From an uncultured Verrucomicrobiae bacterium (GTDB lineage: Bacteria; Verrucomicrobiota; Verrucomicrobiia; Limisphaerales; Palsa-1400): a DNA stretch of 64,000 bases. A program made the translations under genes and the position numbers. Shown piece after piece: positions 1-64,000 of the stretch; within the stretch, counting starts at the first letter, position 1; each line of letters opens with the position of its first letter. The notes under the pieces are model-generated. The model did no database searches and was not told the DNA's origin. It worked only from the letters and a program-made list of their open reading frames with translations. Location of the stretch: the NCBI GenBank assembly GCA_963707025.1, contig CAVPOM010000004.1, positions 224,001-288,000 of the forward strand, given 5' to 3'.

Positions 1-1
1 G

Positions 2-169
2 GCCATGTGCAAAGGCGCGGTGGCCATGGGCGCCGACGGGCTGTTGATCGAAGTGCATCCCAATCCCGCCGAGGCTTGGAGCGACGGGGCGCAGCAATTG
101 ACGCTGGAAGGGTTCGCCCGGTTGATGGAGGAGTTAAAGCCGTTTATCGCGGCGGCGGGCCGGGAATGA
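2..169 (+). CDS. aroF: 3' end of 3-deoxy-7-phosphoheptulonate (DAHP) synthase, class I-beta (partial at window edge)
   Basis: Frame from nt 2 reads [34 protein letters not shown]...GRE*. GADGLxIEVHPxP..A.SDG.Q is the typical DAHP/KDO8P synthase C-terminus. Not in the ORF track. Confidence 0.8.
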
Positions 170-250
170 GACGAGCAATTTTGAATGTTGAATTTTGAAT
201 TGGGAAAGGGGGATGTCAGAATGAATGTTTGCGGGGCACGCAATCAGCCC

Positions 251-279
251 TTGCTCAGCCTGGCAATTCCGGGTATAGT
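251..279 (+). promoter_or_regulatory. Putative sigma70 promoter of the TA operon
   Basis: TTGCTC-N17-TATAGT ending 10 nt before the ATG at 290 (near-leaderless). Confidence 0.5.
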
Positions 280-289
280 GGTCACAGGC

Positions 290-487
290 ATGAGCGCACA
301 GGAAATCATCGAGCAGATTAAATCGCTGCCTGCAGCGGAACGGGCCGCAGTGGCCAGATTTATTGCCGAACAGGATGATTGCTGGATTCCAGACGAATTC
401 AAGGAAGCGATGAAAGAGGCCGAAGCGGGGCGTTGCGTGGACATGGAAACCGCATTATTTCAGACGCCGCCGGCGCATCTGCAATGA
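290..487 (+). CDS. Putative antitoxin (addiction-module type, 65 aa)
   Basis: Small acidic protein MSAQEIIEQIKSLPAAERAAVARF. Its stop overlaps the toxin start (ATGA at 484-487). Confidence 0.7.
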   Translation: MSAQEIIEQIKSLPAAERAAVARFIAEQDDCWIPDEFKEAMKEAEAGRCVDMETALFQTPPAHLQ

Positions 488-759
488 AATATCGCTACCG
501 CGCGACCGAGAAATTTTGGACGAGCTTTTACCGAGTGGCCCCACCGCAGAAGGAATCCTGCCACAAAGCCTGGCAGATCTTCAAGGAAAATCCATTTGAC
601 TCGCGGTTGCGTTCACACCAGATCCACCGTCTTTCGGCCCGCTATGGCAGGACTATTTATTCGGCGACAATGGAAGACGATTTGCGGTTGCTCTTTTACG
701 CTGAGGGCGAAACCATCACGTCTTTGATCCTTGGAACGCACGATATATATGAGGGCTGA
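484..759 (+). CDS. RelE/YafQ-superfamily toxin (91 aa)
   Basis: MKYRYRATEKF...NPFDSRLRSHQI...DLRLLF...LGTHDIY fits the RelE-like pattern; coupled to the upstream small ORF. Confidence 0.75.
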   Translation: MKYRYRATEKFWTSFYRVAPPQKESCHKAWQIFKENPFDSRLRSHQIHRLSARYGRTIYSATMEDDLRLLFYAEGETITSLILGTHDIYEG

Positions 760-873
760 AGATGAAGAGGCCCCTTCACAACGCGATGGAACGCATCAAG
801 AGCAGGCTTCAGGGCCGGAGCAAGACTCAATGTGGGGGTTGGAATATACGGGGCAGTGCGGTTTTGGCGTCAA

Positions 874-2592
874 TTATAACGACTTCCGCCAGTCCAGAAC
901 GCGCAATTGCACGGAGCAGCGGCCCTGGTAAACGTTGATGGCCGGGGTGAAGGCGAGGTCAAACCGTCCTTGCGGCATGGGGGCCTGGCCCGCGCTCCAC
1001 CAGACCGCTTCCAAGGCGGCCCGGCCGTCGGTGAAACGCCATTTGACATGCTGGTTTTCCTTGCCCATTCGTTGCGGGGCCTGGCGCATGCTTAAGCCGC
1101 GCATCAGCCATTGCACCGGCGGGTTGCCCTGGCCGGTGGGGGCCAGAGCGGCCAGTTGCTCCATCAGGTCCAAGGTCATGTCCGGGCCGGCCACTTCCCC
1201 GTCCAACTTCAGGCAAGGCTCCAGTTGTTCGGGCTGCAACGCCTGCCGCGCCAGTTCATTCAAGCGGGCCCGGAACAGGTCCACTTGCTCGGGCCGGGCG
1301 GTGACTCCGGCGGCCATGCCGTGGCCGCCGTGGCGCAGCAGCAGGCTGTCGCAACTTTGCAACGCCGCCGCCAGATCAAATCCTGCAATGCTTCGGCCCG
1401 ACCCGCGCCAGAGCGCGCCGTCGCCGCCCAAGAGGATGGTGGGGCGATAAAACCGTTTCACCACCCGCGAGGCCACGATGCCCACCACCCCGATATGCCA
1501 GGAGTCGCGCCCTTCGACGATGACAAAATCCTTTTCCTGGTTGAAACGGGCCTGGACGGCGGCAATGACTTCCTCCGCCATGGCGCGTTCGATTTGCTGG
1601 CGCTGGCGGTTGCGCTCGTCCAGGCTTTGGGCGAGCGGATCGGCCGCGGCGGCGTCGCCGGCCAGGAGGAGGCGCAGGGCCTCTTCGGCGTCTTGCAGGC
1701 GTCCGGCGGCGTTGAGGCGCGGAGCGAGTTGAAAACCCACCTCATAGCTGCCGATGGGCAAAGGACACTGCGCCACCGTTTTCAGCGCCATCAGGCCGGG
1801 ACGGCGGGTCACGCTGAGTTGTTCCAGCCCCGCGCGGGCCAGGATGCGATTTTCACCCGTCAACGGAACCAGGTCGGCAATGGTGCCCAGCGCGACCAAA
1901 TCCAGGTGCTGGCGCAGATCATAATTGACAGCGGCCGGCTCGCCGCTTTGGCGGAGCTGTTTGACCAGGGCGTGGGCCAGTTTAAAGGCCAGCCCCGCCG
2001 AGCAGTACTCCGCCGCCGCGCCGGGCGGACCGGCCAGGCGCGGATTGACCAGCGCCACGGCCGGGGGCGGCGGCACGGAAACTTGGTGGTGATCGAGCAC
2101 GATGACCCCGGTTCCCTGTTGAGCGAGCCAGGCGATGGTGCCGGCGGCGGTCGAGCCGCAATCCACCGCCAGCAGCCATGGGGCGGGATGTTTTTGCAGG
2201 CAATGCTCCGCCGCCTCCCGGCTCAAGCCGTAGCCTTCGTCCATGCGATGCGGCAAATAATAATTGACGTTCCAGCCCAGCGCGCCGAGCGTTTGCAGAA
2301 GCAGGGCGGTGGAGGTGACGCCATCCACGTCGTAATCGCCAAAAATAACGACCGCTTCCCCGCGCTGGCGGGCCAGCAGGAGACCTTGCACCGCCGCCGC
2401 CATATTGGGCAGGAGCAGCGGGTCCGCCAAATCCTTCAGGCGCGGGCGCAAAAAGCGGGCGGCTTGGTCCGGCCCGACGAGGCCGCGGTTGACCAGGCAT
2501 TGCGCCAGCAGGGGAGAGACCCCCAGGGCGGCGGCGAGGGCAGCGGCGACACCGGTGGACGGCGCCTCGGGCAATGACCAGCGATATTTCAT
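874..2592 (-). CDS. recJ: Single-stranded-DNA-specific exonuclease RecJ
   Basis: GDYDVDG, DCG, DHH, GTIADLVPL, PRLNAAGR, GSGRS and GGH motifs. Confidence 0.97.
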   Translation of the reverse strand: MKYRWSLPEAPSTGVAAALAAALGVSPLLAQCLVNRGLVGPDQAARFLRPRLKDLADPLLLPNMAAAVQGLLLARQRGEAVVIFGDYDVDGVTSTALLLQTLGALGWNVNYYLPHRMDEGYGLSREAAEHCLQKHPAPWLLAVDCGSTAAGTIAWLAQQGTGVIVLDHHQVSVPPPPAVALVNPRLAGPPGAAAEYCSAGLAFKLAHALVKQLRQSGEPAAVNYDLRQHLDLVALGTIADLVPLTGENRILARAGLEQLSVTRRPGLMALKTVAQCPLPIGSYEVGFQLAPRLNAAGRLQDAEEALRLLLAGDAAAADPLAQSLDERNRQRQQIERAMAEEVIAAVQARFNQEKDFVIVEGRDSWHIGVVGIVASRVVKRFYRPTILLGGDGALWRGSGRSIAGFDLAAALQSCDSLLLRHGGHGMAAGVTARPEQVDLFRARLNELARQALQPEQLEPCLKLDGEVAGPDMTLDLMEQLAALAPTGQGNPPVQWLMRGLSMRQAPQRMGKENQHVKWRFTDGRAALEAVWWSAGQAPMPQGRFDLAFTPAINVYQGRCSVQLRVLDWRKSL

Positions 2593-2755
2593 TTTAGGGC
2601 CGGAACCAAAGCCGGCCGTTTGGTGGCAGTGACCTGATTTGATGGTTGCAGAGTCGGCGCGGTGCGCCGATTTCGAGGCACAGGCTCGAGCGTTTTCACA
2701 AATACTGCAGCCGCATCACGCCGCAGGGTCCCGGCAGGCCGGGATTGCCCGCCGC

Positions 2756-2781
2756 GGCGCGCACGGAGTGCGCGCCCTACC
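2756..2781 (-). repeat. GTAG-type REP-like palindrome
   Basis: Minus strand GGTAG-GGCGCGCACTCCGTGCGCGCC hairpin between secDF and recJ. Confidence 0.6.
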
Positions 2782-2817
2782 ATCCTCATTTAGGGCTGCA
2801 CAATTTCTTAAACCGCC

Positions 2818-5388
2818 TTAGACGCGGGCGCGCGCGGCGCCGGCGGCGGCGCCGGTGGCGGCGGAGGACTCCGCCACGGCCCGCGGGGCGGTGCTGGGGC
2901 GTTCGCCTTTGTGCCACCAAAGGACCAGGGCGCAGGCGATGTAGATGCTGGAATAGGTGCCGCTGATGATGCCGACCAAAAAGGTGAAGGCAAAATCCTT
3001 GATCGCCCCGCCGCCGAAGACAAAGAGCGACATGGTGGAAAGAAAGACCGTGCCGGAGGTAATGATGGTGCGGCTCAAGGTCTGGTTGACCGCCTTGTTG
3101 ATGATTTCGCGGAACGTGCCGCGCAATCCCAGTTTCAAATCCTCCCGGATGCGGTCGAAAATAACGACCTTGTCGTTGAGGGAGAAGCCGATGATGGTCA
3201 GAACGGCCGCGACCATGGGGGCGCTGAGCTGGCGGCCGGACATGAAAAAGATGCCGAGGGTGAGGAAGACGTCGTGGACGACGGCCACGACGGCGCCGAT
3301 GGAAAAGGAAAACTCGTAGCGAAAGGCCACGTAAAACAAGATGCCGAAGAGGGACAAAAACGAGGCGAACACCGCCGACCTGGTGATGTCCTCGCCGACC
3401 GAGGGGCCGACGGTGGTAATCCCGGCGACGGAGAAGCCGGCGGCGGGAAATTCTTTGGCCAGGGTATTGGTCACGGCGTCGGCCGTTTTAAACGGGGAGA
3501 CGATCTTCAAGGTTTCCGCCCCGACGCCTTTTTCGTACTGGATTTCCGGCTCGCTTCCCAGGGCGGCATGGAGGGCGGGGCGCAATTTGTCCGGTTCCAC
3601 CCGGTTGGTGAAACTGAAGGTCACGGCGTCGCCGCCGGCAAATTCAGGGCCCTCGACCTTTTTGCCAAGATGAAAGCCGTAACCCATTCCGGCCACGATC
3701 AGCGCGGCGGAGAGGAAATAAGCCAGCTTGTTCCATTTCATGAAATCCCATTCCGGGTTTTTGATGATGTGCAACATGCCCACTTTGTTGAGCCAGCCGC
3801 GGTTGAGGAGGAAATCAAAAATCAGGCGCGTGACCACCAGGGCGGTGAACAAGCTCAAGGCCACGCCGATGGTGAGAGTGACGCCGAATCCCTTGACCGG
3901 GCCGGTGCCCATGTAGATGAGGATGACGGCGGAAATGAGCGTGGTGGTGTGGGAGTCGAAAATGGTGGCGAAGGCGCGGCTGTAAGCGGCGGCGATGGCC
4001 CCGCGCATGGATTTGCCCAGCGACATTTCTTCGCGCAACCGTTCGTAAATCAGCACGTTGGCATCCACCGCCATGCCGACGGTCAGGACGATGCCGGCGA
4101 TGCCCGGCAGGGAGAGGGTGGTGCCGATGGAACACATGATGCCCAGGGTGATGACCAGATTGAGCAGCATGGCGAAATCGGCCAGCAGCCCGCAGCGATG
4201 ATAGTAAACCGCCATGAACACCACCACCGCCAGCGTGCCGATCACGGCGGACCAGATGCCCTTATGAATCGAATCTGCGCCGAGGGTGGGACTGACTTGG
4301 TTCATGGCGTCTATATGCACCGGCGTTTCCAGGGGGTTTTCCAGCATGTTCGCCGTGGAGATGGCTTCGGCAATGTCCATGGCGCCTCCGCTGATTCGGC
4401 AGCGGCCGCCGAGAATTGGCTCCTCGATGTGCGGCGCGGTTTGGATGACGCCGTCCAGCACGATGGCCATGTAGCCGTCATTATTGGCGGTGGTGAGCCT
4501 GCCGAATTTGGCGGCTCCCTCCTTGTCAAACTCGATATTCACCTCCGGAGCGCCGGAGGGGTCGCGGCTGGCACCGGCCTTCTTGATATATTTCCCGGTC
4601 AGACCTTCGCTGGGCTTTTTTTCCACCAGGTAGGGAACGAAGGTGACCTTGCCGGCGTCGTCCTTGTGCTTCATCCTCAAAATCTCGTAGCCCGGCGGAA
4701 TGACCAGAGGTTGTTGCAAGAGAATCTCGTGGTTCTGCGGATGAACCACGCGGAACTCCAGGAAGGCGGCTTTTTGAATTTTCGTCTTGGCTTCATCCTG
4801 AGCGGCCTGGGAAAGGCCGGGCAACTGGATGCTGATTTCATTTTCGCCCGCGGCGGTGATGAGCGGTTCGGCCACGCCCATCGAGTCCACGCGGCTGCGC
4901 AGGATGGTGATGGCCTGGGAAACCAGGCGCTTGCGTTCATCGGCGGCGTTGAGGGCGTTGTGGTTGGTGTCGTTGGCGGAAACATGGTTGGTGTCCAGGC
5001 TCACCCGGAATTCGGTGCCGCCCTGGAGATCCAGCCCGAGATGGATTTTGCCGGCGGCTTTGCGCTGCAGGATGTTGAGCAGGGTGTAGGTCGGGTTTTC
5101 CTGTCCCCGGACATCATTGTAGGGGAAGTATGGCTGGATGTCGTTGGTGCCGATGGCGGTCATCAGATCGGAGAATTCGCGCGTCGGGTCCGGCTTGGCG
5201 GCCTGCAAATCCCGGGCCTGCTTGACGATTTTCTCGAAGACCGGGTTCATGGCGCCGCGGTCGGCCTTGTCCTGGAATTCCTGGATCAAGCTTTGGTTGG
5301 TCAGCGGATACATTTCCCACAGGGAGCCGAGCACCATGAAGGCGATCAAGGCCCAGAAGAATTTGGGATGACGTGTGACAATGTTCAT
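2818..5388 (-). CDS. secDF: Fused protein translocase subunit SecDF
   Basis: LGLDLQGG, GMAVDANVLIYERLREE (SecD) and GFSLNDKVVIFDRIRE, TLSRTIITS (SecF). Confidence 0.97.
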   Translation of the reverse strand: MNIVTRHPKFFWALIAFMVLGSLWEMYPLTNQSLIQEFQDKADRGAMNPVFEKIVKQARDLQAAKPDPTREFSDLMTAIGTNDIQPYFPYNDVRGQENPTYTLLNILQRKAAGKIHLGLDLQGGTEFRVSLDTNHVSANDTNHNALNAADERKRLVSQAITILRSRVDSMGVAEPLITAAGENEISIQLPGLSQAAQDEAKTKIQKAAFLEFRVVHPQNHEILLQQPLVIPPGYEILRMKHKDDAGKVTFVPYLVEKKPSEGLTGKYIKKAGASRDPSGAPEVNIEFDKEGAAKFGRLTTANNDGYMAIVLDGVIQTAPHIEEPILGGRCRISGGAMDIAEAISTANMLENPLETPVHIDAMNQVSPTLGADSIHKGIWSAVIGTLAVVVFMAVYYHRCGLLADFAMLLNLVITLGIMCSIGTTLSLPGIAGIVLTVGMAVDANVLIYERLREEMSLGKSMRGAIAAAYSRAFATIFDSHTTTLISAVILIYMGTGPVKGFGVTLTIGVALSLFTALVVTRLIFDFLLNRGWLNKVGMLHIIKNPEWDFMKWNKLAYFLSAALIVAGMGYGFHLGKKVEGPEFAGGDAVTFSFTNRVEPDKLRPALHAALGSEPEIQYEKGVGAETLKIVSPFKTADAVTNTLAKEFPAAGFSVAGITTVGPSVGEDITRSAVFASFLSLFGILFYVAFRYEFSFSIGAVVAVVHDVFLTLGIFFMSGRQLSAPMVAAVLTIIGFSLNDKVVIFDRIREDLKLGLRGTFREIINKAVNQTLSRTIITSGTVFLSTMSLFVFGGGAIKDFAFTFLVGIISGTYSSIYIACALVLWWHKGERPSTAPRAVAESSAATGAAAGAARARV

Positions 5389-5403
5389 GAAGGTGGGGGG
5401 CGA

Positions 5404-5751
5404 TCAGGATGAGGACGATTCGCCGCTGCGCTCGGTGACCTCGGCCACGGCGGATTTAAGAATTTCAAGTTTGGTATCGTTGGAGCGGATGGAAATGGTT
5501 TTGTCTTTGAGGGACAAAACCACCGCGACAATGCCGCTGCTGGTCACGATTTTGTCGCCGGCGCGCAGGTTCTTGATCATGGCGGCCAGTTCCTTGGCCC
5601 GTTTTTGCTGGGGCCGGAATAAAAACAGCCACATCATCAGGACCATGCCGCCCATGAGCAGGACGGTTTGGAGCATCTGGGCGGTCGGATTTGGCGCCGG
5701 CTGGGTCGCGGCCGGGTCGGCCAGCAAGAATTTCAAACCACTTAAATTCAT
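5404..5751 (-). CDS. yajC: Preprotein translocase subunit YajC
   Basis: One TM followed by RPQQKR...LRAGDKIVTSSGI; directly upstream of secDF. Start may be the TTG at 5760. Confidence 0.93.
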   Translation of the reverse strand: MNLSGLKFLLADPAATQPAPNPTAQMLQTVLLMGGMVLMMWLFLFRPQQKRAKELAAMIKNLRAGDKIVTSSGIVAVVLSLKDKTISIRSNDTKLEILKSAVAEVTERSGESSSS

Positions 5752-5932
5752 ATATTCCAAAGTGAGCCGTTCAATCTAGGGCAGGGAACGCGTTTGGCAA
5801 GCACAACCTTCCCGAAAACGCCGCCCAATGCAATGCTGGAATGAGCGCCCCTGTCCGGGCGCATCTTGGCGCTGCTACTGGCGGCAGGCGCAAGAATGCC
5901 ACTGGAGTGCGCCCGTCCTCGGGGAATGGCGC

Positions 5933-6280
5933 TTAAATAAGACCTAAAACTTTCTTACCCAGCCTCTTACGACGCGGGGGATGCGGGATGGTTTCAAACA
6001 AGACCTGACGGCTCAAGCGTTGCATGGCTTTGATGGTGGCTTGCACCTCCCGCCACTCGGCAATGGCGTCATGGAGCCACTCATATTGTTCTTTGGAGAG
6101 AGCGACACTGACCGTTTTGCCTTTGACCTTGCGGGTCCACTGATAACAAGGGCCGCCTGCTCCGGGGCCGCGGTCTTGCACGTAGCCCTCGCTGATCCAG
6201 CCGGTTCTGGCCAGCCGGTCGCGTAATTGGGCGTATTGGGCCTGCCATTGGGCTGGCCGGGTTGTTTTGTGAGTCGGCAT
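5933..6280 (-). CDS. IS passenger protein, DUF6788-like (115 aa, basic)
   Basis: GPCYQWTRKVKGKTVSVALSKEQ resembles DUF6788-type proteins. Intact in both copies; stop lies inside the TIR. Confidence 0.75.
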   Translation of the reverse strand: MPTHKTTRPAQWQAQYAQLRDRLARTGWISEGYVQDRGPGAGGPCYQWTRKVKGKTVSVALSKEQYEWLHDAIAEWREVQATIKAMQRLSRQVLFETIPHPPRRKRLGKKVLGLI

Positions 6281-6305
6281 AAAGAAAAGAGTAGCAGACG
6301 TGTCA

Positions 6306-6331
6306 ATAAGGCGGTATATATACCGCCTTAT
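6306..6331. promoter_or_regulatory. Perfect 26-bp palindrome between the divergent IS genes, overlapping the transposase ATG
   Basis: ATAAGGCGGTATATATACCGCCTTAT; repeated at 47349-47374. Confidence 0.7.
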
Positions 6332-7817
6332 GCCCGACACCCCCTTCTTCCCGGCCTGGCGGCCCCGTCTGGCGGCGGCGGGCCGCCGCTGTGCCCACAG
6401 CCTGGCGCGCCTCCGTCACGCCACCTTGAGTCAGATCGAGGACCGCCTGGCTCCCGCCTTGCCCACCGACCTCCTGCGAAAACCGGCCGCCGGCGACTAC
6501 TCCCGCGAGCAGGTTTACACTCTGGTTCGCACCTGGTGGTGCTGGGTCTGGCCAGTCTTCCAAGCCAACACTTCCTGCCGCCACGTCGTCCTTCAGGTGC
6601 AGGCCCTGCTGGCCTTGGTCCAAGGCCCGGAACCGGAGCCGGACAGCAGCGCCTATTGCCAGGCCCGCGCCAAACTCCCCCTGGCCTTGCTGGAGCAAGC
6701 CTTCGCGGCCAGCGCCGACAGCGCCGAAAAGCGCGCCCCGGCCAGTACGCTGCTACAGGGCCGCCCGTTGAAAGCGGTCGATGGCAGCGGCACCCACCTG
6801 CCCGACACCCCGGCCAATCGGGCGGCCTTTCCCCCCAGCCAAAGCCTGCAGCCCGGCGGCGGCTTTCCCCACCTGCGCGTGGTGGCTCTGTTCTCCGCCG
6901 CCAGCGGCGCCCTTTTGGCCAAAGCCACCGGCAGCCTGCGCTCCTCCGAACTGGCTCTGTTTCTCCACGGCTTGCGCTCGGCTTTGCACCCCGGCGACAT
7001 CCTCTTGGGCGACCGCGCCTATGGGGTTTATATTATCGCCGCCGTCCTCCAACTCCTGGGCGTGGATTTGCTCGCGCGGGTCTCCGTGCGCAACCGCAAG
7101 GTGGATTTCCGCCAGGCCCGCCAACGCCTGGGTCACTGGGACGCGCTCTTTACCTGGTCCAAACCCGGCCGGCCTTCGCCCCTGCTTTCGTTCCTGGAAT
7201 GGCTCGGACTGCCGCCGCAGATCACGGTGCGGGTGCTGCGCGCGCGCCTGAGCCGGGCCGGCTTCCGCACCCGCCACCTGACCCTGGTCACGACCCTGTT
7301 GGATGCGGCGCTTTTTCCAGCGGAGGAACTGGCGGCCGCTTATGCCCGGCGCTGGCGCATGGAACTGTGCCTGGATGATCTCAAAACCACCCTGGGCATG
7401 CAGAGCCTGCATTGCCTCTGTCCCCGCATGGTGGAGAAAGAACTCCTGCTCTTCCTCACCGCCCATAATTTCCTGCGCTGGATCATGGCCGAAGCCGCGC
7501 AAAGCCAGAACGTGGACTTGGATCGGATCAGTTTCAAAGGCAGCCTGGACGCCTTCCGGCAATGGACGCAGGCACTGGCACAACTCGGACACGCCCGGAA
7601 CAAAGGGGGACGGCGCCGCCAATTATGGCAGCGGCTGCTCCGAAGGCTGGCGACCGATCTGGTGCCCAGGCGTCCGGGAAGAGCGGAGCCGCGCGCTGTC
7701 AAGAAACGATCCAAATACCCCCATTTGAACAAATCGCGGCATCAATACCGCCAGCCCTGGAGCCGCAATAAACGCCGCCGTCTGGCCCGGGCCAAAAGAA
7801 AGGCTTCCCTTATTTAA
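6330..7817 (+). CDS. IS4-family DDE transposase
   Basis: [26 protein letters not shown] motif [16 protein letters not shown]-terminal [11 protein letters not shown]. Confidence 0.95.
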   Translation: MPDTPFFPAWRPRLAAAGRRCAHSLARLRHATLSQIEDRLAPALPTDLLRKPAAGDYSREQVYTLVRTWWCWVWPVFQANTSCRHVVLQVQALLALVQGPEPEPDSSAYCQARAKLPLALLEQAFAASADSAEKRAPASTLLQGRPLKAVDGSGTHLPDTPANRAAFPPSQSLQPGGGFPHLRVVALFSAASGALLAKATGSLRSSELALFLHGLRSALHPGDILLGDRAYGVYIIAAVLQLLGVDLLARVSVRNRKVDFRQARQRLGHWDALFTWSKPGRPSPLLSFLEWLGLPPQITVRVLRARLSRAGFRTRHLTLVTTLLDAALFPAEELAAAYARRWRMELCLDDLKTTLGMQSLHCLCPRMVEKELLLFLTAHNFLRWIMAEAAQSQNVDLDRISFKGSLDAFRQWTQALAQLGHARNKGGRRRQLWQRLLRRLATDLVPRRPGRAEPRAVKKRSKYPHLNKSRHQYRQPWSRNKRRRLARAKRKASLI

Positions 7818-7963
7818 GCGCCATTCCCCGTCCTCGGGCGCAGCAGCGTGGGAAACACGGCGCGGCGGTGCTTTTCCTGAGCACCCAAACAATCCCTGGC
7901 TTGCTGCGGCCGGGGACGGGCGCACTCCGCCGGCAGCCGTGCCAAGATACGCCCGCCCTGTCC

Positions 7964-10900
7964 CTACTGGGTGCGGATGACCTTGTAGAAGCGGGCGGTC
8001 TGCTGGCCGATGGGGGTGGGGTCGGTGTAGGCGCCGACGTAGCCGTCGGTCGTGACGGTGGCGGCTTTGCTCCAGTGGATCAGATCGGAGGACATATCCA
8101 CTTCGTAGGCCGCGCCAGGCCCGGCCGTCCAGGAGAAGGTGAAGCCGTTGGCCCCCGCGCTCATCGCCGAGAACACGATCGCCGGGGTGGTGTAGAGAGG
8201 CGGGCCATTGGTCAAGGTGGTGGCGGTGATGGTAAAGCTGACAGTCTGGGCGGTGTTGTTGGGCACGCCCAGGTACCAGGTGGTGCCGACGAAGGAGGGC
8301 AGCAGGGCGTTGGTCACGATGGTGACCTGTTGCGGGGTGATCCCCGGGCTGAAGCTGCCGTCGGTCATTTCCAGGGGCGTGGGCAGGAAGCCGATGCGCG
8401 CGATCAAATCCACGTTGCCGGTCAAGTTGCTGGCCACAAATTGCACGGCGCTGGCGGCGGGGTTGGTCACGGTGTAGGAATAAAAATTGGTCAGGTCGGG
8501 GCCGGGTCCGATCGTGCCGTTGGCCTGCCAGGCGCCGTTGAGGAAGTTGGTCAGCGGGGTGATGGTGATGGCGCCGTTGGTGATGAAGCTGGCGACCACC
8601 CGGTAGGTGTTGGTGCTGTTGGCATTGAAATTGTAAACGGCCAGATACCAGGTGCCCGGCGTGAGCGGCACGGGTGCGGAGTTGGTGGTGACCTGAAAGC
8701 CCAGGAGGTCGAAGGAGTTGGTGGCCACGACAATGGCTTCGTCGTTGGTCCCCTCGTACGAGGTCTTGTAATCGAACATGGCGCTGGTCGGCAGGGGCAG
8801 GTCGTGCCGGGCGTAAAGGTCCAGTTCGTTGGCCGGATTGATGATTTCAAAGGAGGCCAGGATGGCGTTGGTCGGCACGTCGAAGGAATAGAATTGCGGC
8901 GTGTTGGTGATGGTATTGGTAAAAGCGATGGTGTTGGTCAGGGGGATGGCGCTGAAATTGGTCAGATTTTGGGTGTCCACCTGAACGGTGAAGGTGGCCG
9001 GGTAAGTGTTGGGGTTTTGCACGCCCAGGAAATAGCGCGCGCCGGGCAGCAGGGATGGCGGCGGGGCGTTGTTGCTCAGTTCATAAAAGCCGGTGGAGAC
9101 GTTGGTGAGCAAGGTGTAGTCGCCCGACTGGTCGCCGGTGGGCAGGGCGGTCTGGTTGAAGAGCAGATTCAACTCCGCCGGAAACCCCGCAAGCCCGTTG
9201 CTCAGGCAGTTCCGCAAACGGTTGGTGTCCAAAATGGCGCCGGCGGGAACATCGAAGGCGAAATAGGCGATGTCGTTGGCGGCCACAGTCCCGGCGGTGT
9301 AGGGGACATGGTTGGTCAGCACGATCAGGTTGACGTTGGTGGAGGAGACGGTCATCTGCAGGTTCCAACTGAGCAAAACGCCGTTGGTCACGGCGGTCGC
9401 GTCGGTGCGCGTGTCCCAGACATCCAGCGTCCAGCAGCCGTCGGGATTTTGGCCGGTGAAGGGCGCCAGCGCTTCTTCGGGCTGGACGAAATTGGGAGTG
9501 GCCGGTGTTTGCAGGACGAAATCGTCGAACAACATTCCGAGGGGATGGCCCTCGAGGGCGAAGACAGTGTTGGAGCTGACGGCGGTGAAATAGACGGCGT
9601 TGGTCAGCCAGTTGGTGCTGCTGGCCGGGGCGATCAGGGTGGTGTTGGTCAGGCCGTTGAGCAGGATTTCGCAGTTGGGCAGAATGGAGGTGGGGTTGGC
9701 CTTGCCGATGTGATTGGTGCCCGCCTGGTAGATGGCGGCAATTTCCACATCGGTCAGCGCCCGGTTCCACAGATCCAATTCGTCCACCGCGCCGCTGTAG
9801 GGCTGGGTGCCGTCAACTCCATCGCAGGTGCCAATGCCCAAGTTCAAGGGCTGCGCATTATTAAGATTGGCAATGTCTGGGGCGGTAACGCTGGTTTTGA
9901 ATCGCCCGTCCACATAGGCGGAGTAGAGAGTGCCCCTTCTGGTCCAGGCCACATGATGCCAAAGCCCGTCATTCACCAGGTTGGTAGGGTAGAACGAAAC
10001 GTGTCCTGGGCCGGTGCCATCATCCAATTCCAAACTCACAATTCCAGGCGTTGGGGTGGGGTTTCCAAGACCGATTCGGATATTCCACCAGGTTCCGAGA
10101 TTGCAAATGTCCCGTTTGTCCAAAAAGGCTTCTTCCACGACTGAGGTCGTGTTCATCCAGAAGTCAATGGTGAAGTCATTGGTGCCAAAGTTGCCTGCAT
10201 TCGGGCCGAAGTTGATGTGGGAACCCTGCCCGTCGAACTGGAAGCCCTGGCCAACCACGCCGGTTATGTTGGTTACAGTAGGGGTGATGATTCCATTATT
10301 GGTGCCGATGATGTCGTTGGCGTCTCCTTCAAAGGGCCACCAGTCCACCAGCCCCGGCCCGCGATAAGCATAGGTCAGCGTGTAGGGCTGGCCGATGATC
10401 GTCGGGATCGAGTTGGTCATATAGCCGTCGGCCAGCGCCATATAATTGGTCCCCTCGTAAGCCTGATAGAGGTCGCTCCCGGTCACCACCGCCACCTGGT
10501 TGCTCACCACCGTCCAGCCTTCCACGTTCGTTCCCAGTGTCACGGGGAAAAGGCCGTTGGTCAACCCGTAGGGGCCGGCTGGGACCGTCTCGAAACTGCT
10601 GATAAAAAGATCTACATTGGTCGGTATTTGGCCGTAGGGCGGCGGCACAAACTTGACCAACTGCTGTGCGAAATTGGTGTTGTCGGTGAATGTCAAATAA
10701 ATGTAGCTCCCGTTGCTGGTGGTCAGGCCCAGGTTGGTCACACCCGGCCCGCCCCGGTCCTCGTAAAGCTCCACGCTGGTCCCTTGCGGGCTGGTCAGAT
10801 GCAGGACCAGGTTGTCCGAGTTGGTTTTGGCGATGCGCACCCCCACCTCCAGGCTCACCAGTTGCTGGTTGCTGGCCAAAATCGAGCCGGCCGGGATGCA

Positions 10901-13900
10901 AATCTGGGAGAGGGTGTGGTCGTCCGTCCCCAGCGGCGTCAGCGTGTTGTTGAACTCCGTCAGGGTCAAATTGGGCGTGCCGCTTTCCAAAATGGTAATG
11001 ACCACTTGAATATTGGTCACCGTCGTGCCGCCCTCGTTGGTGATGTCGTAATACCACCGGCCCCCGCTTAACGGCGGCGCGGCCGGCAAGGGATCGGTGA
11101 GGAGGTTCAACGCCGGGTTGGTGCTCAGATTCAATGAGCCGCCGGGAAGACTGATGTTGGTCCCGTAATCGCCGGTGTTGACTACTTGCTGGTTGGTCAA
11201 GAAGATGCCCAACGGCCCGCCATTCTGAAAGCCCACCGCGATGTTCAGGTTGGTCGCGTCATCCGGCACATCCACATATCCGTAATAGGAGGCGTTGGGC
11301 GCCAGGCTTCCTATGACAAAATCCAGCGGGTTGACCGGCTGCGGCCAGATTGTCAGCGTGAGCACCGTCACCATCCCGGTCTGGGTGTAAAGGTTGTCGG
11401 CTTCGTTCAAAATCCACTGCCCGTTGCCCGGCAGCCCGATAAAGTTCCGCAAGGTGGGCGGCCCGTCCGACGCGATGGTATTAGCCAGCGAACCGTCCGG
11501 CAGATCGTCGTAAGTGTTGGTGAACCCGCCCGGCGCCCCGGTAAAATGGTTCGGCACCGACTGCTGCGCATTGTGCGTCAACGTCCCGTAAAGATCGGAC
11601 GGGTTGGAGTGCTGCACCCCGACCGTCGCCGCCACTTTGCGCACCGTGATCGGGCTGGCCACAAAGGCCAGGACGTTGGTCCCTTGCAAGCCTCCGGGGT
11701 CCATGCTGTCCGGTATGGTCGCCGGCAAAGGATAGCCCGACACGGTGATCGGGTTGAGGCCGTTGGGACTGTCAAAGTTGGTCGCCAGCGTCGCGAAGAA
11801 CGCAAAGTCCCCTCCCTGCTGGCTCTCCGACTTGACTCCGGCATAGAACACCGGCACCGAGCTGATGTTGGTGAAGAAGACCGTCTCGTTGCCGCCCTGG
11901 CCCAGCGATTTGTTGGCGCCGGCCAGCGCGGCCGGGTCCAGATTGAACAAGGCCGGATTGGTTGAAACATACAAATCCAGGTCCGCGTTGATGGCCGCCT
12001 GATAGGACCCGTTGACCGGCGACGAAATCGGCACCGTCAGCGTCGGGGGGAGGAAGGTGGCGAAAATGGCGTTGGTGTAGTTGGTGGCGATGTTGGTCCC
12101 GGCGCTGTTGGTCAAGGAGGAGTTCGTCGTGTTATAGTTGACGTTGGTGAAAAGGAAGAAGTGCCACTGCACCAGGCTCCCGTTGGTGCTGCCCGGCGCG
12201 GGGTAAAGGCCCCCGCCGGGATACTCCGCCAGGTTCGGCTCGTTGGCGCCCACCCGCTGGTGCAGCAGGGCCACCCCGTTATTGGCCACCGTCACCAGCG
12301 GCACCGGCGGCAGGCTGCTCGTCCCCAGATCGGTCACCGTCAGCGGCACGGTCAGGGCCGGGTCGTCGCTGGCGATGACCAGGGCGTAGTCCTGGCCGAT
12401 GACGTTGGTCTGGCTGGTCACGGCGTTGACATTGACGCGCGTGCCCCGCACCCACACGGTGTAAGTGGGGGTCAGCCCGGCGCCGGGGTTGATATAAACA
12501 TTCTCCACATTGTTGACCACGTCGCTGAGGTTGTTGACGGCGGCGTTGGTGCTCAGGCCCATTTGGTCCAGCACGTTGGTCGAGAGCGTCACTTCGGTGT
12601 AAATATCCCCCTGTAGAAAATCGTTCCCGACAAACGCATTGGTCTCTGTCCCATGGGTCACCAGCAAATCCAGATTGTTGACCAGCGCCAGCCCCGCCGC
12701 CGGATTGCCCGGCGGATCGGTCCAGACCAGCGTGATGCGCAACGGATAGGTCTGGGCGTTGGTGTCGGCCAGGTTGATGGTGTACTGGTGCCACTGCCCG
12801 GTCTGCAAAGCATTGGTCGGACTCTGATCAAAGAAGACCAAGGACGCACTGCCGTTGGTCAACGAGGCCGGAATGCTGTTGGCCAGATTGGGCAAGCCCC
12901 AGCCCTCCAGATTGACCGCCGGCGCCATGTTCAAATCCGACTGCGCGTTCAACGGGCGCGAGCCGTTGATCAACAGCCCCTTGAGCAGGGCCGGGCTGGG
13001 CGACATCTGGTAGGTGGTGTTCAAAAACTCCTGCACCAGCGCCAGCATCCCCGCCACCGCCGCCGCCGCCATGCTCGTCCCCGACTCATACCGGTAATAC
13101 GGGCCCAACCCACTGTTCAAATTGCTCAACACCTGGTAGTAATTGGTGTAAAGCGAGTTGGTTTCCAGGGCGTAGAACCGCAAATCATACGCCACCGGCC
13201 AGGGCTGGCCGGCCGGATTGTAAATCTCCACAAAACAATTGGTCGCCGGCGGATAAGGCACCACCGGCACTCCCGCCGCGTTGGTCTGCGCCGCCGGCAG
13301 GAGCGACGCGGGCAGCGGCGGATCATTGGTGTCAAAATATATTTGCAGGTTGGTGGGAAACGGCACCGGCGAAAAAGGATTGGGCAGCAACTGGATGGCC
13401 AGGTTGGTCGTCCCGCCAAAGATGGTCACTGCGTAAACGTTGGACTGGCCCGGCGGCACGCTCTGCCCCGCGAATTCGTTGTAACTGAGCGTCTGCTGCG
13501 CCACCGGGTCCTGATAGTTGGTCGCCCGCAGCGACACGGTGAAGGACCCCGGCGCGGCCACGTCCGGCTTGAAGCGCCCGCTCCCGCCCTCGATCCCCAC
13601 ATCCACATTGCCCGCGCTGGAAAATCCCGCCACCTGATTGCTGTCATAGGTCGTGCTCTGAAAAATCGGATCGTTCGTCCCGCTGCCGAAATCCACCAGG
13701 TTGGTGATGAACCGGGGACTGTCCATGGCAGTTACCGTGATCACGTTCTTGGCCGTGCCCGGCGAGGTGATGGAACCGGGCGCCTGGGCCCCGTTGCCCG
13801 CCGCCACCACAAACAGCATGGGATGCTCGAAGGCCGTGCCGGGCTGGGAGTTGCGCGTGGCCAGGTCGTAACTGGCCGCGGGCAGATCGTAGGCCGTGCT

Positions 13901-15148
13901 CTGATAACCCCAGGGCAGGCAATTGATGAAGCCGTTGCTCACCATCGCCGTGTTGGCCGCCGCCATCGCGCTCAAGACAAACGAGGCGTTGGACTGCAAA
14001 TAAGCATCGGAGATATACGGCCCGGTCGTCAAATCCACCCCCTGCACATACAAGCCGGCCTGCGGCGCCATCCCCCGGAACGACGCCCCGGCAACCGAAC
14101 CGGGCGGCGGGTTGGTCAGGCTGGCCGATTCATTGCCCCCGCCCACCATCGTTCCCGCCACATGGGTGCCGTGCCCGTTCGGGTCCGTCAGCGCCGAGGG
14201 AAGGTTCCCCGTCACCCGGCCCGCCGGCCCCAAGTCCGGGTGGGTGGCGTCCACTCCCGTGTCGTCCAGCACCAGCACCATGTTGCTGCCCGTCAAACCC
14301 AGATAGTTGGTCAGGGCGATGGTGTCGGTCGCAACCTCCAGGCGCTCCCGGGTCAAATCATTGAGCAGATGCCGTGGCGAAGACGCTTCGATCTCCTGCG
14401 CCTGCGGCAACTGCGCCACGGCCGCCAACTGGCCCGGCGGCACCGTCACCCGCAAGGTGCTGGCACCAAACAGCCCCGGCTCCTGCTCCGTCACCACCGC
14501 CCCCAGCGCCGTCAGCGCCCGCCCCGCCGCCTCGCCCTGGCCGGGAAAAACCGTCACCCACAACTCATTATTGGTCAGCAAATCCCCGTTGACCGCCCCC
14601 GGCAGCAACGAACTGTCCAGCTTGAAATACGGCTCATAGGGCAGCACCGCCTGAAACACCCGGTCCGCCACCATGGCTTTCGCCGCTTCCGGCCCGGCCC
14701 GCACCAGGGCCGCGTTGACCGGCATGAAAGAGACAAACTCCGCCCCGTCCCGGCGCAAGGCCGCATAAAACTCCCCGTTCAACGGACGATCCGATTGCAC
14801 CAGATAGCTGCCCGGCGCGCCGTGCGACCGCAGCGCCTCCGGCACGCCCAGCGCCACCGGCCGGGCCGTGTCAATCAGCGCGTTGCGCAGCAGCAGGCCG
14901 TGCGGGTTGCGCGCCAACTGCGCGGCCGTTTGCGGCGTGTTGCTCAGGCGATAGGAGCGCGGCGTCTTCGGCGGCGCGGGGACCGCTGGGGCGGATGGGA
15001 CCGATGGGACGGATTTGCCGGATGAGGCCGGCGCGAGGGCCAAGGCCCGGCGCGAGGCGGCGCGGCGGTCTCCGGCCTGCCACAGGCAGAGGGCCGCCGC
15101 AAAGAGCAGCAAACTGAGAACGAGCCAGAATCCAGGTCTCAAACGCAT
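7964..15148 (-). CDS. Giant exported multidomain S8 (subtilisin-like) serine peptidase with P-domain-like, LamG-like and PPC-like modules
   Basis: N-terminal hydrophobic segment; catalytic D (LDDTGVD), H (NGHGTHVAG), S (SGTSMAA); oxyanion AAGNG, TAKNVITV, FKPDVAAPG. LamG-like W.FEG...FTIDFW...DGLWHHVAW...DELDLWNRAL; PPC-like DLYAR and DLIAR repeats. Confidence 0.9.
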   Translation of the reverse strand: MRLRPGFWLVLSLLLFAAALCLWQAGDRRAASRRALALAPASSGKSVPSVPSAPAVPAPPKTPRSYRLSNTPQTAAQLARNPHGLLLRNALIDTARPVALGVPEALRSHGAPGSYLVQSDRPLNGEFYAALRRDGAEFVSFMPVNAALVRAGPEAAKAMVADRVFQAVLPYEPYFKLDSSLLPGAVNGDLLTNNELWVTVFPGQGEAAGRALTALGAVVTEQEPGLFGASTLRVTVPPGQLAAVAQLPQAQEIEASSPRHLLNDLTRERLEVATDTIALTNYLGLTGSNMVLVLDDTGVDATHPDLGPAGRVTGNLPSALTDPNGHGTHVAGTMVGGGNESASLTNPPPGSVAGASFRGMAPQAGLYVQGVDLTTGPYISDAYLQSNASFVLSAMAAANTAMVSNGFINCLPWGYQSTAYDLPAASYDLATRNSQPGTAFEHPMLFVVAAGNGAQAPGSITSPGTAKNVITVTAMDSPRFITNLVDFGSGTNDPIFQSTTYDSNQVAGFSSAGNVDVGIEGGSGRFKPDVAAPGSFTVSLRATNYQDPVAQQTLSYNEFAGQSVPPGQSNVYAVTIFGGTTNLAIQLLPNPFSPVPFPTNLQIYFDTNDPPLPASLLPAAQTNAAGVPVVPYPPATNCFVEIYNPAGQPWPVAYDLRFYALETNSLYTNYYQVLSNLNSGLGPYYRYESGTSMAAAAVAGMLALVQEFLNTTYQMSPSPALLKGLLINGSRPLNAQSDLNMAPAVNLEGWGLPNLANSIPASLTNGSASLVFFDQSPTNALQTGQWHQYTINLADTNAQTYPLRITLVWTDPPGNPAAGLALVNNLDLLVTHGTETNAFVGNDFLQGDIYTEVTLSTNVLDQMGLSTNAAVNNLSDVVNNVENVYINPGAGLTPTYTVWVRGTRVNVNAVTSQTNVIGQDYALVIASDDPALTVPLTVTDLGTSSLPPVPLVTVANNGVALLHQRVGANEPNLAEYPGGGLYPAPGSTNGSLVQWHFFLFTNVNYNTTNSSLTNSAGTNIATNYTNAIFATFLPPTLTVPISSPVNGSYQAAINADLDLYVSTNPALFNLDPAALAGANKSLGQGGNETVFFTNISSVPVFYAGVKSESQQGGDFAFFATLATNFDSPNGLNPITVSGYPLPATIPDSMDPGGLQGTNVLAFVASPITVRKVAATVGVQHSNPSDLYGTLTHNAQQSVPNHFTGAPGGFTNTYDDLPDGSLANTIASDGPPTLRNFIGLPGNGQWILNEADNLYTQTGMVTVLTLTIWPQPVNPLDFVIGSLAPNASYYGYVDVPDDATNLNIAVGFQNGGPLGIFLTNQQVVNTGDYGTNISLPGGSLNLSTNPALNLLTDPLPAAPPLSGGRWYYDITNEGGTTVTNIQVVITILESGTPNLTLTEFNNTLTPLGTDDHTLSQICIPAGSILASNQQLVSLEVGVRIAKTNSDNLVLHLTSPQGTSVELYEDRGGPGVTNLGLTTSNGSYIYLTFTDNTNFAQQLVKFVPPPYGQIPTNVDLFISSFETVPAGPYGLTNGLFPVTLGTNVEGWTVVSNQVAVVTGSDLYQAYEGTNYMALADGYMTNSIPTIIGQPYTLTYAYRGPGLVDWWPFEGDANDIIGTNNGIITPTVTNITGVVGQGFQFDGQGSHINFGPNAGNFGTNDFTIDFWMNTTSVVEEAFLDKRDICNLGTWWNIRIGLGNPTPTPGIVSLELDDGTGPGHVSFYPTNLVNDGLWHHVAWTRRGTLYSAYVDGRFKTSVTAPDIANLNNAQPLNLGIGTCDGVDGTQPYSGAVDELDLWNRALTDVEIAAIYQAGTNHIGKANPTSILPNCEILLNGLTNTTLIAPASSTNWLTNAVYFTAVSSNTVFALEGHPLGMLFDDFVLQTPATPNFVQPEEALAPFTGQNPDGCWTLDVWDTRTDATAVTNGVLLSWNLQMTVSSTNVNLIVLTNHVPYTAGTVAANDIAYFAFDVPAGAILDTNRLRNCLSNGLAGFPAELNLLFNQTALPTGDQSGDYTLLTNVSTGFYELSNNAPPPSLLPGARYFLGVQNPNTYPATFTVQVDTQNLTNFSAIPLTNTIAFTNTITNTPQFYSFDVPTNAILASFEIINPANELDLYARHDLPLPTSAMFDYKTSYEGTNDEAIVVATNSFDLLGFQVTTNSAPVPLTPGTWYLAVYNFNANSTNTYRVVASFITNGAITITPLTNFLNGAWQANGTIGPGPDLTNFYSYTVTNPAASAVQFVASNLTGNVDLIARIGFLPTPLEMTDGSFSPGITPQQVTIVTNALLPSFVGTTWYLGVPNNTAQTVSFTITATTLTNGPPLYTTPAIVFSAMSAGANGFTFSWTAGPGAAYEVDMSSDLIHWSKAATVTTDGYVGAYTDPTPIGQQTARFYKVIRTQ

Positions 15149-15217
15149 GGGACGCCTCCAGCGCAAAGTATAACGCCAATTGCCAGAATGTAAAATGGAG
15201 ATTGCGGCTTCATATCA

Positions 15218-18200
15218 TCAGTCGGCGGGGAGGATGTTGAAGCTGTCAACCTGGATTCTGAGGTTGGCGGCGGTGGGGTCGCCGACGATGTGGCAGACGG
15301 TGCGGGTGACAAACTCGCCGGTGATCTGGTAATTGGTGCAGAGATTGAAATTGGGCGGGCCGCCGAAATAAATGTCCTTGGGCTTGAGGGCCTGGCCGAA
15401 GCTGTAGATGACAAATTGCGGCTGGCCCAGTTTGAGCAGCCCGGCCACCTGCTGCGGAATGGCCTCCACTTCCTCGTCCTTAAAATCGCCGGCCGGCCCA
15501 GGGAGGAAGGGGGATTCAGTCGAAAGTATGGGCGACTTGAACACGCTGCCCAGGCTGTGGAAGGTCTGGTCCGGTTCCAAGCTGCGCAAGACGTTGATGC
15601 CGGCAATGAAATTCGTGACAGGTTGGTTGTTGGCGCCGTTAGTGATGATGTACATGCCATCCACCAGCGAGCCGATGATGGTTGGATCCAACACCAGGTT
15701 GCTGCCGATGGGAGGGCCGACGGAGTGGGCGCCGAGGTAGGGGGCGTTGGTGTTGAGGGCAATCCCGCTGAACAGGGCATACCAGGGGGCCGAGTTGGTC
15801 TGGTTGACGGAGAGCAGGCCGCGGGCGGCGTTGTCGTTGGGCGCGGCGGTGAACAGGTCCAGCAAGGCGTAATCGTTGGTGGGATAAGTGTCGAAGGTGC
15901 TGACCCAACTGCCAATCCACGCTTGCTGGTTCGGATTGACTCCATTTATAAGCGCATCCGGGTCGGCCTTTAAGAAAATAGTCTGCCAGGGAGTGCCGCG
16001 ATGGACACGGCCCAACCAGCCGATGCTGGGGAATTTATTGGCCGGGAAATTCCAGTCATCCGAACTGGTTATTTGCGGGTCCTTAAGGGTCATGTTCGCA
16101 CCGAAGCCCGGCTCGATGCGGTTTGGCCAGGGTTCATACCGGTCATTGTAGGTGAGGACTTGAGATGTATCGGTCACGGGGGGTACATTTTGGGTCAAGG
16201 GGGGTGTGAGGTCGCCCACCGTATAATGAACCAGCGGGTCATTCGCGATCAGCGTATTGGTGACGCCTGTAAAAACGACGGCGGCGGTGTCATTTGAACA
16301 GCTAAAATAGAGGTTTGAATTACCCACACTAACTCCGACAAGTTCCTGGCCGAAGTCGTTTGGATCAAAACTGATGCCGTTCGCAATTTGGTTGGACAAC
16401 CCCGCGGAAAGGCCGGAAGGACCCGGGGTGGGATCCCAATACTTTGTGTTGGGCGTTGAGCCGGAGCCGACGGCTGGGGGCGCGTTCCCATATAAAATAT
16501 TGGTGAGAATCAGGTTGGTGCCGAACGGCCCCAGGTTGACGAAATCAAACGCCTGGCCGCTGCCAGGGTCCACCAGGGCATACATGACGCGGTTGGTGAC
16601 ACTCAGTGTCCAGCCGTAAACCGGCCAGGCCGTTTGTCTCAGGTCGTTGGACAGGAAAGTGCCAAGCTGGTATCCGAAGTCATTTGTCAGATCAACATAC
16701 ACCGGGACAAACCGGTGTTGGGTTTCCGAGAAATAAGAAGGCGGCAGGGAAGGCACATTGGTTTGCAGGAACCCCAGCATTCCACTCGATGAGTGTCTGG
16801 GATCCAAAAACTTACCCGCACCGTTCGTCCAAAACCTGCTGAAATAATTGGTTGAATTTATAAAATTCGTAACAAAACCGCCGGGGTTTCCCGCCGAATT
16901 GTTAGTAAGGACGACTGAGACAACGGTGGTGGCGATGACCTCGAACGGCGCAGGAAGGCTGATGTTGGACGCGTATGAATTCCAGGCATCCAGGCCGAAG
17001 ATGTTGGAAATGGACATGATAAAGAACTGGTTGGTGAAGGCCGGACGCGCGATTGCGTTGCCAAAGGGGGTGCCGGGGACGGGTTGTCTCGCGAACAGGA
17101 GCTTGCGCGTCACCGCCCAGGAAATGTCCGGAACGTAGCGGTCGAAAGCGGGCAGCCCCTTGACGGCGCCGACCACCCAGGGGATGCCCCAGATATTGCC
17201 GTTGTAAAAGGTGTTGGCCGGGAAATTGTTGGAATCGGTCACATCCACGAAGCCCTTGGAAATCTGGAAGATGGCATCGGTGTTCACGTTGGTATAACCG
17301 GCGATATAGACAACGCGGTTGGTCCCCCCGTAATTGGTGGCGAAGAAAATCGGGCGAAAGACCGAAGGGTAAGGAAGCGGCAGCGTTCCGGGCGGCGTCA
17401 TCTTGTTGGTTCTGGTGTCGTCGTAGATGTTGGCGGCCAGTTGGAGCATGCGATGAAGGTTTTCGGTGTAGCGAATGCTCGGGTTGAGGGAGTTGTAAAC
17501 CGGGATGTTGGTCACGCCAAAGTGGACATAGGACAAGTTGGTCGGGATCAGGACCTGGTTGGGCGGCAGGCCGCCGACCAGGTAATTGGTGATGCGAAAA
17601 TCCTGGGAGCGGAGCAGGCTCTCGGCGGCGTTGGTGAAAAAGCCGAGGGCACCGTTCTGGGGAATGCCCACGGGGGCGCCGGCAATCTCTGCCGTCCAGG
17701 GGATCAAGGTGGTCGGCGAGGTGTTCAGGCCGTTGGCAATCTGAAAGGTGTTATCGTAGTTGAGGTTGACCTTGGTGCGCAGAACAGTTGGCGGCTGGAG
17801 CGCGGGATTGGTGGTGATGACATCGCCATAGACGTAGGTTTGGAGTTCGGGGGTGGAGCCGGTGCCGATGGCGGCGAGCATGCGCTGGAAGGTGTAGCGG
17901 TCGTAGGAATTGGTGTAGAACCCGGCCGGGAGCAGGCGGTTGGTGATAAAGGCCGGGGAGGTTTTGCCGGGGTTGAACACGTCCTGATAGGTGTTGTAGA
18001 AATTATTGGTGGCATAGCTGCCGGGCCAGGGCGCATTGGTGGATGGATAGAGTGCGAGGGCTTCGGTGCCGTATTCATCAATGCCGTCCAGGTTGTAGTT
18101 GGGCGTGGTAGGACCAAAGTAAGCGGCCAGACTCAATGGATAGGGACCGCCATAGCTGGTATTGTAGCGGAAACGGAGGAAGGAATAGGCATCGTCGAAA

Positions 18201-19183
18201 GCATAGCCGCTGTTTGCGGCCTTCCCCTCGACGTATTTGTAAGGGCCGGCGGCGTTGATATAGATGTCGTTGTTCAGCTCCCAGAGCAAGGCCGCGAGGT
18301 TCAACTCCCACGAGCCGACGCCCTGGTCGCGCACAAATCCGTCCACCGCAGCGCCCAAGCCCGGTGGCGGCATCGCCGGAGGAGGAGGAATAGGCCCGCC
18401 GTCCAGGCTTTTGGAATAATTGTGAATGTAGTTGAAATCGAGGGTCTTGCCGATGGGCAGCACCAAGTAGGCGTAGCGCATTAAAAAACGATTGGTGGCG
18501 GAATGGGGATATTCCGGGTATTGCAGGCCGCCAATCCACTCCGGTTCGCCATTGAAAAAATTGCTGAGGAAGGCGCCCTGGTTATTGGGGTCCTGGACCG
18601 GGAGTCCGTTATTGCCGATGGACGGCAGGTAGCCATTGGTTTCAAATTTCCCATTGCGATTGAGGTCAACCCAGAAACGGAAGTCCACGGGGAAGGCCGG
18701 GCCGGCATTGGTCTTGATGAAAACGGGCGGGCGCGGGTCGTAGATGAGATTGGCGATGTTTTGCGCCCAGTCGGCGGGGTTGGTGATGGAACTCATGACG
18801 GTCGAAACGCCGCCTTTGCCATTATAGTGATCGTAATTGACGTTGTTAGGGTCGGCCAGGCCGGCAATGAAACCATTGGGATTGATAAAGTTGTGCGACG
18901 CCATGTAGTCATAGTTCAGGAGGTCGTGGTGGGCCATCATGCGCGCAATGATTTCCGATTGGGCGCGGGCGAGGCCGGCCTGGCTGGCGGCCTTGGCGGT
19001 TTCCAGGTCGAGGCTGGTGGTGACCGAGTCGCGATGGCCGCGGGTGAGGACGAGGAAGGCCACCGCCAGGAAGGTGATGACCGAGAGCATGAGCAGGGTG
19101 ATGACCAGGGCGATCCCCGAAGAATTGCGGATTTCCTTCGTTTGCTTCTGTTGAAAATGTTTCATGCAGGCGCGGGTGTTCAT
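15218..19183 (-). CDS. Very large PilX/GspK-like protein (1321 aa)
   Basis: G|IALVITLLMLSVITFLAVAF prepilin-like N-terminus lacking E5, which is typical of PilX/GspK. Last gene of the minor pilin set. Confidence 0.8.
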   Translation of the reverse strand: MNTRACMKHFQQKQTKEIRNSSGIALVITLLMLSVITFLAVAFLVLTRGHRDSVTTSLDLETAKAASQAGLARAQSEIIARMMAHHDLLNYDYMASHNFINPNGFIAGLADPNNVNYDHYNGKGGVSTVMSSITNPADWAQNIANLIYDPRPPVFIKTNAGPAFPVDFRFWVDLNRNGKFETNGYLPSIGNNGLPVQDPNNQGAFLSNFFNGEPEWIGGLQYPEYPHSATNRFLMRYAYLVLPIGKTLDFNYIHNYSKSLDGGPIPPPPAMPPPGLGAAVDGFVRDQGVGSWELNLAALLWELNNDIYINAAGPYKYVEGKAANSGYAFDDAYSFLRFRYNTSYGGPYPLSLAAYFGPTTPNYNLDGIDEYGTEALALYPSTNAPWPGSYATNNFYNTYQDVFNPGKTSPAFITNRLLPAGFYTNSYDRYTFQRMLAAIGTGSTPELQTYVYGDVITTNPALQPPTVLRTKVNLNYDNTFQIANGLNTSPTTLIPWTAEIAGAPVGIPQNGALGFFTNAAESLLRSQDFRITNYLVGGLPPNQVLIPTNLSYVHFGVTNIPVYNSLNPSIRYTENLHRMLQLAANIYDDTRTNKMTPPGTLPLPYPSVFRPIFFATNYGGTNRVVYIAGYTNVNTDAIFQISKGFVDVTDSNNFPANTFYNGNIWGIPWVVGAVKGLPAFDRYVPDISWAVTRKLLFARQPVPGTPFGNAIARPAFTNQFFIMSISNIFGLDAWNSYASNISLPAPFEVIATTVVSVVLTNNSAGNPGGFVTNFINSTNYFSRFWTNGAGKFLDPRHSSSGMLGFLQTNVPSLPPSYFSETQHRFVPVYVDLTNDFGYQLGTFLSNDLRQTAWPVYGWTLSVTNRVMYALVDPGSGQAFDFVNLGPFGTNLILTNILYGNAPPAVGSGSTPNTKYWDPTPGPSGLSAGLSNQIANGISFDPNDFGQELVGVSVGNSNLYFSCSNDTAAVVFTGVTNTLIANDPLVHYTVGDLTPPLTQNVPPVTDTSQVLTYNDRYEPWPNRIEPGFGANMTLKDPQITSSDDWNFPANKFPSIGWLGRVHRGTPWQTIFLKADPDALINGVNPNQQAWIGSWVSTFDTYPTNDYALLDLFTAAPNDNAARGLLSVNQTNSAPWYALFSGIALNTNAPYLGAHSVGPPIGSNLVLDPTIIGSLVDGMYIITNGANNQPVTNFIAGINVLRSLEPDQTFHSLGSVFKSPILSTESPFLPGPAGDFKDEEVEAIPQQVAGLLKLGQPQFVIYSFGQALKPKDIYFGGPPNFNLCTNYQITGEFVTRTVCHIVGDPTAANLRIQVDSFNILPAD

Positions 19184-20229
19184 CGGATGGCCCCGGCGAT
19201 GGGAATGTTCTGGCGGTAGATCTGGATTTTGCCGCCGGCATTGCCCAGAAATGTCCGCTGGGCCACGCTGTTGGAGGGCAAGGACCGCAATTGTTCATAC
19301 GCTTCGGGCTCCAGGATGCCCACTTCCAATTGGATGGTGGCGGGCAAATCGGCCGGCGGCACCAGCACACCCAGACGGTTGGTGTAGGCCAGGAGCAGCG
19401 GATAGGAAAAGTTCTGGTTGCCCGGCGCGAAATCCTGCCCCTGTGCCAGCGCGTTCTCGTTGCCGAACTGGTCGAAGGCGCGGATTTTAAAATGAACCAC
19501 GCCGTCGGCCACGCGGTGGAAATAGGCGGGGCTGAAAGTCTGATTGAGGGTGACGACACTGTTGAAGAAGTTGGCGAAAAGAACATTGTTGGTTTCCAGC
19601 GGGTCGTTGGTCGCGGCCAGATACCGGTACAAGGTTCCAGCCCCGGTGCCGGCGAAGTTGCTGACGGCGTAGCCCGTGCCGAGCCACTGGCTGTTGGTGT
19701 GGACGAGCACAAAAATCTCCTGCAATTGATTGGTGCGATAGATATTGGTGGGGAAGTCCTGATAGTTGAAGCTGGTATTCGTGGCCGCCCAGCCCCAGTA
19801 CAAGTTCACGGTGTTCGTGCCCCCCCGGGCGTCGGAGGCTTGCGCCAGATCGGCCGCCACCAGGTCAATGACGGTATGGCCGGCGTCGGTCATGGTGGAT
19901 TGCCGGACCCCGGCCTTGAAGGCGCGTTGCACCTCGACAAACATGGCGGTCAGGCCGATGACGATGAAAAGCAGACAGGCGATGGAGACGAGCATTTCCA
20001 GGACGGTGAGGGCGCGGCAATTGCGGATTTGTCGAAGCTCGACTTCCCATTGCGGATTGCGGATTCGAACAGAAGGAAACGAAGGAAACGAAGAGGGGAA
20101 AGAACTCTTCTTCGTTTCCTTCGTTTGCTTCTGTTGAGAACAGTCAATCCCCGCCCCAGCCCGCTCCGTCGAGGAGAGGGAGCGATGCTCTTGCGCTCCT
20201 TGCGTTGTTTGGCGGCTCATCGTCTTCAT
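19180..20229 (-). CDS. Minor (pseudo)pilin, PilW/GspJ-like
   Basis: A|LTVLEMLVSIA motif after a 73-aa leader; ATGA overlap with the next gene. Confidence 0.8.
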   Translation of the reverse strand: MKTMSRQTTQGAQEHRSLSSTERAGAGIDCSQQKQTKETKKSSFPSSFPSFPSVRIRNPQWEVELRQIRNCRALTVLEMLVSIACLLFIVIGLTAMFVEVQRAFKAGVRQSTMTDAGHTVIDLVAADLAQASDARGGTNTVNLYWGWAATNTSFNYQDFPTNIYRTNQLQEIFVLVHTNSQWLGTGYAVSNFAGTGAGTLYRYLAATNDPLETNNVLFANFFNSVVTLNQTFSPAYFHRVADGVVHFKIRAFDQFGNENALAQGQDFAPGNQNFSYPLLLAYTNRLGVLVPPADLPATIQLEVGILEPEAYEQLRSLPSNSVAQRTFLGNAGGKIQIYRQNIPIAGAIR

Positions 20230-20248
20230 GGCGTTGGGGATTTGGTTT

Positions 20249-21139
20249 TCACAGGCCGAGGACGAGGTTGGTGCTGTAGGTGTTGGGCTGGAAAAACCAA
20301 TTGGTCATGTTGTTGGTGATGTTAAACAACAGGTGCGCGGAAACCAGACTGCGATAAGCCTGGCGATTCTGCCCCGCCGTGAGATTGGGCCGGATGGGCC
20401 AGCTAAATTTGAGGCGGAGCTCGTAGAGATTGTTGGCCAAGTAGGGGATCTCCTCGGCACGCTCGAGGCGGAGGTAGTAGTCAATCGGATCATTTGTTTG
20501 GTTGTAGTCCCCAAAATCGGTGGAGAGGGGCGAAACGGCATTGCCAGTGACATCAAATGGGACGACCTCCACGTTCATGTAATAGCGGAAGGCCGTCAGC
20601 GCATTGGAGCCGCTTTGTTCGGTGGCCGCGCCGGTCAGCCCGCGGATCCTGGCGGTCACGGAATTCAGGCCGTTGCCATAAACCAACGGATAAATTTCCG
20701 GGGTGCTTAACAAGCCCAGGATCATGGCGCCATTGGTATAATTGGTCGGGGTATAAACGACCGTATTGGTGCCGGTGGCGGAGAAGGTGGTAATGGCGAT
20801 TTGTTCCACATAATTGGTCAGGAAATCCAGGCTGGTGCTGGTGCCGTTGCCCAGGGCGGAACCGCCGTTGCGAATGGCTTCCAGGAAAAAGGGGCCGTCC
20901 TGGCCGATGACGGTGTCCTGGCGCGAGTCCCGCTGCACATTCAGGCCGACGGGCAAAATGCCGATGATGGCCACCAAGGCAAACGCAATCACGCCCAGCG
21001 AGATGGCGATTTCAATCATGGTGAAGGCGGCTTGGGAACTGGACGGAGTGGACGATGTGGACGGAGTGGACGATGTGGACGAGCGCGGGCGGTGCGCGGC
21101 GGCAATGGCACTTTGGAAATTGGGTGAAGTGATTTTCAT
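20249..21139 (-). CDS. Minor (pseudo)pilin, PilV/GspI-like
   Basis: A|FTMIEIAISLGVIAFALVAIIGILPVGL. Confidence 0.85.
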   Translation of the reverse strand: MKITSPNFQSAIAAAHRPRSSTSSTPSTSSTPSSSQAAFTMIEIAISLGVIAFALVAIIGILPVGLNVQRDSRQDTVIGQDGPFFLEAIRNGGSALGNGTSTSLDFLTNYVEQIAITTFSATGTNTVVYTPTNYTNGAMILGLLSTPEIYPLVYGNGLNSVTARIRGLTGAATEQSGSNALTAFRYYMNVEVVPFDVTGNAVSPLSTDFGDYNQTNDPIDYYLRLERAEEIPYLANNLYELRLKFSWPIRPNLTAGQNRQAYRSLVSAHLLFNITNNMTNWFFQPNTYSTNLVLGL

Positions 21140-22155
21140 CGTTGCTGGTTGCGTTCGACTTTGGCCCGGGCGGTCAGCCAGTCAAGGTGGATGACATTGC
21201 AATTGTTGACGGCGTTGCCGGCGGGGGCTTCAATGGGAGTGGCGGCGACCGGGCCGGCGGCGCCCACGGGGTAGAGGACGCGCCCGCGGTCCAGGGGGAT
21301 GAATTCGTCGCCATTGGTGGCCAACTGGCCCAGGGGGCTGAAGCCAATGCAGGGCAAAGCCGGGGTAAAGGCGGCGCCGGCTGCGGTCACCGCATCCGTC
21401 GCCGGAAACGGGATCAGAATCTGGGCGAAGGGGTAGATTTGAAACGCGTTGGTCAGGCCCGACAGGGTGTTGGTGGAGGTCACCAGCACAGGCTGCGGGC
21501 TGGCAAACTTCCACGGGGCGACGAACACGCCGTCGGGCAGCGGCTTCCACTCAGTCAAGTATTGGGGATGGGCCTGGCCCGGCTGGTCCCCCACGCTGCG
21601 CAAGCTGACCAGGGCATAGGCGCCGTACTGATGGGCCAGCAGGTTGTTGTAGCTGCTCGCCTCGTTGGCCGGAACGCCGCCGGCCACGGGAAGCGGGGGA
21701 ACAAAAACCATATAGACGGTGCTGCGGTGGGACATGGCCAGTTGGCGGGCCAGCGCGCAATCGCCCAGCATTTGCTGGACGGCGGTGGTCATGGAATTGG
21801 CGCGCGTCATGCCCGGCAGATGCGGCAGGGCCAGGGCCGCCAAAAATCCGATGATGGTGACGACGACGAGCATCTCCAAAACCGTGAAGGCGCGGCGGGA
21901 ATTGGACAGGGTGAATCGGCCAGGGTAAATCGGGGAAGCGAGCGGGTGCCGGCCGCGCTTGAAGCCAAGGCCCGGCGCGGGGTTTCCGTCATGGGACGGC
22001 GCGCCGCCGCCCTGCCGGCGGACCAGCCTCCAACCGGAGCCGGCCGCGGTCGGGGCGGAACTGGAACGGACGGCGGCCGGGATCCAGGACTGGTCGCGCC
22101 AGAGAACGCGCAACGGTCTTGGGCCTGGCTGGGAATGGAGTGGCGCGGCGGTCAT
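21136..22155 (-). CDS. Minor (pseudo)pilin, FimU/GspH-like
   Basis: A|FTVLEMLVVVTIIG...LARQLAM (GspH/FimT-like). Start at 22155 would give an 89-aa leader. Confidence 0.8.
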   Translation of the reverse strand: MTAAPLHSQPGPRPLRVLWRDQSWIPAAVRSSSAPTAAGSGWRLVRRQGGGAPSHDGNPAPGLGFKRGRHPLASPIYPGRFTLSNSRRAFTVLEMLVVVTIIGFLAALALPHLPGMTRANSMTTAVQQMLGDCALARQLAMSHRSTVYMVFVPPLPVAGGVPANEASSYNNLLAHQYGAYALVSLRSVGDQPGQAHPQYLTEWKPLPDGVFVAPWKFASPQPVLVTSTNTLSGLTNAFQIYPFAQILIPFPATDAVTAAGAAFTPALPCIGFSPLGQLATNGDEFIPLDRGRVLYPVGAAGPVAATPIEAPAGNAVNNCNVIHLDWLTARAKVERNQQR

Positions 22156-22161
22156 GGGAGT

Positions 22162-22858
22162 TTACCAGTTGCCGTTGGTGATGATGATGAGGTTGCCCGC
22201 GCTGTCCTTGCCGGCGGAGGTACTCAGCCCAGAGATCGAAGCCGGTGGAGTTGTGGCGGCTGGCGGAGGAGCAGTCGTAATGCCACAAATTGAGTTCGTT
22301 GGCCGCGAAGGTGCGCGGCACCGGCACGGCCAGTTGATTCAATTTAAAACCGCTGCCGTTGGTCACCAGGTAGTCCTTGGGGCCGGGGAGCGGCTGGTAA
22401 AAAGCGCGGGTTTCATCCGGGAGCGAATTGGCGATGCCGCCGCGGCCGTAGGCGGCGCTGAAGGTGGTGGCGGCAATGCGGGTTCCATCGAAAGCCAGAA
22501 AGTAATTGACACCATTGACATTGGTGACGGGCGCGCCGGTCAGTTCATAGAGCAGAGGATTCATGCCGGTGGAATTCTCATAACTGAGGTTGGTATTGTT
22601 ATTGGCGCCGGTGAGGACGTTCAGAGCGTTGTCCGGCGGATAAAAGCCCATTTTGGAATAGTAGGTGGAAATGAAGAGCGCGAGCGCGTTTTTCCTGGCG
22701 GTGACGACGGCGTCATGTTTCTTGCGGGCGGCCAGGGCGCCCAGACCGGTCAGCATGGCGGCGATGATGGCGATGACGGCGATGACCACCAGCAATTCGA
22801 TGAGGGTGAACCCATTTGCCATCCCGCCTGCGCCCGGTTTTGTCTGGCTCGTGTTCAT
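22162..22858 (-). CDS. Prepilin (GspG/PilE-like), apparent single extra base near 22219
   Basis: G|FTLIELLVVIAVIAII...Y.SKMGFYP...FDLWAEY. Removing one C gives SAGKDSAGNLIIITNGNW* ending 6 nt before the next ATG. Confidence 0.8.
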
Positions 22859-23163
22859 GGCATTCCGCTTTCGGAGCGGCTGTCAACCCTTTGTTCCCGC
22901 ATTTCCTGTTCCATCCGCTCGCTCAGCCATTGTTTCATCATGCTTTGATAGTTGAGGTAGCGGGAGCGGGCCACGCGCTTGATCCGGGTCAGCATGCGCG
23001 GGTCCATGCGCAAGGTGATGGTGACCGAATCGGCCATCTCGCTGGCCGCCGTGACGGAGCGTTCCATCAGCCTGACCTCGATGCGGTTGTGCGCCCAAAA
23101 GGCGGCCTCGGCCTCCTCGCGGTCGAAGAGGGGGACATCGTCCCAGTTGGCGATGGCATTCAT
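22855..23163 (-). CDS. BrnA/CopG-like ribbon-helix-helix antitoxin
   Basis: VPLFDREEAEAAFW...ITLRMDPRML..IKRVAR...YQSMMKQWLSER; stop overlaps the pilin ATG. Confidence 0.8.
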   Translation of the reverse strand: MNAIANWDDVPLFDREEAEAAFWAHNRIEVRLMERSVTAASEMADSVTITLRMDPRMLTRIKRVARSRYLNYQSMMKQWLSERMEQEMREQRVDSRSESGMP

Positions 23164-23166
23164 GGT

Positions 23167-23454
23167 TTATTGGGCAAGGGCATGGGAAAGCCGGCGCTGG
23201 TAGAGGAATTTTTCCTCCGGCTCAAAGGGGCGGGCGAAAATCACGCGGGCCTGCTTTCCGTTGGTGCGAAAGACGGTGAAAATCCCCTGGCCGCTGGCAG
23301 CGACGCCCAGATTGAAGAAGCGCGCCTGGACCTCGAATCTGGGGGAATCGGGGAGCAGACGAACGGCAAACGGGTCTTCAAAAGACTCCTCAATAAGCCC
23401 CAAGGATAATGAGGGATCCAAATTGAACGGCGGATTGTTCCAGTCAAACTCCAT
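23167..23454 (-). CDS. BrnT-family toxin-like protein
   Basis: MEFDW...EESFEDP...RFFNLG...VF...RVIFARP...E...Y; lies upstream of a BrnA-like gene. Confidence 0.75.
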   Translation of the reverse strand: MEFDWNNPPFNLDPSLSLGLIEESFEDPFAVRLLPDSPRFEVQARFFNLGVAASGQGIFTVFRTNGKQARVIFARPFEPEEKFLYQRRLSHALAQ

Positions 23455-23477
23455 ATTATGTAAATCAAATGGCCATG

Positions 23478-23493
23478 CAATGTAACTACATTG
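23478..23493. promoter_or_regulatory. Inverted-repeat operator candidate upstream of the brnT-like gene
   Basis: CAATGTA-AC-TACATTG; minus-strand TTGACA at 23517-23522. Confidence 0.5.
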
Positions 23494-23573
23494 TATTTAC
23501 AACATGTCCTGGAGAATGTCAAGGGCTCAAGTGCGAAAAAGCACCAAACAATGCAGATTCCCGGCTTTTGATC

Positions 23574-24920
23574 TCAATTCTTCAGTTCCGCAGCGGTGGC
23601 GGCTCCGACTCCGGATCCGTTGGCCTCTTCGCCGCCGACAGTGTTCATCAAGTCAATGAGGGGCAGGAACATGGCGATGACGATGCTGCCGACGACGACG
23701 GCCAGGAAGACGATCATGATCGGTTCCAGGAGGGAAGTCATGGAGGCGACGGCGTTGTCCACCTCTTCATCGTAGCTGTCGGCAATTTTCATCAACATTT
23801 CGGGCAGGGCGCCGGTTTGTTCGCCGACATCCACCATGCTGACGACCATGGGTGGAAAGACGCGGGAAGCCTCCAGCGGGGCGGTGATGGTTTCGCCTTC
23901 CTTGACGCTTTCATGGACGTCGGAAACGGCCTGGGCGATGACGACATTGCCGGAAGTTTCCTTGACGATGGTCAGAGCTTGCAGAATGGGCACGCCGCTG
24001 CTGACCAAGGTGCCCAAGGTGCGGGTGAACCTGGAGATGGCCACTTTGCTGATGACGGGTCCCAAAACCGGGATTTTCAGCTTGAACTGGTCGAAAAGGC
24101 GGCGGCCGGCCTTGGTGTAAACGATGATGCGAAACAGGATGAAAGCGGAGGCGAGGATGATGAGCGTGCGGACAATATGGAGGCGGATGGCATCGCTGAT
24201 ATTGAGAACCAGGGTGGTGAACGGGGGGAGTTCCTTTCCGCCGGTGAGGGTGCCTTGAAAGACATCCTTGAACTTGGGGATGACGATGATCATGAGAATG
24301 GCCATGATGCCGGTGGCCACAGTGATGACGGCACAGGGGTAGAACATGGCGGCAATGACTTTGCCTTTGATCTTCTGGGCCTTTTCCATGAATTCGGAAA
24401 GGCGGCGGAGCACGACTTCGAGCACACCGCCGATTTCACCGGCTTTGACCATGTTGACAAACAGGCGGTTAAAGACCTTGGGGTGCTGGGCCAGGGCCTC
24501 GGAAAAGGTGCTGCCTCCTTCAATGGCCGTTCCCAGATCGCCCAGGATGTTCTTGAGGTTGGCGCTTTTTTCCTGCTTTTGCAGCACGCGCAGTCCGCGC
24601 AACAGCGGCAAGCCGGCCTGCACCAGCGTGGATAATTGCCGGGTGAAGGTGGTCAGCACCTTGGACTTGACCCGACCGCTCAGTCCGGGGATGTTGATCT
24701 GGAAATTGAGGCCGGTGCTGCCCTTCTTGTCGCCTTTTTTGGCGGGCCTTTTGGCGCCGGTGTCGGCCGCCTTGCCGGCGCCTTTGTCCTCCACGACCTT
24801 GGTGGGGAAGAACCCCATGTCGCGGATGCGGCCGATGGCTTCATTCTGGCTGCTGACTTCGAGCGTGCCTTTGGTTTCCTTGCCCCGGGCGTCCATGGCC
24901 ACATAGTTATATTTTGGCAT
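23574..24920 (-). CDS. pilC: Type IV pilus / T2SS platform protein PilC/GspF
   Basis: FTRQLSTLVQAGLPL, VKAGEIGGVL, AMFYP, VGEQTGAL, SLLEP. Confidence 0.95.
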   Translation of the reverse strand: MPKYNYVAMDARGKETKGTLEVSSQNEAIGRIRDMGFFPTKVVEDKGAGKAADTGAKRPAKKGDKKGSTGLNFQINIPGLSGRVKSKVLTTFTRQLSTLVQAGLPLLRGLRVLQKQEKSANLKNILGDLGTAIEGGSTFSEALAQHPKVFNRLFVNMVKAGEIGGVLEVVLRRLSEFMEKAQKIKGKVIAAMFYPCAVITVATGIMAILMIIVIPKFKDVFQGTLTGGKELPPFTTLVLNISDAIRLHIVRTLIILASAFILFRIIVYTKAGRRLFDQFKLKIPVLGPVISKVAISRFTRTLGTLVSSGVPILQALTIVKETSGNVVIAQAVSDVHESVKEGETITAPLEASRVFPPMVVSMVDVGEQTGALPEMLMKIADSYDEEVDNAVASMTSLLEPIMIVFLAVVVGSIVIAMFLPLIDLMNTVGGEEANGSGVGAATAAELKN

Positions 24921-24924
24921 AAAA

Positions 24925-26640
24925 TCAGGTGTATTTGACGACTTCTTCAATGGTGGTTTCCCCGTCGAAAATGCCGCGCAAGCCGTCCTCGCGCAGCGTC
25001 ACCATGCCCTGTTCGACGGCCTTCTGGCGGATGACCACGGTCGGAGCCCGTTCGTTGATGAGCAACCGGATGGGGTCGGAGGCGACGAGCAATTCAAAAA
25101 TGCCCCGGCGGCCTCTGTAACCGGTGTCGTTGCAGGCGGCGCAGCCGCGGCCGTAGTAGAAGACCTTGTCGCCGATGTCATGCGGCGAAAGGTTCAGGAG
25201 GGAAAGCTGGTTCTCGGTCGGCTCGAAAGGCGTCCGGCACTTTTTGCAGATGGTCCGCACCAGGCGCTGGGCCAGCACCGCCATCAAGGTGGAAGAGATC
25301 AAAAATGGTTCCACTCCCATGTCAATCAAACGGGTGACCGCCCCGGAGGCGTCATTGGTGTGGAGGGTGGTCAGGACCAGGTGGCCGGTGAGGGAGGCCT
25401 GGATGGCGATTTGCGACGTCTCCAGGTCGCGCATTTCCCCGAGCATGATAATATCCGGATCCTGCCGGAGGAAGGCGCGCAAGGCCCGGCTGAAGGTCAT
25501 GCCCACCGCTTCATTGACCGCCACTTGCATGATGCCTTCCATGTCATATTCCACCGGGTCCTCCACCGTCAGCAGTTTGCTGTCCATGAGGTTGACCTGC
25601 TGCAGGCACGAATAGAGGGTGGTGGTTTTGCCGCAGCCGGTCGGCCCGGTGACGACGATGATGCCATTGGGCCGGAAGATGGCCTGCAGGAGATAATCCA
25701 GCGTGGCCTTGGGCATGCCCAGGCCTTTAATGTCCAGGTTGACCGCGGCGCGATCCAGCACGCGCAAGACCACCGATTCGCCAAACTGGGTGGGCAGGGT
25801 GGAAACGCGCAAATCAATTTTCCGGCCGTTGACGGTGATGGCGATGCGTCCGTCCTGGGGCAGGCGGCGCTCGGAAATGTCCAGGTTGGCCATGACCTTC
25901 AAGCGGGAGATGACCGGCAGGGCCAGGTTTTTTGGGGGCGGGGCCATTTCGTAGAGCGCGCCGTCCACGCGGTAGCGGATCTTGAATTCGTCCTCAAACG
26001 GCTCGAAATGAATGTCGCTGGCCCGGTCCGCCACCGCCTGGGAAAGCACCAGGCTGACAAACTTGATGATGGGCGTGGCGTCGGCCAGATTGGCCAGGTC
26101 CTGCGTCCCGCCGGCGGCTTCGGCTGCGGCCACCTCGCGCGCGATGTCCTCGTTGCTGCCCAACTCCTTGAGCATTTCGCCGACATCGCTTTGCGCCTCG
26201 CCGTAGTAGCGGGTGATGGCCTCCTCAATGTCCTTGGGATCGGCCACCAGCGGCACGATCTCCTTGCGCAGCAAATAGCCCAATTCATCCACCAGCGGTT
26301 GGTTGAGCGGATCGGCCAGCGCAAGGTGGATGCTGGAATCGAACACGGCCACCGGCAGGCACTTGTAATTGCGGGCCGTGTCCGCCGGGACCGCCGAGAG
26401 AACATCCGGGGTCAGATCCTTGCCGCCCAGTTGAATGACTTCGGTGCCCAGATGGGTGGCGATGGTCTGGAGTTGCGTGGCCGTGTCCATCAGGTCGAAA
26501 TCATTCAAGATCTCCCCGATGGGCTTGCCGGTGCGGTTGTGCTCATCCTTGACTTCGTCCAATTGCAGGTCGTCGAGCAGATGGCTGTCCCGAATGAGGT
26601 TGAGCAGCGGGCTGGAAACAGGTTCGGACTTGGGGTTCAT
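24925..26640 (-). CDS. PilB/GspE-family extension ATPase (second paralogue)
   Basis: [45 protein letters not shown], Zn-binding CxxC pairs. Confidence 0.95.
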
Positions 26641-27752
26641 TTGGTCTCTCCTGGGTGCAGGGCGGCTGCTTCCGCCTGGGCGGCTTCCCACTCCGCCAGC
26701 TTCTGCACCACGGTGGTGGGGTCCTGGGATTTGGTGATCACCTCGTCGCGGGAAATCAGGCCCTTCATGTGCAATTCCATGAGGTAGCCGTCGAGGGTGA
26801 CCATGCCGTACTTGCCGCCGGTCTGAATGTCGGAATTGATGCGGAATGTTTTGTTGTCCCGGATCAGCGCCTGGATGCCGGGCGTATTGATCATGATTTC
26901 GTAGGCGGCCACCCGCCCCGGCTTGTCGCAGCGCGGCAGGAGCAATTGGGAGATGACGGCCTGCAAGACGGTAGAAAGCTGGATGCGGATGGTTTCCTGT
27001 TGTTGCATGGGGAAGGCGTTGACCAATCGGTCAATCGTCTTGGCCGCGCCGGTGGTATGCAAAGTGGCGAAGACCAGGTGCCCGGTTTCCGCCGCCGTGA
27101 TGGCGGCCTCCATCGTTTCCAGATCGCGCAACTCGCCCACCAGAACCACGTCCGGGTCCTGGCGCAGGGCGCGGCGCAAGGACTCGGAAAAGCTGGGGAC
27201 ATCAATATGAACCTCGCGCTGGGTGACGATGGCCCTTTTATGTTTGTGGTAATACTCAATCGGGTCCTCCACTGTGATGATGTGGGCATCGTCGCGGGTT
27301 TCGTTGATGATGTTGATCATCGAAGCCAGGGTGGTGGTTTTGCCCGAGCCGGTCGGGCCGGTGACCAGGATCAGTCCGCGCGGCTTGCGCAACAAGCCGT
27401 TGATGGTATGCACGGGCAGGCCGATTTGCTCCAGGGTCAAGAGCAGGGTGGGAATCTGGCGCAGGACAATGCCGAAATCCCCCTTGGTCTTGAAAACGCT
27501 GACGCGGAAGCGGGCCACTTCGCCAAAGGCGAAACCGAAATCGGCCCCGCCCTTCTCCCGCACCTGCTGAATGTGGTCTTCGCTCGTGACGCTGCGCACC
27601 AATTCTTCCACGTCTTCGGGCCGCAACTGCGGCCCGTCCACCCGGTGGAGAATGCCATGAACCCGGATGACCGGGGCGACATAAGAGCGGAGGTGCAAAT
27701 CGGAGGCGCCCTCCTGCACCACCAACTGCAATAAATCAGCCATCGAATACAT
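26637..27752 (-). CDS. pilT: Type IV pilus retraction ATPase PilT
   Basis: [57 protein letters not shown]. Confidence 0.95.
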
Positions 27753-27797
27753 ACTGGTTCCAACTCTTGGTCTTGCGCTCTATTATTCTAATGCATT

Positions 27798-29504
27798 TTA
27801 ATCGGCATCGCCAGTGGTGGCGCGGATCACTTCATCGGCCGTGGTCAGCCCGGCCAGGACCTTGCGCGCCCCGTCTTCGCGCAACGTGCGCATGCCCATC
27901 TCGCGGGCCCGGGCGCGCAAGACGGAGGAGGAGACCCGCTCATAGATCAATTTGCGGGCCTCGTCGTCCAGGACGAAAATCTCAAAAATGCCAAAGCGGC
28001 CGCGATAAGTGGTTTTGTTGCAATCGCTGCAGCCCTTGCCCTGCATGCAGTTGGCCCCGGCCAATTGGCCGGCATCCAGGTTCAAACCCTTCAGCTCCGT
28101 GTCGCTGGGCGTATAGGGGGCGCCGCAACGCTTGCAGACTTTGCGCACCAGCCGCTGGGCCATCAAGGCGCGGACGGAGGAGGCGACCAGGAAGGGCTTG
28201 ACGCCGATGTCAATCAAACGGGTCACGGCGCTGGGAGCGTCGTTGGTATGGAGGGTGGAGAAGACCAGGTGCCCGGTGAGGGAGGCGTTGATGGCGATGG
28301 TGGCGGTTTCCACGTCGCGGATTTCCCCCAGCATGATGACGTTGGGGGCCTGGCGCAACATGGAGCGCAGGGCCATGGCGAAGGTCAGCCCGACGGTTTC
28401 GTTGACCTGCACCTGGTTGATGCCGGAGAGCAAATATTCCACCGGGTCCTCCACCGTGATGATCTTGCGGTCCGGGCGGTTGATGAAATTTAAACAGGAA
28501 TACAGGGTGGTGGTCTTGCCCGAACCGGTCGGGCCGGTCACCAGCAGGATGCCGTCCGGCAGGCCGATCAAGCGCTCAAAAGTCTGCTGGTCATCGGTGA
28601 AAAAGCCCAGTTCCGGCAGGCCCAGGCGCAATCCTTCCTTGTCCAATATACGCATGACGATGCTTTCCCCGTGATTGGTCGGAATGCAGGACACGCGCAG
28701 GTCAATCAACTTGCCTCCCACCGAGGTCTGAATGCGTCCGTCCTGCGGGATGCGCCGTTCGGCAATGGACATGGCGGACTGGATTTTGATGCGGCTGAGT
28801 ACGGCGGCTTGCAACCGCTTGGGCGGGCTTTTCATCTCATGGAGCATGCCGTCAATGCGGTAGCGCACCCGGAAGGTCTTGGAGAGCGGTTCCAAATGAA
28901 TGTCCGAGGCCCGCGCCCGGAAGGCTTCCACGATGAGCATGTTGACCAGCTTGATGATGGGGGCGTCGGCTTCCACGGTGGCGCCATCGTCCCCGATCTG
29001 CTTTTTGGCGCCCGCAATGTCCACTTCGCCCTCGGTGATTTCCTGGATCATGTTGGAGACCGACTCGTCCGCCGCCCCGTAGTATTTGTTGAGCGCGGCC
29101 TCGATGTCTTCCGGGGTGGCCACGCGCCACTCGATTTCGGCGTTGATCATGCGTTGCAGGCTGTCAATGGTGTCCAAATCGGACGGATCGGCCAGGGCCA
29201 CCGTGATGGCGTTGTTGTTTTTGGCCACCGGGATGGCCCGATATCGCTTGGCCACATGGCGCGGCACGGCGGCAATCACGTCATCGGGCAGGCGCAGGTT
29301 GCTTAAAGTGACGAATTCGTAGCCGAGATGGGAGGCCTTGGCCTGGGCCACATCGGAGGGCGAAACAATTTTGCGGGTCAGCAGCAGGTCCAGCAGCCCT
29401 TCGGAGTTGGCCTCGGCTTCCTCGCGCAACGGGGCCAGTTGCTCGGCGCTGACGCGCCCCATGTCCACCAATAAATCTACTAAATTGTCGTCTTTCGCGG
29501 CCAC
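27798..29504 (-). CDS. pilB: PilB/GspE-family extension ATPase
   Basis: [32 protein letters not shown], CxxC pairs; GTG start. Confidence 0.93.
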   Translation of the reverse strand: MAAKDDNLVDLLVDMGRVSAEQLAPLREEAEANSEGLLDLLLTRKIVSPSDVAQAKASHLGYEFVTLSNLRLPDDVIAAVPRHVAKRYRAIPVAKNNNAITVALADPSDLDTIDSLQRMINAEIEWRVATPEDIEAALNKYYGAADESVSNMIQEITEGEVDIAGAKKQIGDDGATVEADAPIIKLVNMLIVEAFRARASDIHLEPLSKTFRVRYRIDGMLHEMKSPPKRLQAAVLSRIKIQSAMSIAERRIPQDGRIQTSVGGKLIDLRVSCIPTNHGESIVMRILDKEGLRLGLPELGFFTDDQQTFERLIGLPDGILLVTGPTGSGKTTTLYSCLNFINRPDRKIITVEDPVEYLLSGINQVQVNETVGLTFAMALRSMLRQAPNVIMLGEIRDVETATIAINASLTGHLVFSTLHTNDAPSAVTRLIDIGVKPFLVASSVRALMAQRLVRKVCKRCGAPYTPSDTELKGLNLDAGQLAGANCMQGKGCSDCNKTTYRGRFGIFEIFVLDDEARKLIYERVSSSVLRARAREMGMRTLREDGARKVLAGLTTADEVIRATTGDAD

Positions 29505-29837
29505 AATTCACCTTTGGTTCAATCGGTCTTCATCCTGAAAGAAATCCATTGTACAGGCCCCCCTTGGCCCTTGTCCATCAAAGAATAATGAAGTGAGAAT
29601 GGTGAATTGAGATGAAAAATCCCGGCTTTCACCATGCACTATTCCTGGCCCGCCTGCGCTCGTTTTCATAAAGAAAGAGAGGCCGCCTGGCGGAAGAGCG
29701 GTCTGTTCGATGTCTCAAATTGGGTCCCCACCCCCTTTTTAACCCGCTTTACCCTTTTTTCCCCGCTTTATACTGATGTCTCCTCGGCGTTTTTGGCTCT
29801 TCCTTCCAAACGACCTCTCTATCTGTCCGATTCTATG

Positions 29838-29854
29838 AGCCTAATCTGTGCCAA
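29838..29854 (-). promoter_or_regulatory. Putative sigma54 (-24/-12) promoter facing the pil operon
   Basis: TTGGCACAGATTAGGCT (GG-N10-GC). Confidence 0.45.
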
Positions 29855-30069
29855 GATGAGAAACCAGGCCGGCCGTTCAACCCAGGACTCTGATATACGG
29901 AGCAAGAAATGTAAAAGGAACAGAGCGGCCTGTTGTGGCCAGCCGGCGCGCCGCGCTTTTCACGCATTGTGCGTTTTTTTCACGCATTCCAGCCATCGGA
30001 ACGGAGGGTCTTTTTATTGGATTTTCTGCCGGGAATGGGCCTGGGCGGGGAAACGCTGGCCAGGATCAG

Positions 30070-30190
30070 GAAACAACAAAGGCTGCCTGGGGAGAATCGT
30101 CGGACTGAACGGACTTCTCAGAACCGGTTCCCCAAAGCCACCTCCTTTAGCTTTAACCGGTTCTAAGAAACTTCCCCCAGGCAGCCCGTG
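30070..30190 (-). ncRNA. Candidate structured small RNA
   Basis: Nested inverted repeats GGCTGCCTGGGG/CCCCAGGCAGCC, AGAACCGGTT/AACCGGTTCT and AAAGC/GCTTT with loop TAAAGGAGGTG. U-rich tail; sigma54-like site at 30201-30216. Confidence 0.4.
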
Positions 30191-30360
30191 CATGAACGCA
30201 AGCGTAAGTTGTGCCATCTGTTTTCCAACCGGCAATACGAGGAGGAAGCATGGCAGAACTGACCGGGGCAAATTGCAAAATGCAATCAACTAAAAAAAAA
30301 TGCACGGGCGGCCGCGACAAACACTTTGCCTGGCGCCAGCGGCCGGATTAATCTGCGCGC

Positions 30361-31473
30361 ATGAAAATAGCGCCGGCGTTTCATCCGCCCAAACGGCTGA
30401 TGATGGGCCCCGGCCCCGGCCAGGTTGCCCCCGCCGTCCTCCAGGCCATGGCCCAACCGATCATCGGCATCATGGACCCGGCATTTTTGCGGTTGATGGA
30501 GGAAAGCCAGGCCATGCTGCGGGCCGTCTTCTTGACAAAGAATGAGCTGACCTTTCCCGTCAGCGGCACGGGCAGCGCCGGGATGGAGTTCTGCCTGGCC
30601 AACCTGGTCGAGCCGGGGGACGAGGTGGTGGTGGGAATCAACGGCTCCTTCGGCCTGCGCATGGCGGACATGGCGGAGCGTTGCGGCGCGCGGGTGAGCC
30701 GGGTGGAGGCCGAATGGGGCCGGATCATCGAGCCGGAACAAATGGCGGCGGCGCTGAAGAACAAGCGGCCCAAACTGGTGGCCCTGGCGCACGGGGAAAC
30801 TTCCACCGGGGTGCTGACGCCGACGGAGGAGATTGGCCGGCTGGCGCGGGAGGCGGGGGCCTTGTTTATGCTGGACACCGTGGTGACGCTCGGCGGTTGC
30901 CCGGTGCGGGTGGATCAATGGGGGGTGGACGCGGCCTTCAGCGCGTCGCAAAAGTGCCTGGGTTGCCCGCCGGGGCTGGCGCCGGTGTCGCTGAGCGCGC
31001 GGGCGGTGGCGGCGATGGGCCAACGCCGGCGCCCCAGCCAGAGCTGGTACCTGGACGGCAACCTGCTGGCCGGCTACTGGGGGCCGGGGCACGGCTACCA
31101 CCACACCACGCCGATCAACATGAACTACGGCCTGCACGAGGCCCTGCGCCTGGCCCTGCAGGAGGGACTGGCAAAGCGCTGGCGGCGGCACGAGCAAAAT
31201 TTCCTCGCGCTGAAGAGAGGTTTGACAGGTCTCGGCCTGGAGACGGCCGGGCAGCCGGAACATCCGCTCTGGCCGCTGACGGCGGTGCGGGCGCCGGCGG
31301 GGGTGGACGCGGGAGCGGTGCGGACAAAATTGTTGACTGATTTCAACATCGAGGTGGGCGAGGGCTTCGGGCCGTGGCGGGGAAAAGTCTGGCGGGTGGG
31401 GCTGATGGGGGACAGCTCGCGGGGTGAATACGTGGAGGCTTTCCTGGCGGCGATGAAAGAATTGCTGCGGTAG
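30361..31473 (+). CDS. Alanine-glyoxylate/serine-pyruvate aminotransferase (class V PLP enzyme)
   Basis: LMMGPGP, GTGSAGME, HGETSTG, SQKCLGCPPGLAP, YHHT, WRVGLMG. Confidence 0.93.
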   Translation: MKIAPAFHPPKRLMMGPGPGQVAPAVLQAMAQPIIGIMDPAFLRLMEESQAMLRAVFLTKNELTFPVSGTGSAGMEFCLANLVEPGDEVVVGINGSFGLRMADMAERCGARVSRVEAEWGRIIEPEQMAAALKNKRPKLVALAHGETSTGVLTPTEEIGRLAREAGALFMLDTVVTLGGCPVRVDQWGVDAAFSASQKCLGCPPGLAPVSLSARAVAAMGQRRRPSQSWYLDGNLLAGYWGPGHGYHHTTPINMNYGLHEALRLALQEGLAKRWRRHEQNFLALKRGLTGLGLETAGQPEHPLWPLTAVRAPAGVDAGAVRTKLLTDFNIEVGEGFGPWRGKVWRVGLMGDSSRGEYVEAFLAAMKELLR

Positions 31474-31554
31474 AGAACTTTCTGCCAAATATCCGGGGCG
31501 GCGATCCTACACACCTCCGGGCCGGTGCATAAATCATGGATTAACAGGATGGGG

Positions 31555-31582
31555 AGGATTAGGATTAGGATTAAGATTAGGA
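31555..31582 (+). repeat. 6-bp (A/G)GATTA tandem repeat
   Basis: AGGATTAGGATTAGGATTAAGATTAGGA between convergent genes; same unit at 45664-45748. Confidence 0.7.
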
Positions 31583-31620
31583 ATTCGAGCCTGTCCAAAC
31601 GGCAATAGTGTCCATACTAA

Positions 31621-32319
31621 TTATCGCGGCGCGGCCCCATAGACCAGGAACAGCTCGGGGCCGGCCCGTTTCATGGAGACCAGTTGCAGGCGCGCGGCCT
31701 GGGCCAGATGTTGGACTCCTTCGCCCGCCGCCAGGGTGGGGGCTTCCCGCCCGCCGAAAAGGAGGGGACAGATGGTCAGGTGGGTTTCCTGGACAAGCCC
31801 GGCCTGGAACAGCGCGGCGTTGAGTTCGCCGCCGCCTTCGCAGAGCAGCCTTTTGACCCCCCACTTTTTTTTCAACCAGCCCAGGGCGGCGCGGAGGTCG
31901 AGTTTGTGCCGTCCAAAAATCCTGACTTCATCGGCCACGGCGCGCAGGCGGCGCAGTCTGGCCGGCGCGATGCGGGCGGTGGTGAGAATAAGGATGGGGG
32001 AAAAGCGGTGCCGGAAGATTTCGGCGCGCGGGTCAATGGAGCCGGTTCCACTGACGATGACGCGCAGATTGTATTCGGCCAGGCCGCGTTTGAGGCGGCG
32101 GCGGCGGTATTTGGCCGGCCCCGGCCCCAGGTTGACGGGGAACGAATTGACGGTGCGCGCGCCGCACATCACCGCGTCGGCAGTGGCGCGCAGTTCCAAC
32201 AGATGTTGCTGGTCGCGCCGGCTGCCAAAGGGGACGAAACGGCGGCTGGCCGGGGCGATTTTGCCGTCGGCGGTCATGGCGACGTTAAGGAAAACGAAGG
32301 GGAGTAGGGGGGGGGCCAT
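31621..32319 (-). CDS. RibD C-terminal domain / dihydrofolate-reductase-like reductase
   Basis: AMTADGKI, LRATADAVMCGART, LLCEGGGELN. Confidence 0.88.
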   Translation of the reverse strand: MAPPLLPFVFLNVAMTADGKIAPASRRFVPFGSRRDQQHLLELRATADAVMCGARTVNSFPVNLGPGPAKYRRRRLKRGLAEYNLRVIVSGTGSIDPRAEIFRHRFSPILILTTARIAPARLRRLRAVADEVRIFGRHKLDLRAALGWLKKKWGVKRLLCEGGGELNAALFQAGLVQETHLTICPLLFGGREAPTLAAGEGVQHLAQAARLQLVSMKRAGPELFLVYGAAPR

Positions 32320-32657
32320 AACTGAAATTAAGTGAAATCAAGTGAAAAAAGCGCTGGCGCTGTCAACCGCGAAAATGGCGAAATACGCGAACTCCCGGTG
32401 GAAAGGCGGAGTAATGGAGTGGGGGAGTGATGGTCAAGGTTGACCAAAATGGTTTGACCATTACGCCCCTGGCCTGGATCTCGGACTGTCGCTACGCCTC
32501 TCACCGCAGCTAGTGTAACCATAGAGTATAAGTTTGTCAAGCCCGGGTTGCGAAATCATCGCGCGGTGGAAGATAATCGAATTGACGGCTTGATTTTGGG
32601 TGGCGGGGGCGATACGTTCTTTGGCGGGGGCCGATTGCAACAATAAATGCCAACTTC

Positions 32658-33017
32658 ATGAATCATCCTGCGGTTTTCATTTTCACGGCGATCCTCGGCA
32701 CCATTGCCGGGGCCTTCTCGCAGCGGTTTCGCGCCTCCGGGGCGATGGCCCTGATGTTGCCGATGGCGCCGGGATTGGCTTGTTGGCTGACTGTGGCGGG
32801 GCATTGGGGTTGACAGGATCTGATGCCGGTGCTCATGGTGAGCATCCTCTGCCTGATGACGCCGTTTGCGGTCATGTACGGCTTCCACGCGCGGCGCAAA
32901 GCGCCGGAGCGGGCGCTGGCCTGGGCCGGGTTGGTGCTGTCGCTGGTGGTGTTTGTTCCTTTTGTCATGGTGATGATTGTCTCAGCCCTGAACCTCGGAG
33001 CGGCCTTCTGCCGTTGA
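32658..33017 (+). pseudogene. Small multi-TM membrane protein interrupted by an in-frame TGA at 32811
   Basis: MNHPAVFIFTAILG...AGHWG*QDLMPVLMVSIL... the hydrophobic frame continues across the stop. Confidence 0.5.
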
Positions 33018-33260
33018 CATGGCGGTGGACAAGCACGGATGTCACGGCTCGAGTCTCGCCCTGCCGCGGAAGAGAATGCAAAAAGAAGAACCCTCACCTT
33101 GGTCCTCTCCCGCGGGGAGAGGAGAGAGCAAGCGGCCGTCGTGGGTGGCTGGCTGGTTGTAGGGGCAATGCAGGGGAGGGGTGTTCGGGATTCGAGGGCT
33201 CGAACGGAGTCTCGCCCTACCGGGGGTGGAGAAGGTGGATGAACTACGGAGGGGGTTTGG

Positions 33261-33791
33261 CTAAGGCAATACTTGGATGGTGTCGCCGGGTTGGAGGGGC
33301 ATGTCCTCGCCGTTGAGGAGGGCGCTGGCCTTGATGTCGGTGGGGATGCCGTCGCGGATGACGCGGATGAGGCGGGGATTGAGATAGCCGGTGTAGTCGG
33401 CCGCGACGATGGCTTTGGCCAGGGTCAGTTCTTCGGTCCAGGGGATGATGGAGTTGCGCACCTCGCCGGTGACGTGGACGATTTTGGGCTTGGGACCCGA
33501 TTGTGCCAGGGCCTGCTCCTGGCCGGCGACGTAGGCTTGCTGGGCCTCGAGGCGGGCGCGGCTTTTTGTCTCGCAGCCGGTCGCGAAGGAAAGGAGTATT
33601 GACAAGAGGGCGGCGAGGCGAAGCCACGGCCAAAGCGATTTTGAAAATGACCGGAGGAATGTCAGGGGAATGTTTGTCAGGGGAATGGAAAGCGCCGACC
33701 GGACGCCGCAGCGCGGCGTCCCTACCACCCAAGACCGACGCCTCGCAAAGGAAAGAAGGCTGACGGCGGAATCCTGGCAGGACAGAACCAT
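33261..33791 (-). CDS. Putative lipoprotein with SLBB/beta-grasp-like domain (true start probably downstream, near 33640)
   Basis: LLSFATGC lipobox; VHVTGEVR...LTLAKAI...LQPGDTIQV. Confidence 0.65.
   Translation of the reverse strand: MVLSCQDSAVSLLSFARRRSWVVGTPRCGVRSALSIPLTNIPLTFLRSFSKSLWPWLRLAALLSILLSFATGCETKSRARLEAQQAYVAGQEQALAQSGPKPKIVHVTGEVRNSIIPWTEELTLAKAIVAADYTGYLNPRLIRVIRDGIPTDIKASALLNGEDMPLQPGDTIQVLP
33702..33726 (-). repeat. GTAG-type REP-like palindrome
   Basis: GGTAG-GGACGCCGCGCTGCGGCGTC. Confidence 0.6.
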
Positions 33792-33800
33792 AAAAGAGTT

Positions 33801-34283
33801 TTAACAGCTTGTCGGGACTTGTTGCAGGACTTCCACGCAATGGGGTATGGAGGCGGCGACGAAGCCCAGGCATTCCACCGCGCCAGCGGGCTTGCCGGGG
33901 AGACAAATGACCAGGGATTGATCCACCACGGCGGCCAGGTTGCGGGAGAGGATGGCGTTTTTGGTGATTTTCATGGATTCCAAACGCATGACTTCGCCGA
34001 AACCGGGGAGTTCGCGCGAGGCAATTTCGCGGATGGCTTCGGGGGTGAGGTCGCGCAGGGCGACGCCGGTGCCGCCGGTGGTGAGGACCAGATGGCAGCC
34101 CTGGCCGATTTGCCCGCGGATGGCGCGCTGGATTTCTCCCTTGTCGTCGGGGACGAGAGTGTGGGCGGCGACGCGCCAGCCGTAGCCGCGCGCCGCCTGC
34201 TGCAAGGCCGGGCCGCCCAGGTCCTCATACTCGCCCCGCGCGGCGCGGTCGGAGATGGTGATGATGCCGGCGTTTATTTGCAT
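33801..34283 (-). CDS. mogA: Molybdopterin adenylyltransferase MogA
   Basis: ITISDRA...YEDLGG, TTGGTG..RDLTPEA, PGFGE, SRN, LPGKP. Confidence 0.9.
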   Translation of the reverse strand: MQINAGIITISDRAARGEYEDLGGPALQQAARGYGWRVAAHTLVPDDKGEIQRAIRGQIGQGCHLVLTTGGTGVALRDLTPEAIREIASRELPGFGEVMRLESMKITKNAILSRNLAAVVDQSLVICLPGKPAGAVECLGFVAASIPHCVEVLQQVPTSC

Positions 34284-34741
34284 GGGGCCCGGCTTTTTGT
34301 TTTTGACACGAGTTTGATCCCGGTGATGCTCATCGTTTTGTCAACGGCTTTGCACATGTCGTAAATGGTCAAGGCGGCGACGCTGACGGCGGTGAGGGCC
34401 TCCATCTCGACGCCGGTCGGGGCGGTGATGGTGGCCGAGGCGGTGATGACGACGCGGTCGCGGCTGGGCGGGATATGGAAATCCACGGCGCAATGGGTGA
34501 GGGACAAAGGATGGCACAAGGGGATGAGGCCGGCGGTTTTTTTGGCGGCCATCAGGCCGGCCAGGCGGGCGGTGGCCAGGACGTTGCCCTTGGCGATGCG
34601 CTGTTTTTCCAGGGCGGCGAGGGTGGCGGGTTGAAGGCGGATTTCGCCGCGGGCGACGGCGTGGCGGCAGAGGGCGGGCTTGGCGGAAACGTCCACCATT
34701 CTGGCAGCGCCGGCGGCGTCGAGGTGCGAGAATTTTTTCAT
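34274..34741 (-). CDS. moaC: Cyclic pyranopterin monophosphate synthase MoaC
   Basis: MVDVSAK, LIPLCHP, TGVEMEALT, IYDMCKAVD. Confidence 0.96.
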   Translation of the reverse strand: MKKFSHLDAAGAARMVDVSAKPALCRHAVARGEIRLQPATLAALEKQRIAKGNVLATARLAGLMAAKKTAGLIPLCHPLSLTHCAVDFHIPPSRDRVVITASATITAPTGVEMEALTAVSVAALTIYDMCKAVDKTMSITGIKLVSKTKSRAPCK

Positions 34742-35517
34742 GGGTCCGCGGCCGGGCCGGCCACGCTCTCCTGCCATTCAACCACGGCGGCGCGCATTTG
34801 TTGTCCCAAACCCCAGTTTTTTTTCACATGGCGCGGGATGTAGCCGGGGGAAGTTCCGAGCAGATCGGTGACGACGAGGATTTGGCCGTCGCAATCGGAA
34901 CCGGCGGCGATGCCGATGGTGGGGATGGGAATCTGCCGGGTGATTTCGCGGGCGACGGGCGGGGTGACCAGTTCCAAAACCAGGGCGAAGGCGCCGGCTT
35001 GGGCCAGGGCCTGGGCGTCGGCCAGGAGGTTGTCCCGTTCGGTGTCGGTTTTGCCTTTGACGTGGTAGCCTTTTTCTTCCAGCACGCTTTGCGGGAGCAT
35101 TCCCAAATGGCCCAGGAACGGAATGCCGTCGGCCAAAATGGCGCGCGCTTGGGGGAGGATGGCGCGGCCGCCCTCGGCTTTGACCGCCTCGGCGCCGGCG
35201 GCGATGAGACGGCGGGCGGTGGCCAGGGCCTGGGCCGGAGACTGGTAAGAATGAAAGGGCATGTCGGCGACCAGGAGGGCCTGGGGCTTGGCGCGGGCGG
35301 CGGCGCGGACGTGATGTTCCATTTCGGCGAGGGTGACCAGGGTGGTGTCGGGGTAGCCGAGCACGACCATGCCGAGGGTATCGCCGACCAGAATCAAGGG
35401 GATGCCGGCGTCGTCGAGCAGCCTGGCCATGGGATAATCGTAGGCGGTGAGGGCGGCGATGCGGCGGCGGTTTTTCATGCCGCGAATGCCGGCGGCGGTG
35501 ATTTTGGTGGTGCTCAT
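34738..35517 (-). CDS. panB: 3-methyl-2-oxobutanoate hydroxymethyltransferase
   Basis: LTAYD, LVGDTLGM, ADMPF, KAEGG, GHLG.LPQ, PTIGI, CDGQILV. Confidence 0.96.
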   Translation of the reverse strand: MSTTKITAAGIRGMKNRRRIAALTAYDYPMARLLDDAGIPLILVGDTLGMVVLGYPDTTLVTLAEMEHHVRAAARAKPQALLVADMPFHSYQSPAQALATARRLIAAGAEAVKAEGGRAILPQARAILADGIPFLGHLGMLPQSVLEEKGYHVKGKTDTERDNLLADAQALAQAGAFALVLELVTPPVAREITRQIPIPTIGIAAGSDCDGQILVVTDLLGTSPGYIPRHVKKNWGLGQQMRAAVVEWQESVAGPAADP

Positions 35518-35521
35518 CAGA

Positions 35522-36544
35522 TTAGTGTTCCCCCGCAAAACTGGCGAGCAATTCGCCCGGGGTGACGGTGGCGGTGCCGATTTTGCCCACCACCACCCCG
35601 GCGGCGTGGTTGGAGAAAAACGCGGCCTCGACGGGCGTCGCTCCCGCCACGATGGCCAGGGTGAAAGAGGCGATGACGGTATCGCCCGCGCCGGAGACAT
35701 CGAAAACTTCGCGGGCGGCGGTGGGGACATGGAAGGGTTGCTGGCCGCGCTGGCAGAGGAGAAGGCCCTGTTCGCCGAGGGTGATGAGGAGCAGGGCCGG
35801 TTGCAGCTCCGCCAGCAGCTTGTCAGCCACGCGCTGCAACCCGGCGTCCTTGGACGGTTCGGCGCCGTGGAGGTCGTCGGGAAGGCCGGCCAGTTCAAAG
35901 GCTTCCTTGCGGTTGGGGGTCAGGAGGGACAGGCCGGACAAGTCCAAACGATGGGAGGGCTTGGGGTCCACGCTGAGCCAGACTCCGCGCGCGCGGCACA
36001 ATCGCCTGGCCTCGTCCAACAGCGGCTGGGTGATGACGCCTTTGGCGTAGTCGCCCAGGATCAAGGCGTCGGCGCGCTGGAGCGATTTGGCCAGGGCGGC
36101 CAGGAGGCGGGCGGTGGTTTTGTCATCCACGTCGCCGGCGGATTCGCGGTCCACCCGCACCACTTGCTGGCGATGGGCGACGATGCGGGTCTTGATGCTG
36201 GTCAGGCGATTGGGGCAGGCGAGAATGCCCGAACAAGCCACCCCATCCTGCGAGAGCAATTGCCGGAGCCGGCCCGCGGCGTCGTCGTGACCGGAGACGC
36301 CGAGCAAATCGGTGGCGACGCGCAAGTGGGCCAGGTTGCGGGCCACATTGCCCGCGCCGCCGGGAATGAAACTCTCGCGCTCAAATTCCACGACGGGCAC
36401 GGGGGCTTCGGGGGAGATGCGGGCGACCGTGCCCCAGAGGAATTGGTCCAGCATAACGTCGCCCAGCACCGTCACCCGGGCGCGGCTGGCGGCGGAAAGC
36501 AGTTGGCGGACGCGGGAGAGAGGAAGATTTTTGCTCATGGCCAT
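35522..36544 (-). CDS. rfaE1: D-glycero-beta-D-manno-heptose-7-phosphate kinase (RfaE domain I / HldA)
   Basis: GDVMLD, RISPEAPVPV, GGAGNVA, DYAKG, TPNRKE, DVSGAGDT. Confidence 0.93.
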   Translation of the reverse strand: MAMSKNLPLSRVRQLLSAASRARVTVLGDVMLDQFLWGTVARISPEAPVPVVEFERESFIPGGAGNVARNLAHLRVATDLLGVSGHDDAAGRLRQLLSQDGVACSGILACPNRLTSIKTRIVAHRQQVVRVDRESAGDVDDKTTARLLAALAKSLQRADALILGDYAKGVITQPLLDEARRLCRARGVWLSVDPKPSHRLDLSGLSLLTPNRKEAFELAGLPDDLHGAEPSKDAGLQRVADKLLAELQPALLLITLGEQGLLLCQRGQQPFHVPTAAREVFDVSGAGDTVIASFTLAIVAGATPVEAAFFSNHAAGVVVGKIGTATVTPGELLASFAGEH

Positions 36545-36612
36545 GGCGAAAAAGCGGCGCGCGATCCGACAAAGGCATTCCAAGGCATGTGGCCGGCGAG
36601 ACGCCGGGCACT

Positions 36613-36636
36613 GCGGGCGAGGACGCCCGCGCTCCC
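36613..36636 (-). repeat. GGAG-type REP-like palindrome
   Basis: GGGAG-CGCGGGCGTCCTCGCCCGC. Confidence 0.6.
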
Positions 36637-36679
36637 AAGAAAACTTTCAGATGCGCGGCTAAAGCTCATGGTTGTGATA

Positions 36680-37477
36680 CTAGGCGTCATTGGCCAAAAA
36701 GGCGGTGAGCGGGCTGGTCGGGCTGGCGGCGGTTTGCGGGGAGGACAGGCCGATTTCGTGGGCGTCGCGCCCGGCCTGGACGGCGGCCATGAAGGCGCGG
36801 GCCATGCGGCAGGGATCGCCGGCCACGGCAATGGCGGTATTGACCAGCACGGCGTCGGCGCCCATTTCCATGGCTTGGGCGGCATGGCTGGGGGCGCCGA
36901 TGCCGGCATCCACGACGACGGGCACGACGGCTTGCTCGATGATGATGCGGAGTTGTTCGCGGGTGTCCAGACCGCGGTTGGAGCCGATGGGCGAACCCAG
37001 GGGCATGACGGTGGCGACGCCGGCATCCTGCAATCGTTTGGCCAGCACGGGATCGGCGTTGATGTAGGGCAGAACGACGAAGCCTTCCTTGACCAGGATT
37101 TCGGCGGCGGCGAGGGTTTCGACGGGATCGGGCAGGAGATAGCGCGGGTCGGGATGAATTTCCAGTTTGATCCAATTGGGCAGTCCGGCGGCCAGGGCCA
37201 GGCGCGCCAGGCGGACGGCTTCGGCGGCGTTGATGGCGCCGCTGGTGTTGGGGAGAAGGAGGTATTTTTTGGGATCAACGAATTCGAGGATGTTGGCGAA
37301 GGGATCGCCCTGGCCGGAGAGATCGGCGCGGCGCAGGGCCACGGTGACGATTTGCGTGCCGCTGGCCGCCAGGGCATCGCGCATCAATTCGGGCGAGGAA
37401 AATTTGCCGGTGCCGATGAGGAGCCGGGACTGGAACTCCCGGCCGGCAATGAGCAGCGGTGTGGGCAGCGAAAACAT
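36680..37477 (-). CDS. thiG: Thiazole synthase
   Basis: [45 protein letters not shown]. Confidence 0.97.
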
Positions 37478-37567
37478 CGGGGGAAGATAACGCGAGGTGC
37501 GGCGGGGTTGAAAGTGTAAAGTGCGATTCTTGCGGGCCGGAAGGTGTTTGGCGGGACGCCAAACACG

Positions 37568-37683
37568 GCGTGCGAGACGCACGCGCTCCCCGAAACCGCC
37601 GTTGCCCGGCCAGATCCGCTGAAGAGTGAAAGGATTGGGAGCGCGACCGTCCCGGTCGCGGTGGGGAGCATCCCGCGCCCCAC
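37568..37683. repeat. Pair of GGAG-type REP-like palindromes
   Basis: GCGTGCGAGACGCACGCGCTCCC and GGGAGCGCGACCGTCCCGGTCGCG. Confidence 0.55.
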
Positions 37684-37778
37684 TTCTTCTCCGATTTGTT
37701 CCCTTGCCTTTGCCTTCGCATGGGCAATCATTTCTCCGTGGTGCCGGTGGCATGAAGGGTTTTCTCTTCGATGAAAGA

Positions 37779-38009
37779 TCATTTGAACGGAAGGCCATGC
37801 CGCTGCGGTGACGGGAATGGAGCCGGACAGGCCGAGAACAGTTTAACCAAGCCAACGGCTCCGCGGCGTGTGGCCGGTTTTGGGGTCAGCACAATGCTGT
37901 TTTTGCCGTCGCGCATGGGCCGGACTTCAAGCAGCCCTCCGCGCGACAAGCCGGAGACATCCCGCCACCATTTGGGCAGCGTGATTTGCCCCGCTTTAGA
38001 AACCGTCAT
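37779..38009 (-). CDS. AbrB/MazE/SpoVT-family DNA-binding protein (orphan antitoxin-like)
   Basis: [21 protein letters not shown]...IVLTP. Confidence 0.75.
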
Positions 38010-38921
38010 GGTGTCGAGAGCTTTCACACATTGAGGATTCCTTAAAAGGGGGCATCTGCCAACCTGGAGAATTGGTTTTACAGCGGCGGGCATAGACCGC
38101 CGCTACAAAGACAGAGCTAACTGCAGCCGCTGTTATCCTGTATAGAGGACATACTTGTATGTGTAAGTGCCACAGCCGCAGGCATATAGGATAAGTAAAA
38201 CATACTTTTTCTCAACGGTTTTAGAGTGATCGTCATTCTTTGGCTGATTATAGGGCGATCTATGATTCTGCACAAGTTCTAAGCATCGCCAAGGCCTTTT
38301 CCGAGAACATATGCATTTCGGTCCCTGGTTGGAAAAGAGCCGTTGGCCCTTGGTGGACCAAAACATGTGCAGGGACCTCGGGGATCATGTGCCCAGAGTC
38401 GTCAATGACGACGGGGCAATAACCCAAGCCTTGCCATTTTACTGTTAGAACTAGTGCCATAATATTTTTCTTGATGCCAACTACAAAATTCTTGTATTCA
38501 CCTTACATAGCTACAAAAGCGGCCATTTTGTTCCCGCTTTCTTCATACCTGCCAAATTGCCCCGGCTTTTTCCAAATTTGCCAGATCCGACGCAACGCTT
38601 GAGGCGGAGATCAATCCCCTCACCTATGTATTGCTAGTCAGAGGGGTAAAATGTCGGAAACAAAATGGCCCGACAGCCGCTTTTTTTATTGTAGGCTCCC
38701 GCCACATTGGGGATTTCGTTCCTGACGGGCCACAAACCCATAAAGCACCCCGCACCTGTGGTGGAAGTAGGAAAAAAGTTCCCATCCCCCCTTAACGAAC
38801 TCCATTCAATGCTAAACCGCACAATTCTCATCCCTATTTTTATCGTTCCTGGGGCCAAAAATTGCAATTTCCGCAGGGCGACAGGCCCACATGCAACGTT
38901 GTCGCATAGGAAAACGACTAA

Positions 38922-38937
38922 TTGGCATGGTTCATGC
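38922..38937 (+). promoter_or_regulatory. Putative sigma54 promoter
   Basis: TTGGCATGGTTCATGC (GG-N10-GC), 35 nt before the ATG at 38973. Confidence 0.5.
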
Positions 38938-38972
38938 GAAAGGTACAAAACCTGCTACGCAATTAGGTTGAA

Positions 38973-39482
38973 ATGCCTGGCGAACAGACCAAACGGGCCA
39001 CAAGACGGGTATCAAGTCGTCCCTGGCGGCGTGCCGTGCTCCAAGCGCCGGGGGTTTGGAGGATACTTTACGATTATGCGCGGAAGATAATCCGTGAGCG
39101 GGCCCATGAGAAGGAATTCCCAGAATCAATAGCTGGACACCTCCAAGAACTTTGTCTGTGCGTTGCGGACCCTCGTTTAATGTGCACCGACGGGCGCGAG
39201 AGCGAAATCTACCGGTTCACCTTCGCACGGGCATTCATGCCTGAACCCGAGCTGTTCCTGGAGTTCCTGAACGAACTCGTCCGGTTTCGCCGCCGATTGA
39301 ACCTGATTGTGCTTGCCTTGACAGACTACCCAGAGATCAGCTACATGGATAATCACGGAAAAATTGTTATCAAGGACGTGAACACCGCCGAGAACAAAGA
39401 AATCGTCTATTTCATAAAGGAGGAATTTGGAACAGAACGTCACCGACGTAGCAGTAGCCAGGGCTCGGCAGCGCCTGTCTGA
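38973..39482 (+). CDS. Hypothetical protein (169 aa) in a low-GC islet
   Basis: Protein-like composition, sigma54-like site upstream, converges on the nrdJ terminator. Confidence 0.55.
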   Translation: MPGEQTKRATRRVSSRPWRRAVLQAPGVWRILYDYARKIIRERAHEKEFPESIAGHLQELCLCVADPRLMCTDGRESEIYRFTFARAFMPEPELFLEFLNELVRFRRRLNLIVLALTDYPEISYMDNHGKIVIKDVNTAENKEIVYFIKEEFGTERHRRSSSQGSAAPV

Positions 39483-39542
39483 GAAGGAACGGCGGCGTGG
39501 AGCCAGTAAAAGTATGCCGCTTAGTGCGAAGGCAAAACCGAC

Positions 39543-39580
39543 AAAAAAGTAGGCCCGGAACGTCAGTTCCAGGCCTCTTT
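39543..39580. terminator. Intrinsic terminator downstream of nrdJ (possibly bidirectional)
   Basis: AAAAAAGT-AGGCCCGGAAC-GTCA-GTTCCAGGCCT-CTTT. Confidence 0.65.
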
Positions 39581-39604
39581 GCTATGAATAAGTTGTAAAA
39601 GTTA

Positions 39605-42600
39605 TCAGGAGCAACCGAGGCTTTCGCCGCAGTTGAGGCACTTGAAGCAGGCGCCGTTGCGCACGGCGACGTGGCCGCACTTGGGACAGGTGGGGGCGTC
39701 TTGCTGGAAATGGGCCAAGCTCTGGCTCAAGGGATCCATCGTGCGGCCGGAGGGCGGAGCTTGGGGATGACCGCCGTCATGGCCGTTGCCATTGCCCCGG
39801 TCTTTGGGTTGCAGACCGCGGCCGGGGGCAAGCAGGAGGTCGGTGTCGTCGGCAATCGGCAGGTCAGGGACGGGGCGGTTCAATTTTTTTTTGACCTCTT
39901 GTTCCAGGCCGGGCATGTGCATTTCGGTTTGGGCGCGCGCGCCGCCGTTGGCCTCGGCATAGCCGGGAACAAACTGGTAGCCCAGCCAGCGGAAGACATA
40001 ATCAATGATGGAGGAGGCGTTGCGGATGTCGGGATTTTTGGTGAAGCCGGAAGGCTCGAAGCGCTGATGGGCGAACTTTTTGATAAGGGCCTCGAGAGGC
40101 ACGCCGTATTGCAAGGCCAGGCTGGTCAGGGTGCCAATGCTGTCCATCAGACCGCCGATGGTGGAACCCTCCTTGGCCATGGTGATAAACAATTCGCCGG
40201 GCTGGCCGTCGCCGAACAGGCCGACGGTGAGGTAGCCTTCGTGGCCGGCAATGTCAAATTTATGAGTGACAGCGGTGCGGGTGTCGGGGAGGCGGCGGCG
40301 GAGGGGCTGGCCGGTCTGGGCCTGGAGTTTGCCGAGCTGGGCTTCCAAATCCTTGAGGTGGGCGGCGGCGGCTTCGGGGGCGCCTTCGTTGGTTTTTTGG
40401 GTGTTGAGGGGCTGGGAGCGTTTGGAGCCGTCGCGGTAAATGGCGACGCATTTGAGGCCCATTTTCCAGGCCTGGATGAAGGCGTCCTGGATGTCCTGGA
40501 CGGTGCAGTTGTGCGGGAGGTTGACGGTCTTGGAAATGGCGCCGCTGATGAAGGGCTGGGCGGCGGCCATCATTTTCAGGTGGGCCTGGTAGCTGATGCT
40601 GCGCTGGCCGCGAAAGGCCTTGAAGGCGCAATCGAAGACGGGGAGGTGCTCCGGCTTGAGGCCGGAGGGGATGGCGGCGCCGTTTTCCTGGACGTCCTCG
40701 ATGGTGTCGAAGCGGGCGACATGGGCGATGATGGCGGCGATTTCCGGTTCGGCGTAGTGGAGGCGGCGGAGGGCGTCGGCCACGCCGCGGTTGACGATTT
40801 TGAGGCTGCCGCCGCCCGCGAGCAATTTATACTTTACAAGGGCGATGTCCGGCTCCACGCCGGTGGTGTCGCAATCCATGAGGAAGGCGATGGTGCCGGT
40901 GGGGGCGAGCACGGTGACCTGGGCGTTGCGGCAGCCGGATTGCCGGGCGCGCTCCAGGGCGCGGCTCCAGGTCAGGCGGGCCTCGTCCTTGAGATAGGCG
41001 AATTCGCTGCTGGGATGAATGTCTTCGACGGCCTGGCGGTGCAATTGAATGACGTCCAGAGTGGAGGCGATGTTGTCGGGGCCGAGAGGCTGGGGGACAT
41101 GGGCGCAACGGGCGTCGCGGTAGCCTTGGAAGGGTCCCATGAGGGAGGCGATGCGGGCGGATTGCTCGTAGGCGTGGCTGGTCATGATGGCGGTGACGGC
41201 GCCGGCCAGGGCGCGGCCTTCGTCGGAATCATAGGGCAGGCCGTAGCTCATGATGAGGGATCCCAGGTTGGCATAGCCCAGGCCGAGGGTGCGGAAGAGG
41301 TGGGAGTTTTCGGCGATTTCCTTGGTGGGATAGCTGGCATTGTCAACAAGAATTTCCTGGGCGGTGATGAAAAGGCGCACGGCCGCCTTGAAGCGCCCGA
41401 TGTCGAACCGGCCGTCGTCGCGCTTGAACTTGAGCAGATTGAGGGAGGCCAGATTGCAGGCGGTGTTGTTGAGAAAGACGTATTCGGAGCAGGGATTGGT
41501 GGAATGGATCGGCTCGGTGCATTTGCAGGTGTGCCATTTTTGGATGGCGCCGTCATACTGCAAGCCGGGATCGCCGCAGGTCCAGGCGCCTTCGGCGATT
41601 TTGCGCAGGAGGGTGGCGGCGTCCTTTTTCTGGAGGGGAGCGCCGTCGGTGACGCGGCGGGTCCACCATTCCCGGCCTTCGATGGCGGCCTGCATGAATT
41701 GGTCGGTGACGCGGACGGAGAGGTTTTCGTTTTGGTACATGACGCTGCCGTAGGCATCGCCATTGTAAGAGCCATCGTAGCCTTGTTCGATCAAGGCCCA
41801 GGCTTTCTTTTCCTCGATTTGCTTGGCGTCAATGAATTCTTCGATGTCGCCGTGCCAGTCGCGCAGGGTGTTCATCTTGGCGGCGCGGCGGGTTTTGCCG
41901 CCGGACTTGACGACGCTGGCAACCTGGTCATAAACCCGGAGAAAAGAAAGGGGACCGCTGGGGTGGCCGCCGCCGCTGAGTTTTTCCCTGCCGGACCGGA
42001 TGGGGGTGAGGTCGGTGCCGGTGCCGGAGCCGTATTTGAAGAGCATGGCCTCGCTGTGGGCCAGATGCATGATGCTCTCCATGTTGTCCTCCACCGATTG
42101 GATGAAGCAGGCGCTGCCCTGGGGATATTCGTATTGGGTGCGGGCGCGTTCGGCCGCGCCGGTCTGCCGATTGGTGAACCAGCCGCCGCGGGAGGAGGAT
42201 TGGCCGACGCGGTATTGATGGAACAGGCCGACGTTGAACCAAACCGGGGAATTGAACGCGCCGTATTGGTTGAGGCACAGCCAGGCCAGTTCCTCGTAAA
42301 ACACCTCGCCGCCCGCCTGGTCGAAATAGCCGTCGCGCACGCCCCAATCGGCCAGGGTGCGGCAGACCCGGTGGATAAGCTGGCGGACGGAGGTTTCCCG
42401 TTCGCCGGTGTGCTGTTCGCCGTAAAAGTACTTGGAGACGACGACCTTGGTGGCCAGCTCGGACCAGGACTTGGGGACCTCGACGTTCTCTTGTCGGAAA
42501 ATGACCTTGCCGGTGTCGTCGGTGATTTCCGCGGTGCGCCTGTCCCATTCGATTTGGTCGAAGGGCTTGAGGTTGGGGTCGCTGAAAACCCGTTCCAAGG

Positions 42601-42706
42601 GAAGGGATTGGGCGGAGGCGGCCGGGCGGGGGACGGAGGCGGCATCGGGGCGCCGGGAGTCTTGAGTTTTGACAGGAGATTGGGTTTGATCAGGTGCAAC
42701 CATCAT
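39605..42706 (-). CDS. nrdJ: Vitamin B12-dependent (class II) ribonucleotide reductase
   Basis: FNSPVWFN, SACFI, GGKTRRAAKM, TNPCSEY, APTGTI, AIYRDGSK, C-terminal CPKCG..CLNCG. Confidence 0.96.
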   Translation of the reverse strand: MMVAPDQTQSPVKTQDSRRPDAASVPRPAASAQSLPLERVFSDPNLKPFDQIEWDRRTAEITDDTGKVIFRQENVEVPKSWSELATKVVVSKYFYGEQHTGERETSVRQLIHRVCRTLADWGVRDGYFDQAGGEVFYEELAWLCLNQYGAFNSPVWFNVGLFHQYRVGQSSSRGGWFTNRQTGAAERARTQYEYPQGSACFIQSVEDNMESIMHLAHSEAMLFKYGSGTGTDLTPIRSGREKLSGGGHPSGPLSFLRVYDQVASVVKSGGKTRRAAKMNTLRDWHGDIEEFIDAKQIEEKKAWALIEQGYDGSYNGDAYGSVMYQNENLSVRVTDQFMQAAIEGREWWTRRVTDGAPLQKKDAATLLRKIAEGAWTCGDPGLQYDGAIQKWHTCKCTEPIHSTNPCSEYVFLNNTACNLASLNLLKFKRDDGRFDIGRFKAAVRLFITAQEILVDNASYPTKEIAENSHLFRTLGLGYANLGSLIMSYGLPYDSDEGRALAGAVTAIMTSHAYEQSARIASLMGPFQGYRDARCAHVPQPLGPDNIASTLDVIQLHRQAVEDIHPSSEFAYLKDEARLTWSRALERARQSGCRNAQVTVLAPTGTIAFLMDCDTTGVEPDIALVKYKLLAGGGSLKIVNRGVADALRRLHYAEPEIAAIIAHVARFDTIEDVQENGAAIPSGLKPEHLPVFDCAFKAFRGQRSISYQAHLKMMAAAQPFISGAISKTVNLPHNCTVQDIQDAFIQAWKMGLKCVAIYRDGSKRSQPLNTQKTNEGAPEAAAAHLKDLEAQLGKLQAQTGQPLRRRLPDTRTAVTHKFDIAGHEGYLTVGLFGDGQPGELFITMAKEGSTIGGLMDSIGTLTSLALQYGVPLEALIKKFAHQRFEPSGFTKNPDIRNASSIIDYVFRWLGYQFVPGYAEANGGARAQTEMHMPGLEQEVKKKLNRPVPDLPIADDTDLLLAPGRGLQPKDRGNGNGHDGGHPQAPPSGRTMDPLSQSLAHFQQDAPTCPKCGHVAVRNGACFKCLNCGESLGCS

Positions 42707-42827
42707 AAGCCAGCGTTCTAGTTAATTGTTTATCCCAAGTTTTTAAATGTCGCACGATTTTTACAATCGGCCAAGTGCCACTCTTTTTATTACAGACAGC
42801 CTTCGGCAGCAAAAGGCTGGCAGCAGC

Positions 42828-42873
42828 CCACATATAGTGGGGGTGAGGTGCAGTTTAGCCCCACATATGGTGG
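42828..42873 (-). promoter_or_regulatory. Tandem NrdR boxes overlapping the putative nrdJ promoter
   Basis: CCACATATAGTGG (42828-42840) and CCACATATGGTGG (42861-42873). Minus-strand TTGCAA-N16-TAAACT spans the second box. Confidence 0.75.
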
Positions 42874-43574
42874 TTGCAAGCATTTTCTTGAAAAAAGTTA
42901 TCGCCGGGTTTTTCCCAGCAGAAACCGGCCGTTGGGCTTGCGGGAGAGGACATTGGGCGGGTTGGTGAACAGGTTCTTCCTGGCGATGTGAATAACTCCG
43001 CCCCCCCCCTGGCCCATAAAAAACACCTTGATTTGGCTTGATTGCCTTGATCGGTAGTGCTCGTTCTTTTTGAATGTAAGATGTTGAAGGAAAACAGCTT
43101 GTGTATAAATTGCAGCGAATAATGGGCTTGATTGGCGAATTTCGGCATTGGCAGGCGTGCCAGGCGGCCATTTATTGCCATTTCGGTCATTACGGCGGAG
43201 CAATCTGGAAATGAGGCGCAAAGGAGCGCAAAGAACACAGGGAAGATCATGCGAGGTCAATCTTTCTGCTCCGGGAAGTGGCCGCGCGCGCCGCGGCCGG
43301 GTGGGCGCCTCCACCCGCACGCCACCCCTGACTGTTCCGGCGTTTCTCACGCTGGTAATTGAGCCATAGGTTCTAATTTTTGTCAAGGCCGGTTTCGTTG
43401 GCTGCGGGAAATGTCCTTGCCGGGCTTTTGGCGTGCCAGAAACTCACTGGGGATTGGGGTGATGTACCGATCGGCCGGCGCGGTTGACAACGGGCGGCGG
43501 GCGTGGCATGGTTTCGCCGTCGTTAGTGGCAGAGACGTTTTACGTGGAAAAAATAACAGCGAACACGAATTCCC

Positions 43575-43994
43575 ATGACCAGCACACTCGTTCAACCGTA
43601 TTTATTCTTCGGGGGCCGCTGCGAAGAGGCGCTCGAATTCTACCGCGCCGCTCTGGGCGCGCAGGTGGATTTTCTCATGCGCTACAAGGAAAGTCCGGAA
43701 CCGACTCCTCCCGGCATGCTGCCGGCGGGCTTTGAGAACAAAGTCATGCACAGCACCTTCCGCATCGGCGGAACCACGCTAATGGCTTCCGACGGATGCG
43801 AGGCCGGACCGCGCTTCGAGGGCTTTTCGCTCTCGCTGGCCGTGCCGACGGAGGCGGAGGCGGATCGCGTCTTCGCGGCTCTGGCCAAAGGCGGCCAGGT
43901 GAAGATGGCTCTGGCCAAGACGTTTTGGTCACCGCGCTTCGGCATGCTGACGGACCGCTTCGGGATCGGCTGGATGGTCAGTGTGGCGGCTTAA
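43575..43994 (+). CDS. VOC/PhnB-like protein
   Basis: [43 protein letters not shown]. Confidence 0.9.
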
Positions 43995-45575
43995 CGCCGG
44001 GCTTTGGGACGGCGGGCGTGGGAGCGGCGGAACCGGCCGGCGGAAGCGCGGTCGCGAGCGTGGCGGGCGGAGCGGGCGGGCGGGCGAGCGGACGTGGAGG
44101 TGGATTTCTTGAGCTTGGGACGCTCGCGCTCGGGGCTTTGTTCCCGCTCGCGGGCGCGCAGGACAATGGGGCAGCCTTCGTAGCCGAAGGCGGCGCGCAT
44201 TTGGTTGGAGAGGTATTTTTTTGTACTGGCCGGAGAACAAGTTTTCCTTGTTGACAAAGAGGAGAAAGACGGGCGGGGACGGGTTGACCTGGGTGGCGTA
44301 GAAGAATTTCAAACGATGCCCGGCCGCGCTGGCCGGCTGGCGGCGCTCGATGGCGTCCTGCAGGGTCCGGTTCAAAATGCCGGTGGGAATCTTCTGGCGC
44401 AGTTGGGCGGTGACGTAACGGATGGATTCGAGCAGGCGATCCAGATGAAAGCCGGTTTTGGCGGAGGTGAAAATGACCGGGGCGTAATCGAGGAAGAAAA
44501 GCTGCTCCTGCACCCAGCCGCCAAATTCGCCCAGGGTGAGGGGCGGGGCGTCCTGGCCCTCACGGCGATGAGTGCGGCGCTTTTCCTCGCGGTGGGCCTC
44601 CTTGCGGGCGGCGTCCACCTCCGGGCCGATCAGGTCCCATTTGTTGACAACGATGAGGCAGGCCTTGTTCCGCTCCACGATTTTCCCCGCGACTTTTTTG
44701 TCCTGGGAAGTCACGCCGGCCTGGGCGTCAATCATCAGGACGGCGATGTCGCAGCGGGCGATGGAATCCTCGGTGCGTTTGACGCTGAAGTACTCGACCG
44801 AATCGTCAATGCGCCGCTCCTGCCGGACGCCGGCGGTGTCAATGAGAATATAGTCCTGGCGCGCGCCGTCCGTTTCGACGGAGAAGGGCACGTCCACCGC
44901 GTCGCGCGTGGTGCCGGGGATGGGGGTGACGATGACGCGTTTGGAGTGGGTCAGCGCGTTGATGAGGGAGGACTTGCCGACGTTGGGCCGGCCGATAATG
45001 GCCAGCTTGAGAGGGGGAACGGGGGGCGGCGCGCCCGGGGTTTCCGGGGCGGAAGCGGTTTCCTTGGGCAGGAGCGCGACGGCGGCGTCCATGAGGTTGC
45101 TGATGCCGCGCTGGTGGATGGCGCTGACGGGGAAATTTTGGGCAAAGCCCAGTTCGGTGAACACGTCCGCGGCGGCTTCGGACTGGTCGTTGTCGGCCTT
45201 GTTGATGGCGACGAGGACCGGTTTGCCCGCCCGGCGCAAGCGCTGGGCGACTTCGCGGTCCAAGGGGACGACGCCTTCCTGCAAATTGACGACGAGGAGA
45301 ATGACGGTGGCGGATGCAATGGCCAGTTCGACTTGCTCGAAGGCGGCCTGGACGATGACATCGCGGGCTTTTTCGCCGCGCAACAGGCCCAGACCGCCGG
45401 TGTCCACCAGGGTGAAGGAGCGTCCGTTCCACTCGGCCTGGACGCTGATGCGGTCGCGCGTCACGCCCGGCTCGTCGTGGACGATGGCGATGCGGCGGCC
45501 GGCGATGCGATTGAACAGGGCCGACTTGCCGACGTTGGGCCGGCCGACAATGGCGATGAGATTGGGGGAAGCCAT
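43991..45575 (-). CDS. der: Ribosome biogenesis GTPase Der (EngA), apparent single extra base in an A7 run at 44216-44222
   Basis: Two G domains (GRPNVGKS twice, DTGG/DTAG, NKAD/NKWD). The KH-like tail continues as [19 protein letters not shown] in another frame. Confidence 0.93.
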
Positions 45576-45663
45576 GGGGGAGGATAGAGCGGGGCGGGGG
45601 GCGTGGCACGAACTAATGTCAAGGGTGGCGGCGGAGGGGTGCATTTCAGATTTTTGGGTTCCC

Positions 45664-45748
45664 CTCTTAATCTTGCTCCTAATCTTAATCCTAATCCCAT
45701 CGCCCTCCCGCATTCGGATTAAGAGCAAGATTAAGATTACGATTAAGA
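45664..45748. repeat. Inverted array of 6-bp TAATC(T/C)/(A/G)GATTA units
   Basis: CTCTTAATCTTGCTCCTAATCTTAATCCTAATCC...GGATTAAGAGCAAGATTAAGATTACGATTAAG. Confidence 0.7.
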
Positions 45749-45862
45749 AAGAAGACCCCAAAATGCGAAATGCGCCCCCGGAGGAGGGGCGCATCTTGAC
45801 ACTGCTACCGGAGTCAGGCGCAAGAAGGCTACAGGAGTGCGCCCGTCCTCGGGGAATGGCGC

Positions 45863-47350
45863 TTAAATAAGGGAAGCCTTTCTTTTGGCCCGGGCCAGAC
45901 GGCGGCGTTTATTGCGGCTCCAGGGCTGGCGGTATTGATGCCGCGATTTGTTCAAATGGGGGTATTTGGATCGTTTCTTGACAGCGCGCGGCTCCGCTCT
46001 TCCCGGACGCCTGGGCACCAGATCGGTCGCCAGCCTTCGGAGCAGCCGCTGCCATAATTGGCGGCGCCGTCCCCCTTTGTTCCGGGCGTGTCCGAGTTGT
46101 GCCAGTGCCTGCGTCCATTGCCGGAAGGCGTCCAGGCTGCCTTTGAAACTGATCCGATCCAAGTCCACGTTCTGGCTTTGCGCGGCTTCGGCCATGATCC
46201 AGCGCAGGAAATTATGGGCGGTGAGGAAGAGCAGGAGTTCTTTCTCCACCATGCGGGGACAGAGGCAATGCAGGCTCTGCATGCCCAGGGTGGTTTTGAG
46301 ATCGTCCAGGCACAGTTCCATGCGCCAGCGCCGGGCATAAGCGGCCGCCAGTTCCTCCGCTGGAAAAAGCGCCGCATCCAACAGGGTCGTGACCAGGGTC
46401 AGGTGGCGGGTGCGGAAGCCGGCCCGGCTCAGGCGCGCGCGCAGCACCCGCACCGTGATCTGCGGCGGCAGTCCGAGCCATTCCAGGAACGAAAGCAGGG
46501 GCGAAGGCCGGCCGGGTTTGGACCAGGTAAAGAGCGCGTCCCAGTGACCCAGGCGTTGGCGGGCCTGGCGGAAATCCACCTTGCGGTTGCGCACGGAGAC
46601 CCGCGCGAGCAAATCCACGCCCAGGAGTTGGAGGACGGCGGCGATAATATAAACCCCATAGGCGCGGTCGCCCAAGAGGATGTCGCCGGGGTGCAAAGCC
46701 GAGCGCAAGCCGTGGAGAAACAGAGCCAGTTCGGAGGAGCGCAGGCTGCCGGTGGCTTTGGCCAAAAGGGCGCCGCTGGCGGCGGAGAACAGAGCCACCA
46801 CGCGCAGGTGGGGAAAGCCGCCGCCGGGCTGCAGGCTTTGGCTGGGGGGAAAGGCCGCCCGATTGGCCGGGGTGTCGGGCAGGTGGGTGCCGCTGCCATC
46901 GACCGCTTTCAACGGGCGGCCCTGTAGCAGCGTACTGGCCGGGGCGCGCTTTTCGGCGCTGTCGGCGCTGGCCGCGAAGGCTTGCTCCAGCAAGGCCAGG
47001 GGGAGTTTGGCGCGGGCCTGGCAATAGGCGCTGCTGTCCGGCTCCGGTTCCGGGCCTTGGACCAAGGCCAGCAGGGCCTGCACCTGAAGGACGACGTGGC
47101 GGCAGGAAGTGTTGGCTTGGAAGACTGGCCAGACCCAGCACCACCAGGTGCGAACCAGAGTGTAAACCTGCTCGCGGGAGTAGTCGCCGGCGGCCGGTTT
47201 TCGCAGGAGGTCGGTGGGCAAGGCGGGAGCCAGGCGGTCCTCGATCTGACTCAAGGTGGCGTGACGGAGGCGCGCCAGGCTGTGGGCACAGCGGCGGCCC
47301 GCCGCCGCCAGACGGGGCCGCCAGGCCGGGAAGAAGGGGGTGTCGGGCAT
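45863..47350 (-). CDS. IS4-family DDE transposase (copy 2)
   Basis: Protein identical to 6330-7817. Confidence 0.95.
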
Positions 47351-47399
47351 AAGGCGGTATATATACCGCCTTATTGACACGTCTGCTACTCTTTTCTTT

Positions 47400-47747
47400 A
47401 TGCCGACTCACAAAACAACCCGGCCAGCCCAATGGCAGGCCCAATACGCCCAATTACGCGACCGGCTGGCCAGAACCGGCTGGATCAGCGAGGGCTACGT
47501 GCAAGACCGCGGCCCCGGAGCAGGCGGCCCTTGTTATCAGTGGACCCGCAAGGTCAAAGGCAAAACGGTCAGTGTCGCTCTCTCCAAAGAACAATATGAG
47601 TGGCTCCATGACGCCATTGCCGAGTGGCGGGAGGTGCAAGCCACCATCAAAGCCATGCAACGCTTGAGCCGTCAAGTCTTGTTTGAAACCATCCCGCATC
47701 CCCCGCGTCGTAAGAGGCTGGGTAAGAAAGTTTTAGGTCTTATTTAA
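47400..47747 (+). CDS. IS passenger protein, DUF6788-like (copy 2)
   Basis: Protein identical to 5933-6280. Confidence 0.75.
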   Translation: MPTHKTTRPAQWQAQYAQLRDRLARTGWISEGYVQDRGPGAGGPCYQWTRKVKGKTVSVALSKEQYEWLHDAIAEWREVQATIKAMQRLSRQVLFETIPHPPRRKRLGKKVLGLI

Positions 47748-47949
47748 GCGCCATTCCCCGTCCTCGGGCGCAGCAGCGTGGGAAGCATGGGGCGCCGGTG
47801 ATCTTTCTGCGCACCCAAAGAATCCCCGGCTTGCTGCGGCCGGGGACGGCCGCACTCCGCCAGCAGCAGCGTCAAGCTGCGCCGCCGGTGGAGCGGGGCA
47901 AATGTTCCGCATTGCTTCCCGGACGATTTTGGGATAGGACACCAAAACC

Positions 47950-49152
47950 ATGACCACCAAAATGCGTTTCTATTCCATTCTGCTGCTGCTGCCGTTGTTG
48001 GCCGGGTGCGCCACTCCAAAACTCCCCGGCGTGGGCGCGGCCATGCAAAGGGCGGTGGATGCCCGTGAGATCTCCGGCGCCGTCACCATGGTCGTGACCA
48101 AGGATAAAGTGATTCATTTGGAAACGACCGGGCTGGCGGACATCGCCGCCCAAAAGCCCATGCAGGCGGACACCGTGTTCTGGATCGCCTCGATGACCAA
48201 GCCCATCACCGCCGTCTCCGTGCTGATGTTGCAGGATGAGGGCAAACTCAACGTGGCGGATCCCATCGCGAAATATATCCCGGCGTTTGCCAGCCTGAAA
48301 ACTCCCTCCGGCCAACCCGCCAATCTCACCCTTGCCCAGGTGCTGACCCACACCTCCGGCCTGGGCGAAGGCGATGCCAATGCCGCGCACAACGCGCATA
48401 CCCTGGCCGACATGATCCCGCTCTATCTGGCCGCGCCCATGCAATACGAGCCGGGGTCAAAATGGAGATACACGCAATCGGGCATCAACACGGCCGCGCG
48501 CGTCGTCGAGGTGGTCAGCGGGATGTCCTTCGATGTCTTCGTCCAGCGGCGCATCCTTGATCCGCTCGGCATGAAGCACACCACTTTCTATCCCGCGAAC
48601 ATGCCGTCCGCGCATCTGGTCGTGGCTTACAAAAAAGACCAGGCCACCGGCGCGCTGGTGGTGGCGCCGCCGCTGGGCGATTTCGGGGCGGCCGGCCATC
48701 CGCCGTTCGGCAATGGCGGGCTTTTCTCCACCGGCCCCGATTATGCCCGCTTCTGTCAGATGCTCCTTGGCGGGGGCGTGAGGGAGGGCAAACGCTATCT
48801 CAGTCCGGCGGCCATGAAGCTGCTCACCACCGTCCAAACCGGCAGCCTGCCCACCGGCTTTTTCCAATCGGCCGAATATGGCCAATACGGTGAAAACTAC
48901 GGTTGGGGAATTGGGACCTGCATCCTGCGCGCGCCGCATCCGGGAGTCGCGGCCATGCTCTCCGCCGGCACCTTTGGCCACGGCGGCGCGTGGGGCACGC
49001 AGGCATGGATGGATCCGGTGTTTGGCGTGGCTTACGTGCTCATGGTGCAGCGCTCCAATTTTGGCAACAGCGACGCCAGCGGGGTTCGCCGCGCCTTTCA
49101 ACAAGCGGCGGCCGATGCGCTGCCGCAGAAAACTTTTTCCGCAATTCCTTGA
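47950..49152 (+). CDS. Serine hydrolase, beta-lactamase/class C-like family, probable lipoprotein
   Basis: LAGC lipobox, IASMTK, LTHTSG, PGSKWRY, GGLFST, FGHGG. Confidence 0.9.
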   Translation: MTTKMRFYSILLLLPLLAGCATPKLPGVGAAMQRAVDAREISGAVTMVVTKDKVIHLETTGLADIAAQKPMQADTVFWIASMTKPITAVSVLMLQDEGKLNVADPIAKYIPAFASLKTPSGQPANLTLAQVLTHTSGLGEGDANAAHNAHTLADMIPLYLAAPMQYEPGSKWRYTQSGINTAARVVEVVSGMSFDVFVQRRILDPLGMKHTTFYPANMPSAHLVVAYKKDQATGALVVAPPLGDFGAAGHPPFGNGGLFSTGPDYARFCQMLLGGGVREGKRYLSPAAMKLLTTVQTGSLPTGFFQSAEYGQYGENYGWGIGTCILRAPHPGVAAMLSAGTFGHGGAWGTQAWMDPVFGVAYVLMVQRSNFGNSDASGVRRAFQQAAADALPQKTFSAIP

Positions 49153-49227
49153 GCAACGCGCTCGTGAAAAAATGGCAGGCAAGAACCTGTCGCTCTCCAA
49201 CAATGATGAACAAATTCCCCGAAGCCT

Positions 49228-50073
49228 ATGCAAACCACACGCCGCCAGTTTATCCAATCCGGGCTTGTTTGTGCCGCCGGCTTGACCGTCAGTCCGCACA
49301 TCGCCTGGGCCGCTGATCAGCCGAAAACCGTGTCCCTCGGATTCCAACTTTACACGGTGCGCGGCGAATTTGCCCGGAACGTCCCGGACACGATCAAGAC
49401 GCTCGCGCAAATCGGCTACCGCGGAGTCGAGTTTTGGGATTACAGCGGCACGCCCAATGTTTATCAGCACTATTCCGCCGCCGATTTGCGCAAAATCCTC
49501 GATGAAAATGGCCTGAAGTGCTGCGGCATGCATGTGACGTTGGAGGCGTTGGCAGGGGACAAGCTCAAGCGCACGATCGAAAACAACCAGACCCTCGGCA
49601 ATATCTACATCAACCTGGTCATGGCTCCGGACCTCATGAAATCGGAGTCCGGCATTGGCGAGTTGGCCGCGCTGTTGAACAAAACCTCCAGCGAATGCCG
49701 GGCGCAAAACATGGTGGCCGGCTATCATTGTCACGCGTTCGACTTCGCCCTGATCAATGGCCGCTTCGCCTGGGAAATCCTTTTCCGCCGGCTCAAGCCC
49801 GAGGTCAACATGCAGCTCGATGTCGGCAACTGCCTGTCGGGCGGCGGCGACCCCATTGCCATGTTCAAGGAATTCCCGGGCCGCTCCTGGACCGTTCACA
49901 TCAAGGAATACAAGGAAAAGACCTTCGACAGCGATTTTTACAAGGAAGTGTTCCACCTTTGCGAAACGACGTGTGCGACCAAATGGTATATCGTCGAAAT
50001 GGGCAGCGATGACGGCACCGGCTTCGAGGTGCCGCGCCAGGCGCTCGCCAAACTCCACAGCCTCGGCAAATAA
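49228..50073 (+). CDS. Tat-exported sugar phosphate isomerase/epimerase (TIM barrel)
   Basis: TRRQFI; QLYTVR, YHCH..DF, MQLDVG, HIKE. Confidence 0.87.
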   Translation: MQTTRRQFIQSGLVCAAGLTVSPHIAWAADQPKTVSLGFQLYTVRGEFARNVPDTIKTLAQIGYRGVEFWDYSGTPNVYQHYSAADLRKILDENGLKCCGMHVTLEALAGDKLKRTIENNQTLGNIYINLVMAPDLMKSESGIGELAALLNKTSSECRAQNMVAGYHCHAFDFALINGRFAWEILFRRLKPEVNMQLDVGNCLSGGGDPIAMFKEFPGRSWTVHIKEYKEKTFDSDFYKEVFHLCETTCATKWYIVEMGSDDGTGFEVPRQALAKLHSLGK

Positions 50074-50075
50074 CC

Positions 50076-51683
50076 ATGAAAACCAGCCATGCCACCCCTT
50101 CGCCTTCGGCGGCAGGGACGGTGCCGCCCGCCTGCCCCGCCCCGCGCGCGGGCCGCCTTTCGCGCCGCAAATTCATGCTCGCCAGCGGCGCCGCGGCCGC
50201 TTTTGCCATCGTGCCGCGCCACGTTCTTGGCGGAGCGGGATTTGTCCCGCCCAGCGAAAAGATTACCCTGGCCTGCATCGGTTGCGGGACGCAGGGGCTG
50301 CGCGAGCTGGTGGACCTGCTGCCGGTGCCGGAAATCCAAATCGTGGCCGTTTGCGATCCCGTCAAGGACAGCCACGATTACTTGGACTGGTCCAGCGACG
50401 GCTTGCGCGCGGCCATCGCCAAAGGCATGGGCAAACCGGATTGGCGGCGCGGGCGGGGCGGTGTTCCCGGAGGCCGCGACATCGCCAGGGAACTCATCGA
50501 AACATTTTACGCCGGCCAGCGGTCTTCGGAAAAATTCAAGGGCTGCAACCCCTACGCCGACTTCCGCCAATTGCTTGACCGGGAGAAGGACCTCAACGCC
50601 GTCAAAATCATGACGCCCGATCATCTGCACGCGACCATTGCCCTGGCCGCGATGAAGCAAGGCAAGCATGTGCTCATGCACAAGCCACTGGCCAATCGCT
50701 TGCAGGAAGCCCGCTGGGTCATCGAAACCGCGCGCAAAACCAAAGTCGCCACTCATTTCCTGGCGGCCAACGACGGCGCCGACATTCGGAGGATCAAAAG
50801 CTGGATTGACGACGGCGCCATCGGGACGCTGAGCGAGATTCACAATTGGACCAACCGCCCCGTCTGGCCGCAATATGGCGCCCTGCCAACCGACACGCCT
50901 CCGGCCCCGGCCGATTTTGACTGGCCGCTGTGGCTTGGGCCTTGCACCGACCGTCCCTATCATCCGCATTACACCCACATGGTGTTTCGCGGCTGGTATG
51001 ATTTCGGGGGCGGCGCGCTCGCCGACATGGGCCACTACAGCCTTTGGTCCGTCTTCAAGCTCTTCGATCTGGACTCCCCGGTCTCCGTCGAATCGCGTCC
51101 CAGCCACGTCTGCGCGCTCAACGGCAACGTGGCCATCACCGTCAAAAACGACTGGTCCTTTCCCGACGCCTGTGTCATCCGCTTCAAATTCGCCGCTAAA
51201 GGTCCGCGCCCGCCCGTGGATCTCTTTTGGTACGACGGCTCCATGAAACCGCCCACCCCCGGGGAATTGGAAACCGACGGCCATGAACTCGCTGCCGAAG
51301 GGCTGATGTTTGTTGGCGACAAAGGAAAAATCCTGGCCGATTTTCGCGGGGAAGACCCGCGCCTCATTCCCGCCGGGAAGATGCGCGATTATCTGGCGGC
51401 CCGGAATCTGCCCGCGCCGCCTCCCTCGCCTCGCGACCTCGGCCCAGCCCAGCGCCGCGCGATCAACCGGTGGGTGGCCGCCTGCAAAGGCGGCCCGGCG
51501 ACGGACGGCGACTTTCTCCAAGGCGGGCCCATCTCCGACGCCTTCAACCTCGCGGCCGTCTCGCTGCGTCTGGGTGGCCGGAAACTGGTCTTTGACACTG
51601 CCGCCATGCGCATCACCAATCTCGCCGAAGCCAACCGCCATCTCACCCGCGAATATCGCCAAGGCTGGGAACTGCCAGGTTGA
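50076..51683 (+). CDS. Tat-exported Gfo/Idh/MocA oxidoreductase
   Basis: SRRKFM; IGCGTQG, TPDHLH, HKPL, DFGGGALADMG. Confidence 0.9.
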   Translation: MKTSHATPSPSAAGTVPPACPAPRAGRLSRRKFMLASGAAAAFAIVPRHVLGGAGFVPPSEKITLACIGCGTQGLRELVDLLPVPEIQIVAVCDPVKDSHDYLDWSSDGLRAAIAKGMGKPDWRRGRGGVPGGRDIARELIETFYAGQRSSEKFKGCNPYADFRQLLDREKDLNAVKIMTPDHLHATIALAAMKQGKHVLMHKPLANRLQEARWVIETARKTKVATHFLAANDGADIRRIKSWIDDGAIGTLSEIHNWTNRPVWPQYGALPTDTPPAPADFDWPLWLGPCTDRPYHPHYTHMVFRGWYDFGGGALADMGHYSLWSVFKLFDLDSPVSVESRPSHVCALNGNVAITVKNDWSFPDACVIRFKFAAKGPRPPVDLFWYDGSMKPPTPGELETDGHELAAEGLMFVGDKGKILADFRGEDPRLIPAGKMRDYLAARNLPAPPPSPRDLGPAQRRAINRWVAACKGGPATDGDFLQGGPISDAFNLAAVSLRLGGRKLVFDTAAMRITNLAEANRHLTREYRQGWELPG

Positions 51684-51700
51684 TGAAGAACCGGGTCGCC

Positions 51701-52666
51701 TCAAGGCAGCGCCACGCCGCCGCCGGCCACGTTGCTTTTGTCAAACAGGCGCGTGCCCAGGACGATTTTTTTTGGGACCGATTGCCCGTGGAGAATCTTC
51801 AGGGCGGCCGCGACGGCCTCCGCGCCACCGGTCGGATAGCGGAAGGTCGCGTCAAGTATTCCTTGCCGGACATAGGCCACGCCCTCCTGCGGCAGGGCGT
51901 CAATGCCCACGAAGAGGATGTTGTCGCGCCCGGCGGCCTTGGCGGCCAGATACGCGCCGTGCGCGCCCGGATCGTTGTGGGCGTAAACCAGGTCAATCCG
52001 GTCGAAACGCGACAGGGCGGATTCCATCTCCGTGCGTGCCTCCGGTTCGAGCCATTTCATGTCGGCCTGGAAAATAACGTCGATGCCCGAACCGGCGAGG
52101 GCGTCGCGAAAGCCGTTGTGCCGGTCCTGGCCGGGGATGGAAGTCATCAGGCCCATCAACTCGACGACCTTGCCCTGGCCGCCGAGTTTTTTGACGATCC
52201 ATTGTCCGGCGGCCTGGCCGATTTTCTTATTGTCAGCGCCGATGAAACAAGTGTACTTGTCACCGAGGACGGCGCGATCCAGGACGATGACCGGGATGCC
52301 GGCGTCCAGGGCGCGGGCCACGGGTTCGGTGAGGGGTTGGGCTTCTTTGGGGCTGATGAGGATGAGATCCACTTTGGCGCTGACCAACTCCTCCAGGTGG
52401 GAACGCTGTTTGAGGGTGTCGTTTTGCGCGTCCTTGAAGATGACGCTCAGTTCGGGATGTTGGGCGGCGGCGCTGCGGATGTCCTCGTTCATCTGCACGC
52501 GCCACGGCTCGCCCAGGTTGCACTGGGACATGCCGATGGTGTAATGCCGGGCCGCGCCGGCGGCGGGCGGTTTGGCATCGGAATCGGCACGGTTGCAGCC
52601 GGCCCAGGGCGCGGCCAGCAAGGGCAAGGCAAGCAGGGGAAAAATTTGCAGGAATGGTTTGCGCAT
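51701..52666 (-). CDS. Sugar ABC transporter substrate-binding lipoprotein (RbsB-like)
   Basis: WAGC lipobox; IPVIVLDR, FIGADN, YAHND, FVGIDA. Confidence 0.9.
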   Translation of the reverse strand: MRKPFLQIFPLLALPLLAAPWAGCNRADSDAKPPAAGAARHYTIGMSQCNLGEPWRVQMNEDIRSAAAQHPELSVIFKDAQNDTLKQRSHLEELVSAKVDLILISPKEAQPLTEPVARALDAGIPVIVLDRAVLGDKYTCFIGADNKKIGQAAGQWIVKKLGGQGKVVELMGLMTSIPGQDRHNGFRDALAGSGIDVIFQADMKWLEPEARTEMESALSRFDRIDLVYAHNDPGAHGAYLAAKAAGRDNILFVGIDALPQEGVAYVRQGILDATFRYPTGGAEAVAAALKILHGQSVPKKIVLGTRLFDKSNVAGGGVALP

Positions 52667-52674
52667 GTTTTTAT

Positions 52675-53688
52675 TCAGGTCCGCCGGCGCCGCTGCGTCA
52701 GGACCGCGGCGACAATAATGACGCCGGTGAGAACCAGACGGCCCGCCTCGGGGACGGCGTTAATGCTCAGGATCTTATCCAGATAGCCAATAGTCAGCAC
52801 GCCCAGCAAAGTCAAACCCATCCCGCCGCGTCCGCCCATCAGGCTGGTGCCGCCGATGACCACCATGGCGATGGCGGCCAATTCGTAACCGGCGCCGGCC
52901 TCCGGATCGCCTTGCTGCTCCTGGGCCGCCTGGCAGAGTCCGGCCACGGCCGCAAACAGGCCGGAGGCGGCGTAGGCGCACGCCTTGGCGCCGATGACCG
53001 GGACGCCCGACAGGCGCGCTGCTTCTTCGTTGCCGCCGATGGCGTAGAGGTAGCGGCCCCATCGGTGCCGGGACAAGGCCAGCCAGGCCAGGGCCAGACA
53101 AATCATAAATATGACCGTCACCATGGAAAGGTTTCCGCCCAGGATGCGATGATCAATGGCGCGAAACAGCGCCGGCACCTCCACGTAGCGATAGGCGCCG
53201 CCGGCAGTTTGCACGGCCGTCGAGACTTTCATCCCGCCCGAGGCGTACTTGGCCAGACCCCGCGCGAAAACCATCATGGCGAGGGTGGCGATGAAAGGTT
53301 GCACACGCCAGGCCGCTGTAATCAATCCCGCGACCAGGCCGCAGGCGGCGCCGATGGCCAGGCTGGCGGGCACGACTTCCCAGGCCGGCCAGCTCCAGTG
53401 AATCGCCATTTTCGCGGCGCAGACCGCCGTCAAGGCCACCAGGCTGCCGACGGCCAGATCAATCCCGCCGGAAATGATGACCAGCGTCATGCCGCAGGCC
53501 AGGATGCCATAAACCGATGCCTGGCGGAGCGTGTCGCGATGGGTGCCGATTTTGAAAAACGCGCCGTCGGCATTGCACACCGCCCCTGCGGCCAGCACCA
53601 GCACCAGCGCCAGCAAAGCCCGCCCACCGGCGCTGCCCAGAAACGATTTCCAGGCGGGCGGCGGCGAAGCGGGCACAGTGTCGTTCAT
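52675..53688 (-). CDS. Sugar ABC transporter permease (RbsC-like)
   Basis: GGIDLAVGS, PFIATL, GRYLYAIGGNEEAARLSG, YELAAIA..VIGGTSL.GG.G. Confidence 0.93.
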   Translation of the reverse strand: MNDTVPASPPPAWKSFLGSAGGRALLALVLVLAAGAVCNADGAFFKIGTHRDTLRQASVYGILACGMTLVIISGGIDLAVGSLVALTAVCAAKMAIHWSWPAWEVVPASLAIGAACGLVAGLITAAWRVQPFIATLAMMVFARGLAKYASGGMKVSTAVQTAGGAYRYVEVPALFRAIDHRILGGNLSMVTVIFMICLALAWLALSRHRWGRYLYAIGGNEEAARLSGVPVIGAKACAYAASGLFAAVAGLCQAAQEQQGDPEAGAGYELAAIAMVVIGGTSLMGGRGGMGLTLLGVLTIGYLDKILSINAVPEAGRLVLTGVIIVAAVLTQRRRRT

Positions 53689-55226
53689 GAGATGTCGGCC
53701 GCCCGTCCCATCGCGGCGGCAAGGACGGCTTGCGGTGTCGCCTGGCCGCGGGCCAGTTCGGCGGTGACGCGCCCCCGGTGCAGCACGATGACGCGGTCGC
53801 TCAATGTCAATAATTCGGGCATTTCCGACGTGATGAGCAAAATGGCCATGCCCTGGGCGGTCCATTGGTCCACCCATTGGTATATTTCCCTTTTTGCGCC
53901 GACATCAATGCCGCGAGTCGGCTCATCGAGCAGGAGCAGGCGGGGCCGGGTGTGCAACGATTTGGCCAGCGCCACCTTTTGCTGGTTGCCGCCGGAAAGG
54001 GTGCCGGCTTCCACCTCCAGCGACGGGGCGCGCAGCCGCATGGGACCGGTCATTTGTTCGGCGGCGGCGCGTTCGCGGGCCGGACGACGCCAGCCGCCTG
54101 GCGAAAGGGCGCGCAGGCCGGCCAGGGTGGCGTTGGCGGTGACGGACATCGAGAGCACCAGGCCGGTGGCCTTGCGGTCGTTGGTCAGAAGGGCAACGCC
54201 GGAGGCGATGGCTTTTCGGGGCGAGGCAAAATGAGCCGGGAGGCCATCTATTTGCGCCGACCCGCTGGTGCAGGAACCATAGGCGCCGAACAAGCCGAGA
54301 AAGAGTTCGCTGGCCCCGGAACCTCGCAGCCCGCCAAGGCCAACGACTTCCCCGGCGCGGGCCGACAAGGAAATCTGTTCGACAGCGGGCCGGGCGGAAA
54401 AACCCGCGGGAAAGACGCTGAAATTCTCCAGGCGCAGGCGCTCCGCGCCGGGATGGGGGACACGGCGCGGGAATTGTTCGCCCAAATCGCGTCCCACCAT
54501 CCACTGGATCAACTGCGACGCCGGCACTTCGGCGGCGGGCGCCGAGCCGATCCACCGGCCGTCGCGCAGCACGGTAATGCGGTCGGCCAGGCGCTCGATT
54601 TCCTCCATTTTATGGGTGATATAAACAATGGCGCAGCCGCGCGCCTTGAGCGATTGGATCCAGGCGAAGAGCCTGGCGGCTTCGGGCGCATTGAGGGCGC
54701 TGGTCGGCTCGTCCATGACAATGACCCTGGCCTCCTGGCTGAGGGCCTTGGCAATTTCGATGAGCTGCCGGATGGCGGCGGGGAACTTTTCCACCGGCTG
54801 GTGGACATTGATGTCCAGGCCGAGCTGGCCCACCCAATGCCGGGCGGCTTGCGGCTGTTGCGCCCTGGGCACAAAACCGGCCAGGGCCGGCGTGCGGCCG
54901 AGAAAAAGATTGTCCGCCACGCTCATGGCGCCGATGAGCGACAATTCCTGGTGAATGACCGCCACCCCCAGCGCGCCGGCCTGGAGCGGATTGCGCGGAC
55001 GCACTTCGCGGCCCGCGATTTCCAGGCGGCCTGCAAAGTCGGTGTGGATGCCGGCGAGGATCTTGATCAAGGTGCTTTTGCCCGCGCCATTTTCCCCGGC
55101 CAGAACGTGAACCTCGCCCGCGCGGCATTCCATTTTGACATCCTGCAAGACGGTTACTGGCCCGAATCTCTTGGTGATGCCGGACATGCGCACCAAAGGC
55201 GGCTGCTTGGAACTGGCTTCGGGCAT
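53685..55226 (-). CDS. Sugar ABC transporter ATP-binding protein (RbsA-like, tandem domains)
   Basis: GENGAGKST, MDEPT, LSGGNQQK, LDEPTRGIDVGAK. Confidence 0.95.
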   Translation of the reverse strand: MPEASSKQPPLVRMSGITKRFGPVTVLQDVKMECRAGEVHVLAGENGAGKSTLIKILAGIHTDFAGRLEIAGREVRPRNPLQAGALGVAVIHQELSLIGAMSVADNLFLGRTPALAGFVPRAQQPQAARHWVGQLGLDINVHQPVEKFPAAIRQLIEIAKALSQEARVIVMDEPTSALNAPEAARLFAWIQSLKARGCAIVYITHKMEEIERLADRITVLRDGRWIGSAPAAEVPASQLIQWMVGRDLGEQFPRRVPHPGAERLRLENFSVFPAGFSARPAVEQISLSARAGEVVGLGGLRGSGASELFLGLFGAYGSCTSGSAQIDGLPAHFASPRKAIASGVALLTNDRKATGLVLSMSVTANATLAGLRALSPGGWRRPARERAAAEQMTGPMRLRAPSLEVEAGTLSGGNQQKVALAKSLHTRPRLLLLDEPTRGIDVGAKREIYQWVDQWTAQGMAILLITSEMPELLTLSDRVIVLHRGRVTAELARGQATPQAVLAAAMGRAADIS

Positions 55227-55282
55227 TTAGGTGGATTTGATTTCGCGCATGCCACCCAAGCTTGACTTCCGGCGGTCGGGAA

Positions 55283-55528
55283 TTACAAGCCAAAATGGCG
55301 TTTGGCAAACTCGTGGCCGGAGCCGGTTTTGAGATATTCTTCAAATTTCTGCGCCAACTCCAACTTCTCAAAAGCGGCGTAAGATTTTACTCCCCACGGC
55401 TTCAATTCTGAGGTGTGAGGGCATTTGCCGGCGTTGTGCTCCGCAAGGCGGCGTTTAAGAGCGTCGGTGTGGCCCCGGTAAAATTGGCCGGGCATGGCAA
55501 CACTCACCAGGATGCAGGTATAAAACAT
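55283..55528 (-). CDS. Small GIY-YIG nuclease-family protein, degenerate
   Basis: FYTCIL...FYRGHT..L.RRL.EHN.G...T...PW...FEEYLKTGSG. Confidence 0.7.
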   Translation of the reverse strand: MFYTCILVSVAMPGQFYRGHTDALKRRLAEHNAGKCPHTSELKPWGVKSYAAFEKLELAQKFEEYLKTGSGHEFAKRHFGL

Positions 55529-55614
55529 AAGCGTGAATCCATACAAAGGATGGCCTGTCATCCGTAGCTCGGAACCCGGTCGCACGGCAGCCCTACTTCG
55601 CTCCGCGGACGGAG

Positions 55615-55845
55615 CTACGGAGGGCACCATCCTCCGCTCGGAACCTGCGGGTTGGCGAAGCGTTCCTGCGGCGTCAAACCCGTCATACCCACGTAAACAC
55701 ACGGTTTCTTCGGGTCCCGCCTTGGGTTTTCAGCCCGGACCATTCGGATTTTGCCCACTGCCGGGGCGAGCAGCACGAAGTAAACGTTGTGGTGAAGCTC
55801 CTGTTGACGGCCGTGGAGGTGTCGCTTGAGGGTGCGGCGCTTCAT
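55615..55845 (-). pseudogene. Truncated second GIY-YIG-like gene
   Basis: HNVYFVLL...CVYVGMTGLTPQERFAN then runs into repeat DNA. Confidence 0.55.
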
Positions 55846-55902
55846 TCACCTTTTTCGCTGATCGAGTTCAAGACGGGGGCGGGTTGCATCAGGCTCATGA
55901 TC

Positions 55903-56087
55903 TCATTGTGGCCAGTTCCCATTCTCCATCGAGTTGCCCGGTTCCACCACCACATGCTGGATACGTCTCCGGTTCCAGGCATAAACAATATGCACCAAGC
56001 CGCCCCTCGTTTGAATCACCGCCTGGTAGGAAAATACCTTGCCCGCCTCGTTTTCCAAGATCAATGCGGCCCAGCCGTTTTCACGCA
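55903..56087 (-). pseudogene. C-terminal fragment of a BNR/sialidase-like protein
   Basis: LENEAGKVFSYQAVIQTRGGLVHIVYAWNRRRIQHVVVEP resembles a sialidase-family C-terminus; no start. Confidence 0.5.
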
Positions 56088-56103
56088 GTAACCGGAGCCT
56101 GGA

Positions 56104-57324
56104 CTAACCTCTATTTCGCCGGGCGTCCCAGTTGTGGTCGCGAATAATCTGGTCGAATTTGGCTTTTGGCTCGAAATCGGCCGGCACCATTTTGAACTTC
56201 ACCAGATAATTGCATACATCGCGCAATTGCCGCACCTCGTTGCGTTTGGTGTTGACTGTGTTGGCGGGAATGGCCTGAAAGTCGGCAACGTATTTTAGCA
56301 GGGCCGTTTTCACTTTTTGATAGGTGGCGTCGTCGCTCGCGTAGCAAAGTGATTCTGCATAGCGCAGTGTCTGCTCCAGGGATTGACTCGGGGCGGTCAT
56401 TTTGTCGGCGTCCGCGCGGACGCTGGCGGCGATTTCGGCGCGCTTGGCCGCGGTGGCTTTGGACGTCAAATAACCATCGTCACCGCCCTGGGCCGCGCGC
56501 GGCGGCAGGAGGCGATACCAGATATTGCGAAAGCGGACCGGGTTGCCATGGTCCTGGAGCTTGAGCGGTCCAGAGTCGGGGAAATGACTGGGCTTGGCGC
56601 GCGCCATGTGCCCGGTCTCGCCCTCGATGATGGCGTGATCCTGCACGGCAACGCCGTTCTCAAAAACCGTGACGTAGCCGGCCTCCACCAATTGGCCATC
56701 CTCGGCGTAGAGCGGACGCCGGAAAATAATGTCGTAGGTTTGGAACTGGCCGGGCGGCAGGAGCGCGTTGGCCATGGGCGCATGCTGCCCATAGACGGCT
56801 CCCGCCATGCCATCTGCGTAAGTCGGGTTCTTGTAATTATCCAGCACTTGCACCTCGACCAGGCCCATCAGGAACACCCCGCTGTTGCCCCGGCCCTGGC
56901 TGGTGCCTTCGACCCGCGTGGGCGAGGCCCATTCCACGTGCAATTGACAGTCGCCGATATTCTCCTTGGTTCGGATGTAACCCGATCCCGGCACGCATTC
57001 CATCGCGCCGTTTTTTATGACCCATTTGGTCGGTTCGTGCCGGGCGTTGTCGGCCTCCCATTTGGAAAGGTCGGTGCCGTCAAAAAGGATGATGGCGTCC
57101 GAAGGCGGCTTGCCCGGTTGGTCCGGGCTGCCGAACGTGCCCGGCGTGACGATAAGCGGCTGCGGGCGGTTTTGGTCGTGAACTTCCCACGGGTGATGTT
57201 CATCCGGCGGGTCGCCATAAAAGGAGTGTTCGCGGTAAACTCCATCTGGCGCCGTCTGTCCCAACGCCGCCGTAGCGGTCGTGAGCAGTCCAAGCAACAA
57301 TGGCAAAGTGGAATGTGTTTTCAT
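56104..57324 (-). CDS. Secreted DUF1080 / 3-keto-disaccharide hydrolase-family protein
   Basis: Signal peptide; PPSDAIILFDG.DL, GNSGVFL, EVQVLD, LQDHGNPVRFRNIW. Confidence 0.9.
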   Translation of the reverse strand: MKTHSTLPLLLGLLTTATAALGQTAPDGVYREHSFYGDPPDEHHPWEVHDQNRPQPLIVTPGTFGSPDQPGKPPSDAIILFDGTDLSKWEADNARHEPTKWVIKNGAMECVPGSGYIRTKENIGDCQLHVEWASPTRVEGTSQGRGNSGVFLMGLVEVQVLDNYKNPTYADGMAGAVYGQHAPMANALLPPGQFQTYDIIFRRPLYAEDGQLVEAGYVTVFENGVAVQDHAIIEGETGHMARAKPSHFPDSGPLKLQDHGNPVRFRNIWYRLLPPRAAQGGDDGYLTSKATAAKRAEIAASVRADADKMTAPSQSLEQTLRYAESLCYASDDATYQKVKTALLKYVADFQAIPANTVNTKRNEVRQLRDVCNYLVKFKMVPADFEPKAKFDQIIRDHNWDARRNRG

Positions 57325-57548
57325 AAAAACATTGAGTAATTAATGGGCACGATTGGCACCGCGGTTAAAAAAGCGGCGTTATTATGCGTTCGGCCAATCC
57401 GTTGGTCGAGAGAAATGATCAGCCCGAAAAACCGGCAAAACTGGCCTGGTGGGGGCAAAGACTGGCCCTGGAAGGACGGTGATTTTGTATTCAAAAATCC
57501 GAATTGTCCCCAATCTGTCCCCAAATGTCGATACTTTCGAAAACTGTA

Positions 57549-57575
57549 TGGTGGAGGCGGCGGGAGTTGAACCCG
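57549..57575 (-). other. Duplicated 3' end of a tmRNA-like gene; probable island attachment site
   Basis: Minus strand CGGGTTCAACTCCCGCCGCCTCCACCA (T-arm plus acceptor 3' strand and CCA). No matching 5' half adjacent. Confidence 0.7.
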
Positions 57576-57680
57576 ATTTTAGCGTTCGCGGCCATTCGCA
57601 AAAAGAGCGTTTACATAGGGAGAATTTGCGCGTTGTGAAAATCACGTCAAGAATAGATACGAACCAAAGCGAAAGTTTTT

Positions 57681-57787
57681 TGTGTGGAATTGTGTGGAAA
57701 AAAAGGCTGCGGGTTTTATGCCCGCGTCCCGGCCAATGATTTGCTTTTCCATGCTTTTCCAAACAGATTCCACACAGATTCCACACA
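57681..57787. repeat. Short direct and inverted repeats resembling integrase arm-type sites
   Basis: TGTGTGGAAT-TGTGTGGAA and the inverted TTCCAAACAGA-TTCCACACAGA-TTCCACACA. Confidence 0.6.
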
Positions 57788-58279
57788 GTCTCACCGTGAC
57801 ATGCTGGCCCGGCCCGGAATGGCCGCCCGCCTGCCCCGGCCCGCTCATGCTCACCATGATGGAGGTTGCGCCCCGGCCTGCCCGCGCGGACCTGGCCGGC
57901 GTTCACTCCCGGCAATGCGCGGGCCTGCCCGGCTTGCCCCGGCCCGGTCGTTTGGCCGTGCCGCGTTCATTCCGGGCGATTGCGCGGACTGCCCGCGCGG
58001 TTCACTTGCCCCGCGCGGCCCGGCTGGCACGTCCAAAGGTTGGTAAAGCCGTTTGGGAAGGATTGCCACCAGGACGCATTTTGTTGGCAGGGGGGCTGTC
58101 ATCATGCCGCCCGGCCCGCAATCGCCTGCCCTTGCCCGCCGTTTGGAAGCCACGCGGCCCATTTTCTTGAACGTGTGAACGCGCCGGTCGGCAATCGGTG
58201 GGGGATTCGACACCAGGGGCGGCTCACCAGGTTTGATCGGCGGAAAGGTAGGAGAGTAATTCGCCTGGCCCGCCTGGCG

Positions 58280-58639
58280 TCATTGATATGTCGCCCATTG
58301 TGCGCGGGCATTCCGCGTGTCCGCCCGCCCGTCAAGCCACGCGAGATAATTCCGCATGTCGAATTGAACGAAAATGACTTCAACGCCACGGCTCCGCAAA
58401 TAATCCGCAAAATCCGTGTTGGCGTTTTGGCCGGCGGTGAAGTCCGCGTTGCTGTCCTGTTCACCCGCCAACAACCAATCCTCCTTGCAATCGTAAGCCG
58501 TCAAAGTCACGCGCGCGGGGATGTTGCCGCCGGCTGCAACGATTTGCTCAAATTGGCGGATTGCATCATTTGCAGTTGGCTGGCTCACGTCCAGGATGTC
58601 TGCGCCAGAATCCAGAGCACGGCAAGAAAAAAGAGGCAA
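58280..58639 (-). CDS. Hypothetical protein (island; start uncertain)
   Basis: Protein-like composition (FADYLRSRGVEVIFVQFD...YLAWL). Confidence 0.45.
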   Translation of the reverse strand: MPLFSCRALDSGADILDVSQPTANDAIRQFEQIVAAGGNIPARVTLTAYDCKEDWLLAGEQDSNADFTAGQNANTDFADYLRSRGVEVIFVQFDMRNYLAWLDGRADTRNARAQWATYQ

Positions 58640-59128
58640 CGATTGTCTGCCCGCGTTGCCCCGGCCCGGCCCGCCTTGCCTGGCCCGCCCTTGGCTTCCC
58701 GGCCCGGCCTGTCAATCAAAGCCCCGCCTGGCTCAATCCTGCCACAAGCCTTGCCCCTGGCATGGACTCTCTGCCCCGGCCCGCAAGGCTTCCCATAAAT
58801 CATCAATTGGAGGATACGGTCAAGCACGCATCGCCCTTGGCCGCCCCGGAAGCCTGGCACGTCCACGCGGGCGCAATTCCCGTAAAGTGGTTTTCGAGAA
58901 ACGGAGGGGGACGGCGCCCGCTGGCGATTTGCGGCCGGCCGCATTTGGATCCCCTGGCGTTCGTTTTCCCGGCCCGGAAAGGGGGGGTATAATGTCCCGC
59001 CCCGTCAATCAAAGCGCGTCCTGGGGCAAATTAGCGAATCTTTTTCAGGCGTGTTCTCTTAGACGCCTCAACAAGTATTTTAACGAGCTTGCAAACGATG
59101 GAATGGTTTGCATAATACCAATAAAGTT

Positions 59129-60578
59129 CACACCCGTCTCATAAGGGGAAAAGTCTGGTGCTGACCTGTTCATTTGCAAGGGTTTAATTGGTCTTCGGGG
59201 TAAAATGAGATTTTGATTTTTCCGAGTTTGGCTTTTGGGTTTGGTATGCGCCTGTTTGGGCGCGTGTGCTGTCCCATAGCTTTATTGGAAGCCGGGGAAA
59301 TACGCCTGCTCGGGCCGCGCCAAGTGGCGAAAGCTGCCGCCTGCTGTCCCATAGCACGCCAGCAAATTGAGCAGATCATATTTCTCCCAGAGCGCCGCCC
59401 GCAAAATCGTGAACAGCCGGGTGAAGCTGTGCGCCCAGTTGGAGAGGTGACTGAGGTAGCGCAACAGCACGTAGGTCAACAGCGCCGTCCACACCTGCCA
59501 GCGCACGGCGTTGGCGTTGTGGCCCAGAAAATCCGCCAACTGCAAGGTCTGCTTGATTTGTTTGAAGAAGACTTCGATCTGCCAGCGGCAGCGGTAAAGG
59601 TCGGCCACGCTGCGCGGACTCCACTCCAGGTTGTTGGTCAGGAAGGTCATTTCCCGTTCCTCTCCATCAATCTCGACCAGCGCCACCACCCGGCGCATCA
59701 ACTCCGGCGCGGGTTTGTTCTCGTTGCTCAGGACGATCACTTCGTCGCGCAAAATCTTCGGGTCTCTGGAGGCGGGCATTTTCCGCACCACCTCATAGCC
59801 CATGTTCTCCTTGGCCCGCGTCACCCAAAAGACCCCGCGCCCGTCCAAATCCCGCAAGTGGCCGAAGTCCACATAACCCTTGTCGAACAAGGCGATTTCG
59901 CCGCTCTTCAAGTCGGCGCACAGTTCCCGCGCCCGTCGGTTGTCGTGCTCGGCGGCAGTGTCCACAATGACAAAACCGGGCAAAAGATTCTGCAGATTCA
60001 ACCGCATATGGGTTTTGGCGGCGGCCTTGCGCCGGCGGTGCTTGGCCCAGTCCAGGCAGTTGGCCACCAGTTCCATGGTCGTGCTATCAATCACATGGAT
60101 GGGCATCTTGAAACGGAAGGCGGGGCCACGGCGCTGGCCCGCGGCAAAGCCGGGCGTCTGTGCTTTCAAATGCTCCAGGACCCGCCAGAAGAGTTGTTCG
60201 GCCATCTGGGCCGGACGCTCCCGGTTGGCGTGGGAGAGGCCGTTGCGGCTGGGGGCGCTGGCGCCGCGCAAAGTGGACAGCGGCCCGGAATGCAATTGCA
60301 GCGAGTCGCACAGATCGTTGAGTCCGATGCAATGGGTGAGTTGCGCGTCCAGCAAACTGACCGTGTGACTCCACGGACTGAAGGTGCGCGACTTATCCAG
60401 AGCCCGGTCTCCCGCGCTATTTTGGAGACTTCATGCGCAGGAATGAGATTGCAAATCTGGCGCAAAACGTTAAACCGGGACCGTGTCGGTTTGATTTTTT
60501 TGTTTTTCATGCCTGCCTTGTGGCAGGTTCAAATGGTCAAGCCAACACTTTTTTCCAATTTCCTGTGGGATGGCTGTG
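59129..60578 (-). mobile_element. IS4-family element (DUF4372-type), 1450 bp
   Basis: Imperfect TIRs CACACCCGTCTCATAAG / revcomp CACAGCCATCCCACAGG. 9-bp direct repeat AATAAAGTT at 59120-59128 and 60579-60587. Confidence 0.8.
59282..60510 (-). pseudogene. IS4-family transposase with a frameshift near 60398
   Basis: MKNKK...ARETGL then DKSRTFSPWSH in another frame; IDSTT, FDKGY, YRCRWQIEVFFK (YREK). Confidence 0.85.
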
Positions 60579-60602
60579 AATAAAGTTCATGTCTTTGAGC
60601 CG

Positions 60603-60989
60603 ATGAGAGACTTAATAAATCCGCAAGAACCGCAGGATATTTCCGACGCGGAAGCCACCTTGGGTTTCGAGAGGCTTTTGATTGAAGGGCTTGGGGACTT
60701 GGACAAAGACCAGACAAACCCGTTTCCGATTCCGGTTGTGGTAAAGATTTTGTCTTCATCTGATATTTTGCTCAAAACCTTTGATTTTGACGGGAGTATA
60801 ATATATTCTCATAAGCGGCGGGGCAACTCGAAGTCCTATCCAGTGAAAGAATGGCACCCCGTAGATGCCCCGGTCAGTGATGCCGCAGATTTCCTGTCCA
60901 GATATGCCAATCGCACCCACCCGGAAAGCGCATTCGCCCATACGATTATCCCATGCAGTTTTAAACATAGCAAAGCAAACTTTGGGTGA
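60603..60989 (+). CDS. Hypothetical protein
   Basis: Open frame MRDLINPQEP... in AT-richer DNA; no recognisable motif. Confidence 0.35.
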   Translation: MRDLINPQEPQDISDAEATLGFERLLIEGLGDLDKDQTNPFPIPVVVKILSSSDILLKTFDFDGSIIYSHKRRGNSKSYPVKEWHPVDAPVSDAADFLSRYANRTHPESAFAHTIIPCSFKHSKANFG

Positions 60990-61070
60990 AACCCGCTCCA
61001 ACCAGGCTGATTTAATCCAGCATCCGAGTCAATCATAATGCCTTGTTTGCATCGCCCGCGCGGCCCGGCG

Positions 61071-61610
61071 TCAGGAGGCTTTGCGATTTTCCTCTGCTTC
61101 TTCAATTGAATCTATCCCGGCCCGCAACATTTTAAGAATTCTGGCGGCGGTCTCTTCCATTACAACGACCATTTCAGGGGCACGAAGTCCCTCAAGTTTC
61201 GGGGGAAGGTTATTTTGCAATTCTTGAAGCAAAACCTGTTTCTGATTGAGTGCGATGCTCCCGAAAATGCGTGACACATCGGACTTTTTCATATACAGCC
61301 CCTCGAAAAGCGCGTTCTTGTTTTCTTTCTCCTTTAGAGTCTGCAAAAGGCACAGGACTACAACATCTTCTTTGGGGGGTAATGCCTTTCCAGAAACATC
61401 CGGTTTGTTGGCTTCCAACCAAGGTTGGACTTCCCCGCAATGAATTTTGCCGTGCCGGAAGGCGAGACAGCCTTTTTTCTTGCACCATCGGAGAATTGAA
61501 ATCGTAATGCCAAGGTGGGATGACGCCTGGCCCAAAGTCTCTGCTATAAAATCCTTGGTCTTATACTCACCGCGCTTCCCTTTGGCTGTTTTCATTTTCA
61601 TCATCGGCAA
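61071..61610 (-). CDS. Putative phage small terminase (Nu1-like)
   Basis: N-terminal wHTH-like LGITISILRW.KKG...G.I....V..WL, coiled coil, C-terminal LPPKLEGL. Confidence 0.5.
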   Translation of the reverse strand: MPMMKMKTAKGKRGEYKTKDFIAETLGQASSHLGITISILRWCKKKGCLAFRHGKIHCGEVQPWLEANKPDVSGKALPPKEDVVVLCLLQTLKEKENKNALFEGLYMKKSDVSRIFGSIALNQKQVLLQELQNNLPPKLEGLRAPEMVVVMEETAARILKMLRAGIDSIEEAEENRKAS

Positions 61611-61743
61611 GGTTTAAAGTGGGGCTGGCGGCCCGGCGAAGCTACAGGCTCCGCGGAATGATTCAATTTTCAAGTTCCATCCGCCAGCCCCGGTTATGAC
61701 CAAAACGCCTCGGTTGGAATGTGAAGCGCAAAGGTCAAAGTTT

Positions 61744-62256
61744 TCATGTGTCAAATCGAATTCCGTTTTGCTCGGCGAACCTCTGAATATCGGCCTGGGC
61801 CTGGGCCAGTTGCGCCGTTTTCTGCTCAATGTAATCGGCGTAATAGCCCTTTGCCATTGGCAGGGCTGCCAAGTTCACGAATTGAGAGTATAGCTCGCCG
61901 GGCCGCGCTCCGCTTTCAATCATACCGTCCAACGCGGGATTGGCCCGGATAGGGTCATTGAGCATTCCTAAAAGTTCCTGGCCGCGCTTGATATACGCAA
62001 TGAGCAAGTCACGGCGGCGAAGCAAACCCTTCCATCGGTCTGTCAAAACTATTCCCCGCTCAATGTCCGCTTCCGCGCTCGCCAGTTCTGCTTTTATCCT
62101 TGTCTCATTTTGGAATGCCTGCGTCAATACTATTGGAATGGTTCCAGTAGGCGCGTTCCGCGCAGCCCATTCCTTTTGCCGCTCAGCAACGCCTTTCCCG
62201 CCTTCTTTTGCGAGCGAGAGAAAATCCGGGGCTTGTGGAGTAATTGTTTCACTCAT
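61744..62256 (-). CDS. Hypothetical helical protein (island)
   Basis: 170-aa ORF, co-directional and 14 nt from the upstream ORF. Confidence 0.6.
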   Translation of the reverse strand: MSETITPQAPDFLSLAKEGGKGVAERQKEWAARNAPTGTIPIVLTQAFQNETRIKAELASAEADIERGIVLTDRWKGLLRRRDLLIAYIKRGQELLGMLNDPIRANPALDGMIESGARPGELYSQFVNLAALPMAKGYYADYIEQKTAQLAQAQADIQRFAEQNGIRFDT

Positions 62257-62270
62257 AAGTTTCGGGGTGT

Positions 62271-63059
62271 TTAGGATTCGGATTCGAGGAAGGCAATGAA
62301 AGCATCAATCATAGTTTGTTGCCGCCGGTGCATACCGCCAAAAATCCCGGATGGGGGGGGCGACATCCGCAAATTTGCAGCAAATGATTCTGCTGTCTGG
62401 CCGGGGATTTTTAAACCTTCAATGTAGTATTGACGTTCAAGCCGGTGGAGAGTTTCCGCGTCACTGCTGGACGTGGCGCAAATCCTGTTCGTTTCGACTT
62501 CGCCGAAAATCTCACATGCCAAAGCACCAAGTTGGTCCACGTCCAATCTTGCGACTTTGCGCCCTACAGGCGGAATGCTCGCCAAGCTGACCGGAATTTT
62601 GAAAGGGTCGTCATCGGTGGCCGGTCGCTGCAAACCATGAATGCCCGCGGCCATGTCCCGGCGGATGGATGCAGCCATTCTTTCGACACCGCGCAAAGAC
62701 CCGTCAACGGCTGGCCTGGCTGGCGATGCTGGCTTTGGCGGAATTGCCGATTGAAACGGCCTTGCCACATTTGCCACTGGCAATGGTGTAACCGGCAATG
62801 CGAACCTTGCCGTCCCGCCGGCGGCCTTCACTGCATCGCGGGTTTTCTGTGGTAACTCAACGGAAGGGTCGAGTTTGCGAAGCGCATCCCATTTTGCCAT
62901 AACTACTTTCATTTGCTCTTTGCGCTCAGTCCCGGAAAGCCCGGCGGCCTGATACGCGGCCCGAAAGGCGGCATCCACTACGGTATCACCTTTAGCGGCC
63001 CTAGCTTCTTGCTCCCAGACCAACACACGGCTGTAAGACGGCATCATAATCGTTTTCAT
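62271..63059 (-). CDS. Hypothetical protein (island)
   Basis: 262-aa ORF with ATG start, operon-like spacing. Confidence 0.6.
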   Translation of the reverse strand: MKTIMMPSYSRVLVWEQEARAAKGDTVVDAAFRAAYQAAGLSGTERKEQMKVVMAKWDALRKLDPSVELPQKTRDAVKAAGGTARFALPVTPLPVANVARPFQSAIPPKPASPARPAVDGSLRGVERMAASIRRDMAAGIHGLQRPATDDDPFKIPVSLASIPPVGRKVARLDVDQLGALACEIFGEVETNRICATSSSDAETLHRLERQYYIEGLKIPGQTAESFAANLRMSPPPSGIFGGMHRRQQTMIDAFIAFLESES

Positions 63060-63490
63060 CCTATAAATGCCACGGCGTTAAGCAAAACGAGCATTCTACA
63101 GGGGAAACGATTGTTAAGTTGAAGGTTGCAGGAATTGTCCTAAAGTGTTTTACGAAACATCCCGCCCTGCTGCTTTCGTAATTACCACAGCAACAAATGT
63201 GCAATAATTGGCGTGTGTTTTGTGAGTCGAAGTCCAGTTGACGGGCGGATTTTTTGAGTCCCGCCTTTCAGGTTTTTCCAGCATTGAATTAAGAGAGTGG
63301 GGGGGATGTCTTACCGTTTTTCCAGCATCTAACCTCAGTAAATTATATCAGGATTTAGCGAACTTAGGACTAAAAAACGATTTCTTTAGTCACATAGCGA
63401 ATCGGCAAAATTTCTCGGACACCCCAAGGGGAGTTAGGATGATAGCTTTCCTACCTGGGGGCCTATCGCTCACAACTCACCAGGATTGGC

Positions 63491-63973
63491 CTAACAAGTC
63501 ATAGGATTGATTGTGGCGGCCCTTGGCGGGCATGGTGGCACATTGGAGCATCCGGCCAATTCTGCGCGGCCTGGCTGGCTGATTATGCTTTGGCCCGATA
63601 GATTTAATTTGCGTGAGACTTCCGCCATGATAGCCTGGAATTCCTCGTAACTAATTCCATGCTTTCGAGCAAGTAAGGCGGTTGCTTCGTTGGGACTGCT
63701 CAAGATAAGGCCAGTTATCACGGCCAAAGCGTCAAGCAAGACCTCTGGCCGGCGGGACTCTGACAGATAAATTAGGAGCGCCCTTACGCTTTCCAAAACT
63801 TCACCCCGGATTTCGTCGGCGCTGTCGTCTTGCGGCTCTGGGTCATTGCCGGGGACACATTCAATCGGCACAAGTTGCACAGGGATGCGTTGCCCGTCTT
63901 CCCACGCTACTTCGCCACCGTCCAAAATGCGTTTCACAAAGACACGTTTTACGGATTGGCTCTGCCTTGTCAA
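63491..63973 (-). CDS. Hypothetical protein, possible C-terminal HTH (island)
   Basis: ATALLARKHGISYEEFQAIMAEV resembles an HTH. Confidence 0.5.
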   Translation of the reverse strand: MTRQSQSVKRVFVKRILDGGEVAWEDGQRIPVQLVPIECVPGNDPEPQDDSADEIRGEVLESVRALLIYLSESRRPEVLLDALAVITGLILSSPNEATALLARKHGISYEEFQAIMAEVSRKLNLSGQSIISQPGRAELAGCSNVPPCPPRAATINPMTC

Positions 63974-64000
63974 TACTCAATCATCGTCTTTGGCGTCAGA

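Follow-up and report, generated by a model that had tools for sequence, protein, structure and literature searches.

A giant tailed subtilase behind a type IV pilin cassette in Verrucomicrobiota and its putative link to a C-terminal export tag

Gene order and motor genes

In an uncultured Verrucomicrobiae bacterium, type IV filament genes run into a gene for a giant subtilase, which raises the question of whether this enzyme belongs to a pilus tip, is cargo of the filament, or serves the secretion of other proteins. All coordinates refer to the window, that is, the whole stretch of DNA that was analysed (64,000 nt of genome G000). Every ORF of the locus was found on the minus strand, in the order pilB-pilT-pilB2-pilC-brnT/brnA-pilins-K-S8 and where an earlier sequence-only reading had placed it, apart from a frame broken near 22219 in the first pilin gene. 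The motor genes are the following:

27798..29504, minus strand: PilB/GspE-type extension ATPase 1 (pilB1), MshEN and T2SSE matches; TIGR02538 613.7 bits and TIGR02533 614.1 bits, each below cut-off
26637..27752, minus strand: PilT retraction ATPase; TIGR01420 432 bits, above the cut-off of 319
24925..26691, minus strand: PilB/GspE-type ATPase 2 (pilB2); Pfam/NCBIfam profile matches
23574..24950, minus strand: PilC/GspF platform protein; Pfam/NCBIfam profile matches

For each of the two ATPases, the PilB and GspE models (TIGR02538 and TIGR02533) give similar scores, all below cut-off. PilT has a paralogue (81% identical) on C1. The sequence-only reading took the whole run as one retractile type IV filament locus, and this unit did not hold up in relatives: the pilB-pilT-pilB-pilC block adjoins the pilin cassette in 6 of 25 informative loci, and also in G296, G032 and G568, so that it is no fixed part of the locus, and the cassette carries a conserved promoter of its own. 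No secretin or GspC/L/M gene was found within the locus. Elsewhere in G000 there are six secretin and three PilM matches and several further GspE/F loci, and any of these secretins or GspE/F loci could be the exporter.

The pilin cassette and its giant last member

22162..22858, minus strand: first pilin (G-like), with one extra base in the window near 22219
21136..22155, minus strand: H/FimU-like pilin; Verru_Chthon D (TIGR02596) 40.1 bits, cut-off 70
20249..21139, minus strand: I/PilV-like pilin; Verru_Chthon B (TIGR02598) 25.3 bits, cut-off 51.4
19180..20229, minus strand: J/PilW-like pilin; Verru_Chthon C (TIGR02599) 16.7 bits, cut-off 256.5
15218..19183, minus strand: giant K/PilX (GspK)-type pilin, 1321 aa, without Glu at +5

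The ORF of the first pilin, read from 22858 down, leaves its frame near 22219. The extra base is probably an assembly error, since one contig of run X1, otherwise identical to the window over 198 nt, does not carry it.

The Verru_Chthon cassette of the same phylum, with which the sequence-only reading had compared these genes, also has four pilin-type genes and a very large last member. However, models B, C and D match only N-termini, below cut-off, and model A (TIGR02600) does not match, and membership was ruled out. The order G-H-I-J-K and a K without Glu at +5, two features of the type II secretion system (T2SS) tip GspH-I-J-K, were both found. The differences from that system are a K of 1,186-1,800 aa across relatives without a fold match, the lack of secretin and GspC/L/M genes in the locus, and the PilT and two PilB genes that sometimes adjoin the cassette.

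The model of a 1186-aa relative of K (pTM 0.74, mean pLDDT 72.8) begins with a long helix, contains a large insertion and ends in three strands (1121-1133, 1150-1166 and 1172-1182), with a further strand at 194-205; the last of the three terminal strands, VVESFN-like, is kept in the K alignment. As modelled, giant K would close its own sheet, a likeness to GspK drawn from sequence pattern and secondary structure only. In the cited sections of PMC13533445, the Thermus competence pilus and the giant K of Tad (CpaL) also present C-terminal strands on K after a large insertion. K gave no match in the family libraries Pfam and NCBIfam, its profile none among PDB sequences and its model none with Foldseek at E 0.001, GspK included, and in HHalign the N-terminal helix alone aligned with a 1698-aa K-like protein of G163. 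The central domain of K is also found as a standalone protein.

These features bear on the view of the sequence-only reading that the subtilase stands instead of PilY1, with minor pilins holding it on the tip of a retractile pilus. In the fimU-pilV-pilW-pilX-pilY1 operons of type IVa pili, a large Sec-exported non-pilin gene likewise follows pilX, and PilT, PilB and PilC are present in both cases. In 30 of 40 relatives, S8 lies next to K in the place that pilY1 takes in those operons, PilT scores above cut-off, G000 has no PF05567 match (a weak control), and S8 ends in a strand, as PilY1/PilC does in the cited sections of PMC13533445. On the other hand, the last gene here encodes a tailed subtilase and not a beta-propeller adhesin, no beta-propeller family (Pfam) matched the window S8, its tail is common to 92 other proteins of G000, and the motor genes are mostly elsewhere. 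Moreover, a K with three C-terminal strands of its own is the arrangement which the same sections give for filaments without a tip adhesin, and six genomes, all in family f71, retain the cassette and its K without S8. S8 is probably no PilY1 substitute, because K has its own modelled closing strands and these six relatives keep it without S8, and we consider the tip reading improbable. Between a pilus tip complex and a dedicated secretion module, the two options left by the sequence-only reading, the latter is the closer one, although the C-terminal domain that S8 shares with other proteins had been missed.

The S8 subtilase

7964..15148, minus strand: giant S8 subtilase, 2394 aa (the ORF itself is 7964-15166)
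13073..14263, minus strand: catalytic triad region, with D302 at 14261-14263, H332 at 14171-14173 and S698 at 13073-13075 (residues counted from TTG)

S8 starts at the ATG at 15148, behind GGAGG and 69 nt past the K stop, which agrees with the gap of about 70 nt and the length first reported; across 27 loci this gap is 6-910 nt. The protein comprises an N-terminal signal or anchor helix, a propeptide, a KP-43/SubHal-type catalytic domain, P-domain-like and LamG modules, and the C-terminal tail. The D/H/S triad, already read as intact, is invariant together with N458 in 14 of 14 aligned orthologues. Among the accessory modules first proposed, LamG and the P-domain were recovered by Pfam in the window protein beside S8 itself, whereas PPC was not and matched only in three of the four orthologues scanned.

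The catalytic domain and the barrel that follows match KP-43 and SubHal (PDB 1wmd and 5fax, E 3e-59 to 8e-59), and the D-H-S triad, the oxyanion Asn and the barrel behind them, as in KP-43-type enzymes, were all found. S8 differs from KP-43 and SubHal by at least 1,400 extra residues, a helix at its N-terminus, the tail and its constant position behind K. Within the order, orthologues show 37-69% identity over the propeptide and catalytic region, and their accessory part ranges between 2,240 and 4,131 aa. The tail closes 10 of 11 inspected orthologue ends, the 11th being cut by the locus end.

The C-terminal domain shared by many proteins

7967..8206, minus strand: unnamed C-terminal domain (tail) of S8, about 75 aa, six strands, FnIII-like, ending in RFYKVIRTQ

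In G000, 98 proteins carry this domain, and 93 of them, S8 included, end in it, as do 119 of 120 database matches. It matched 71,031 database protein clusters and none of the reversed ORFs of G000. In 70 of 88 tails, 4-5 residues lie beyond the last aromatic motif. Internal or tandem copies also occur (13 internal matches in G000; 12 of 120 database matches). The tail has no Pfam or NCBIfam model and does not match PF00041, and 21 tails searched against the sorting-domain models for type IX secretion (T9SS; Pfam, NCBIfam, E 0.1) gave no match. It is modelled with six strands versus the seven of the FnIII sandwich, and its alignment with FnIII chains of 90-101 residues covers their first 75-83 residues (Z 6.0-6.6, a common level); it appears, from this model, to be an FnIII-like sandwich without the last strand.

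Tail carriers in G000 are mostly large. Among 20 taken at random, 14 bear GH30, S8, sedolisin, M12, CotH, BspA, LamG, PA14, PKD or Ig domains, and named carriers in the database include rhamnosidases, a fucosidase and proteases. By a crude test, 50 of 78 carriers have a signal-like N-terminus versus 362 of 974 other long ORFs, and an internal membrane helix is present in 1 of 78 versus 146 of 974, so they are likely secreted. Tail genes do not cluster with pilin genes: 8 of 93 lie within 3 kb of one, versus 7.7 by chance.

The tail could also be no tag but a common FnIII-like module with a structural or surface-binding role, with S8 serving the filament, for example by clipping giant K, as mycosins serve type VII systems. 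The tandem copies, which are usual for structural domains, best fold matches that are common FnIII/Ig domains (Z 6-7.7), the N-terminal helix that could anchor S8, and the separate occurrence of the K central domain would fit it. Nevertheless, we find this quite unlikely: apart from the internal copies, the tail is strictly terminal on unrelated enzymes and adhesins, with the same short spacing to the end in most tails, K persists without S8 in f71, and the joint absence of tails and S8 described below would be left unexplained.

Distribution and joint absence

The K-S8 pairing passed the synteny check, because the link between S8 and the cassette is real and order-wide: in the 10 relatives in which the two genes were not seen adjacent, the locus breaks at contig ends, and G026 and G028, considered as exceptions, were ruled out on this ground. 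An S8 orthologue is present in 217 of 251 genomes of the order, mostly in single copy and in a constant location in every genome checked. No conserved gene follows S8 in the order. In another class, 11 genomes encode a 3,500-4,200-aa orthologue; among the matches listed, only G141 has the cassette near S8, with one gene between, and in four loci of that class S8 is followed by a lipoprotein gene (305-327 aa) that has no match in G000.

S8 and the tail family were observed to be missing together. All 13 of the 251 genomes with two tails or fewer are without an S8 orthologue, and every other genome has at least three tails. Small size does not explain this, since S8-positive genomes of 2.3-2.8 Mb retain 24-36 tails. 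The 13 genomes belong to two families only (f71 and f9), early-branching in both sparse trees, and a single event, or two, would account for the joint absence. In 6 of 11 genomes of f71, an intact K is directly followed by a uvrA-like gene, and the order K-S8-uvrA in locus L036 fits a clean loss of S8. Nevertheless, the cassette is not tail-specific, because f71 keeps it whole without tagged cargo and K-like N-termini also occur in families without any tail match.

Another 21 genomes are rich in tails but without S8: in 13 of them a contig ends inside K or S8 or shortly behind one of these genes, and the remaining eight have no K either. In G527 (one contig, 90% complete), at least 22 tails are present and neither K nor S8 was found. 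In other lineages, five genomes with many tails (21-28 or more) encode only distant subtilases of 650-930 aa and no S8 orthologue.

These lineages are in line with an explanation in which the tail is an export tag and S8 mere cargo, a house extracellular protease kept beside its own secretion machine and without a processing role. S8 carries the tail as 92 other proteins do, its catalytic domain has the broad-acting secreted enzymes KP-43 and SubHal as nearest matches, its accessory part is variable and it may have its own promoter. A precedent is given by Dichelobacter nodosus, where, according to the cited sections of PMC4196234, protease secretion requires the fimbriae; there, as here, a type IV filament is tied to subtilisin-like proteases (AprV2-type), but the proteases are plain cargo, and neither a shared tail family nor a giant K was found in those sections. 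Moreover, as S8 is itself tailed, it would disappear along with all other tagged proteins if that secretome were lost, even as mere cargo. Against this, equal constancy was not noticed in any other tagged protein (217 of 251 genomes, 2.3-Mb ones included), and the propeptide and catalytic region keep 37-69% identity among orthologues of the order. We regard a cargo role without processing as rather unlikely.

A possible export-tag system

The joint absence in two families points to the tail as a likely export tag and to S8 as its likely processor. We tentatively propose, at somewhat less than an even chance, that the tail is a putative export tag, the filament the exporter and S8 the tag-processing enzyme, with a logic like that of PorU placed on a type IV filament. 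Tagged proteins would very probably pass the inner membrane via Sec. The tail, apparently lacking the last strand of its sandwich, would rather probably be read as the sorting signal. A T2SS-like filament with an H-I-J-K tip and a self-closed K might then, at close to an even chance, push cargo through one of the secretins of G000, with a PilB/PilT/PilC motor from this or another locus. With similar confidence, S8, single-copy and itself tagged, might strip the tag or mature the cargo, as PorU does in T9SS. Counting against the proposal are the one or two events behind the joint absence, the tail-rich lineages without S8, G527, a cassette that is not tail-specific, the other secretins and GspE/F loci of G000, tail genes no closer to pilin genes than chance predicts, the single cassette-S8 case (G141) in the other class and the tandem tails.

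The cited sections on T9SS of Bacteroidota describe many secreted enzymes and adhesins with a common small C-terminal beta-sandwich and one dedicated protease (PMC5562754; PMC4804311), and here too such a sandwich is found on many proteins, with one linked protease. Unlike T9SS, the tails match no T9SS model and the neighbours of the locus are type IV filament genes, and cleavage and anchoring are putative here, by a serine enzyme (S8) versus the cysteine enzyme PorU. The SprA/Sov translocon model TIGR04189 matched 0 of 9 genomes, with a control that was likewise silent. PorU is a gingipain-like cysteine enzyme, and T9SS cargo families overlap with those of the tail carriers (CotH, BspA, M12, LamG).

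It is doubtful, although worth stating, that this could be an undescribed sorting system of Verrucomicrobiota, in which an FnIII-fold tag minus its last strand would be read by strand completion and S8 behind K would be a sortase-like enzyme. If true, one C-terminal tag would serve tens to more than 100 enzymes and adhesins per genome with T9SS-like logic, in an order that is a large group of soil and water bacteria and abundant polymer degraders. In the literature, no description was found of how the large enzymes of these bacteria leave the cell. As the tail occurs in so many clusters without a family model, it offers an immediate means of secretome prediction. Furthermore, if a type IV filament reads the tail, the system would resemble type II secretion but use a cargo signal that is defined and can be transferred; to our knowledge, such a signal is a long-standing gap for T2SS, whose cargo is not known to share any terminal domain.

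Regulatory sites

15167..15194, minus strand: sigma-70-like promoter candidate for S8, TTTACA-16-TATACT, inside the 69-nt K-S8 gap
22855..23163, minus strand: BrnA/CopG-like ribbon-helix-helix protein; CopG antitoxin 38.6 bits, cut-off 28
23167..23454, minus strand: BrnT-like protein; weak Pfam match, profile positions 19-77 only
23477..23522, minus strand: conserved promoter/operator; TTGAC box, 16-17 nt, repeated GTAAATACA boxes

The promoter candidate of S8 is weak alone because six sites with this pattern were found versus 4.6 expected. The BrnT-like protein reaches 19 bits versus a cut-off of 34.5, with the first 18 profile positions unmatched, and its gene is in place in 27 of the 28 loci reaching that far (45-96% identical). 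A BrnA regulon extending to the tail genes was dropped, G000 having a single operator site that scores within the training range and no second strong one. Of 27 upstream regions, 20 show the promoter/operator pattern, compared with a mean of 0.006 and a maximum of 1 in shuffles, and the site at 23477..23522 is a putative binding site of the BrnA-like protein.

Conservation of the pilin-subtilase unit

The gene order proposed in the sequence-only reading was borne out by ORFs and family matches in the window, where the main features are:

6300-7817, plus strand: IS4-family transposase (NF033592, above cut-off), between S8 and yajC-secDF-recJ
7964-15148, minus strand: S8, giant subtilase of 2394 aa, with its start (ATG 15148) 69 nt past the K stop
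15218-19183, minus strand: K, giant K/PilX-type pilin of 1321 aa
22855-23522: BrnT/BrnA-like pair ahead of the pilins

PilT scored over its curated cut-off, and both PilB genes scored equally on the PilB and GspE models, below both cut-offs. The first pilin carries one extra base near 22219 which shifts its frame and is absent from an otherwise identical contig of sequencing run X1. The S8 triad is intact: D302, H332 and S698, as well as the oxyanion N458, are the same in all 14 aligned orthologues, and the structures nearest to the catalytic part are KP-43 and SubHal.

Searches of 40 relatives with both K and S8 found the two adjacent and co-oriented in 30, as a PilX-S8 linkage predicts; the other 10 were broken at contig ends or lacked one gene at a contig end. 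The S8 orthologue was present in 217/251 genomes of the Limisphaerales sample (threshold E 1e-70), and other orders in the class sample had nothing closer than distant paralogues (E 5e-43 or weaker). Furthermore, an orthologue of 3,500-4,200 aa was found in 11/200 genomes of the phylum sample, all in another class. In G141 of that class, one opposite-strand gene separates the pilin cassette from the S8 that follows; six further genomes have pilin, pilM, pilB or pilC genes about 10 kb or less from S8, and four show none of these genes near it among the matches listed.

Among 32 loci, the motor block pilB-pilT-pilB-pilC adjoins the cassette in only 6 and does not adjoin it in 19, the remaining 7 being too short for a decision. 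The BrnT/BrnA-like pair precedes the cassette in 27/28 loci, and a TTGAC box stands 16-17 nt ahead of repeated GTAAATACA boxes in 20/27 upstream regions (at most 1 in shuffles). Since the motor genes seldom adjoin and the pair and promoter are kept, the fixed unit is promoter-brnT-brnA-G-(extra pilin)-H-I-J-K-S8, G to J being the other cassette pilins. Hence the order-wide pilin-subtilase unit is firmly established, and the earlier notion of a retractile, PilT-bearing locus is not supported for the unit. By its sequence, S8 may perhaps have a promoter of its own.

The BrnT/BrnA-like pair is 45-97% conserved, above the pilins, and the first 18 profile positions of BrnT have no match; instead of a mobile toxin-antitoxin pair, it may be one that was domesticated to regulate the operon. 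The whole brnT-to-S8 locus is also present in two records titled, perhaps wrongly, Akkermansia muciniphila (L034, L035); it was not seen in any of 16-24 genomes from g31, a genus without tails. G020 has six S8 matches on four contigs of one 5.3-Mb genome and G013 has three, by real duplication or assembly redundancy. The S8 of about 4,000 aa in the other class has extra Kelch propeller and TSP3 repeats, and in four genomes an unnamed lipoprotein-like gene (305-327 aa) directly follows it (L078:3391-4329, L087:2711-3691, L089:2212-3126, L093:14265-15203). At L094:9748-16264 (G043), pilC and pilB are faced by a small pilin and a related S8 of 965 aa, a second S8-filament arrangement. Away from the cassette, many genomes of the order (G007, G013, G031, G037-G040 and others) also encode another conserved S8, about 1,700-1,770 aa long, which was not found in G000, the genome of the window.

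The giant pilin K

K lacks Glu at +5 and had no match in domain-family libraries or the PDB. It is not Verru_Chthon protein A, the model of which gave no match. The model of a 1186-aa relative (pTM 0.74) opens with a long helix and an early strand, then has a large insertion, and closes with three strands that are conserved across the K alignment; no GspK fold match was obtained with the predicted structure. PilY1/PilC act by providing the last strand of K, which GspK and some giant K pilins furnish themselves (PMC13533445). By that rule, K of this locus would need no PilY1. Direct support for K without such a partner comes from six genomes where a uvrA-like gene stands behind an intact K and S8 is absent. 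S8 had been read, from its place behind K, as replacing PilY1; in the light of these loci, a PilY1-like tip protein is quite improbable.

The middle of K (roughly residues 485-1000) occurs as a separate secreted protein at L075:5231-6862, L076:5591-7369 and L148:9930-12254; in G019, G023 and G527 this protein ends in the tail domain.

A terminal domain family

An iterated profile built on the C-terminal 75 residues of S8 found 106 domains in 98 G000 ORFs and none in reversed ORFs; 93 lie no further than 15 residues from the stop. Of 13 internal matches, 8 precede a terminal copy. Tested with 21 tails, Pfam and NCBIfam gave no useful match, and Atlas gave only unnamed Verrucomicrobiota clusters (0.95-0.96). 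As 71,031 database clusters matched at E 0.001, with the tail at the protein end in 119 of 120 matches listed (more than one copy in 12), a very large unnamed terminal domain family firmly exists. It is present in 77/200 phylum genomes and 247/251 order genomes, and closes 10 of the 11 S8 orthologue ends inspected.

The tail model has six strands (pLDDT 88.5). It aligns with FnIII chains 90-101 residues long over only their first 75-83 residues (Z 6-6.6; best fold match overall Z 7.7, both common levels), which suggests an FnIII fold without its last strand. The carriers are large (at least 500 aa in 64/93), mostly with signal-like starts and no membrane helices in a crude test, and 14 of 20 randomly picked from 78 have domains of hydrolase, protease, lectin, LRR or Ig families.

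S8 and K, like tail-bearing proteins, are rich in Asn and Thr. Per 100 residues, tail proteins have 1.37 N-x-S/T and 1.86 TN, versus 0.38 and 0.33 in other long G000 ORFs, a control that includes shadow ORFs; secreted proteins may be glycosylated at such sites.

Joint absence of tails and S8

In the 251 order genomes (highest tail counts given as at least 22), 13 have 0-2 tails, namely the 11 members of family f71 and the two of f9, and the S8 orthologue is absent from 13/13. Every remaining genome has at least 3, S8 is present in the four with the fewest (3, 5, 7 and 9), and S8-positive genomes of 2.3-2.8 Mb have 24-36. K was found in 7/11 f71 genomes and in both of f9, there running into the contig edge. 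A clean loss of S8 in f71 fits the gene orders, because L036 reads K-S8-uvrA while six f71 genomes read K-uvrA-like. Both families branch early in the PilC tree (11 rows) and in a quick K tree (21 rows, long branches), so the joint absence represents only one or two events; it is also limited by S8 itself being tagged.

In all, 34 genomes scored negative for the S8 orthologue, 20 of them listed as such and the other 14 identified by comparison with the tail counts. In 13 of the 21 that are tail-rich, the contig ends within K or S8 or shortly behind them; 8 also lack K, and in none was a different gene seen behind an intact K. Many tails but neither K nor S8 were found in G527, a single contig at 90% completeness; five tail-rich genomes of other lineages also lack an S8 orthologue. 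In G000, tail genes lie no closer to pilin genes than expected by chance.

A possible sorting system

The sorting-system reading is plausible and unproven. Tagged proteins would reach the periplasm via Sec, where the tail would serve as their sorting signal. Their export would be the work of a T2SS-like filament with H-I-J-K at its tip, and the fixed, tagged S8 would remove the tag or mature the cargo. This whole chain is the preferred reading, a fair possibility short of a probable one. The observations behind it are the sequences, gene order, triad, tail position and joint absence, from which export, cleavage and binding are inferred. S8, being tagged, could instead be plain cargo, which its fixed place makes somewhat less likely. 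A structural tail with S8 serving the filament could agree with the FnIII-like model; set beside the joint absence, it has little likelihood.

The cassette resembles the T2SS tip in pilin order and K type. The proposed system would operate in the manner of the T9SS CTD and PorU, with a shared terminal domain and a dedicated protease (PMC5562754; PMC4804311, PMC4560394, PMC8545088). It does not qualify as a T9SS, S8 being of another protease class than PorU and the tails having no match to T9SS models. In D. nodosus, too, the secretion of subtilases is linked to a type IV filament (PMC4196234). No account of the tail or the K-S8 pair was found in the main texts covered, mostly outside subscription journals, so a prior description is possible; an undescribed sorting system is rather less likely than not.

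Naming this cassette the exporter is limited by six secretin matches and other GspE/F loci in G000. This genome also has 74 prepilin-motif matches, one probably false, about 50 being similar pilins of 225-310 aa, as well as six PilA-like pilins of 115-116 aa, five PilT-like paralogues besides the window PilT, and three more runs that combine G/H/I/J-like pilin genes with GspE/F genes (contig C6 twice, C16).
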